Part shown: piece by piece, positions 1 to 64,000 of the stretch
Layout: each line of letters opens with the position of its first letter
Numbering within the stretch: position 1 is the first letter of the stretch
Assembly (NCBI RefSeq): GCF_009914755.1
Contig: NC_060933.1
DNA length: 64,000 nucleotides
Strand: one strand, 5' to 3'
From: the human T2T-CHM13v2.0 reference genome, Homo sapiens
The notes under the pieces: generated by a model
Told to the model about the DNA's origin: nothing
Databases searched by the model: none
What the model saw: only the letters and a program-made list of their open reading frames with translations
Made by a program: the position numbers and the translations under genes

Positions 1-2421
1 TAAAGAATTTATAATTGATATAATGTTTGATATGAAAGTTAGATTTTTTTGTTTAATTTCATTTTGCTTATCCTGGCTGCCAAAAGTAACAAGATTTTTC
101 TTTATTATGCATAAGTAAACTAATGATTCTATTGAGCAATGAATCAATGAAGATATTGAATAAATAGATCAATGGATCTCATCCTTCATTGTATATGTAC
201 AAAATATCATACTTCAGGTTTTCACAAATAAGGAAAAAATGCTTTTCAAGAGTATCATCCTAAAGATCATGCCCCTAAATAAGACACCATTAAAGTCATG
301 AAAAATTACTTTTCGCATTCTGTGTATATACCAGAACTGCAAATTAATAACATTTTAGTGTTTCATGAGTCATTATTTTTCTTCATACTTCCTCTTGCTG
401 TTTACTCTCAATATAGCAATTGCAATCATCTACTCTAATGAAATTTAAACTGCTAGAATATTACAATCTGTGTGTATGTGTATATGTAAACATATGTGTT
501 TGTTTTATTATCGATACTTGATTTTATGCATATTTATGGGGTACATGTGATACTTTGTTACAAGCATAGAATGTGTAATGAATCAATCAGTCAGGGTATT
601 TAAGATATCCATCATCTTAACATGTATCATTTTATGTGTTAGGAAGATTTGAATATCTTTATTCTAGCTATATACAAATATACAATATATTACTGTTAAC
701 TATACTCATCCTAACCTCTTATCAAATATTAACACTTAATTCTTTCTAGCTAGCTGTATGTTTGCATGTATTAACCAGTCTTTCTTCACCCTTCCCCCAA
801 CTCACCCCAACTCACTAGAGCCTTCCTAGTCTCTAGTAACTATCATCCTACTTTTTACTTTCATGAGGTTAGATTTTTTAACTCCTGCATATTACTGAGA
901 AATTGTGGTATTTGTCTTTATGGATTTGGTTTACTTCATTTAACATAAGGACCTCCAGCTCCATCTATATTGCTGCAAGTGACAGGATTTGATTTTTTTG
1001 TGGCTAAGTAGTATTCAATTGTGTAAATATCCCACATTTTCATTATCCACTCATCCAGTGTACGACACTTATTCTGGTTCTATATCCTTGCTATTGTGAA
1101 TAGTCCTGCAATAAACATGTAGGTGCAGGTATCTCTTTGACATACTTATTTTTTCTTTTGAATAAAGAGCCAGTAGTGGGATTGCTGGAACATATGGCAG
1201 TTCTATTTTTAGTTTTTTGAAAAACCATCTATACTATTTTTCATAATGGCTCTACTGATTTACATTCCCACCAGGAGTGTAAAAAAGTTCCCTCTTCACA
1301 GACTTGCCAGCATCTGTTAATTTTTTTTCTTTGTCTTTTTAAATAATAGTCATTCTAACTGGAGTAAGATGATAGCTCATGGAGTGGAGCATTTATTTAT
1401 ATTTCGGCTGGCCATTTTTATATCTTCTTTTGATAAATGGCTTTTAGACCCTTTTCCCAATTTTTGTTATTATTTCTTTTCATGCTATTTCATCAAATTC
1501 CTTGTATATTCTGGATATTAGACAGATGTGAAATTAATAGCTAACAAATTTTTTCTCCTGTTTACCAGGTTCTCTCTTCACTCTGCTAATTGTTCCTTTT
1601 ACTGTGTAGATTCTTTTAGTTAAATATAATTCATTTTTGAAAATTTTTTCTTTTGTTGCTTATGTTTTTGAAGTCTTAGCTATACAATCTTTGCCTAGAA
1701 GAATGCCCTGGAGTGCTTTCCTGTATTCTTTTCTAGTTGTTTTATAGTTTGGGGTCTTAAATTTAAGTATTTAATCCACTTTGAGTTGATTTTTAATATA
1801 TATATATATACAATGAGAGACAAGGGTCTATTATCATACTTTTGCATGTGAATATCCAGTTTTTTCATTATTATTATTGAATAGGGAGTCCGTTCTTCAA
1901 TGTATATTCTTGGTGCCAAGTCAAAAATCAGTTGACTATAAAAATGTGGATTTATTTCTGGGTTCTCTATTCTGTTCCATTGGTTTATGTATCTATTTTT
2001 ATGCCAATACCATCCTATTTTGATTAGTATAGCTTTGTCAAATATTTTGAAGTCAGATAATATGATGCCTTCAGCTTTTTTTTTTATTGCATTGACTATT
2101 CAGGTTATTTTTTGGTTCCATACAAATTTTCGAATTGTTTTTCCTATTTCTGTGAAAAAATGTCATTAGTATTTTGATAAGGGATTGCATTGAATCTGTA
2201 TATTGCTTTGAAATGATATTAATTCTTCCAGTCCATGAACTTGTGCTGTCTTTCCATTTGTTTGTGCCCTTGTTAACTTCTTTCATCAGTAGTAGCTGTC
2301 TTTGTAAAGTTCTTCCATCTCTTTGGTCATATTTACTCCATGGGTTTTTTTTTTTTTTTTTTGCAGATATGTAAATATTCTTGATTTATTTTTTAGCTAG
2401 TTCATTATTGTTGTATAGGAA

Positions 2422-2928
2422 CGATGCAGGTGAACCCCAAAATTGGGACCCGACTCTGGAGAGATTTTGGCTTCACTCAGGAAAGAGTTCAAGAGCAAGC
2501 TGGCAGTGAAAGAAAGCAATTTTTTTTTTTTTTGAGTAAAATTGTACAGCAATATGGCTGCTCCTTAGACACAACAGGGCTATCCCATAGGGAGAGTAGT
2601 TCCTGTGGTGCTGAGCTATCCCAGAGGAAGCCCTTGTGGATTGCCAACTAGCTATATTTATACCTAATCCTAATGATATGCTAAAAAAAAAGGTGGGGGA
2701 GGCAAATTATTTACAAACTTTCTGGAAACGGGGAAGGGAGTTCCTGGAACCAAATAAAGTAAATTCCAGATTGCTGCCATGGCATTTCTAAACTGTCATG
2801 ACACTGGTTGGAGTGTCTCATGTAAATGCATTAATTCCTAGCCCTAACTGGTTTTGGCTGGTTTCTTTGCTACATCTTGTTTAGATCAGCAGCGTGGTGG
2901 AAACAAGTCTTGCTGACCTCCTATCTCA
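2422..2928 (-). mobile_element. ERV1-class solo LTR (MER41-related family) inserted in the L1MA
   Basis: Minus strand starts TGAGATAGGAGGTCAGCAAGAC and ends ...GGGGTTCACCTGCATCG (CA decayed). Internal similarity to the MER41 group (CATGACAGTTTAGAAATGCCATGGCAGCA). Degenerate 4-bp TSD ggaa/gaaa. L1 sequence resumes in register. Exact family not assigned. Confidence 0.75.
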
Positions 2929-3845
2929 GAAACACTATTGATCTTTTTATGATGATTTTGTATCCTGCAACTGCTAAATTGTTTATGAGATCTAAGAGGT
3001 TTATGTGGAGTCTTTAGGTTTTTCTAAATATAACATCATGTCATCTGCAAAGAGGAACAATTTGGCTTCTTCTTTTCCAATCTGTAGGCCTTTTAATTTT
3101 TCTCTTGCCTGATTGTCCTAACTAGGGCTTCCACTACTACACTGAGCAGGAATTTGAAAGTGGAAATCTTTATCTTGTTCTAGATGTTAGATTAAAGGCT
3201 TTTAGCTTTTCCCTGCTCAATATGTTATTAGCTGTGGGTTTGTCATATATGATCTTTATTATATCTAGGTATGTTCCTTCTGTGTCTAGCTTATTGTGAG
3301 TTTTTATCATGAAGGGATGTTGAATTTTTCAAATGCTTTTCAGATATCTGTTGAGATGATCACATTGTTTTTGTCCTTTGTTCTGTTGCTACAATGTGTC
3401 ATGTTTATTCAATTGCTTATGTTGAACTATCCTTGCATCCCTGGAAGAAATTCCACTTAATTATGGGGGAGTATCTTTTGGATATATTGTTGGATTCTAT
3501 TAGCTAGAATTATGTTGAGAATTTTTGTATCTATGCTTATAGAATTATTGACTTATAGTTTATTGTTGTTGCTGTTGTTGCATCTTTTCTGGGTTTGGTG
3601 TCAACATAATGCTGGCCTTATAGAATGAGTTAGGGAGAATTTCCTCCTCTTCAATATTTTAATAATTTGAGGAGATTGATGTTAGTTTTATGTATGTGTG
3701 TATATATATAGATAAATATAAATATATACATAAATATATATTATATCACAAGTAAATATATATGTTTATATAGTAAGTCAATATATAAATATATATACTT
3801 ATATATAAATATAAAACTTATCTATATAAATATATATGTATATAA

Positions 3846-4202
3846 AATATGATTTGGCTGTGTCGCCACCCAAATTTCATCTTGAATTGTAGCTCTTATA
3901 ATTCCCACATGTTGTGGGAGGGAACCAGTGGGAGATAATTGAATCATGGCGGTGGTTTCCTCCATACTGTTCTAATGGTAGTGAATAAGTCTCAGGAGAT
4001 CTGATGATTTTATAAGGGGTTTCCCCTTTCACTTGGCTCTCATTCTCTTCTGTCTGCTGCCATGTAAGATGTGCCTTTTGCCTTCCACCATGATTACGAG
4101 GCCTCCCCAGCCACGTGGAACTGTGAGTCCATTAAACCTCTTTTTCTTTATAAATTACCAAGTCTCACATATGTCTTTATCAGCAGTATGAAAACAAATA
4201 CA
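3846..4202 (+). mobile_element. THE1 (probably THE1C) MaLR solo LTR
   Basis: Matches THE1 consensus: atatgatttggctgtgtcgccacccaaatttcatcttgaattgtagctc ... attaaacctcttttt ... cagcagtatgaaaacaaataca; ~355 bp. Confidence 0.9.
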
Positions 4203-4308
4203 ATATATAAACATATATATATATATATATATATATGTTTGAGGTATATATATATACCTCACAATATATATTGTTGTATACAAATGTTTTATAGAAATTG
4301 TGTAGAAA

Positions 4309-4399
4309 TGATGCAGGTGAACCCCCAAGTTGGGGCTCAGCTCTGGAGAGATTTTGGCTTCACTCAGGAAAGAATTCAAGAATAGCCAACATTGAAAGA
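4309..4399 (-). repeat. Partial second copy of the end of the 2422-2928 LTR
   Basis: tgatgcaggtgaacccc...ctctggagagattttggcttcactcaggaaaga aligns with 2422-2513; about 15 differences in ~90 bp by eye. Confidence 0.85.
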
Positions 4400-4403
4400 T
4401 TCA

Positions 4404-4452
<49 letters not shown>

Positions 4453-7400
4453 AGACTGACAGGAGGAAAAGCAGCAAAGTATCTGAGTTTGGGGCCTTGT
4501 GCCCAGTCATGCTTGTTTAGGCCCTTGTCCCTGTCTGCTTCCCTGGGTCATGCATGATCATGTACATATATATATATATGATATATAAACATATATGTGT
4601 CTAAATATATATAAATATTTATATATAAAAACATATATATTTCTATAAACATTTACATAAGCTTAAAGATATACGTATAAGTTCGGTAGAATTCAGCAGT
4701 GAAGCCATCTGATTTTGGCTTTTGTTTATTGGAAGACTTTTACTATTAATTAAATCTTGTTATTTATTACTAGTCCATGGAAGTTTTCTATTTATCTTGA
4801 TTCAGTCTCGGTAGTTGTATATTTCCTGAAATTTCTCCATTTCTTCTAGGTTTTTTAGGTTGTTACTGTTCATTATATTCTCTGATGATATTTTGGAGTT
4901 TTGTGGAATCAGTTGTAATGTCTCCTTTTTCATTTTTAATTGTGTATATTTGGATTATCTCTCTTTCTTTTTGGTTAGTTAAGCCAGTCATTTATCAATG
5001 TTGTTTGTATTTTTAAAAAAGCAACTTTTTGTTTCACTGATCCTTGGTATTGTTCTTTCAGTCTCTCTTTCATTACATTCAGTCACTATTTCCACGTTTT
5101 TCTTTTGTCTGTCTACTAATTTTGGGATTAGTTTGTTCTTGTTTTCTAATTGCTTGAGGTTCATTTAGTTGCTTTCTTGAAGCCTTGCTACTTTTTTGTT
5201 GTAGGCATTTGTTGCTATAAGTTTCCTTCTCAGAACTGCTTTTGCTATATATTATAGATTTTGGTATGCTGTGTTTCCACTTTAATTTTTTTAAAAATAA
5301 TTTTTATTTTTTTCTCAATTTCTTCATTGAACAAAATATTATTCAGGGGCATGTTGTTTAATTTCCATATGTATGTACGGTTTCAAAATCTCCTCTGGCT
5401 ATTGATTTTTAATTTTATTCCATTGCATTCTGAGAATATATTTGATATGGTTTTGATTTTTAAAAATGTGTTGAGATTTGTTTTGTGTTTTTACCTATGG
5501 TCTATTTTGGAGAATTTTTCATAGGCTGATGAGAAGAATGTGTATTCTGCAGCTGCTGGATAGAATGTTCTGTTAATGTCTGTTAGGTTCATTTGGTCTA
5601 AAGTTCAGTTTACATCTAAGGTTTCTTTTTTTGATTTTCGGTCAAGATGATCTATCTAAAGCTAAGAGTGGGTGTAAAATCCCCAACAATTATTTTATGA
5701 GAGTCATCACTACCTTTAGATCTAATCGTATTTGCTTTATATATCTGGGCACTATGGTATTGGGAGCATATATATTTAGAATTGCCATATCCTCTTGCTG
5801 AGTTAATCCCTTTATTTAATGACCTTCTTTGTGTCTTTTTACTGTTTTTGACTTAAAATATATTTTATCTGAAATAAGCATAACTACTCCTGCTCACTGT
5901 GCCTTCTATTTACATGGGATTTTTTTACCCTTTTTTTAAATGTCTATATGTCTTTACAGTTGAAACTATTTTCTTGTAGGCAGAATTTTGATGATGTTTT
6001 ATTAATTCATTGAGTCTAACTCTTTTAAGTAGAAAATTTAATTTATTGACATTGAATATAGTTATTGATATATGAAGACTTATTCTTGCCATTTTGTTAA
6101 TTGTTTTTCTGGTTGTTTTGTATATCTTTTATTCCTTTCTCTCTCATTGTTTATTGTTGTGTTATGGTGGTTTTCTGCAGTGGTAATATTTGAGTCCTTT
6201 TTCTTCCTCATTTGTGTGTTTGCTCTACCAATGAGTTTTATATTTTCACTTGTTTTTATCACGGTAGATAGCATTCTTTTGCTTCTAGCTGTAAAACTCC
6301 CTTAAACATTTCTTGTAGGGTAGGTCTAGTGGTGATGATAACTTTATTGGGGAAAGTATTTTTAGCTGATAGTTTTCTTAGTTTTTGTTTTTTTGTTTGT
6401 TTTTCTCTCAGTACTTTGAATATATCATCCCATTCTCTCCTGGCCTGTAAGGTTTCTACTGAGAATTGTTTTGTTATTCTGATAAGGTTTCCCTTATATG
6501 TGGCTTAGACACTTTTGCTGTTTTTAGATTTCTCTCTTTATTTTTGCCATATGACAGGTTGACTATAACGTGCCTTGGAAAAGAATTTTGTGATTTGTGT
6601 CTTGGTATATCTGACCTCCAGTATCTGGATATCTAAACCTCTTGTTAGGCAAAATAGTTGACATGTTTCTAGCTATTATTTTGTTAAATAGGTTTTTTAG
6701 CCATTTATCTTCTCTTTACCTTCTGGAAAAGACAAAATTCAGATTTTTGGTCACTTTATTATGTCATATATATCACATAAGCTTTTAAAAATTATGATTT
6801 GTCTTATTTTGTTTTCTCTTACAGCATTATTTCAAAAGAAACATTTTCAAGTCCTGATATTTTTTCTTCTGCTTGACCTAGTTTATTGTTGAAGATCTTG
6901 TTTTTTTGTTTTTGTTTTTGTTTTTTGTTTTCATCCATGGAATTCTGCAAATCCAAGATTTCTACTTGGTTCTTTTTAATGATATCTACCTATTTGACAA
7001 GTTTCTTATCCATATCCTGAGTTGTTTACTTACCTTTTTTTTGTATTATTCGTCTGTGTTCTCTTCTATCTCACTGAGCTTACTTAACATCATAAGTTTG
7101 AATTTGCTATCAGGCATTTCATAATTTTTTAAATTGAAATCTTTTGCTGGAAAATTATTGTCTTCCTCATGAGGTATTAAATTTTCTTGTTTGTCATGTT
7201 TCTTGTGTCTCTATGGTCATAAATGACACATAAATGACACTTTATGGAGATATGGTCATATCTCCCATCGGGTGACAGTCACTTCTTCCACTTTTTTTTA
7301 AATAGCTTTCATCGGGGAAGACCTTCTACTGAAGATGTATTTATGGAGTAGTTTGGGTAGGGTACTTTAGCTTTGATTTTGGGTACATGCAGTAGTGTAG

Positions 7401-8439
7401 CTTTCACATTGTTTTTTTTTTTTTTTAAACTGTAAAGAGTCAGTGGTGTCTGTGATTTACTTAGTGGCTGATGCTGTGTTTGTTAGTGGAAACTGTGGTG
7501 AGGGTTTGCTGAGGAGAGGGGCAAATGGGTGATCTTCAGGCCCTTGGTGACATTTTGAGTGGTGGTGACAGTGTCATCAGTGGTGGACAGGAAAGGCCTA
7601 TCTCAGGGTGCATTCAAGTCCTTTGAAACCCTGGAGTTGGTTGCAGCAGCACCAGGAAGGCAACTCTCAGACTTTGGGAAGCATGAGTTTCGGCCTCCAC
7701 CATTGGTGGCAGTGGTAGTGGCAGCAATAACAGTCATAGTGGAAGCAGTTGGAGGAACCCGTTTTCAGAGCATGTGAGAGTGTGTAGAATCCGTGCTGCT
7801 GGTGTGGAGGTTTGCTACCAATAACAACAGCCCAGGGTAGGCAGCTGTTAGGCTCTGAGGAATGTGTATTTTATGCCCCAGCAGAAGGTCAGAAGAGCCT
7901 GTCCTCAGGTTTGGGAAAATGTGTGGTGGTCCTGCTGCTGGGAGGTAGAGTAGCTGTCAGTGGCAGCTTCCCCAAAGAGGTGGCTCTCAAGCTTTGAGAA
8001 GAATGTGCTTGAGCCCTGGAAGCAATGGTTGTGGTGGCAGTAAGCACAGAACGTTATAAGTTTTGTAAAAATTTATTAATACTAAAATTGAATGATTCTC
8101 AAGCTTTATTGTTAAATGAAAAAGTAAGCTCTAGAAAGATATATTCTGTAATGTTTGTTTCTTTTATATATTCCAATTAGTAGCAACAACAAAAAGAAAG
8201 AGCCATGGCTCATTAAGGAATGAAAATTCATGTAGGCCATTTTGGGAAAGAATGTTTTTATGGAGAACAAAAGTGAATTTAATGGTTAAAATGTGCTTTG
8301 GGAATATCAGTCATCCATGTGTAGACAATGATGAATGAACGTTGGCTTACTCAATAGCCTTTCACACTTCCTCTCTGTTGCTTTCCCTCATTATTGTTTG
8401 GAAGTAAAATAGTTCTATTATAAGCTTCTTATAAAGCTG

Positions 8440-8930
8440 TAGTTAACTGTGTCTCATAGATGACATAGTTCTGTACATTGAGACATACATTAAATTATGT
8501 GGTGAAGGTTTCTTCTCTCAAATGAAACCTTACAAAAAAAAAGCTCCTTTCTTATTTTCTTGCCTGGAATGTTAGTATTATGCCTGCAGATGCAGTAACA
8601 CCCCTATGACCATAAGGATGAAGAAAATTGGATCCTTGATCTGGGCAATCCCTGGGAGAGCATTCACAACGTACTCTGTGTAAACTGTTCTGTTTCCTTC
8701 ACGTTCTGCAACAGGTTTGACCCTGAATAAAAGCCAAGTGCTAATGTCCCTAGTGTAGAAAGATTGTAACAGCCAGGGTTTTTATTGTATCTAAGAACTC
8801 TATTGGATCAGATTTGAATAGTATCCCTGAAGATCTCTTTTGTTACATTAAAAATATACTTTTTTCCTGGTTTAAGTCATTTGTATTGACATATTTTGTT
8901 ACCTTTAAATAAACATAGACCTAACTTACC
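8440..8930 (+). mobile_element. Degraded MLT1-type MaLR LTR
   Basis: MLT1-like motifs tgcctggaatg...atgcctgcagatgcag...gaccataagg and 3' gtttaagtcat...ttttgttac...cctaact. Confidence 0.45.
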
Positions 8931-11900
8931 CAACATGCTACTTGTTTGTTTTTTTAAGGTTTACCTAACAGAAAGTTTTAAAGCTGATAAATATCCAGAT
9001 CATATAGTAATAATTGTAGTAACAATATATAATGGTAGAAGCACCATATAAATTAATTTGTAATCTATAATATTTTAGACAGTTTGATTACCTGACATCA
9101 TTTACCTAAAATTATATTTGAACTCTATGAGCACAAATAAATTAATATTGCCATCTCACAAAAGACATTATGTTAAAGAATATGTTCATATGACAATTAT
9201 GTTTTCTCAAATAAGAAAAGGAGAAGAATATAAAATGAGAAGAAGGAACAAAAAATAAAATAGTTTTTTACATTTATTTAAGGTATAAACACTGGTATCT
9301 CTTTCCATTTCCCTCATTCACTTAAAAAATGTATTGAAAACAAGCTAGATGGATCAATATTTATGTATAAATTTTATCATTTTTTTTCTCATTGAGCAAA
9401 AGTCCTTAAATGAAACTTTAGTTTTGTTACACAACCTTTAATTTCATTTGGGTTACAAAAATCTGTAGCATTCACAGATGCATATAAAATAATTTCCTTT
9501 AAAAAATAGAATTAAATGTATTGAATTTATGTAATAAGAATGTGTCCATTATGTAAAATTTAGAAAATAAAGAGTGGAGAACAATAACATATTTTGGTTA
9601 CCTCATCACACAGAAGACTTTAAAAAATTTGACTTTGTATCCTCCAGATTCATAGATAGATAAGTAGATAAAGAATTGATTGCTTTCTCTGTATCTCTAG
9701 TTCTCTCCCATTCCTTACAAAAAATATAAAAGGGATTATACTATTAACTATATTATACTTTGAAATGTTCTTTGTAAAATTACTATATTGTGAACCAATT
9801 CATAGTGATTAAAGAATATCAGCATAATGATGGTTTCTGTTTTAATGTATTTATCAAGCTGGAGGATATTTAAATTATTTTCTGTCATTTCTTTTTAAAA
9901 TAAGACTATGATAAAAAATATTTCTACAAAGTACCATTATGAAATTGCCCTTTAAATTAGTTGTACCACTAGGCTTATGAAAGTAATTGTTTCTCCACAT
10001 TGGCATTAACACCATGTATTATCTTTTTCTCTTTTTTATTTTACTTAAAATTTTAATTCCTTTTTATAATCTAATTTGAATGCTTTCATAAGCTGCTTGC
10101 CTATATCTTTGTGTCATGTTTCAATATAGTTGTCCTAATTAATATTTTAAATTATTTCATAAACTAAATATTATCTATTACAGATGATGTAGTGAATTTA
10201 TTTCACACTTGTAATCCATCATTTTCATTTGATTCTAATTTTATTATAGTTGTAATTGGTAGTGATGTTATTCTTTTTTTTTGTCTTTGTGAGTTAAATT
10301 TACTTTTGTGTTCAGGAAGCTAGAAAGATGACTTTAATTTTCTGTCCAATTCCAAATTTTTCTAATATTCTAAGATGCAATATTTATAAATAATACATTT
10401 TTATGTATTACTGAGTCAGCACAATATTTATAAACTTAAAATGAAATTACAGTAAATTTTACTGTTTGATAAGACAAAATTTTTTCTCATTACTCTTCTT
10501 TTTTGGAATATTTATAGTTATTCTGAGTTTTTTAATCCATTTAGATAATGTTAGAATCATTCATTATTTTTAGAATTGTGTTTGGATTTTTGCTATACTA
10601 TCCATCCAGCTGGATTGAATTTACATTTTGTAATGCAACTTCTCATATAGGAACATTTTATGTATTTTCATTTATTCAAGATATCTTTTGAACTTGTATG
10701 TCAAGTTTCATTATAGTCATAAGCCTTAAACATTCTCTAATTTTTTGTTATGTATCTTAATTTTTCATTATTATATTGAATGAAATTTGTCATCATATTT
10801 TCTAAATGTTTGTGAATTAAACAGCTACCTAAAAATTCTCTCTTATCCTATTACTGCAAAGTTTCCAAATAATTATTTATTATATTAATATTAAAATTTT
10901 CACACTATATTTTTAGTTATTTCTATATTTTCTATTTTTTTGATAAATCTTTCAAAACAGCATTAATAGCTTGGATAATGAATCTGAAACATAAGTTTGA
11001 ATAACATATTTGAAATAAGTTTCTATTTCTAAGGGGCAAGAAATTTCAAGGCAGACAATGTCTCTCCTTAAGGCTGAAACCATTCGATAAGTTATTTTAC
11101 ATATTTCTCAAAATAAAACAGAACACACTAGCATCTGTCCCTTTAAGAGAAAATTAAAAATAAGTTTGATGATCTGAGTAAAGCCCCAACTTACTCCAGG
11201 CATTGACTCTAGAGTCAGATGTCCAGAGAACTAAATTCTGTGGTCAGTAAGAGAATATTCCTAACAAGGTTATAGCTATTGAGATTAGTCTTCTTGTAAA
11301 CAGAATATAAAAGTTCAAACAGAATGATAAATTGTAAAGGAGCTCAGAGGCCTGAGACAGAGGGAGAGGTACTTTGTATGAACCAAAACCTGCACTTTGT
11401 AACAAGTTTGTTTTGCTTCCCTTCTTTGATACCATTTTCTGGAAAACTTCAGGTACAAAATCTTCTAAGATGAAGCTATGGAAAAGTTTATTGTTTCCCA
11501 TTTGGTTATAATTATTTGAATCTAAGAAGAGTTCTGTCCTTGGTTGGGTAGGAAGGTGGTGGGCTACACTTGGGACAGTATAAATCAGAACCTTAGAATT
11601 TATAAGACAGTGATTTTCCACATCTGTTAATCAAATCAACTTGCAGCTTTATATGACTTATAGATTCTTCAAATTCTCCATAAATTATCTAATTCCTGGG
11701 TTTTTAAAAAATGCGTATTATTTGAAAGTTTCTCAGAGATTGTGTGTATTTAGATTGTTTGAGAAATTAATGTGATGAGAAAAGAAAAACACAAGAAAAA
11801 GAGGTAATGCTCTTATCCCATGTCCCATTATTGACAAGGAGATATCTTCAAAAGCAAGATCATAGAGGACCTGGGTCTTGTATCATCTCAGAAGTTTTTA

Positions 11901-13094
11901 CATTTCTTTGTTTGAATCTTTCAGGACTGAACACTTCACCAGCAAACAGATTTATCTGATACATTAGGAGCTGGGTGCCTGCTATTCTTAAGTAAATCTT
12001 ATGTTCACAGGCACAAATCTCCTCCTAACTATTACTCTAGATCAGTAGCACTTAGAAGTCAAAGACAGAGACTATTCAAGTTACACAGTACAATTCTTAA
12101 GTTTTTCTTAGTGGGCTGGATGTTGGCACAGACTTATTCAGGGAAATTTAGAAGTTGGAAAAAGTAGGCTCTTTCAGAAACTATAAATAATGGAAGACTT
12201 TGTTTCTGAACATATTTTGTCAAGACAGATTGTAGGAGTCTGAAATCCAGGCTGATTTCCCAGGAAGTTTCCTTGCCTCTCTGGGGAAAAGGGTGGTGGT
12301 AGGAGGCATGCTGGGAAGGGAAGGAAGATATTTTGTTTCATTGCCTTGAATTTTGTCTGAATTATTTAATGAGGTATGAGATTCTATACTTGATAGCTGA
12401 TTACTATGTGGCCTTCATAAGTCAAATTTGTTTACTTTGCTTAAACATACAGGTACTCATATTTTACAATTACACATTTCATTTTTAAATTATTTTCTCT
12501 TTCTGTATTAAAAATTACATATTAGTGTTTAGTAAAATGATGGAGAAGATTAACCTACAACTATCTGACTATCATATGAAGAAGTTCAAAATCGTTTCCT
12601 AGAGTTGAAAAGACAGGAGGCATAATGCTGTAGTGATAAACAACAGAATCCTTGATTTCAGAATAAATTGGAATCAAATTCTATATATGACAAATATATA
12701 GACTCACTGAATGTAATGTTTCTATTGTCATGATCATCATCATCACCATCACCATCATATAATCCACAGCTGTGTAATTAGACTTGAGACATAGCAACCA
12801 TATAGCCTTTAGAGTAAAATCTATCATTTGTTTTCTAGGATTTAGGAAAAAAATCTGGCAGTTATTGAGGAATCTGTTTCTAGATTAGTGAATTTTGAAA
12901 ATTTTAGGCATCCATTTGCTTTTTCTTAATCTCACCAGAGAGGGAATTCTACCTGCTAGTCAGCAAGCAAATTTATCTGCAATATGACAATTTGGGGATC
13001 TTTTTTGAAACCAGAAGGGCTTTGATTTGCCTTCTATTGAATTTTTTTTCCAAATTAAGGCCTGTTTGATATTTGCCTATGTCTAATAATCATT

Positions 13095-13550
13095 TTCTTT
13101 TTAATCATTTTTTTAATCAACAGAATAAAAATACGTGTATTTATTGTGTACAATAAATCTGTTCATGATGTTTTGAATTTCAGATACATTGTGGAGTGAC
13201 TAAAACTAGCTTATTAACATATGCATTACCTGACATTGTTATTTTTTTGTGGTGAGAGCACTTTACATGCACTCTCTTAGCATTTTTCAAGAAAGATTAT
13301 AAATCCAGACAAGAACATTACAACAAATGAAAATTAGTCCAATATTACTGATGAACATAGATGCAAATATTCTCAGAAAATACTAACAAACCAAATTCAA
13401 CAGTACATTAAAAAAATCATTTGCCATTATCAAGTGGGATTCACTTCAGGAATGTAAGGATAATTTAACATATATTTATAAATCATTAAATAAAATACAT
13501 GACATTTACAGAGTGGAAGAAAACAACTATTTGATCATTTCAATAAACAT
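13095..13550. mobile_element. Old L1 fragments: antisense 3' end (13095-13292) joined to a sense ORF2 RT piece (13300-13550)
   Basis: Antisense L1MA tail (atatgcattacctgacattgttatttt...gtggtgagagcactt), then sense ctgatgaacatagatgcaaatattctc...caagtgggattc (LMNIDA..QVGF). Confidence 0.7.
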
Positions 13551-14665
13551 TTGCTCATTCTTATTAGACAAAATTCCCGTGCTACACTATCAGTACCTGA
13601 TTGTTAGGGCCAATACTTAGGATGCTTCTCCAGTTTTAAACCCAGAAAAATTGTGAAGGAATAGTTTAAAGTGGTTGCATGATTTTTTGGGTGAGGTAGG
13701 CAGGTTAAAGAATCTATTTTTTCTGTGTAATATAAAGAATAATCTGAAACAAAAGAAAAATCAATTTTTTCTCCATTTCTGCCTTGGCAGCCTGTGGCCA
13801 TTGGGGAAATTACTATTTGTTTAATCAAAAATTTATTTTTCTACTTTTTCAACACAGAGAAAAACAATTTTATGCCTTTAAGTTAACTTATATCAGTGGG
13901 TTGGCATGTAGCCTTCTGCACATTTCCCCTATTCATAGAGCAAGGGCTGGTTATGAGCAGGGCAGAGGGTAAACGGATTGCCTCTTTCTGTCAGCTCCAG
14001 GGCCAGATCACAGGTTTAAGTTTTATCCCAAAATGTCTGGGAATAAACAAGACATCCATTTACTTACTAAGGGAAATCTGCTCGTGTATTTTACATAGCA
14101 GTACGTTATTATTGTTTCTCATGAAGCTCATGAGTGCACCGTTGCCTGTTAACCTTATCAAAGTTTCACACTATGATGTTAGGTCCTTTTTGTTGTATTG
14201 AATACTATTGAATACTTCCTATTTCATGGATATTATTTTATAAGTGGAAAACTGAGGAAAAACAGTCAATCATTAGGGCTAAGAATGATATCTTTGTTCA
14301 AATACTGCTTACATGTAGTTAGGTTAGACAGTACTCAGAAATTTCATAAATTCCTGATACAAATATATTGTCTATAATATAATACACATTTAGTACTTTG
14401 TGATTATATTCTAATAAAAATAAATGTTAAAAAAATGCACATGTTATGTCCAGTGTGGAAAAGATAATTATTTAGATTACCATTAAGCTGAAAATTATGG
14501 AAAATATGACAGTTGTTATATAGATATTATTATTTTTATTTAGTAGTAAGTCTGAAGTCAGTAGGCATAATAATGATGTAGCTTCTGAAGTCATCAAAAT
14601 AGTACTTCTTCTACCTTTCTGCTGTATCAGCACCACAGCATGTGGTGTCTGTATCCATGGTCATA

Positions 14666-14669
<4 letters not shown>

Positions 14670-14711
<42 letters not shown>

Positions 14712-14910
14712 TGTGTATATATATATATATATAGTATGTGTATATATATATAGTATGTGTATATATATATAGTATGTGTATATATATAATATGTATATAT
14801 ATAATATGTATATATATATAATATGTATATGTATATATACATGTGTGTTTATGTATGTATATGTGTGTGTAATATCTATCTATCTATCTATCTATCTGCA
14901 TGTATATATA
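14670..14910. repeat. Compound microsatellite (TA)n / (tatagtatgtg-TAn) / (TATC)n
   Basis: Directly visible. Confidence 0.95.
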
Positions 14911-16720
14911 TCCACCATTATGTGTCTTGACGTTAAATTCATGTTGCAAGAAGCAAGAAGTGGAATAGATGAATTCAACTCATTACTGCCTTCATATATT
15001 TAGCCACAGTGGAGTCATATGGCCAACCCAGCTGCAGGCAGCCTGAAAATTTCAGTATTCTGTTTCTAAGTTCTGGTAAAGGAACATAAGTGAAGCAGTA
15101 GTTGCAATGGATATTGTGTAAGTCTTCCTGCAAGTGTTTTTCACCAAAAAGCAACCTGAATAAAACCAAAACATATTAATTTTCTTGAAAAAAAATCTTT
15201 CCCTCTGAGTGAAGTGCAGCCCTCAAATGATCTCCTCTTTATGGTTTTTGTACTTGATCTATCCAACAAGATGGTTCAAATAAGTACCAGTGTTGTTTTT
15301 TATTTGGTTTACAGAAAACAGTGTAAGAGACAACTATTGTTTATTTTCTAATTGTATGCACAATCATCTGTCACAATTATAGGAGCTTATATTTTCTTTT
15401 GAAAGTTTAATACAATTTCTTCTTTAAAATAAGAGATAAAAGTTTTACATTGAAAAAAATTATTTGTTTCTCACACATTTATAAATTGTTCATTAAACAC
15501 TTTAAATGACAGATACTTTTCTAGGTGCTAGGGACGTAACAGTGAGAAAAGACTAACAGTCCTTTCCAGACAAAGTTTATATATTGTTTATAACAACTTC
15601 ATATATTGTTATCTTTATATAAATTCAAAGAACTGAGATAAATATGTAAATGTTATAAACTTCAAAAATGATTTGTAAATATAAGGTTTTTACAGATAAA
15701 AGAAATGTTAGCAAAAGAGTCCCAAAAACGTTTTGATAGAATGATCCAGAAATATAAAATTTCATTTAATATACTTGCTAATGAAAATCACATTGTTGGA
15801 TGCAGGCTGAAAAAGATATTTCATCAATAAATAAATTTAAAATAATACTTTTGAAACAGACAATACATTTGGTTTAGCGTTCTTTAGCTCCATCTCAGGC
15901 AACACACCAGCTTTACTGTATACCCACTTATTCATAGACTATCTGCCTACTTTCACTTACTGATTCCGTGTTTTACACATCATTACTTTATTGATTCATA
16001 GTATTTTTTTTAAAAAAGATAATTTACTAGAACCACACTCACAAGCATTGTATTTCTTAGGTTGATTGGTAATTTACAAATTTCTGTGTCTCTGTCCAAG
16101 CTAAAAGTATTATAATTGTTTTTGTAGACAAATAGAAATTTTAATTACTGTTAAAGTGATGCTTTTTGAGAGCATTCATCCTTGAAACTTAGACCTTGCT
16201 TATAAACTCTTTGCTAATATTTGCTAAGAGGCTAGAAACATTTATTTAAAGTCTTTATATTAGAGGATGATAGAGCAGAAGACCTTGACTAGATGGCTAA
16301 GTGGTATGTGAGAATCATTTTGAAAATATTCCATAACCAACTGACTAATGGAAGGTAATAACTTATGCCATTGGCAAGAGCTTTATGCTGATGATATAGA
16401 TCTAATTGGCTGAGTGTTTAAGTGTGAGTTTTATGTCGAATAGTACAATCTACTGGAACTATCCAAAATGCATTTGGAAAAATTAGAGTTTACAGACACA
16501 TCTAGTTTATCATAGAGGCTTTTATGTCATTAGCATAGTAGCTAAAGTTATAGATGGGAATGGGTTCACCCAGATAATAAAGTAAAAGAATGAAGTTATA
16601 GAAACTCTGGGGACACTAATCCTGTTTTGATAAGAGAATTACACCAATTAAATCATTGGCCTAATGATTTCCACTAAGCAGACAGATTTTCTTCAGTAGC
16701 ACTACTGCTAGGAACTTGGA

Positions 16721-16733
<13 letters not shown>

Positions 16734-16752
<19 letters not shown>

Positions 16753-16842
16753 CACACATATACGTATATGTGTGTGTATATATATATATACACACACATA
16801 TACGTATATGTGTATATATATACGTATGTGTATATATATATA
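16734..16842. repeat. (TA)n/(CA)n compound microsatellite
   Basis: Directly visible, with repeated catatacgtatatg units. Confidence 0.95.
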
Positions 16843-19800
16843 TGATCACTATGCAGGCCACATTGTAAAACTTCATAGGATTCTACTCACAGTATAGTCT
16901 TTTATTTTCTTTAATTTGAGTACTAATATATAATGTGTGTGCTAGACTAGACCTAACAACTTTATATAGTTTTTTGTCATTAAAGTACTAGAGTACAAAT
17001 AAAGCTGAAGCTGCTTCTGTAATTACATGGGATGCCACTTCAAAAATTCTGCCTCTTCTTTTGTTTTTCAGGAGTATTTATAACAATTAAAGCCTAATGT
17101 CAGTATGCCCACATTTCTGAAAGAACTTTCAGTTGAGATAATTTCCCCTTCATTATACTAAAACAAACAAAGACATACTAGATCTAAATGTAACACAAGC
17201 AGCACATGCTGTATTTGGCCAACAAATGCTGCTGAATGTTCATGTTAATATTATGACTATTTTTGCTTCAGACTGGTTTCAGCTTCTTAAGAGCTTCAAG
17301 TTAGTAAGAAAACTTTTCATATATTTTTATAAATATATGGTCTGGATTGTATTAATAGGTATGTATTTGTACCTCATTTTAACTGTATATATTGAGGAAA
17401 ATATGCACTTATTGCCACAAAATGCAAAACTCTCTATCAGAGACTTAAAACAATAGACGTTTATTTCATATATTCTGAACTTTCAATGTGGGTCAGTAGA
17501 GGCTCTGTATCCTGTCACTTAGGATCCATGCAGTCTCCATTTTTTAATGTTATCTAAGCTTGAAGCATCCACATTCATTGTATGATGGGAGAAAATCAAA
17601 AAAGAGAATGATGAAGGAGGCATTAACTGTTTTTGAGGGCCAAACCAGAAGTGATGCACCTTAGAGTCACATGTCCCCATGTGATTATAGCTCCAAATCC
17701 AATTTAGAAATCCCCTAAATATAATAGAAAGGTTTATTAAATTTCTGAAATTCAGAAAAAAACTACTTTTAATGACTTTTGCTAAATTTATAAATTGTTA
17801 CAGTGAAAAATATGATATTTCTATGATATATCTTTGAAAGTTTCACAAGAAATCATAAACAGTTAATTAAAGTCTATTGCAAATGCCTTTTTAACTTTAA
17901 CTTTAGGAGTACAGCTACAGAGCTACTAGTACATATGTGTGTCACATTCCTCTATGGATGGTAAATCAATAGGTGTAGGAAGACTTTTAAAGATTTCAAT
18001 ATAAAAAAGAAAGACATTTATAAAATGGTATTTTACAAAAGCACAATTTGTTCTTCCTTAATTTAAATATAAATATTCATAAAATTATAATAAGAAGGTT
18101 ATTTTAATGCTTCTAAATATAAATAGAAGAGGCTCATTTTATTAAAAACAGTACATGCCAGACAATTTAGAAGTAATGTAAACATACTACTTTTTATTTA
18201 ATTATTTAACAAGCTTGTGAAGTAAGTAGTAGTATTCCCAATTTGTATTTTCAATAAAGATGCTGTAATTTATCTAAAACGTCATATAGCTACAAAATTT
18301 ATGGCTAGAATCTATACATATTTGTATCTAAAGCCTATTCTTATTAAACTGTGTATAAGATCACCCAACTGAAACATTTGAAAACAGACTTTAACCTAAA
18401 TTGCTAGTAATCCCGTACTTCATTATAGAAGGAAGGGAGTCAAAACACAGTGCTGTTTTTAGGAAACATACATTCATGGTATAGGAACAGATGTTTCACT
18501 GATCCTATTAGAAATATGGTGGTAAGTGATAAAGACTATTTGAAAGAGAGGTAGGCTATCAGAAGTGTATGTGGTCATAGAATAAAATGGGGGAACATAG
18601 GGAGGTTCAAGAGAATGATTTTGTCAATTATATTAAATTCTGGGAAGATTAGAGAAGAGATTCAGCCTGGGAACTCAATTTTATTTCACAATTAGGAAAT
18701 GACTATAACTTATTCAGTCAGAGTTTAGTCAGGAAAAATAAAATCTTTTAAAATAAATAATGATTTATTCTAGGAGATTAGAGACTTACATAAACTGAGG
18801 AAGAATTAGAAAGAAAAGAACAGCAAACTGCTTTCAGATATTACCAAAGTGAGAATATCTAGTTTCTACAGCCAATAAACCCAGATGTCTACAGCAGCAA
18901 AGTCAGTAATTTTCATGAAAAGCCCTGGAATCCAAGAGATGTTCTGAACTGCCTGCTCACAGTAGTTGTGATTTCAAGTGTCTGCCTGCAACAGGTGTTT
19001 CTCAGTAGGACTCCAAAAACAAAGAAAGCTGCAACTGAAATTCTAAGCTATCTGCATTTGCTATCACAGAATATTGGCTTTTATTTTTCTTCCACTTCCC
19101 AAAATTTGATTAAATGTCTCTCACTGACTAAATCTAAGGGCTGAGATTCTGGAAGCTGTTTAAGGCTTCTTCCCAAAATGCAAAAGAGAATGCCAAATAG
19201 GGTAACTCTACTGAGACCCTATTTCTTACTAGGGAGAAGGTTAATGTGAAAATATAAGGCTATGACGTAGAAAATATGTGCAGCAAACATTGTGTAGCAA
19301 TTCACATAGACTTTCTGCATTTTATTAAATATTTGTCCCTAATGCTATCAAATTACAGAGAATAAAAAAGGAATTTACAGAAAATGAGTTTCTGTGGAAA
19401 ATTGTACATTTTAAAGTTTCTCAAGGTCTCTAATGTAGTGGAATGTTTTAACTCATTAAAAAGAGACTCTCCATTATTATGTTGGACACTGTTATTATCT
19501 GGGATTATGTCTTGATTGGTGTAAAGTCCTAGCTACAGACATTAGGAAAGGCTGTTGTGAAAACACACTTATTATGCAACACTAAATAAGAAAGTAAAAA
19601 TGGCTAAAAGTTGCCAAATGGACAAATTCAGTTCAAAGCAAACATAATCTTCTGACAACTAGAGTCTTTTGTAGTTGAGAAAAATATTAATATATAGGAT
19701 AGACAATCATAAACCAGTATTGCTAAAAATGTGTTTGAATGGATTTAGTTGAGCCCATGCTCCATTCAATATAGTTCTGTTGAAGGAATATATATATATA

Positions 19801-20380
19801 TTTATATAACTGGATATGATATGACATATCCAGTTTTATATATGTATATATAGTATGATATGATAGTGTTATATAATACATGTGCTACATATGCAATAAA
19901 TGTGTTGCATATGTGTTGTATGTTTCTACATGTGTATGGCTACAATATACACACCATATATGTAGTATGATTATGTATTTATGAATATAGCTGTATATAT
20001 AAAAACCGTTAGTATAGCATGGCCACTACCAATCAAAACAGACATTGCCATAACAATCTTAAGGCTGTAAAATAATTTATTTGAATAGCAGTTCCAATTT
20101 TTTCAACCAATGCATTTGTTCAATCTTGCATTATATATGCCTATTAGTAATTTATAAGTAACATTAGAATACTAAAGATTCTGGAAAGACCTGAATTTAT
20201 ATGATGTTTAATTATGTTTACTTCTGCATTTCTGAAAAATATTTTACTTGGCAATATCTTTGTGCTGTAATTTTTTTTTAATATATGCTCTAAGAAATCT
20301 TCTTTGGTAATTACTAATCTATATTGATGTTTCCATTGAATGATAATATATTTCTCAGGTTCAATGGGCTACCTATGTTT

Positions 20381-20775
20381 TGTAGTCATTTAGCAGAATC
20401 AAGATAGTCATCACCTGAAACTTGGTTCAGATGTCAAGATTGATGACACTCCACACTCTGAAAGCATTTGAGATAAAATTTGTTACATGAAGAATTTCTG
20501 AATATACCTGGACAGAAACAAGAAAATCTGTGCTGGCTTGGGCAAAGCAGAGACTGTGGGTTGAGCTTTTGTAGGAACAAGAGTTGGAATTGGGGAAAAT
20601 TCCCCAAATGCAGGAGGCTTAATTGTTTTGTTTACACCAACAAAGGAGGCTCTTGTGCTTGGGCTTTATTATAACCTTGCCCAGATATGGGGCCAAGAAA
20701 GGAGAAAGGAATGTGAGGCATGAAAAGAAATCAGTGATAAAGCATCAGCAGTGGAGTTAGACTCCTTCTTATTAT
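20381..20775 (-). mobile_element. Old ERVL LTR (MER54/LTR53 group)
   Basis: ctgaaacttggttcagatgtcaag ... gcccagatatggggccaag ... catcagcagtggagttagactcc; visibly homologous to 24213-24611. Confidence 0.55.
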
Positions 20776-21106
20776 TCACCTCTGATGTTTGGTTGAAGAC
20801 TGCAATGTGCCATGTCTCATTTCACTGAAGTTGAGTGTAACTATAAATCTTAGAACTATATGCCTATGCACCCATCTGTAATGAAAATGAAACGTCTTTC
20901 AATGAATATATGCATTGATTTACTCTAGATAGATGAAGACATCTGAGAGACCTCTGTGGGTGTTCAGGGTATTTGCTCAAATACCCAAGTGATATTCTTA
21001 AATTTAACCTGTTGAATCTTTTGTTGGGCCACCTGAGCAACTTTGCCTTTGCTGTTTATCCACATGCAGTAAAAAGTTTAGTGCACCAAAATGCTATATA
21101 CCCAAC

Positions 21107-23340
21107 TGTGATGGTTAATAATAGGTGTCAACTTGACTGGATTGAGGGATGCCTAGATGGCTGGTAACATTATTTCTGGGTGTTTCCATGATGGGGTGTT
21201 GCCAGACAAGATTGACATTTGATTTAGCAGAATGAAATAGGAAAACTCACCTTCAATGTGCTTGGGCACCATTCAATCAGCTGCCAGTGAAGCTAGAACA
21301 AAGCAGGCAGAAAAAGGGGGATTAGCAGTTTGCTGAGTTCACCCACTACCTCTCTCTCTCTTCCTGTGCCAGACACTTGGCTTCCTTTTCTTCTACCCTT
21401 GTGTCACAGGATACTTAGGGTGTCTCTTCACCAGCTGGCAGTGCCTTCTGCCTAAATGTTGCTGGTGCTTGCTGGGCTCGTTCTGCCCACCCCACCTGGC
21501 AGGCTGTGCTCAACTCATGCTACCGGCCCATATCCCACACCTGCCAAGGGTGAGCCAGGCTCAGAGCAGTGAGGGGTGTGTAGGCGAGTGAGCGTGGGAC
21601 CCTTCTACTGTGCACAGCAAGGCATGCCAGCAGCTGTGGTGTCGGTGGGAAGCTCCAGGCCCAAGCACACGTGCCGGCTCCATGGGAGGCTTTGCTGGAC
21701 CAGGTATACCGCTTTCAGCTTCCACTGAGGGCACCTGTGTCTCAACAAGGGGAATATGGTGGCAACCAGAAGTTTGGAGACTCCAGGAATGGCAGAGCCC
21801 CAAAGAGGGTGTCACAGCCCTGGCTCCTGGAGCCCATAGGTCTGGGTTTCCCAAAGGGCTGCAGCTCTTCTCTCCTTTTTGTAGACCGCAACATGGTTGG
21901 TGGGGAGCATGTTTCAGCCCTGTTTGTGTTACAGCTCTTTCAGTCCCGCTATTCAGTGGGTCTCAAGTTTTTGTACCATGTCCAGGAAGAATGAGTTACG
22001 TGGACAACTGTAGGCTGAGTAAGGTGGAGAGGAGCTTCATTGAGCGACGGAACAGTTCTCAGGAGACCCTCCTTTCCACAGGCAGGTCGTCCGGAAGAGT
22101 GTGCAGCTTTCAGTGGAGAAGAGACCCACAGTGGGTAGCTCCTTTCCGCAGGCAGGTTGTCCCGACAAGTGTCCAGCTCTCAGAGGAGAGGAGACCTGGC
22201 AGGGATAGCTCCTTTGTGCGGGCAGGTTGTCCCAATGAGTCAAGGAGACCCAAAGAGGGTAGTTCCTTTTTGCAGCTGCTAATCCTGATGTTTGTCCAAG
22301 TCTGGCGGAGTCCAGGGGTTTTTATAAGCTCAGAAGGGAGGCAGTTGCATGAAGATTGGTCCATGGGCAGCCGTGGACAGGCCTGGAAAAAGCACCGTAA
22401 GTTCTCACTCTGGGCCGCAGACTCCACTGGAACTGGCAGCCCAAGCCCCAGGCTTCAGGTTGTTCCTGTCTTGAAGGTAGGGTTCACCATGGACCGTCCA
22501 TTTATTTACAGGAGGCTGTCTGCCTCCTGCCGCCATAAACATGTCCTCCACGGAGCCCAGGCTGTTTGTGCTGAGGGGCACCTGCAAGCCTTCCCCGAGC
22601 TGCCCTTGGCACCCCTTCAGCCTCCCTCCTGTGTTCATGGGCAACCAAAGTCTGGAGGGGGCTGAGGCAGCAGGGAGATGACGAGTCAGTTCCACCCTGA
22701 GTGCGAGCACACCTGGCCAGGTTGAGACAGCACTCAGGCTTGGCCACAACTTTGCTTTGCCTTGCAATGGCCGCCAGGAGCGAGGAGAGGCCAAGGGGAG
22801 GTAGCAGGAACTTCCAAGCCTGCAGGGTAGGCGAGGATTCCCAGGCCCCCAAGAGCATAGGGATGCCAGGGTCTACAGCCACGACTGAGCGGCTGCAGCT
22901 ACACACGTCCCACAAAATCGGTAGGGGATGGGGCTCCCGCCTCTTCCAGGCCCCCACCGGCTCGAAGTAGAGCGCAGCCCCGGCTGCACTTCCTCTGCTG
23001 CAGCCATCGTCTTTGCAGCAGCCAGTCCAGATGAGTCGTCACTGCCATCACTTGGACATCAGACTCCAGGTTCGGTAGCCTTTGGACTCTGAGATTTGCA
23101 CCAGCAGCCTCTTGGAGAACTTTTGGGCCTTTGGCCTCAGATCTAGGGCTGCTCTTTCAGATTCCCTGTTTTGAGGCTTTTGGACTTGGACTGAGCCATA
23201 CTACCACCTTTTCTCTTTCCCCACCTTGCAGATGGCCTGTAGTGGGAATTCGCCTTGTAATCCTGTGAGCCAATTCTCCCTAATCAACTCCTAAATAAAT
23301 ATATCATATTGGTTCTGTCCCACTGGGTAACCCTACTACA
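21107..23340 (+). mobile_element. MLT2A2 (HERV-L) solo LTR split by MER52 (pieces 21107-21401 and 23051-23340)
   Basis: Starts tgtgatggttaataataggtgtcaacttgactggattgagggatgcctagatggctgg, resumes cttggacatcagactccagg, ends ggttctgtcccactgggtaaccctactaca. Confidence 0.85.
21402..23050 (-). mobile_element. MER52-family ERV1 solo LTR (~1.65 kb, GC-rich)
   Basis: Minus strand begins TGATGGCAGTGACGACTCATCTGG and ends ...CCTGTGACA. Perfect 4-bp TSD cttg at 21398-21401 and 23051-23054. Internal repeats of cctttccgcaggcaggttgtccc. Confidence 0.85.
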
Positions 23341-24212
23341 CCAGTCAGTTGAAATCTTATTTTTAATATTTTTCTTTCCAAAATTTAGTTGGCTAGTAGA
23401 TAGTCTAAGGCTAGGCTACCATTCATAACCCATATTTGCCAGAGAGTCTTGCCTCTCATTTAGGGGTTTGAGGCCTTTAGTGATTTTAATCATATATTTG
23501 GATATTATTTTGGACATTTTCTGAGTGGCATCATTTTAGAAATTTTGCTGAATAATAATGTGGGTTCCTAAAGGAGCACCATTGACTTCCAATATAGTCA
23601 GCAGAGTAAGAACGGGTGAATGTATTTCAACCGCATAATAGCTGCTTTTTCTTTTCACTCTCGCTTTTTCTTTCTTTAACTCTCTTCACGTTTGTTTTTT
23701 GTTTTTTGTTTTTTTTCATGACTAACCTCCTGATGGACTCATATATCATGGAGAGTATGACAGTGTTTCCCTGAGCACTCTATAGAAGGGAGGTCAACTT
23801 CTGGCTGAAACAAACAATAAGTCACGGAATAAGAGTTATCCCTCTGACCATAGCATCAGTTACATACAAAATTCATTCAAAGACACACAGATAGGTCTGG
23901 GCTGAGACACATGACCCAGGAATACTCTAAAGAGAGACTTGATTCCATACCCCGTTCCTAAATGTCAAATATCAAAACTTCCAATTGAGGTCAGCAAAAC
24001 TTATAACACAGGGTCATCAAGGCTGCACAAATAGAGCACAATGCAGCATGATAGAAAGTACAAACTTACTAACAAACAGAGCAGCCATCCCATACACTAT
24101 ATGCAGTTATTTGTACTTAGTAAGTGGAGAGCAAGACAAGAAAGCTCTCAAAGCAGTAGTGGTCATCTATTAGCGCATCTTTCTGGGTCTGCCAGACTTT
24201 TGTTGTTGTTGT

Positions 24213-24611
24213 TGTTATCCTATGGAAGCAGAAATGGATCCACAACTGAAATTTGGTTTGGATGTCAAGGTGGATGATGTTTCACACACCAAGAACATTT
24301 GAGTGAAAGTTTATTCCTCACACAAGGGATCCCTGGGGACAGCTGGTCAGGTACAAGCAGGTTTGAGCTTGGTTGGGCCAAACTAGAGGGTGTAAGTTGG
24401 GTTTTTATAGTGACAAGTAGGTTGGAATGGGGACAAGCTCCCATGCATAAGAGGTTTAAATTATCCATTAGTGCCAAAAGAGGAGACACAGAAATGTAGA
24501 GGCTTTCTTAACAGCTGTTCAAATGCAGTGCCAAAGGGGAAAGGGGAAGTGAGGCTTTAAAAGAGGTCAGTCGTCAAACATCATAAATGAAGCCAGACTT
24601 TATTACTAACA
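24213..24611 (-). mobile_element. Old ERVL LTR (MER54/LTR53 group)
   Basis: Minus strand near start reads gtaataaagtctggcttcatttatgatgtttgacgactgacctcttttaaagcctcac, matching the recalled family 5' end. Confidence 0.6.
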
Positions 24612-24699
24612 TTCCAAACCCAAGAACATATTAATGATGAGTTTCCCACTGATATTACTCCTGTTACTACTATTACTACTACTACTTGTAGCAATAATT

Positions 24700-24875
24700 A
24701 TTATATTAGCAGCAGTAATGATATTTATCATGTAATGTTTAGTGCCTTTTATTTACCAAGCCAGATTCTGAACATTTAAATACATATTATCCTGTAATCT
24801 TCAAAATCCTAAAACAAAGCTAGTATAATTATTCCCATATATGAGGAAGATAAGGATCAGAAGGGTTATTTGGAC
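24700..24875 (-). mobile_element. MIR SINE fragment
   Basis: ttattcccatatatgaggaagataaggatcagaagggtta resembles the MIR core. Confidence 0.5.
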
Positions 24876-27800
24876 ATTAATTTTTTTTATTCAGGAATTT
24901 TAAGGCTAAGCAATTACTAACAACTGCATATTTTATGTTGTCAAATTTCCCTTTTTCCCAGCTAAGACACATACAGATTTTAGAACTGTACATTTCAGTT
25001 GCTTAGAATATTTTTTGTTTGACATTTTATAAAAAAGTTGAAATCTCATGTACTAAAACTCATGCCTCCTAAAGGAACTATTCTCTTGTACAAATTTTAA
25101 ATGGTCATGTAGGAACAATTGCCAGCAAAATGTACATTATGCATATAAAATAAATTATTTATGAATGTTGCATATAATCTTTGATTTGTTGATAAAAATT
25201 TATTTCCATTCATTCAGATTTCCTAAGGACATTTGCCTAAATAAAATATCAATATAAGGGTGTATTCAATGTTAATGTGCTTAGCATTCATATAATAATT
25301 TTTGTCTTCACCATTACTAACCAATAGTTCCTTTAGGAGGCAGGAGTTTTAGTACAGTTTCCTATACTGAACAAGAATGATTATGAATTCACATTTTATT
25401 TCCTAAGATATTTTATTCCCTATTTATGGTTAAGAACTATAACTTATTTGCACAAACTAACTTATTTGTCAGGATGAAATTCAGGTTGTTTATCTGCTAG
25501 TATCCAGTTGAGAATGGTTAGAATCTGGTCTATTTGTCATCATCTATTTTGCATTAGTGAATGTGAGTATGCTAATGAGGATATAATGGCATTTATTTGC
25601 AACTGACTTTCACATTCACTTTTTCTTTGTGCCAAATATTCAGAAGCTAATGAATGTTAATTTAAAATAAGTGTGATGTAAGAAAGCTATGCACTTTTTG
25701 TGATGTAGCATGCTGAGGTCTTTGCTGTGGATCAGAGAGACTTGGCCTATTATTCATCTATATATAGATCACAGCAATGGGCCAGGAAGTCACAGGAAAA
25801 TGAAAATCTGCAGCATTGCTTTGTATTATTCTTATCCCTATTGCTGAGAAGTGGTAAACTAGTAAACTAATAGAGTGAATTCAGACCTCTGAATTGGTTT
25901 TATAGGTTGTTCACAGATAACATTGTCTTACGTATTGAAAAATATAAATTGGCAATGCTAAATATAGTGATGCAATGATGCTTTTAAGAGTGATAATCAT
26001 TGTTATTATCTCTTGTGAATTTCAGATTGTAGGATAATGTTTAAGCCAGCAAGATGCAATTCTTCTTGGCATTAAGTTTTACATTTGCTATATGGTTTAA
26101 TTATTGCTATAGTGTTTTATATGATGGTAAGCTATTTTTATTAAAACCGTATCTTGTTAAGTTCATATTAAATATTATATTTAGTTTCAGTATATGTTTA
26201 AAGATTAAACATGATTTGTGTTGAAAACTATCAATGTGTATTTGAAGTAAATCTAACTTTAGATATGTTTTATTTTATTTTTGAAAGTCTAGTTATCTAC
26301 CCATAAAATGTCCACCATTTAGTATACAAAATATATTTTGATTGTGAATGATTTTTATGTCTTTTGTTTTAAAAATACCACTAACGTTATAGAACTTGTC
26401 ACTAAGGTAGAGTTTGGGTTAAGCAAAAATATGACAGCTTAATATGCATCGTAAAATCAAGAAGAAAATGTGTGCCCTGTATATTTTTAAACAGTAGAAA
26501 AAAGTTCAAATCAGTTACTAACACCAATTGATAAAACTATTGAAATTCCCATTGAAAAAGGATTTCTTTTGATGCTCATATCCATTTATCTTGCACATTT
26601 TCTGAGTACGCATTCTATTCGTTCTCATTTTATCTTCTACATTTATTCCTCCTTAGAGAACTGGCAAACAGATGTTGGCACAGCTGGGTTGGATGAGAAT
26701 TATGCCACTCTAGAATGGCGTTCTTTAGTAACATTGAGGGCAGAGCCCTTTACATTCTTTGGAGACTAGAACAGTCACTTTGCTATATACTTCATTTACT
26801 AGCTTGAGGCTAACATTTTAAGATCATTTAATAATTTTAAGATCATTTAATAGTTATTATATTTCAAATCTGTGGTTACTAATTCATATTTGGCTAGATG
26901 CTAGACAATTTATTGTTTTTATTATTGAAAATTGTATTATCCAAATAATATTTTCAGATCATTAAGACTTTTTCTATGAATATTGCCATACACAGAGGAT
27001 ATTGTACTCAAACCGTGCTGTGGAATGGGTCACCTTTTATGTATACATTTTAACATGTAAATAAACAAATGATTCATGTGTTATAAAAATATAAAACCAA
27101 TATGAAAACAGATAAATAATAAATTGTCTATATATGAATATAAGAGCAGTGCAAATTGTATTGATTTTAATGAAACAAATATTTTCATATATAGCCTAAC
27201 TTTTTAAAATATCATTTTCTTAAGTGGTTGTATTATTTTAAACTTCCACCAGCAGTATACCAATCCAGCTCCTCTATATCGACAGTTGGTATGAAAAGAT
27301 GTATTTTTTAAATTAGCTAAAAACTAATAATTTATCCTTTGTCAAAAAATCGAGTGAGTTTCCATTTGCTTACCCACAATTTAGTTTATAAATGTTATAA
27401 AATACGCATGATTTTTATTATTAAGAAAACACAAATACTACTAAATTGACCATGTGGTGTTCAAGATGGGTAGAACTGAGAGATGTATGAAACAGTGATA
27501 TATTAGATATATTAGAAATGGTACTTACTTAACTGTTACTGGAAAAGACCCATGGAGAACAGATACTGATACAAGCCGAGGGTTTATTAACAATTGGCAT
27601 AATTAATCCTCTTTTAACAGATAAAGTTCATAAAGTTAAACATTTGGTAGATTAAAAATCAATAAATTAAATATCATTTCATAGTTTTATATTTTGAAGT
27701 GTTTAAGCCTATAAGCTGAAATAAGTAAATATGATTTATGTGCTAATAGTTTGTGAAATGTACATTTTTCCTAATTTTAATTAATAATAATTCAACAAAT

Positions 27801-28319
27801 TGTGTGTTTACATTTTCATTTTGTTTTTTGTTATATTTCAACTAACTGAAAATCTCTACCACAATTTCACTGTGCTCTCCAATTATACAGCTATATTGTG
27901 TAGAATAATATGAAATAACTTTTATGAGAAAAAATTTAATTAACTTTTTGTGACTGAATCTATATCAGGTTTTTGATGATGTAGTACTTAAAGCACAATA
28001 TGTGTCTTCATAAATAAAAATTAATATTGTATTTTGTAAAGTTAATCATGAAAGAAAGCGTTATCTCAAATTATTGAAGCAAAATAGTAGAAAAGCAGTC
28101 AGAGCTGGAAAGATTTAAAAGAAAGTAATTATTCTAGTTATATTAACTATCTTGTGTCTCATTCCTACCACCATTACTTTATCAGTCCTTCTTTCTATTT
28201 ATCCATTAATTTAACTTCTACTCCAGACTACAAGTTTTGGTATTATAAAGAGAGATCATAACACAACCCATAGACACTTTACTCAAATTACTTACAGCAT
28301 AGTGTAAAACGAAAGATAA

Positions 28320-29040
28320 CCAGACATATATACTGCTGTAAGGAGCACATAGTGAGCTGGGCCCAAATATAGACTCATGGCTGGGGGTGTGGGTTTTGCC
28401 AGAGAACACTTCCTCCCAGAAGCAAAAGCCCTCCACATTTTGAAGAATAAGTAGGAAATGGGCATATTGGTGGAGCAGTAAACTTTCTAGTCAAAGGCTT
28501 CTGCTTTGGCAAGATGGCTGAATTGATAAACTACAAGCTCTCAATGTTCACCACCTGTGACTTTCCAGTCTCTTACTCCTCAGACTCAGTGTCTTGTCCT
28601 TTGTAACTTATGGTTCGCCAACCATATCAGATGTCTCCTCTAGCCAATCTCTCTGTCTCTCAAGGTACTCTGTAATATACATAACTGACAGAACTTATGT
28701 TTTTTGAAGTAATGTATTTAAAATAAATCATGTCAGTATTCCACTCTAAAATATTCACTGCCTCCCCACCACCCATACAATAACACCTCAAGACCTTACC
28801 ATGACATTTAGAATGTCTCTATCATTTTGAACTCAGTCTAGTGTCTGAGTCTCTGATTCCCAACTGTCTTCATCCCATACAATTCAACATTGTTGACACC
28901 CTTTTATTTCCAGTATAGACCACACCCCATGAGTTTGCACATGCTTGTTTCTTGGGAATAGAATTCCCTTCTCTAACTTTTCTTCACATATTTTACCCTT
29001 TGTTTTCTATTTAGAAATTCTCATTTGCTCTTCAGGATTT
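28320..29040. mobile_element. Degraded L2 fragments (both orientations)
   Basis: cttcctcccagaagcaaaagcc...gaagaataagtagga and ttcactgcctcccc...tttgcacatgcttgtttcttgggaata are L2-like. Confidence 0.45.
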
Positions 29041-29044
29041 ATTT

Positions 29045-30058
29045 TAAAAGGCTGGTTGCAAAATGATGGTTTAGAAGCAGCTGACTTTCTGCTCTCGTCG
29101 GAAAATAACAAAAAATTGCTAGATATGGAATCACATTGTCAGCAAAAAGAGATTATTTGACTTATTTTTTTTCCTATTTACAGGCCTTTGATTTCTTTCT
29201 CTTGCCTAAATGCTCTGCCTACAACTTCCAGTACTATGTTGAATAAGAGTGGGCATCCTTGTCTTGTGTCTGTCATCAAAGGATATGCTTTTTTCCCATT
29301 AAGCATGATATTGGCAGTGGGTTTTTAATAGATAGCTCTTGTTACTTTGAGGTATATTCCTTCAATGCCTAGTTTGTTGAAGGTTTTTATCATGAAGGGA
29401 TGTTGCATTTAATTAAATGCTTTTTTCTGCATCTATTGAGATAATCATGTGGTTTTTATTTTTAATTCTGTTTATAAGGTGAATCACACATTGATTTGCA
29501 ACCTATTTTATCTACTATAAGTATAGCTAATTCTGCTCTTTTTTGGTTTTAAGTTGCATGGAATATCTTTTCCCTCACCTTCGTTTTTATTTAATTTGTG
29601 TCTTTATAGGTACAGTGGGTTTCTTGTAGGCAGCATATAATTTTGCATATTTATATCCATTCAACCACTCTATGTCTTTTAATCAGAAAACTCAGTCCAT
29701 ATACACTGTGTAATTAATAATAAGTAAGAACTTTTTGTTGTCTGTTTTCTGTTTGTTTATTAACTCCACTCTTTCTTTTTTCCTTTTTTTGCTGACTTTT
29801 TCTGTGGTTAAGTGGTTTTCTGGTACTATATTTTAATTTATTACTCTATTTTTAGCAAATCTATTATAGGTGCTTATGCTTCAGTTACCATGAGGCTTAC
29901 AAAAAGCATATAATAGTTATAACAGGTTATTTTAAAGAGATGACAACACATCTTAGATCACAAAGAAAATAATAAAGGCAAAGAAAAATTTAAAAAAAAG
30001 TACACTTCAACTGTATTTCTCCAAATTTCCATTTATGCTTTCTCAATTTATATATTTG
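29045..30058 (-). mobile_element. Rearranged old L1 fragments (mostly antisense ORF2; short sense 5'-end-like piece at 29045-29155)
   Basis: acttccagtactatgttgaataagagt...ctgcatctattgagataatcatgtgg is antisense ORF2 RT; it then jumps to antisense EN-region sequence. Confidence 0.75.
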
Positions 30059-30061
30059 ATT

Positions 30062-30270
30062 TGATATTATTTAAATCTCTGTTCCTGCCCAAATCTCATG
30101 TGGAGTTGTAATCCCCAGTGTTGGAGTTGGGGCTTGGTGTAAGGTGATTGGATCATGAGGGTAGATTTCCCTCATGGTGCTGTGTCGTGATAGTGTCTTT
30201 ATAGTGAGTGAATTCTCATGAGATCTGGTTGTTTAAAAGTGTGTAGCACCTCCCCCACCTCTCTTCTCCT
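30062..30270 (+). mobile_element. MSTA MaLR LTR, 5' part
   Basis: cccaaatctcatgtggagttgtaatccccagtgttggag...gagatctggttgtttaaaagtgtgtagcacctcccc. Confidence 0.8.
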
Positions 30271-30308
30271 ATGCAGCAAGTATGCATATTAAGTATTATT
30301 AAATATAA

Positions 30309-30527
30309 CAGGGTTCAGTAAATGTGTTCTGGAAAAGGCCAGACAATAATACTGTAGGATTTGCAGGACATTCAGTCTCTGTTGCAGCCGCTCATCTGAG
30401 CCACTGAAATACAAAAGCAGCCATAGAAAACGCAGAACTTAATAGTTATGATTGTATTCCCTTAATACTTGACTAAAACAGGGAGTGGCCTAGATTTGGT
30501 CTGCAGGCTGTAGTTTGCTGACCACTG
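30309..30527 (+). mobile_element. MER58A (hAT-Charlie) non-autonomous DNA transposon
   Basis: Decayed TIRs cagggttcagtaaa / tttgctgaccactg; internal aaagcagccataga; ~220 bp. Confidence 0.8.
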
Positions 30528-32449
30528 GGATAGAAAAATGTGTTAAAACTTCATAATATAACCTGTTACATGTTCTGCAACCCCAAGATGCTAGGATCAT
30601 ATATAGTCTTTCTTTCAGCAATAACAAATTTTATTTTGAGTAATTATAAATATGTTCTAAAATAGTGAATATAAACAATAAGAAGAAGACAACTCAAATT
30701 GAAATATTTCTAGATTTTTAGTAAAAATAGTTTGAAACTTCACAATAACCTTACATGATGGTATATCTTTCAAACTCATATGAAACCCAAGTAGCAAAAA
30801 ACTATAGACTCAGCTTCCTTCATAGAGGATTTTAAAAGCCTGACTTCCACTTTCTCACAACTATGTTTTAAAGGTCTATTGTTGCCTTATTTTGAAATGC
30901 AGAAATGAGTCTACAGAGACCAAGTTGAACAGAATTGTTTGGCTTGAATTGAGTATATGTCTTAAATGTTTCTATGCTTTCACTTTTGAAGTATAGTTAC
31001 ATCCTGCTTTTAATAAAGAAGTGTACCTGAAAGAAAGATCTAGAGTTTGTAAACATAAAACTTAAGTGACCAAAACAATAAAATAATCTAATATTGTGAA
31101 AGTAGAGATGAGTGACTTTTTATTTACTAATACTAGTTCTGTTATTTTCCTGCTGAGGAAAGTTACATTTTTTTTACCATGTATGAGATGAAATATTCTG
31201 CTATAAAATTAAACATTATGATTTATGTGATTTATTAAGTGTAAAAAAAGGGTAATTAGTTTTTAGTGCCAGAGGCATGTCTAAATTATTTGAGTGGAAT
31301 GCAGCTGGTTTTTTGATAAGCTCATCATAACTGTGGGTCAATGGGAAATAATTGATACTTTTCCTTTCCCCTAGTACCTGGATTTTTTTAAAATTATTGT
31401 TTTCATTGAATTCAACTGTAGGTGGAAGTCATTGAAGCTTATAATTCATCATTTTTGAGGGTCTGTGTCAAAACAGTGAAAATACAACCTGGCTGACATG
31501 TTCGAACCTACAGACAATTTAAATTATAATGTAAAATTGAAAAACAATAAAATTAGGAAAATAGTATTAACAATTAACTTATTCTTGTACCATGCTATAT
31601 TTTTGGACTCACATTTTTTTACATGACAGGAACTACTACTAGGATTTCTCCTGGAGATGAAGCTTGACAGCCTGCTCTTAGCTGGGGTTTCTCTTTTCCA
31701 GAATATGGGTCTAAATACCTTTTGTCTTTTCCATGTGTCTCCTTCAGGGCCTGGAATGGCGATTATCCAAAGGGGACTGTTTTGGTGGTAATGGCAAAGG
31801 TGCACATGCACAAGCACACACAAACACATACATACACAAACACACCAGAATTACGTGTGTCCTCTTATGGCCTTGCTGTATAACTAGTTCATTGTCATTT
31901 TTACACAGATGCCTTTGTCCAAAGCCAATAACTTAGCTAAATCCACGATCTAGGAATGAGGATGCACTCTGTGCACCTGACAAAGCAAAAACAGGGGTGT
32001 GGAGTGTTGCTATTGGAAAAGATGAGCAATTGCAGACAGTTTTACAGTCTACCATATTTATCTGTTGTGCAAACAATATGATTTACATTTTACCATGTCA
32101 CTTTTTCAGAATAACTAAAAAGTACTGTATACAATTCAAAAGCTTTGATCACAATTTATCTATCAATTCTACTTAGTTAATTCTAGTTCACAAAATTAAT
32201 TTACAAACTTTAAAAATAGATTTAATTTTATTTATTATTGGTTTATTATACGAACATTTATATAACATAGACAATAATTATACAGACAAGTATCACCAAG
32301 GCACAGCTTATGCTATCAATTAATTGATAAACTAAGCATAGATATGTAATGAAGTGGTAGTATTTCCAACCAAACATTCTGGTCAGTCCTAATAGTTGAA
32401 AAAGTATTATGGAAATTTTGAAGAGATTATAATTCAGATTTGAGAGCAG

Positions 32450-32660
32450 GTTATTGAGGAGAGTCTCAGGGGTTAACTTTTGAACAGAATCTTGAAAGAG
32501 GAGTAGGACTGCAGTGACAGTGGTAAAGATCATTCCAGGCAAGAGGTAACAGCAACAGCATGGGCAAAGGCATGGGGGTGAGAGCATGCCACGTCTGATA
32601 AAGTACACGTCATGGAGGAAGGCGACAGAGAGTATATGTGAGATCAGACCAAGCATAGAG
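32450..32660 (-). mobile_element. L2 fragment
   Basis: cattccaggcaagaggtaacagcaacagcatgggcaaaggcatgggggtgaga, typical antisense L2. Confidence 0.65.
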
Positions 32661-32728
32661 ATGTAAATTAATATCCCTTATCCCAGAATATCAAATGAGT
32701 CAGTGCGATTGCTATTTTTGTGTCTTTG

Positions 32729-33258
32729 TGTTAAAGTGTGCCATCTGGCCAACAGACAAAATGGACTTCTCTTGGCTAACTAAGGTGCTCAAAGTTAAAG
32801 CAGACCTAGGTGGCCATGTCTGAGTGAGGAAGTGGTCACATACTTTGTGTTCTCAGAAGGACGTTGTAAAAATATCACAGGACCTCCATTTCTACAATCA
32901 AGACAAATCAGTTCCTGTTTTGTTGGTGCCGAGATAAACTGAGCCCAGAACTCCCCCATCCACATGGGTCATTTGAAAGAAAAATCTGACAAAGACTTTT
33001 GGTTTGAGCCATGGAAGCCAACCGATTAGAACTCAGCTGTGCTGAACAATTAGTATTAAGTGAGTTTCAATTCTTTTCCGTAAATGAAGTTGATTGGAAA
33101 CCTAGGCAGGAACTTTCGGTGTAAAACGCGAGCACTCTTCTTTTTTTCTAGAATGCACCTTGATTTTACACCAAAGGCTGCGTCTTCTTGGTTTGCAAAT
33201 TGTTCACTGGAATATAGTGTCTTTCCTCCAAATTACTTCTCAGAGAACTTTTGTTCAC
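32729..33258 (+). mobile_element. ERV1-class solo LTR (MER67-like)
   Basis: catctggccaacagacaaaatggac...ggctaactaaggtgctcaaagttaaa ... ctttcctccaaattacttctcagagaacttttgttcac; ~530 bp. Confidence 0.6.
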
Positions 33259-34734
33259 CCTGTGACGAAACAAGTACTAGAAAAAATCAAGGAAATAAAT
33301 GCATAAAGGGCCTGTTAGACCGCATGTTTCAGAGTGGGGGTACCCCAAAGGTAAACCATCAAACAAAAATTGAGGGGCAAGTAGTTTGCTTGAAAGACAC
33401 ACACAGAAAGAAGAAAGAGTGGGGGTGTAAGAAAGAATAAAAGGGAAGAAAACCAATATGAGGTATGTTAAGTGTATGTGTTACTGCTGTAGCCAACTCT
33501 CGCTCACTTCCTCTGGGTACCTACAGAACTGTTGTGGAATATGGCTCAAAATCTAAAGAGTGACTAAATCTTGTGTTTTCTACCAACACCCACTTCCCAT
33601 TTGTTTAGGGTTGCTCTAGGGGTATCAAGTCTTCAGGACTTCCAGCTGCTGGATGAGCTCAATCCTTTTCTATGAACAGAAAATGCCCTTTTCCAAATAA
33701 AAGCAGAAAGACCAAGGTATCTATCACCTAGGCAACATTTTAAAGCAAGTGTCCCAATGTTGTATATTATTTACAGAAATATAGGAATATGGATAACATA
33801 AAAAGACCTCAAGGAAGTTTACTTACTTTAAAATGATAGTTAACTCTGGGGAGAAAGGATGGAGAAAAAGGTTCCATATATTTTAATGGAATCCCTGTAT
33901 TTTTATTGTTTTACAAAATAGATCTGAAATTAATATATAAATATTTGAAAAATTTTAGCTGTGAGTACAAAGGTGTTTTTATATTATTTTATATCCTTTT
34001 CTGTATGTTTGAAATATTCTTGAATCCTCCAAAAGTGTAAAGAAAATCCTTAAGTATGATGAGGAAAATTTGCTTAAAGTCTACAAATCTCCAATATTTA
34101 ACGTGTGGCATGAATTTGCGTCATTTTCAGATAAAAAATATATATTTAAACTGTAGCAAAATTCAAATATAACCAACTATTATAAAGTTTTAATTACTGT
34201 AGCCTGGTTTAATAGCATTTGAATATGAATATGGTTATACATAATAATGTAAGTGCAACACAAATTCCCTCATGCCACAGCAGCCCAAGTTTACCAGTAA
34301 CTTTGGTCTGCATTTATGTGAGACCTCATTTCTAATTAGACATATATTACTTCTTCCTCTTTAGCTATTTTTTGGTGGGAGGCCCATATTGGTTTCCTAT
34401 AAGCTCAGGGGCTCAAGTATGCTCTTGTCCTCTAGCTTTATTTTCATTGTGAGATGTCTGCAAGGCTATGGGAGAACCATTGGGTTAGGCAGGTCAAGAA
34501 TTAGAAAAGCCTCAAAATGCTGAGTTGTTACTGAATGTTCTTTATTCTTCTGTTAGACTCTGAAACATTCCTTTGGGTTCCTGGAGTCTTAGAATGCTTT
34601 TTATTAAAATACTTCTCTCAGCCTTTATTTAAAGTCTTCCCTACAAAGAGTCAGATCTATTTGATGGAGTTGCTTAGAAAGAGACACCACCATGTTCTCC
34701 CTGACTGCCCTCTAAATAAATATTTGAAAATTTA

Positions 34735-34814
34735 TTAGATTGGTGCAAAAGTAATTGCAGTTTTTGCAATTACTTTTAATGACAAACACCGCAATTACTT
34801 TTGCACCAACCTAC
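34735..34814. mobile_element. MADE1 mariner-derived MITE (80-bp palindrome; miR-548-type hairpin)
   Basis: ttagattggtgcaaaagtaattgcagtttttgcaatt acttt taatgacaaacaccgcaattacttttgcaccaaccta: two ~37-bp inverted arms, preceded by TA. Confidence 0.95.
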
Positions 34815-36289
34815 ATATTGCATAAACTCAAACAAGGGAATGACCAGAGGGAGAGGAGCATGTTCACTACCAGTTCACTAGATATTCATTTTCTACCTCC
34901 TCATGTAGGCTAGCCTAGGTTAGCAATCAATACTTAATACTAGAATCTATGGTCATATCTCTCATCTACATTATATAAGTCAGCAAGCCTTCTTGAAGAT
35001 GGGATAAGTGCCTTGTGATATATAAAAGTAACATGACACTAATGCTTTGGTATATTTAGAAAATATGTAATTAGCATAATGTGTCCAGGTTTATTTATAT
35101 CTGCCTTTTCATTCCTGCTAATATTGATGTTAATGTGGCAGTTGCAAGCAGCTTTCAAATTCTTGGCAGTTCAATTCCACAGTACTTTAATTCATTATAG
35201 TAATTCATCTCTGTAAGGCAGAGAGGAAGGTTGAAAAGTATACTTAAGCTGTGGTTTCTTCTTTACAGATTTAGAGAGAGTGAAGAACCCCTAATACAAA
35301 ACTAAAGAATGCATTATGGAATAACCTTTCTGAAATTGTATCATAGCTGTTTAACCATTGCCAGAACTAAATAAAGCTATGTTTTTCATTGAGATTCCAA
35401 ACTGAAAGTATAGTATATGTGCAGATGCCATTTGAATATTTCTGACAAAGATAAGCAGTGCAACGAGTTGATGCTTCTGTTGAAAGGGGATAAAACCACT
35501 CTACTGGCAAGGCATTTATCATCACAGGAAATTTAGAAAAAGTATCAGTAATTTTATTCCCCATTCTGAGATTATCACTCATAGCTATGGTCTCTGTTAT
35601 TGCAATAATAAATTGAGAAATAATATTTCCCCCAGGAAAATGTGGGATGTTTTAATGTTTTATGGCAGAAAGACAATTTTGCAGACATTGCAGAAAGCTA
35701 ATGTCTCCTTTAAATTGGGCTATAATTCAAAGAGAACTATGAAATGCATCTGCAAAGAGTCAGCCGAATAAGTAAGCTTATTCTTTCAGTTTATTCCCAA
35801 AATATTTTTGATTTTTGTTGGTGTTGCTCATTTTGTGACTACAGGATGCAATGCAATTTGCTTGTATCACATATGTCCTTGGTTAGAAAAAGTTAAATAT
35901 TCCTAAATAATGTTGTGTGAGGCTCAAAGTAAGGATAAATTGAAGATATTATGTAAGTTCTCCATTTTCCACCTGCATTTCACCATTTTTCATGCATTAT
36001 CCCATTCATTAATGTACAAATATTTATTGAGCAAATACTATTTAGCAGGCAATATACTGTGGGCTGGGTATACTGTGTTGAAGGAGACTGGCAAAAGCAA
36101 GTAATAAATAAATGATATATAATAGCCCCATAATAAAATGTCAAAGAAAAAGTTAGAATGGATTATTCCTCAAAAAATGTATCTATATATTTTTAAAATG
36201 TTAGTTTTCTACAGTATCTGCATTTTTTCTTTCCTAATGGAAATAAAATTTTGCTTTAGTGTGGTCAACTATATATTTATACATTTATT

Positions 36290-37046
36290 CTTTAAAGTAT
36301 TTAATTGTGATATATATCTTTAATTTTTAAAAGTGTATAAATGTATAAGAATGGTTCAAAGACAATAAAATTATCACTCTTATATCCAGCTTAAGAATTA
36401 GAAGATCACCAGTACATGCCTTCAGCCCTCTCTGCCCTGCCCTTTGAGTATTACCTCCTTTCCCTTCCCAAAGTTAAATGTTATTGCAAATATTTTTATA
36501 ATCTTATTACAACTCTTTATAATTTTGCTACCTACTTGCTTAGCATCACTAACTTTAAAAATTATAAAGATAAATCATAGTATATGTGTTATTCAGCAAT
36601 TAGCTAGATGTGCTTAATAATATGTTTGCATTTCTCCACTTCTACACATGTAACTGTAGTTCATACAGATTTAGTGTTTCATTGTGTAACAATAACAAAA
36701 TTGTGTTTTTCCATTTCACGGTTGATAAATGTGCAAACTGTTTTCCACAATTTTGCAGAGACGTGATTATGTACAAAGGTTAGTGAACATTACTGTGCAC
36801 ATCACCAGGGGCACATCATTTTTACAGAATACAGAATACACTTAATAATGTGATTACTGAATCGCATGTCCAGCTTTACAAGGTAACTAAAACAGTTTAA
36901 AAACAGAAAACAAAGACATTTAATGCACAATGTGAGGATGAAAAATTATGTAACCAACTTAAATGCAAAAAAACAATTTGATGTAATTCAACATCCATTC
37001 ACTAAACAACAACAAAACTCGCATACTAAAAAGAGACAGGAAATTT
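36290..37046. mobile_element. Very old L1 (L1ME-like) antisense 3' fragment plus a short sense ORF2 piece (36920-37046)
   Basis: The 36923 ORF begins KNYVTNLNAKKQFDVIQHPF, compare L1 ORF2 [21 protein letters not shown]. Confidence 0.55.
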
Positions 37047-38435
37047 GGTCATCAGCAAAGTCTGGGTCCGTCACTCTCCTCCCTGGGCAACATGAGCTTC
37101 ACCACTCACTCCACTTTCACCAACTACCCATCCCTGGGTTCTGTCCAGGCACCCAGCTAAGGCGCTCACCAGAATCTATGCAGGTGCTGGGGCCACTGGT
37201 TCCCAGATCTCCGTGTCCCACTCCAGCAGCTTCCAGGGTGGCTTGGGACCCGGGGGCCTGGCCACGAGGATGGCCGGGGGGATCTGGCAGGAATGGGAGG
37301 CTTCCAGAAAGAGAAGGAGACCATGCAAATCCTGAACGACCGCCTGGCCTCTTATCTGGACAGAGCGAGGAGCCTCGAGACCAAGAACCAGAGGGTGGAG
37401 AGCAAACTTGGGGTGCACCTGGAGAAGAAGAGACCCTAAGTCAGAGACTGGGGCCATTACCATTCAGGACCTGAGGGCTCAGATCTTCACAAATACTATG
37501 GACAATGCCCACATTGTTCTGCAGGTTGACAATGCTGGTCTTGCTGCTGATGACTTTAGAGTCAAGTATGAGACAGGGACAGTCATGCGCCGGTCTGTGG
37601 AGAGAGAAATCCATGGGCTCCACAAGATCATTGATGACACCAATGTCACTTGGCTGCAGCTGAAGACACAGATCGAGGCTTTCAAGGAGGAGCTGCTCTT
37701 CATGAAGAAGAACCATGAAGAGGAAGTAAAAGACCTGCAAGTCCAGATTGCAGCTCTGGGTTAACAGTGGAGGTAGATGGCCCCAAATCTCAGGATCTCG
37801 CTAAGATCATGGCAGACATCCGGGCCCAATAACGAAGAGCTGGCTCAGAAGAACCGAGAGGATCTAGAAAAGTACTGGTCTCAGCAGATTGAGGAGAGCA
37901 CCACAGTGGTCACCATGCAGTCCGCTGAGGTTGGAGCTGCCGAAGTGACGCTCATGGAACTGACACATACAGTCCAGTCCTTGGAGATCGACCTGGACTT
38001 GATGAGAAATAACAAGGCCAATTGGGAGAACAGCCCGAGGGAGGTGGAGGCCCGCTAAGCCCTGCAGAAGGAGCAGCTCAACAGGATCCTGCTGCACCTG
38101 GAGTCGGAGCTGGCTGGCACAGACCCGCGCAGAGGGGTAGCGCCAGGCGCAGGAGTAAGAGGCCCTGCCGAACATCGAGGTCAATTTGGGGGCTGAGATC
38201 GCCACCTACCGCCGCCTGCTGGAAGACGGCGAGGATTTTAACCTTGGTGATGCCCTGGACAGCAGCAACTAACTCCATACAAACCATCCGAAAGACTGCC
38301 ACCCGCTGGATAGTGGATTGTAAAGTGGTGTCTGAAACCAAGGACACCAAAGTTCTGAGACATTAAGCCAGCAGAAGCAGGTTCTCTTTGGGGAGCAGGA
38401 GGCCAATAAAAAGTTCAAAGGTCAAAAAAAAAAAA
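37047..38435 (+). pseudogene. KRT18: Full-length keratin 18 processed pseudogene (tentatively KRT18P66; number unverified)
   Basis: Intronless KRT18 mRNA copy: 5'UTR remnant, ATGAGCTTCACCACT at 37092, peptides DLRAQIF..DNA.LAADDFRVKYET, KYWSQQIEESTTVV, KVVSETKDTKVLRH*, TAA 38364-38366, AATAAA 38405, poly(A) 38424-38435. Multiple stops (TAA ~37158, TAA 38056, TAG 38138) and frameshifts. Confidence 0.97.
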
Positions 38436-38729
38436 GAAAATTCGTTGATGAGTTTTTAACTTCTAATGTTCCTATATTCACTTAACTGTAGCCTTTAATG
38501 ATTCATATCCCAATGCTAAGTCAGTGGTTTATTTGATAAATCTTTATTTTATTCTCAAATTTACTTACTTTTATCATGAGGGTCTTTAGCAGTATCAATT
38601 CTGAATGCTGTCTTAATTTCAGGCCATCTGTTTACTTTTTATGTAAAATAGAAGTCTGAGTCAGTCTGTATTCAAATTCATTTGGTGGATTCCCCCATCC
38701 ATATATTTCCTGTTCATTTATTTATTTAG

Positions 38730-39140
38730 CAAAGATTAATTGAGTCTTACTATTTCCCCAGTAATATGTAAACTGGTGATATAACTGTGAACATTCAAAA
38801 TTTGTCTTCTATGAAAAATAGAAAATAAAAATTAATAAGCTATTAGTTATTGATAAGTCCTAAGAAGAAAAATAAAACAAAGAAATGAGTGAGTAACAGG
38901 TGATGCTCTTTTGATGGATGTTCATGAAAGTCTTCAAAAGGTGATGTTTGAGCTGAGATCTAAATGGTTGCTATAAATGAGCAATGTGTCTGTTTGTAGA
39001 AAGAATGATACAGTTAAAGAAAATAATACAAAGATCATGATGCAGTAAGACTCCTGACATGTTTAAACTTGCCATGTTCACTGCAAGAAGGCCAGTATTG
39101 CCATACTGAGAGAGTCTGTAGAAAACGTTCAGAGATATAG
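38730..39140 (-). mobile_element. L2 3' fragment
   Basis: aggtgatgtttgagctgagatctaaatg ... caagaaggccagt, antisense L2 motifs. Confidence 0.6.
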
Positions 39141-40419
39141 TAGAAACAGTAGCTACATACTGACATAAGGGTATCTGTCTCTTGTTTATAACTATTAAAA
39201 GAAACTTTTGTAAATACTGCTGGCTGGAATATACTATTTACAAGAAAAAAGGAAATTAATTCTACTTCTGTTACTTTTGTTTGTTTGTTAAATCTCTTTA
39301 TCTGCTTGAGTGATTATGGGGGATTATTGCTCAAATCTTCAGAATTCAAGCATCTTGCCAAGCTCCATTAGTTCTGCACTAATTTTGCCAGAAATAAGAT
39401 GAATGCATTTGCCTTAGAACTTCAAGTCGTCTTTAGCATAGAGATATTATTGTTTTGTCTTAGCTTTGATTTATTTTGTGTTATCTGTTTGTTTTGTGTA
39501 TTTATTGGACAATTTTATTTGTAGTTAGGTCCTCTTCTCAGTAATCCTTGGTTTTGATTAGTTTCCCTTTTTCTATTGTCTTTTACTGCAATAATTCTGA
39601 GGGAATTAATAAAGATTACCTTCTAAAATTTCTATTTCCATTTCTTCAATTTCCTTTTAAGATTTTATGGTTGTCAATGGGAAGTATAGTCATTCTTGCA
39701 TTTTTAATTTCTCTGTATTGTATTTTTAATTAAGCAAGTTATTTTTTTTGCAATCTGCTTCTCAGATTTATGTCGTTGCATTCCTGCTTGCTTTCTTCTT
39801 ATGTTAGACTTCTATTTTGTAAGAGCAATATCACATTGTACCTCACTGAGAATTCAAAGAAAATCTTTTTCTAAAACTTTTATTTTCTAACTCAGCTATT
39901 ATTCACGGGTATTCATTTCTTTGATTTTACTGCCAGTGGTTCTCCCCCAACATCACTAACTCTAGCAGTATGTTTTGTTTTGCTTTGTATTTTATTAGTG
40001 TTGCTAATTTATGGTTAAAAGAAGTGTTAAGTATTAAAGTTCTTACATACCAAGTATAAAAGTTGTAGGAATTTTCTGATTTGATTTTTTAATAATATTT
40101 CCCTAGATTTTCCAGAGGCATTGGAATGAAGTTTTGATGATGAACCATCTTGGAAAAAGGGGCAACACACTAGGAATAAGAAATATAAAAAATAAAAGTA
40201 AAGATGCGTTCTGAAACCATGGAACCCTGGCATGCTAAAATTCAGACCTATAGAAGAGCAAATGCTCTACTTTCTGAGGGTATTAAAAAGTTAAAAGAAG
40301 TTGAATCTATATCTCTTTCTCAATTATAAATAGGTCATCACATTAATGACATTAGAAATGTAAAACCATTGAAAATATAGTATTGAAATATCAAGTTAAT
40401 TAAATAATTGAACCACTGT

Positions 40420-42086
40420 TAAAATTAATTAAACATGAATAAAAGAAATTGAATAAGAAACAAATAAATGAAAAGATTTTTGCGTTCATATATTGGAAGA
40501 AGTAATATTGTGAAAATTTCTATTCTACCAAAGCTATCTATAGATTCAATGAAATACCTATCAAAATACTGATAGCATTTTTCATAGAAGTAGAAAAAAA
40601 TTCTAAAATTCCCATGGAATTACAAAACATGCCAAATAGCGAAAGCAATCTGGAGCAAGAAGAACAAAGGTGGGATCATCCCACTGCCTGGTTTCAAAAT
40701 ATACTACAAACCTATAGTAATCAAAACAGCATGATACTGGCATAAAAACAGACATGTGAACCAGTGTAACAGAACAGAGAGACTAGTAATAAATCCATGC
40801 ATTTAGAGTTAATTGATCTTTGACAAAGATGCCAAGAAGACATAGTGAAAAAAGGGTAGTGTCTTTAATAAATGGTATTGAGAAAAATGGATATCCATAT
40901 GCAGAAGAATAAAATTGGACACTTATTTCACACCATATACAAAAATCAACTCAAAATGGATTAAAGACTTAAATGTAAAACTTGAAATTGTAAAACTACT
41001 AGAAAAAAAAAAGTGTTGTGGAAAAGCCTCTTGCCAATAGCTGGGCAATAAATTTTGGATATGACCCCAAAAGCACAGACTACAAAAGGTAAAATAGACA
41101 AATGGGACTGCATCAAACTAAAAAGCTTCTGCACAGTGAGAGAATCAATCAAAAGAGTGAAGAGACAACATATGGAATGAAAGAAAGCATTTGCATACCA
41201 TACATCTAATGAGGGGTTGATATTTAAAATATGTAAGGAATCCACACAGTTCAATAGTAAGAAAACAAATAACCCAATTTAAAAATGGGCAAGTAGTCTG
41301 AATAGACATTTCTCCAAAGAAGGTACAGAAATGCCAGCTGGTATATGAAAAATACTAAACGTCACTAATAGTCATGGAAAAGTAAATCGAAATCACAACT
41401 AGATATTACCACACACCTGTTAGAATAGTTAATATCAAAAAGAAAAACGATAACAAATGTAGACAAGGATGTGGATTAAAAGGAACCTTTGTACACTGTT
41501 GGTGGGAATGGAAACAGTATGGATGTCCCTCAAAAGAATTAAAAATAGAACTACTACATGCTACAGCGATCCTACATGCTACAGCGATCCCACTGGTGTA
41601 TATATTTCTAAAATAAATAAAGCCAATATGTCAAATTTATAGCTGCACTCCCATTTTTATTAGTATCTGTTTCAGCATTATTCACAGTAGTCAAGACATG
41701 AAAACCACATATGTGTTTGTCAATGAATGATCGAATAAAAAAAAGTGTTTCTGTATGTGTGTGTGTATGTGTGTACAGAGGTATAAAAGGTTTAATATTT
41801 CTGCTGTGCAGAATGGATAAGTTCTGGAGATCTAATATACAGCCTGGTTAATTTAGTTAATAATACTGTAACTTATATGGGGAATTTGCTAAAACAGTAG
41901 ATCTTAAATGTGTTTTCAAAAACAAAAAATAGGTAACTATGTGATGTGATGTATATGTTACCTTTTCACAATGTATACATTACCTTTTCACAATATATAC
42001 ATATTTTCAAACATCATTTTGTACATTGTAAATACATACAATTTTTATTTGTCAATTATACCTTAATAAAGCTGGGAGAAAAAAAC
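40420..42086 (+). mobile_element. 5'-truncated L1MA8/L1MA9-like LINE-1 (ORF2 3' part, 3'UTR, tail)
   Basis: ctaccaaagctatctatagattcaatg...atgggactgcatcaaactaaaaagcttctgcacag...ataagttctggagatctaatatacagc...aataaagctgggagaaaaaaa. Confidence 0.9.
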
Positions 42087-43418
42087 TAAACTGATTTCCA
42101 GCAGGAAAATACTGCATTTATAATAATAACTTTAAACCTAAAGTTTAATAAATAAGTTCAAACATTGATTATTATTTGGAAGCACAGCCAACTGTATTTA
42201 ATTTTGGACAGTTGTATTATTTCACATCTTTTATTTAATTAAAACTGAAGCTGAAAGATTAATATAGCCAATTCCCCCAACAAATACCTTCATTTTATCT
42301 AGCGTAAGTTAAGTATACCAGCATAATCTTTATTAATTTTTAACCCATGAATTTCCCCTTATTCTCCTCACGTAATGACAAAACAAACTTTCTGATTCAT
42401 TTTAGATACTCCTTTGTTCACTGAACTTTTTTTTCTAAATTTTAAATTTACATGGCTATAGTATGTCTGTGACATTCAGCAGGAGGCTTTGAGAACACAT
42501 TTTACTTTTTATCAATTTTACTTTTAGAAATGAATAAGGTACTGTTTTTGAGTTTTGAATAACTAAATTTAAATCTAATTTTACAGTCAAGTTATAAAAG
42601 ATCCAGTTAGAATTGTGAAGGATAATCCTAAAAATAAATATATTAAATATATAAAACTGAGATGCCAATAATTTCAGTCTATTAAATTACTCTCAACATC
42701 ACTACTACTAACAAAAGTTCCACTGTGATTTTTTAATCTCTCTCACATAAAATAAAACTTCTTTTAACCTTGGCAATCTGGACTAATTCCAATTATCTCA
42801 CTAGCTTTTTTTTCCCCCAATTTTACCTAATATTTTTAATTTGTTTTATTCAATAAAATATGTAATTCCAAAAATAGCTATGACAATCTCAGATCATTCC
42901 TCCACATATATAAACCTCATAAGCAGTTTAGTGATGACCTTTGTAACTAAGCAAACATTGTTAAATATTGAAACAATGTAATGGGCATTTTAACTCTAGT
43001 AACTATTACAAATCAATTCAGAATTCATACTAGTTCAAATAAAATAGAAGTTTATTTTTGCACGACACTCCAAAGTTGTGTTCCTTGTCAGAAGGGAAGC
43101 TCCACACAGTCATTCAGGAATCTAGGCTGCCCAAGATGCCACCCAACATGTGACTTCTACAGTTACTGTGGCTTTCTTCATCCTGGTCAGTCAAAAGGGA
43201 AGCAGGACCTGAAGGAACATGTGTGAGCTATTTCAATGCATAAGGCCTGGATGAGGACACATTACTTTCACTTATTATACATACATGGCTTCATTTAACT
43301 GTATAAGGTGCTAGAAAATATAATCCAGGTATATGTCCAAGAAAAAGAGGGAACTGAAAGTTAGAGAATAGGGAGAAGTTTCTGCCACAAAACACTAAGA
43401 AAAAAAATCATATAGAAA

Positions 43419-43511
43419 TAAGTTGATCAATTCTCTCGTTTTGCCCAAGACTGTTCTAATTTTAAAACGGAATCTCCTCAATCCCAGGAAAACCAGAACG
43501 ATTTGTCACTG
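43419..43511. mobile_element. MER81-like hAT-Blackjack MITE
   Basis: gttgatcaattctctcgttttgcccaagactg ... caatcccaggaaaaccagaacgatttgtcact; decayed inverted termini. Confidence 0.55.
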
Positions 43512-44258
43512 AATATACAAAATTCATATATATCAAAAGAAGATAGCTTAAAAATAATGTTTCAATATGAATCAATTCTGTCATAAACTAAGAATTCGTT
43601 ATTAAAGGAAAATAATTCTTTATATTTTTATGATAAATTAAATAGAACACAAACTGACTAGGAATTTATATATATATGATCAGAAAAGAAAAAAAAACTT
43701 TAGGCCATGAAAATTTGGCAATATACTTTACAGTTTTGTGTACATTCATTATTATCACTTTTTAAAATATATAAAATGGTCAAAATTAACAAAACATGTA
43801 TGTGTGCATTTTCCCACAAAGTTACTCATATTATATAATTTCGATACTTTGTGCTTGTATGTATATTCATCATTATAAATTATAAAAAGATTAGATATTT
43901 TAAAAAGAAATTTCTGAGACAAAAAAACATTTAAATACATTTTATACAAACAATATCTGGAAAACATTTTATATGTAAATGTAATGTGTTAATTCAAAGA
44001 TATGGAAATGTTCAGGATATATTATAATGTTACATAAAAATTTATTTTAAAATTATAAAGAAACCGTATTTTAGGATTAGTAACTAGATCTGCAATTACA
44101 CACTACATACAAGGCTACAGAGATCTAAATTTGTTTTCAGATGCATAATAGGTATTAATATTTTTCTTGTCCTTGAGAAGATTTTGTAAACAGTAGTGGT
44201 TTACTATCTTGATTTACCTACCCAAGTCTTTGATTTGATAACCAAAATTTAGTAATAG

Positions 44259-44699
<441 letters not shown>

Positions 44700-45512
44700 T
44701 AGAAAGCCAATGCGAGGAGGGGTGGAACTTACAGAAGGAACTTATATTCCTTCTGTACTGCAGGAATGGGCACAGACTGGCTCCCTGGTCTGACTACGTA
44801 ATGACACCAGTTCCATGTTCATCGTCACTTTTAGATATTAATGATCAGATAAAACGCTCAATTTCAGTGGAATTAAGAGATGGAGTGGATACTGATCTCA
44901 AGAAGTGTCGGTAACATACTGATTATCTACGTTTTTATTAACTTAAGAGAAAAGAAAATCAAGGGAAGAAGGAAGATATTTGGGGTACACAAACATTATC
45001 AAGCCTCAAATAACACATGACAGATAATCTCCCAGTGCTTCTATATTCTAAATTTACCTTTCTTCTCAGTGCAAGCTGAAATGTTACCAAATAAAAAGTA
45101 TTCTCATAAGTCTTCAAGTATTCTGACTTTGATTACATCATTTTTGTCTTTACATAGTTGTAGTAAGAGACAAATTTGCCAACATTTTTGAAGAACTATT
45201 GTTTCTGTCAGTAGGATCTAAATAATTTGTTAATGATCTTTAAGAAAATATATTTCTACTGCCACTCATTCCAGAGAATGCTAAATAAAAAGAGTTGTTT
45301 CTGGAAGGATCAACTCAATCTAAATCAAACCTGCTATTTGGAGTGCTCATTATTACAACTGAAAATGTAACGAGCATATATAAAATAACTTTGTTTTATC
45401 TGTTAACATTCTCCAGACTGGCAGCCCAAAGGAACCTTATTAAGTTGGAGTCACTGTGTTGGAGGATGAATTCTGATCATTTATTTGCCCTTGAGTATAC
45501 TCACAAACCATC

Positions 45513-46115
45513 CCTATTAGTTTCTATTGCTGTACAAAAGCATTGCTCCGAACGTACCTGCTTAAAACAGCAGGTATTTATTGTCTCACTGTTTCTGTGG
45601 CTTGAAATCTGAGTACCACCTAGCTGAGTGTTGGCTAGGGCTGAAGTCTTAGCTGAGGTTCACCATGGTAAGATTTGCTACTAAGTTTACTCAGGTGATT
45701 GGCAGAATTCATTTCTTTGTGGGTGTTGAAGGTTTCTTGGTTTTTTGCTTGTTTTCTTTTTTTGTTTTGGTTTTGTTTGGTTTGGTTTGGTTGGTTTTTT
45801 TGTTGTTGTTACTGTTTGGTTTTTGCTGGCTTTCAACAGAAGGCTACTTTCAGCTTCTAGAAGCTGTCCAAATTTTCTTGACATGAGCAATCACGCAACA
45901 TGGCCACTTTGTTTCCTTAAAGCCACAAAAGGAAAGGAAGACACTCTAGCAAGATGCCATCAATAACCATGTATGCATAATCAGATACCTCTGCTGCATT
46001 CTATTGGTTAGAAGCACATCACAGAAAGTACACACCTTAAAAGGAGATGATCACACAACAACACGAACATCAGGAGTTGGGGTAATGGCATCTACGTTTA
46101 CAATCAGCCTGCCAC
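45513..46115 (-). mobile_element. MLT1E/F-type MaLR LTR containing a (GTTTG)n simple repeat
   Basis: tattagtttctattgctg...gcttaaaacagc...ttggcagaattcatttctttgtgg...ttctattggttagaagc...gcctgccaca. Confidence 0.75.
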
Positions 46116-46622
46116 ACCATTCATACATATTTTTATCCAACATTCCAATAATGTTAATAGTCTGCTGAAAAAATTGTCTAGTGTATCATTTGATAGAATA
46201 ACACATTGAAGTCTAATTTATACAAACATTTATGCCTTAGACATTTATCCTATGTCATAATATAAGCAAAACTCTGAAAAGAATGTGACCCAGAATTCTA
46301 TTTTAAAGTTCTGTAGGAACTTCAATTTTTATTTTCACAGATGTGGAAGAAAAATTAAATGATAATCACATTGAAAAATCTCATCAATCTACCTTTTGAA
46401 GTAGGAAAGGTAAATGAATACAAACACCTTCATTATGCAGCAGAAATTGTCTGCATTAAATGCACAATCTCACATACCAATAGACCTAGTGAATTAAAAT
46501 GTGCAACTCATTATTTAATAAAATATCATAAAGCTTTGAATTTACTAGATTACTGCTTCTGTGTCCTTAGGCCTATTTATTAGTAAATTCTTAATCAATG
46601 AATTATAAAGTAAAATCTGTCT

Positions 46623-46676
46623 TCAACCCTAACACAAAATTATGAACTCAACCCTAACACAAAATTATGAACTCAA
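46623..46676. repeat. Perfect 25-bp tandem duplication
   Basis: tcaaccctaacacaaaattatgaac x2, followed by tcaa. Confidence 0.95.
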
Positions 46677-48267
46677 GGATTCTGATAATGAATGCTGTTT
46701 TTTATTGACATTTAATTGAACCATAATTTTTTGAATATATAAACTTCAAAATATTATCGAAATACTAAAATAAAGATGTCTATCATTGTGTTTATTCTTT
46801 CTATATATATCTGAAAATTCAGTTATGCATTTTAAATCACCATGGCTTCCAATTTCTCTAACCTAGTATTTTTATATTTATTTATTTTTATTTTTTTCTC
46901 TGACCTAATATCTTCTTCTTGTACAAGACATGACTCCTACTGTATATGTCTTGATTTCCAGATTTGTTCACTACAGAGAAGTGAATTAATGCAGCTTGGT
47001 TTTGTTTCCTTGCTGACAATCTTTTAGAAGTTTTGGGTTCCTTTTTGGATGAAATCTGAATTTATTCAGTTAGTTTCTGTAGTCCTGTATAATTGAGCCC
47101 TTTATAAATGTTTCGCTGCTTCTTGCCTTGTTTAATGTGCTACAGTTGTATGCTTCTGACTGCTCAAAGAATCATCTTCCTTACCACCTCACTGACCCAA
47201 CACTTCTTTTATTCTTTTTCTGGATAATTGCATCAAACTCTACAGACCTCAGGATATGTTACTTCATATAACTAGCATTCCAATGATAAAGGGGGTATCA
47301 GGGCTGATAGATTTAGCAAGTCAACACTGGCAAGATGCTTCACTGTGATAGGCATGTGAAAACCATCATCTCTGAAGAATAAGCTAGTTATAGTAAACTT
47401 GTACAATTTAAATATAGATATGGCATAATTCCAAGGTGAACAAATTATAATTATAGAAAAAGTAGATAATTAAAAAGAGACATATCTTCTAGAAATTATT
47501 CCTCTTTACATTAGGAAACATTCCGATGTTGATATATTCACATTTTATATTAAACCAGTTCATAATATTTATAGTGTTTCAAAAACTACTTTTTTAGAAT
47601 TATTACAAAATATTAGGTATAAAATACGTTTTCATATATCCAAGTTCATTAGTATAGTTTTACCTTTTATCATTGAAAAATAGTCCCTTGGGTCATAATT
47701 TATTTAAACCTACTCTTTTTGGTTGAACTTTTTCCTTAAAATTTTCCTATTTTTAACAGTACTGTACTGAACATTCTTATAGGTAAATATTTTTGTATGC
47801 ACTTTTTTTCTGAAAATCACTATCTAAAAATTAAATTAATGGGTCAGATGGCATATATATATTTTAAGCTATCAGAAATGATAATACTAATTTATACTCT
47901 AATTAATAGGTTGTAAAGTAATTTTGAATCCTGTAAATCCTCAAAAACTTAAGTCTCTGAGTTACTTGTAGAAGGTTAATCAAAATGCAAAGAGGGCAAG
48001 TGACAAATTCTAGTATAATTTTAAGAGAAATTAATTTTAAATACCTTGATATTTTATAACATTCTCTCTACAAAATAGAATTAATAATAACATGATTAAT
48101 TTATATAACATTTCAAACAACTACAGAGACTCAGCAGTTAAAGTATGTAATAGATTAGAGAGATATTAACTGGAAAAAGAAAATCAGCTCACTAGTTACC
48201 TTCACCTTTGAATTAATGTAATAATTTTGCCAACATCTTAAATTCTATATTCTCAAAAATCTTATTT

Positions 48268-48399
48268 AAAAGTTATGTGTACATAGTAGGTATATATATT
48301 TATGAAATACATGCAATATTTTGATATAGGCATACAATGCATAATAATCCCATCAGGGTGATTATGGTCAACAATAACTTGATGTACATTTAAAAATAA
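48268..48399 (-). mobile_element. Tiny L1MA 3'-end insertion with 5' inversion
   Basis: Antisense L1MA tail (48272-48360) fused to a sense 3'UTR piece; flanked by perfect 16-bp direct repeat ctcaaaaatcttattt (48252-48267, 48400-48415). Confidence 0.75.
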
Positions 48400-48895
48400 C
48401 TCAAAAATCTTATTTTGACAGAACGCTAGGGGCCAGTTTATCCATAGGTCAGGATAGATTCCAATTATTTATGTCCAGCCAGTGGATTAAAAGAACATGA
48501 TCATTACAGACAGTTTAAAAAATATCTGTGTTATCTGACCCATCTAATTAATCTTTAGATAGTTACTTTAAGAAAAAAAGTGTACACAAAAATATTTACC
48601 TATAAGAATGTTCAGTGCAGTACTGTTAAACATAACATAATTTTGTAATTTTTTAAATCATTCTTATAATTTTTATTTTTTATTATTATTATTATACTTT
48701 AAGTTTTAGGGTACATGTGCACAATGTGCAGGTTAGTTACATATGTATACATGTGCCATGCTGGTGTGCTGCACCCATTAACTCGTCATTTAGCATTAGG
48801 TATATCTCCTAATGCTAACCCTCACCCCTCCCTCCACCCCACAACAGTCCCCAGAGTGTGATGTTCCCCTTCCTGTGTCCATGTGTTCCCATTGT

Positions 48896-52720
<3,825 letters not shown>

Positions 52721-52783
52721 TATGATGTTAGCTGGTGATTTTGCTCGTTAGTTGATGCAGTTTCTTCCTAATCTTGATGGTCT

Positions 52784-53800
52784 TTACATTTTGTCATGAT
52801 TTTGCAGTGGCTGGTACCGGTTGTGCCTTTCCATGTTTAGTGCTTCCTTCAAGAGCTCTTTTAGGGCAGGCCTGGTGGTGACAAAATCTCTCAGCATTTG
52901 CTTCTCTGTAAAGTATTTTATTTCTCCTTCACTTATGAAGCTTAGTTTGGCTGGATATGAAATTCTGGGTTGAAAAGTCTTTTCTTTAAGAATGTTGAAT
53001 ATTGGCCGCCACTCTCTTCTGGCTTGTAGAGTTTCTGCCGAGAGATCTGCTGTTAGTCTGATGGGCTTCCCTTTGTGGGTAACCTGACCTTTCTCTCTGG
53101 CTGCCCTTAACATTTTTTCCTTCATTTCAACTTTGGTGAATCTGACAATTATGTGTCTTGCAGTTGCTCTTCTGGAGGAGCAACTTTGTGGCGTTCTCTG
53201 TATTTCCGGAATCTGAATGTTGGCCTGCCTTGCTAGATTGGGGAAGTTCTCCTGGATAATATCCTGCAGAGTGTTTTCCAACTTGCTTCCATTCTCCCCG
53301 TCACTTTCAGGTACACAAATCAGACACAGATTTGGTCTTTTCACATAGTCCCATATTTCTTGGAGGCTTTGTTTGTTTCTTTTTATTCTTTTTTGTCTAA
53401 ACTTCCCTTCTCACTTCATTTCATTCATTTCATCTTCCATCACTGATACCCTTTCTTCCAGTTGATCGCATCGGCTCCTGAGGCTTCTGCATTCTTCACG
53501 TAGTTCTCGAGCGTTGGCTTTCAACTCCATCAGCTCCTTCAAGCACCTCTCTGTTTTGGTTATTCTAGTTATACATTTGTCTAAATTTTTTTCAAAGTTT
53601 TCAACTTCTTTTCCTTTGGTTTGAATTTCCTCCTGTAGCTCAGGGTAGTTTGATCATCTGAAGCCTTCTTCTCTCAGCTCGTCAAAGTCATTCTCCATCC
53701 AGCTTTGTTCTGTTGCTGGTGAGGAACTGCATTCCTTTGGAGGAGGAGAGGTGCTCTGATTTTTAGAGTTTCCAGTTTTTCTGCTCTGTTTTTTCCCCAT
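52784..53800 (-). pseudogene. L1 ORF1, full 1017-nt span but with premature stops
   Basis: ATGGGGAAAA at 53800; C-terminal 186 aa open (HIIVRFTKVEMKEKMLRAAREKG, YPAKLS); CGA>TGA stop at 53411-53413. Confidence 0.9.
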
Positions 53801-54836
53801 CTTTGTAGTTTTATCTACTTTTTGTCTTTGATGATGGTGATGTACAGATGGGTTTTTGGTGTGGATGTCCTTTCTGTTTGTTAGTTTTCCTTCTAACAGA
53901 CAGGACCCTCAGCTGCAGGTCTGTTGGAGTTTGCTAGAGGTCCACTCCAGACCCTTTTTGCTTGGGTATCAGCAGCCGTGTCTGCAGAACCACGGATTTT
54001 CGTGATCCACGAATGCTGCTGTCTCATCGTTCCTCTGGAAGTTTTGTCTCAGAGGATTACCCAGCCGTGTGAGGTGTCAGTCTGCCCCTACTAGGGGGTG
54101 CCTCCCAGTTAGGCTGCTTGGGGGTCAGGGGTCAGGGACCCAGTTGAGGAGGCAGTCTGCCCGTTCTCAGATCTCCAGCTGCCTGCTGGGAGAACCACTG
54201 CTCTCCTCAAAGCTGTCAGACAGGGACATTTAAGTCTGCAGAGGTTACTGCTGTCTTTTTGTTTGCCTGTGCCCTGCCCCCAGAGATGGAGCCTACAGAG
54301 GCAGGCAGGCCTCCTTGAGCTGTGGTGGGCTCCACCCAGTTCCAGCTTCCAGGCTGCTTCATTTACCTAAGCGAGCCTGGGCAATGGCGGGCGCCCCTCC
54401 CCCAGCCTCGCTGCTGCCTTGCAGTTTGATCTCAGACTGCTGTGCTAGCAATCAGCCAGACTCCGTGGGCATAGGACCCTCCGAGCCGGGGGCAGGATTT
54501 AATCTCCTGGTGCGCCCTTTCCTAAGCCCGTCGGAAAAGCGCAGTATTCGGGTGGGAGTGACTCTATTTTCCAGGTGCCGTCTGTCACCCCTTTCCTTGA
54601 CCAGGAAAGGGAACTCCCTGACCACTTGTGCTTCTCGAGTGAGGCAACACCTCGCCCTGCTTCGGCTCGCGCACGGTGCGCTGCACCCACTGTCCTGCAC
54701 CCACTGTCTGGCACTCCCTAGTGAGATGAACCCGGTACCTCGGATGGAAATGCAGAAATCACGCGTTTTCTGCATAGCTCACATGGGGAGCTGTAGACCG
54801 GAGCTGTTCCTATTCGGCCATCTTGGCTCCTCCCCC
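53801..54836. promoter_or_regulatory. L1 5'UTR with sense internal promoter (YY1 site) and antisense promoter
   Basis: Intact CAAGATGGCC YY1 motif near the 5' end; CpG-containing 5'UTR. Function inferred from family knowledge. Confidence 0.75.
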
Positions 54837-54848
54837 TCATTCTTATAA
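54384..54848 (+). CDS. L1 ORF0-like antisense ORF, C-terminally extended (154 aa); expression unknown
   Basis: gcaATGG Kozak context; MAGAPPPASLLPCSLISDCCASNQ is the ORF0 N-terminus; frame open until a TAA in the TSD. Confidence 0.5.
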   Translation: MAGAPPPASLLPCSLISDCCASNQPDSVGIGPSEPGAGFNLLVRPFLSPSEKRSIRVGVTLFSRCRLSPLSLTRKGNSLTTCASRVRQHLALLRLAHGALHPLSCTHCLALPSEMNPVPRMEMQKSRVFCIAHMGSCRPELFLFGHLGSSPSFL

Positions 54849-56974
54849 TTTTTATAACCTGTTATAAGTATGGTAGAGATACAATCAGATACATTTACGT
54901 AAACATCATTTCTGTATTCCTTCCTAATTGCAGACCTGCTGAGAGTGTCAAGTTTCAGTAAAATAAAAAGAGTTATTTTATAGCAGAGGATTATGTATGT
55001 CACGATGATGTTTAACGAAATCTGCGACACTGAAGGAGAACGTTTAGGAGCGAGTCGATACATCGAATATGACTTCCCTAGAAGTTCACAAGAATGACAA
55101 AGCGCTGTTGCAAATGTCAAGATGTTCAGTGGTCTAAGTGATATCCTCTTTCCTTTGCACCATGTATTTTCAGAAGTTTATGTGTTATGCTAAGATTTGT
55201 CATATATGAATGATGTTTTTCAATGCTTTATTTTGTAAAAGTATTTCATATGCAAGCCATTTTGATTTTATAGTAGCTATCCTAATCAAAGAGACATATC
55301 TGCTTTAATAATACATATTACTGTTCTGTGTCACAGGAATGCAGCTTAATTTATTTAATCACCTGTGTAAAATAGCATCCATAAGAGAATTGTTGTGGGG
55401 ACAGTCTTCCAAAGCACCATATGTGATATTTTCCACTGGTTTAGATTGCCTGTGTTAATATTATTCATCAATATAAATGATCAAGAGTTGCAGTATTGAT
55501 TGGTATTGATGTCAAGGAAGCAAAATGAGAGGTAAACTAAATTAGCATGAATAAAAAAGGATTTATGGCAAACATTTAAGCATAGGAGTAAATGTGAAAC
55601 CCATTTCAAAGGAAACAAATTAGCAAATGGTTTAATTGACAGAAAGCTCTGTGTAAATAATGGCTGCATTTTTTTTCACTGTTCATTTGAATAAGAAAGC
55701 CACTGACATTGGTAATCAGTGGTTTACCTCTAGATTTTTACAAGTAAGAGAGTTGTTGAAATAAAACTCCAAATGCTACAGCATGTCTGAGATCAAAATT
55801 TTCAGTTGATGTTCATTGATTTCTTATTGTAACACTGATTTGTTAATGTAATTTTTCAATAAAACCCATTTCTTATTAATATAAAAGGGTTAACATAGTT
55901 AAAAAAGAAATAGATATAGTTCATTCTAACTTAAGATCAGGCCTAATGTATTCTATTCTATAGTGATTATTGACACTCTGAAAAATACAACTAGGAACTA
56001 AATGTGCCATAGGATGACATTAAGAAAAAATACAACAAAAACAAATATTTCTAAAATCAAATTAAGAGATGATTTCAATTAAATTTTCAAAGCAGACCCA
56101 ATCAATTTTTGACAATAAACATTTAATCTGTCAAGGGTTTAGCTATACAAGCTTGTGGTGGATGAGTTACATGTGATAAAATTTTATTTGCCAGAAAGAT
56201 GAATTCTCAAATTCCCATCTTTGCATTCATTGGTTGTATTCTCTAGAAATGAATCTGGGGATTCTTTTAGTCCCAGTTCCGTGGATAGTTATTGACTTTT
56301 AGATAGTAATGAACACTAATTAGATAAGATTGTTCCTTGTGGTTAAACAATAGCTTGAGGGAAAAAAATAATATTTGCATGCGTCATTGAGGACCAGAAA
56401 AGGACATTATACATTACGTTATTTTGTACTCATGCTTCACAAATCCCTGAATGAAGAACTAATAAAGGTGCATATGCATTTTCCTGTTTTTTATGTATTA
56501 TTACTTAACTGATTGGTGTACACTAGTTATGCTTTCTTTATAATAGTTTATTTTAAAGCTTATTTGTTTAGGATTCTGTTTTTCACTACTACATTGGACA
56601 CTGAACTAGGCATCTAAATAAAAGAATGGATTAATTAATGATTTTTTACTCTGTAATTTGAATTATGAATTGTATCATTGAAAACAAGCAAGCATCAAAT
56701 ACCTCACAGGGTAAGCTGGTAGCGCAAAATTAAACTTTCATTTTCTTGATTTCCAAGGTATTATGTTATTCTATACACTGCATAGAAACTTTTCCTCCCT
56801 ATAAGAATTTTAAAATTAATTTTAACTTTTCTTTTTATTAATATTATTAATTAAGAATTCATAATTTTACATACCTGTGTGACTCAATATGATGTTTCCC
56901 TATAGGTGTATAATATGTAATAATTAAATCAAGCTGATTATCAGAGCCATAGCCTCACTTCTTTTTTATGGTGA

Positions 56975-57327
56975 GTTACGAGAAATGTACCTTCTAGGCC
57001 ATGGTGCCTAGAGGAGGAACAGATGTCCCTAAAAACCTAAACATCCCAGAACATATTTGAGAACATAATGACAATAAAAACAGTTTCATTACACACAGCA
57101 GACGAATAGCTGAAAAATTATCTTAAAAGCAACTTAGGGGCAGGTAGTGAGACAGATCTCTGGAGTTGTCTTGCTGCTACCCAGTAATGCCCTGTATGTA
57201 AGTTGTAACTAACTCATGTACTCAGCAAGCTAGCCTTGTCTGAGTCATTCCTTTTTTTCTTGGTTTCTTTCTAGTTTGGGGGTCCTTGCTTGAGGAGATG
57301 TTACATTCCTTGGTTTTTCTCATAATA
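56975..57327 (+). mobile_element. LTR47-like ERVL solo LTR, preceded by a short antisense L1 3' fragment (56830-56975)
   Basis: aactcatgtactcagcaagctagccttgtctgagtcattc...tagtttggggg...ggtttttctcataa. Confidence 0.5.
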
Positions 57328-57934
57328 GCATCATGTGAGATTGTGCTTAGAGGGACCTCCAGGTTGCAGTATCTTAACATGCTTGCTTCAAAGGAATGAC
57401 AGATACTTTTCTCCTACTATTTATATCTAACATCAAAGGGAAAGGCTCTGACTGGTCCAAGTTGGACTTCATGTCCATTCCTAGCTCAATATGTGTAATC
57501 AGAGGTCACACGATTGTCCAGGAATTAATCACAAGCTTGTCACTGTGGTGATATGACCTCCAGTGTAACAAGAACCATACTAGGTGGTGAATGGATTATT
57601 TCATAGAAGAAGCAGGACTGCTGCACATAGAAAAGAGATGACAAGATAATCTTCAGGAGAGAGCAATTATGTCTCTAAATGTTGTTATTAGTTTTATCTA
57701 TTAGAAGTTTCAAACAATCCCAGTTGTGTGGACACAGACATTACACAATTTAGGAAGGCAAACATAGGTAGGAGAGTACTATATTATAGTAGAGTACTAT
57801 ATTACTAACAATAACGTACATGCAAATATCACGTAATAGTTTTCAAAGTGATTTAATTAGTTTTGTATCCCTGTGAATTCAGGAGAGTGCTAAATATATG
57901 GTGGTGCAAAGTCTAAAGTTCCTGTCTTTAAAAA

Positions 57935-58135
57935 ATCAAAAGTAATGCCTTAGTATTTATCCTCTCTTGGACAAACAACTAAACTCTTCAGAACTTCATT
58001 TATGAATTGGGAGTAGTAATGGTTGTAACTTCATGGATTTGCAATTAAGATTGAGTAGGCAAATATATGCAAAGTGCTTTGAAATGTGCCTGACACATAT
58101 TAAGCACTTAGAAAAGTTTACCTATTATTATTATC
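57935..58135 (+). mobile_element. MIR SINE
   Basis: atatatgcaaagtgctttgaaatgtgcctgacacatattaagcact...ctattattatt is the MIR 3' end. Confidence 0.8.
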
Positions 58136-59179
58136 ATAATTATATTTGTGTCGACCTGATTTAATCACATGGCCTTGTTATCCTTGCCACATTGGATTGA
58201 AAACCAAAATCAGCTTGTTATCTAAAGACTGCCATTGACAGATTAGGGAACTGATACGCTTCTTTTACTAAGGTGTCTAGTGAAGTAAATCTTCCCAATA
58301 TATAGTGACTTTCCAGTCAGCCTCATATTCCCAAGAGGTTCTGAGTATAAAATTCACATAGATAATGTAGCAAATTTAGAAAGAATTATACAAGCAAGAA
58401 GAAAACAAGACCCAGAGAGAAGCTGAAGTACACATCGGAGGAGTCAGGAGAGTAGGAAAGAATTAATACTTAGTTCAGAGGGGATGACAAAACAATGTGA
58501 GTAACCAAACATATTGTAGATTTATTATTCAACTCCAAAATAAATTATAATTAATTTATCAGCTTACAAAACTGTTATATCCTTGCAATTAGCCCTTACA
58601 ACCTAAAGGAAAGAGGTTTTTGTTTCCTAAAATACTAAAAAGCCAAACTAACACTATTTCATTTGTTATCACAGTGACCAAGACACAGCCTAGTGATGGA
58701 GGATGAATACTATAGCCATATATCCATATTCTGAATATATCAATTTCTGATTACTCCCAAAAAGCCCCAAATTTTCTTTCACTTCAGAAAACCAAGGTCA
58801 TTAAGTTGATATTTACCCCACCAATGACTCATATATAAAAGTGTACACATATTCTTGGGAAGCTACAATCTGTAATTGTGTTGTTTTTAAATAAATGGGC
58901 ATAAAACATTTTAATTCAATTGCATTTGGTGATTTTGAGATTGCTTTCCTACAGCACACTCCTTTTTTTTCAGAGGAATACAGAAGCATTTTGGGAGAAT
59001 TATCTTCTACCCTGGAGATGGAACAGGACAGACATGACCTAGTGGTTCTTGGAGCAATATAAAAAGACAGAACTTCCCCAGGGCCATCCTGGTCAGCATC
59101 CACCTGCAGGAGTTGACCTACCAGGTTTACAATTTAAAAAAAGAGAAAGCAACACTTAGCCTGTATATATATATACACT

Positions 59180-59355
59180 TGAGGTATAGTGAATAGAGAA
59201 TGATATTAGAAGATAGAAGCCTGGCTATATTACTAATTACCTCTATCTCTGAGAAAGTAATTTAATCTCCCTGGTCTTCAATTTCCTAACTACTAATGAG
59301 ATGTGGTTGTAAAAGATTGTCTATAATAAACCCTCCAACTCTTCAAATCTGTAAA
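59180..59355 (+). mobile_element. MIR/MIR3 fragment
   Basis: gagaaagtaatttaatctccctggtcttcaatttcct core and ccctccaactcttcaaatctgt end. Confidence 0.55.
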
Positions 59356-60471
59356 TTAGCTTGTCAACCCCTGACATATCCAAATAAACCTGAAGAAGTT
59401 ATTATGCTGAGCACAGTTTTATTCCAGGGACTTGTTTAACTCAAGCAAGCAGTCATGTTCTGACTCTGGCGATTTTAAAAATTGATATATACACTCAGCT
59501 GAGATGTTGAGAGTTGAGTTACACATTGTATCATTGTTTGAAATGGGCATAGATTTCACAGTATTACATATTTCCAGTATTACACTGACACATTATACAA
59601 ATATGTAACTATTTATATATTTTATAAATTATTTCAAAAATTCGGGGAGTTTTAATTTGATATACTTTTGTAACTTGAGAAGAAAAGACCTTTTCTCTGA
59701 ATCAAGTTTTAGTTTTTTTTTTTTTTTTGGCTTCTTTGCTTTTCCCTACTAATTATTAAACTGGAAAAAAAAACTGTGCCTAGGTAAAATGAATAGTTTG
59801 GAGCTTACTTTATATGTTTTAGTTGCTGTGGAATTTCAACACATGTGTAATATGATTTTTCAATGGCAATATAAGACTTGAGTTTAAGTCCCAATTCGGC
59901 CTTTAGTATTTCTTTCCATCTGATAGCAGTCTCCTTTTTCTTACTAACAAGTTTCCTAAAGCAAAAGACAAACAACAAAAAAATTAGGGAAGTAAAGCTT
60001 AATGTTAGAAAGCAAAGGAAGGAATTACGTCAACAGAGTAGAGGGAAATCCATCACATTTAGCATTTCTTAGCTTTTCTCATGCACTTCTTAAACCCTCT
60101 TTATTTCGTGAGATCACCACCTGATAGTAAGTTTGGAGGTAGTCTTCTCCTCACTTCTTAGTATTCTTACAACCAGAATTGTGCTTCCATTGTTTTAACT
60201 ACAAAATCACATCTTGCAGCAGTTATATTTCTGAATTTTCACCACACTAAAATTTTACATTATTTGAAGGCACAAAATGGATCACATTTGTATTTGTATA
60301 TCCCAGCATGCTTCCTTAGTTAAAATTAAAACTCAATGAATATTTGTAAATCATATGAACCTGGAAGTCCAGAGGCTTAATTTTCTCTGTCGATATTCAA
60401 CTCTTTCTCAGAGTGTCTGACTCAGTTTAGAATAGAGAATATTTAATGGTTCATTTTGTGAGGCAGATTTA

Positions 60472-61420
60472 TGTACTTGTCAGCATTGCTTTGTAATAAG
60501 TAACCCCCAAAGCTTAGCTTGTTGCAATTATGGTCATTTCTTGCTCAATTCACATGACACCATCTGCAGTTCAACTATAACTGCTGCCCTTGCAGCTTTT
60601 GTAGGTAGTGCTTGGCACAGCTCCCAGTGAATTTTATCTCTGGAAAGAGGGCAGCCCTATTGTGAACATGCCAATTACCATAGCAAAAAGGAAGAAAGCA
60701 GGGCTGAGCTCAATCACAAAATGTAATTTCAAGTTTCTTCTTGAATGTGTCACTTTAGCTCATGTTCCATAAACAAAGCAAATTATGTGGCCAAGCCCAA
60801 AGTTAAAGAGGCAAAGATCTCACATGGCAATGAGTGTATTATATAATTCTATAACTGAAAAAAAAATGGAGTCAAAAATTGTCAAGAATGCAACAGAACA
60901 CTTTTCACACTCCTGGAGACAAATATTCATTTTCCTCCTTTTCATATTCAAAATATATATTTTCCTCACCTCCCCCCAAAGAAGGCACCATCACATTCTT
61001 ATGCCATCAGCTCATCAGGCTCAAAGTCAGAGGTCATGACCATCTACACAGAAGTTACAAATGTGGTTTATCTAAATATGGAGAAATATGGACTAAAAAG
61101 AGAAATTATTTTCCTCCACACACAGCCAATGCACATCAACAAGACAAAGGATAACCACAGTAAACATCTGCATTCAGAAAGGGAAAGAAAGGGAGGCAGA
61201 CAGATGTCATTGGTTCATAACAATTCCAAAGCCAGATAGCCCTTGTTCTGAAGGAAGAGAACATTGCTTTGTTATGCTCAAATTCATTTCTGAGAGAAGT
61301 AACCCCATACAAATATTGTTGGGGATCTTCGTTTTTCCATCTGAAGTATATCGTTTCTCATTACCCTTCCTGTGACTGTCCCAAGAGGATGATGATAAAC
61401 CTGTACTCCTAGAGGGCAGC
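60472..61420 (-). mobile_element. Old MLT1 LTR (to ~60890) plus adjoining MaLR internal sequence
   Basis: aaacaaagcaaattatgtggccaagcccaaagt (LTR); gtaaacatctgcattcagaaagggaaag...cattggttcataacaattc (MLT1-int-like). Confidence 0.55.
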
Positions 61421-61569
61421 AGAACTTCTGACTTTTTTTTTTCCAGTCTGTAAACATATGGGACATCAATTGATGGTTTACATGCCCAAAATCCCAACAA
61501 CATCTAATCCAGCCTGGAATTAAATTTGTCAGTATAAAGTCTCAAAAAAATAACAATGATTTATTTCTA

Positions 61570-62140
61570 TTATAGTCTCCCCTTATCCAAGGTTATGCTT
61601 TTCATGGTTGTAGGTTTCAGTAACCCCCAGGCAACCATTGTCTGAAAATATTAAATGAAAGATTGCAGGCAAACAACTCATAAGTTTAAAATTACACACT
61701 GTTCAGAGCAGAGTGGTGAATTCTCAAGTCATCCAGCTCCCTCCTGCCTGGGATGGGAATCCTTCCTGTGTTCAGCATATTCATGCTGTAGAAGCCACTC
61801 ACCACCCCTTAGTCATTTAAGTAGCCTTCTTGGTTATCTGTTAACTGTTGCGCTATCACAATGCTTATGTTCCAGAAACCTGTATCTTACTTAATAATGA
61901 CCCAAAGCGCAAGAGTAGTGATGTTGGCATATTGTTATAATTCTTCCGTATTATTGTGAGTTCTATTGTTATTTATTGTTGTTAGTCTTGTACTCTTCCT
62001 AACTTATACATTAAACTTTATCATAGGTATATTTTTATAGGAAAAAGCATTGTATATATAGGTTTTAGTACTATACAAGGTTTCAGGCATTCACTGGGGA
62101 TCTTGGAAAGCATGTCCCATGAATAAGTGGGGGACTACTG
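61570..62140 (+). mobile_element. MER44B-like (Tigger7-derived) DNA transposon
   Basis: TIRs tagtctccccttatcc / gaataagtgggggactactg followed by TA; internal cccaaagcgcaagagtagtgatg. Confidence 0.85.
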
Positions 62141-62149
62141 TATATTCGT

Positions 62150-62990
62150 TATGTACAGGTCAAATTTTCTAAATTAGTTTGTTAATAATGTATCATTTAG
62201 ATTTCTATGAAACAATTATGTTAGCTGTTTATAAATGTCAGCTTCATGCATTTCTTGCATTAATAGTCTATTTCTTTTTATTGCCTTCTTGCATTAGATA
62301 GGACTCTGGTCTGTGACAAGCAGAAATATTGATACTGGACACATATGACTTTTACCCCATTTTACAAGAAAAGCATTACATATTTTTCCAGTAACTTACG
62401 TTTTAGTTGTACAGTTTTTTGTTGTTGATGTGGTTTTTCAGATTAAAAATGTTCATGTCTATGCTTATTTTGCTGAGACTTAATTTTTATCATGCCCATT
62501 TGTTGAATTTTATCAAAAATGTTTCTGCACCTATTGAAAAAATAACTTGTTATTAAGTTGCATATTATATTGAATTACTAGTTGATGTTCAAGTATATTG
62601 CATTTTTCATTTATGTGATATTGTCACACATTGTATTATCTATACATGATGCAGTATAGTTTATGTATCATTGGATTTGAATGGCTAATAACTTGTTCAG
62701 GACTCCTTGGTTTATTCATGCAATTGTTTATTTAAACACTGTTCCGCAATTTTTCCTTTCTTACCTAGCTTTTTTTTTTTTGGTCAAATTTTATATGAAA
62801 ATTATGCTGGCCTCCTAAAATGAGTTGGCAAATGTTCCTCTTTGTTAGTTCTTTCTGAGTTTATGCAATTTTAGTGATATTTCTACCATATTTATTTGTA
62901 CAAATTTACTTGCAAACCATCTGAAATTGGAATTTGTTGTTTTTGGAAAGTGTTATTTAGAATTCAATTTCCTCATAATATTTTTTAGAT
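62150..62990 (-). mobile_element. Very old L1 ORF2 fragment, host of the second KRT18 retrocopy
   Basis: attatgctggcctcctaaaatgagttggcaaatgttcc is antisense of GTFANSF.EASII; ttgttgaattttatcaaa is antisense of FDKIQQ. Confidence 0.7.
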
Positions 62991-62991
62991 C

Positions 62992-64000
62992 TTTCTTTCT
63001 TTTTTTCTTTTCTTTTCTTTCTTTCTTTTTCTTTTGACACCCAGTGACCTCTGAACTTTTCATTGGCCTCATGCACCCTGCTTCTCCTGGCTTAATATCT
63101 CGGAACTTTGGTGTTGTTGGTCTCAGACACAACTTTGCCATTCACTATCTGGCGGGTGGCGTTTTGTATGGTTTGCATGGAGTTGCTGCTGTCCAGGGAA
63201 TCACCAAGATTGAAGTCCTCGCCATCTTCCAGCAGGTGGTGGTAGGTGGCGATCTCAGCCTCCAGCTTGACCCTGATGTTCAGCAGGGACTCGTACTCCT
63301 GCGCCTGGCGCTACCCCTCTGCCCAGGTCTGTGCCAGCTCTGACTCCAGGTGCAACAGGATCCCGTTGAGCTGTTCCATCTGCAGGGCGTAGCGGGCTTC
63401 CACCTCCCTCAGGCTGTTCTCCAAGCTGGCCTTCAGATTTCTCATCGAGTCCAGGTCTATCTACAAGGACTCGACTGTACATAGCAGCTCCGTGAGCGTC
63501 ACCTCAGCAGGTCCAACCTCAGCGGACTGCGTGGTGACCACTGTGGTGCTCTCCTCAATCGGCCGAGACCAGTACTTGTCTAGCTCCTATCGGTTCTTCT
63601 GAGCCAGCTGGTCATATTGGGCCCGAATGTCTGCCATGATCTTGGCAAGGTCCTGGATTTGGGGGCATCTGCGTCCACAGTTAACCCAGAGCTGCAATCT
63701 GGGCTTGCCGGCCTTTCACTTGCTCTTCGTGGTTCTTCTTCATTAAGAGCAGCTCCTCCTTGAGAGCCTCGAACTGTGTCTCCAGCTGCATCCGAGTGAC
63801 ATTGGTGCCATCCATGACCTTGCAGAGCCCATGGATGTCGTTCTCCACAGACTGGCGCATGACCAGCTCTGTCTCGTACTTGACTCTAAAGTCATCAGCA
63901 GCAAGTCCTGCATTGTCCATCTGCAGAACGATGGGGACATTGTCTGCAGTATTTGCAAAGATCTGAGCCCTCAGGTCCTGAATGGTCTTGAAGTAATGGC
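62992..64000 (-). pseudogene. KRT18: Second keratin 18 processed pseudogene, 3' part; 5' part lies outside the window (tentatively KRT18P36; number unverified)
   Basis: Minus-strand peptide DNAGLAADDFRVKYETELVMRQSVENDIHGL...MKKNHEEQVKG; no introns; TAA at 63092-63094; decayed signal AATGAA; A-rich tail 62992-63035; internal stops and a frameshift. Confidence 0.97.

What the first reader, a model, noticed from the sequence alone, without database searches (positions are those of the whole stretch)
37047..64000. Two separately inserted KRT18 retrocopies share the same disabling mutations
Seen: both copies read CAGATTGCAGCTCTGGGTTAAC (37744-37765; 63681-63702 on -), so both ORF-track peptides end QIAALG*. 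KRT18 as I recall it reads CAGATTGCCAGCTCTGGGTTGAC, so they share a 1-nt deletion and a G>A. Both carry GGGTAGCGCCAGGCGCAGG (stop at 38138 and 63311-63313), plus ATTCAGGAC, DNAG for DNAR, GTCATG, ACACAG and GTGACG. Yet copy 1 is polyadenylated right after ...AGGTC, copy 2 continues ...AGGTCACTGGGTGTC before its tail, and the 3' flanks are unrelated. A frameshift and stop cannot come from a functional KRT18 mRNA. Inference: either old interlocus gene conversion between the neighbours, or retrotransposition from an already dead but transcribed pseudogene (one copy seeding the other locally, or a third master copy).
Basis: partly seen in the sequence, partly recalled or inferred. Interest (0 to 1): 0.8.

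Follow-up and report, generated by a model that had tools for sequence, protein, structure and literature searches.

The report
Neighbouring KRT18 pseudogenes sharing decay mutations
Two dead, intron-less copies of the keratin 18 gene lying 26 kb apart on human chromosome 9 share several of the same defects, most likely because one copy overwrote part of the other long ago; this is ordinary genome history with no sign of function.

Summary
KRT18P66 (37048-38424, +) and KRT18P36 (64425-63035, -) both carry the 1-nt deletion, the TAG and several other non-consensus states. In a whole-genome search the two diagnostic strings occur exactly only in these two copies. The excess is modest: 9 shared rare substitutions against about 2-3 expected, with P from 0.00025 (Poisson) to 3 of 400 (simulation). 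The two "disabling" changes each recur elsewhere: the deletion is in 3 of 40 copies and the TAG in 4 of 40.

The copies are separate insertions. They share no flank homology, and they use different cleavage sites of the parental 3' end. They are also of different age. Copy 1 has the old-subfamily states throughout. Copy 2 has young states at parent positions 219 and 426, and all shared rare states lie at 446-1272.

- **Best reading (about 0.55):** ancient, patchy non-allelic gene conversion from copy 1 into copy 2.
- **Chance parallel mutation (about 0.3):** not excluded.
- **Dead transcribed master, or one copy seeding the other:** disfavoured.

This is a known kind of event and of low interest.

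The parts
37048..38423 (+). Copy 1 = KRT18P66, a full-length processed pseudogene of KRT18 and a member of the old (O) subfamily. It is the most diverged of the 40 copies (86.5% identity to the spliced parent).
   Evidence: Colinear with the 7 spliced exons of the chr12 gene. O-type at all 7 diagnostic sites. Coordinates.
38424..38435 (+). Poly(A) tail of copy 1 (12 A), placed directly after the proximal cleavage site (...GGTC).
63046..64000 (-). Copy 2 = KRT18P36, the part inside the window (parent positions about 427-1398). The 5' 425 bases lie beyond the window end, up to window-equivalent 64425. Identity to the spliced parent is 89.2%.
   Evidence: The full copy was read from locus L014.
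63036..63045 (-). 10-base 3' extension of copy 2. It matches the genomic sequence just downstream of the KRT18 poly(A) site (7 of 10 bases), so a distal cleavage site was used. Copies L005 and L030 use the same site.
   Evidence: third alignment block.
62991..63035 (-). A-rich, GAAA-type tail of copy 2 (a degenerated poly(A)).
37464..37763 (+). Block of shared non-consensus states in copy 1, parent positions 446-746: 446 T, 447 C, 519 G, 565 T, 651 C, 719 G, the 1-nt deletion after 37750, and 746 A. This is the putative donor side of the conversion.
63682..63981 (-). The same block in copy 2, the putative converted tract. The deletion lies after 63695.
   Evidence: The sitewise log-likelihood for a sister placement is +4.9 in this region.
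38137..38149 (+). Second shared cluster in copy 1: G (old-type, parent position 1115), T (makes the TAG, 1116) and G (1127).
63302..63314 (-). The same cluster in copy 2.
   Evidence: The sitewise log-likelihood is +4.0 for positions 1101-1140.

Best explanation
Two KRT18 mRNAs were retrotransposed separately, at different times, into the same AT-rich stretch of chr9, in opposite orientation and 26 kb apart. Copy 1 (KRT18P66) is the older one and belongs to the old subfamily. Copy 2 (KRT18P36) came later, from a transcript cleaved 10 nt further downstream. While the two were still nearly identical, one or a few short non-allelic gene conversion events copied parts of copy 1 into copy 2. These parts lie between parent positions about 446 and 1127-1272 and are densest at 446-746. 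They brought with them decay mutations that copy 1 had already acquired: the 1-nt deletion, the TAG and several substitutions. Both copies then decayed independently to about 86% mutual identity.

Shown: the two insertions are separate, their age classes differ, there is an excess of shared rare states, and these states are absent from the 5' third. Inferred: conversion as the cause, its direction and its timing.
For: 1. Separate insertions. Homology ends at the retrocopy borders. The tails differ, and copy 2's extra 3' bases match the parent's downstream genomic sequence.

2. Excess of shared rare states. With states carried by at most 4 of 40 copies, 9 shared substitutions against 2.0 expected (Poisson P = 0.00025). 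With exclusive states, 4 against 0.67 (P = 0.0049). The pair has the lowest or second-lowest P of 779 pairs, the X/Y pair excluded. In simulations on the free ML tree, 3 of 400 (at most 4 carriers) and 9 of 400 (exclusive) reach the observed counts. All 9 are non-CpG changes. There is also one shared 1-nt deletion.

3. The changes look neutral: 4 nonsynonymous, 3 synonymous, 1 stop and 1 frameshift, read in the parent frame. They therefore arose in a dead copy.

4. The shared states are not a family trait. Exact matches of both diagnostic strings in the 3.1-Gb genome occur only at these two loci.

5. Mosaic structure. Copy 1 is O-type at 7 of 7 diagnostic sites. Copy 2 is Y-type at 219 and 426 and O-type at 848, 983 and 1115, and it is the only such mix among the 40 copies.
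   - None of the 9 shared rare substitutions lies in positions 1-446, where 33% of such coincidences fall in other pairs (P = 0.027).
   - Moving copy 2 next to copy 1 costs 9.6 lnL in positions 1-446. It gains 4.9 in 447-760 and 4.0 in 1101-1140.

6. Plausible rate and tract size. Harpak et al. (bioRxiv 10.1101/135152; abstract and passages read) estimate a mean tract of 250 bp and 2.5e-7 conversions per nucleotide per generation. They report that conversion fades as the copies diverge.

7. Derived load is equal in positions 447-760 (28 and 27) but lower in copy 2 elsewhere (50 vs 35 and 53 vs 40). That is what conversion of this block predicts, though the difference is not significant on its own.
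Against: - ML does not clearly unite the pair. The free search puts copy 2 at the base of the O group. The sister constraint gives an equal likelihood (-17652.55 vs -17652.47; p-AU 0.624).
- In region 447-760 alone the free tree does not join them. The constraint is 0.12 lnL worse, p-AU 0.506.
- By raw identity the two are not each other's nearest relatives in any region. In 440-760 they rank 15th and 16th of 40. In a genome search with copy 2's central part, copy 1 ranks 12th of 40.
- Clustering of the shared sites is not significant after scanning (156 of 2000 permutations). The Fisher P of 0.0009 for 447-746 is post hoc.
- No rare shared state lies between 747 and 1115 at the threshold of at most 4 carriers. 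One continuous tract is therefore not supported, and two patches must be assumed.
- The deletion and the TAG each recur in other copies (L027; L010, L012), so the sites are mutable.
- Copy 2 could be a true temporal intermediate between the O and Y subfamilies, which would explain its mixed diagnostic states without conversion.
- No GC bias is evident in the shared changes.
- Only 40 of at least 104 candidate loci were aligned.
Confidence: 0.55

Rival explanations
1. Chance parallel decay. These are two independent retrocopies of neighbouring age that hit the same mutable sites by coincidence, with no exchange between them. Copy 2 is a genuine temporal intermediate between the old and young subfamilies.
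For: - Each copy has 100-130 derived substitutions in about 1400 bases, so some coincidences are expected: 2.0-3.3 at the threshold of at most 4 carriers.
- The deletion is in 3 of 40 copies and the TAG in 4 of 40.
- 60 of 780 pairs share an identical deletion.
- Copy 1 also shares 6 rare states with each of L019, L021 and L029.
- ML trees give the sister placement no advantage, and the free tree places copy 2 just outside the O group.
- The scan test for clustering gives P = 0.078.
- The pair was flagged because the coincidence had been seen, which is post hoc selection.
Against: The count of 9 is reached in 3 of 400 simulations. It has the lowest Poisson P of 779 pairs at two of four thresholds and the second lowest at the other two. 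The pair is also the only physically adjacent one, a criterion that does not depend on the mutations. Four states are exclusive to the pair, and the exact motifs occur nowhere else in the genome.
Confidence: 0.3
2. Descent from a dead but transcribed KRT18 pseudogene. Either one copy seeded the other through RNA, or a third, now missing, master copy produced both.
For: - The shared changes include a stop and a frameshift and look neutral.
- The constrained sister tree has a stem of 0.013 changes per site.
- A third copy, L027 at chr9:135.03 Mb, carries 2 of the shared states: the deletion and the A>G 14 nt upstream. This gives a nested pattern such as a master lineage would leave.
Against: - Copy 1 cannot be the RNA source of copy 2, because copy 2 has 10 bases of the parent's downstream genomic sequence that copy 1 lacks.
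- Copy 2 cannot be the source of copy 1, because copy 1 has old-type states at 219, 426 and 815 where copy 2 has young-type states.
- A common master would need two exact parallel changes at 219 (a transversion) and 426. The 5' third costs 9.0-9.6 lnL under sisterhood.
- No shared rare state lies in positions 1-446.
- No other locus in the genome has either diagnostic string within 2 mismatches, apart from L027 and L012, which each carry only part of the combination.
- From recall, L1-mediated insertion has no known local preference that would place parent and offspring 26 kb apart.
Confidence: 0.05
3. A local inverted DNA duplication of one retrocopy.
For: The proximity itself is unusual. For the 40 scored copies in 3.117 Gb, about 0.013 pairs within 26 kb are expected under uniform insertion, and about 0.09 for all 104 candidates (arithmetic).
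Against: With 1.5 kb of flank checked on each side, BLAST finds homology only over the retrocopy body; all other hits are 27 bases or shorter with E of 0.056 or more. The 3' cleavage sites and tails differ. The subfamily states in the 5' third differ.
Confidence: 0.02

Closest known systems
Non-allelic (interlocus) gene conversion between nearby paralogous sequences in the human genome, as measured by Harpak et al., bioRxiv 10.1101/135152 (abstract and passages read)
   Same: Short tracts of a few hundred bases, one-way copying between close and highly similar copies, and an end to the process once the copies diverge. The proposed main block here is about 300 bases, and the event is placed early, when the copies were still about 98% alike (inferred).
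   Different: The partners here are two independently inserted processed pseudogenes in inverted orientation, not segmental duplicates. The event is tens of millions of years old and heavily overwritten. No GC bias is visible, and the statistical support is only moderate.
Master-copy or secondary retrotransposition (a retrocopy made from the transcript of an earlier retrocopy)
   Same: Shared disabling mutations in separately inserted copies are the classic signature.
   Different: Here the shared states do not cover the whole length, the 5' thirds belong to different age classes, the 3' ends are incompatible with copy 1 as the source, and no other locus carries the set.
   Same: Two KRT18 retrocopies that share many derived states: 19 rare substitutions and 3 deletions.
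   Different: The X/Y pair shares identical flanks in the 30 bases shown at the 5' junction and the same tail position. It forms a 100/100 clade. The chr9 pair does none of this.

Membership tests
Processed (L1-mediated) pseudogene of KRT18 | Colinear with the spliced mRNA, with no introns | tested here: met
   Both copies align end to end with the 7 joined exons of the chr12 gene.
Processed (L1-mediated) pseudogene of KRT18 | Poly(A) tail at a cleavage site downstream of the AATAAA signal | tested here: met
   Copy 1 has 12 A after the proximal site. Copy 2 has an A-rich/GAAA tail after a site 10 nt further on that matches the parent's downstream DNA.
Processed (L1-mediated) pseudogene of KRT18 | Target-site duplications flanking the insert | tested here: inconclusive
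   Local alignment of the flanks gives only weak A-rich matches: 15 of 18 for copy 1, and 19 of 23 for copy 2 but not adjacent to the ends.
Processed (L1-mediated) pseudogene of KRT18 | Loss of the reading frame | tested here: met
   The 1-nt deletion and the in-frame TAG are in both copies. Further stop-like triplets and indels are visible in both.
Non-allelic gene conversion between the two copies | More shared derived states than independent decay gives | tested here: met
   9 against 2.0 expected, P = 0.00025. 3 of 400 simulations reach 9.
Non-allelic gene conversion between the two copies | Shared states confined to a tract, with different histories outside it | tested here: inconclusive
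   For: 0 of 9 shared states in positions 1-446 (P = 0.027), and lnL of -9.6 in the 5' third against +8.9 in 447-760 plus 1101-1140. Against: scan permutation gives 156 of 2000, and the tree of the region alone does not join them.
Non-allelic gene conversion between the two copies | Shared changes limited to these two loci | tested here: met
   The whole-genome pattern search finds exact hits only at the two loci. The chr7 hit with 1 mismatch is not KRT18.
Non-allelic gene conversion between the two copies | States change in the acceptor after its insertion (seen in orthologues) | not testable with these tools
Retrocopy of a dead retrocopy (master pseudogene) | Shared source states over the whole length, including the parent-lineage diagnostic sites | tested here: not met
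   The copies disagree at 219, 426 and 815, and no shared rare state lies in 1-446.
Retrocopy of a dead retrocopy (master pseudogene) | The same changes at other, distant loci | tested here: not met
   Only partial overlap is found: L027 has 2 of the states, and L012 has the TAG.
Segmental (DNA-level) duplication | Homology extends into the flanks | tested here: not met

The most novel reading that the evidence does not exclude
An old-type KRT18 pseudogene that had already lost its frame stayed transcribed in the germ line and acted as a small master copy. It first gave rise to the chr9:135.03 Mb copy (L027), which carries the deletion and the neighbouring A>G. After collecting more defects it gave rise to copy 1, and through a chimeric cDNA or a later conversion it supplied the central part of copy 2. 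The nested sharing (2 states in L027, all of them in the two neighbours) would then be a lineage record and not coincidence.
Probability: 0.05. Interest if true: 0.4.

Novelty: new member of a known kind. Interest (0 to 1): 0.15.

Why it matters
It matters little for biology. Both loci are annotated dead pseudogenes in an AT-rich gene-poor stretch (GC 30-39%), and nothing here points to function.

The case is useful as a caution. In a large, old retrocopy family of 40 or more copies at about 10% decay, identical stops and frameshifts recur by chance. Shared disabling mutations alone therefore do not prove a dead source.

If the conversion is real, it is an example of exchange between independently inserted, inverted retrocopies soon after the second insertion. 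Such exchange can slightly distort dating of pseudogenes by divergence.

Tried and rejected
- **Simple inverted duplication.** Rejected: no flank homology.
- **chr7:8.578 Mb hit.** This 1-mismatch match to the deletion motif was fetched and has no KRT18 similarity.
- **Target-site duplications.** No convincing pair was found for either copy.
- **Whole-length ML tree.** The tree is a star-like comb. The first free search missed the sister tree, which scored 4.8 lnL higher. Fuller searches give equal likelihoods.
- **Runs that gave nothing usable.** A bootstrap run from the constrained start tree timed out. The fast searches were too poor to use.
- **Tree of positions 447-760 alone.** No support for the pair.
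- **Scan-permutation test for clustering.** Not significant.
- **Regional identity ranks.** The pair is not the closest in any region. The script stopped with an error after four regions.
- **5' flank similarity.** In the 12 bases upstream of the two 5' ends, 9 of 12 are identical by eye. Many copies there show an A-rich flank ending in G or TG, so I treat the likeness as target-site and cap-G noise.
- **Six further, mostly truncated, copies seen.** They could not be fetched, so they were checked only through the motif searches.
- **Literature.** Four searches found no paper on these two loci or on conversion among KRT18 pseudogenes. Only the listings were seen.


Full report
**What is there**

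Copy 1 (KRT18P66) runs from 37048 to 38423 on the plus strand and is followed by 12 A. Copy 2 (KRT18P36) lies on the minus strand. The window holds its part from 64000 down to 63036, followed by an A-rich GAAA-type tail. The missing 5' 425 bases were read from locus L014.

I located the parent gene in the same assembly at C12:52913686-52917460. It has seven exons, and the joined exons give a 430-residue frame. Both copies are colinear with this spliced sequence. Their identity to it is 86.5% for copy 1, the lowest of the 40 copies, and 89.2% for copy 2.

**Check of the observation**

One coordinate pair is off by one base: the copy 2 string is at 63701-63680.

Among the 40 aligned copies the shared states are distributed as follows:
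- The 1-nt deletion (parent position 733) is in copy 1, copy 2 and L027.
- The G>A at 746, C>G at 519, C>T at 565 and C>G at 1127 are in the two neighbours only.
- The C>T that makes the TAG (1116) is also in L010 and L012.
- G>C at 651 has one further carrier. G>C at 447 and A>G at 719 each have two.
- The G of the GTGACG motif (927) has three further carriers, and its T is simply the family majority.

A whole-genome pattern search finds the 19-base deletion string and the 24-base TAG string exactly only at these two loci. The near hits are L027, L012 and a chr7 site that is not KRT18. The states are specific to the pair.

**Is it more than chance?**

Each copy carries 100-130 derived substitutions, so coincidences are expected. 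I counted states that differ from both the parent and the family consensus and occur in at most 4 of 40 copies.
- The pair shares 9, all of them non-CpG changes. The expectation from the product of the two loads is 2.0, giving Poisson P = 0.00025.
- For states exclusive to the pair the count is 4 against 0.67 (P = 0.0049).
- Only the X/Y duplicate pair has a higher count among 780 pairs.
- In 400 alignments simulated on the free ML tree with the fitted GTR+F+G4 model, 3 reach 9 at the threshold of at most 4 carriers. At the exclusive and at-most-6 thresholds, 9 of 400 reach the observed counts.
- A shared identical deletion occurs in 60 of 780 pairs, so the frameshift alone is weak evidence.

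Taken together, the excess is real at roughly the 0.001-0.02 level. It is not overwhelming.

**Separate insertions**

BLAST of the two loci, each with 1.5 kb of flank on both sides, aligns only the retrocopy body. Copy 1 is polyadenylated at the proximal site. Copy 2 continues for 10 bases that match the genomic sequence downstream of the chr12 gene, and L005 and L030 use the same distal site. Copy 2 was therefore made from a transcript of the real locus, or of something that keeps its 3' flank. It was not made from copy 1.

Target-site duplications could not be called with confidence.

**Different ages**

The family splits into an old group and a younger group. The old group has 11 copies including copy 1. 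At parent positions 7, 219, 426, 815, 848, 983 and 1115 it reads A, T, G, C, A, G, G. The younger group and the present gene read differently. Read in the parent frame, the changes at 219 and 426 are amino-acid replacements and those at 815, 983 and 1115 are synonymous. That is what evolution of a working parent would give.

Copy 1 is old-type at all seven sites. Copy 2 is young-type at 219 and 426. It is also young-type at 815, where the old state is a CpG and so uninformative. It is old-type at 848, 983 and 1115. No other copy shows this mix.

**Trees**

The family tree is a comb with very short inner branches.
- Fuller searches place copy 2 at the base of the old group.
- Forcing the two neighbours together gives the same likelihood: -17652.55 against -17652.47 (AU test p = 0.624).
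- I then moved only copy 2 next to copy 1 on the free tree. The change in log-likelihood is -9.6 for positions 1-446, +4.9 for 447-760, -0.45 for 761-1100, +4.0 for 1101-1140 and -0.56 beyond.
- None of the 9 shared rare substitutions lies in 1-446, where 33% of such coincidences fall in other pairs (P = 0.027).

Some tests go the other way.
- A tree of 447-760 alone does not join the pair. The constraint is 0.12 lnL worse, p-AU 0.506.
- A scan-permutation test for clustering gives 156 of 2000.
- By plain identity the two are never each other's nearest relatives.

**Reading**

The pattern fits best with two insertions of different age, followed by early and patchy non-allelic gene conversion from copy 1 into copy 2. 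The pattern consists of a 5' third with different histories, shared neutral-looking defects from 446 onwards, old-type states in the 3' part of an otherwise younger copy, and equal derived load in the central block (28 and 27) against 50 vs 35 and 53 vs 40 elsewhere.

A block of about 300 bases plus a 13-base cluster is in line with the published mean tract of 250 bp. That study also reports a conversion rate an order of magnitude above point mutation, which fades as the copies diverge (Harpak et al., abstract and passages). About a quarter of the derived states in the central block are shared. This places the event early in the life of the copies, which is an inference.

**Rivals**

- **Chance parallel decay** is not excluded. 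I give it about 0.3. The reasons are that the key sites recur in other copies, the tree tests are neutral, and the pair came to attention through the coincidence itself.
- **A dead transcribed source** is disfavoured. Copy 1 cannot have supplied copy 2's 3' end. Copy 2 cannot have supplied copy 1's old-type states. A common master would need exact parallel changes at 219 and 426. No third locus has the set.
- **One loose end:** L027, 104 Mb away on the same chromosome, carries the same deletion and the A>G 14 bases upstream, and nothing else of the set. I read this as recurrence at a two-C run. It is the one observation that a master lineage would explain better.

**Limits**

- Only 40 of at least 104 candidate loci were aligned. 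Six more seen could not be fetched.
- No primate genomes and no outgroup KRT18 were available. Insertions could therefore not be dated from empty sites, and the old/young polarity rests on the family itself.
- From derived loads of 9.5% and 7.3% and a recalled neutral rate of about 2e-9 per site per year, both copies are some tens of millions of years old. This is rough.
- The closeness of the two insertions is itself unexplained. About 0.013-0.09 such pairs are expected (arithmetic). The region is AT-rich, which from recall favours L1-type insertion.
- Four literature searches found no paper on these loci. Only the listings were seen.

Noticed in passing
L027 (G000 C9:135034861-135036239), parent positions 719 and 733: A third KRT18 pseudogene, 104 Mb away on the same chromosome, has the same 1-nt deletion and the same A>G 14 bases upstream as the two neighbours. 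It has none of their other shared states.
   Followed up: partly
L012 (G000 C16:78546375-78547774), parent positions 1115-1116: An otherwise young-type copy carries both the old-type G and the T that makes the TAG, the same adjacent pair as in the two neighbours. It may be a recurrent change or a two-base event.
   Followed up: partly
All 40 aligned KRT18P loci (L001-L030, L047-L056): The family falls into an old group of 11 copies and a younger group. They differ at a few sites that look like substitutions of the working parent gene (two replacements, three synonymous). The copies therefore form a time series of the parent.
   Followed up: partly
3' ends of L005, L014, L030 (and shorter forms in L013, L017): Several retrocopies end 4-10 bases downstream of the usual KRT18 cleavage site and carry the parent's downstream genomic bases. 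This is a fossil record of alternative cleavage-site use.
   Followed up: no
5' junctions of the copies: Most full-length copies have an extra G, often TG, directly upstream of the first parental base. From recall, this would fit reverse transcription of the cap or a start site 1-2 bases upstream of the one I used.
   Followed up: no
G000 C12:52915465/52915466 (end of KRT18 exon 3): The intron after exon 3 of the parent gene begins with GC, not GT, in this assembly. It is a GC-AG intron, read, where the joined exons give the full 430-residue frame.
   Followed up: no
L002 (chrX:90.91 Mb) and L003 (chrY:5.25 Mb): These are the youngest KRT18 retrocopies (95% identity to the parent). They are a DNA-level duplicate pair with identical flanks on X and Y, and they served here as a positive control for shared derived states.
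   Followed up: partly
window 62991-63035 (minus strand): The tail of copy 2 has turned into a GAAA/GAAAA-type microsatellite-like run and is no longer a pure poly(A).
   Followed up: no
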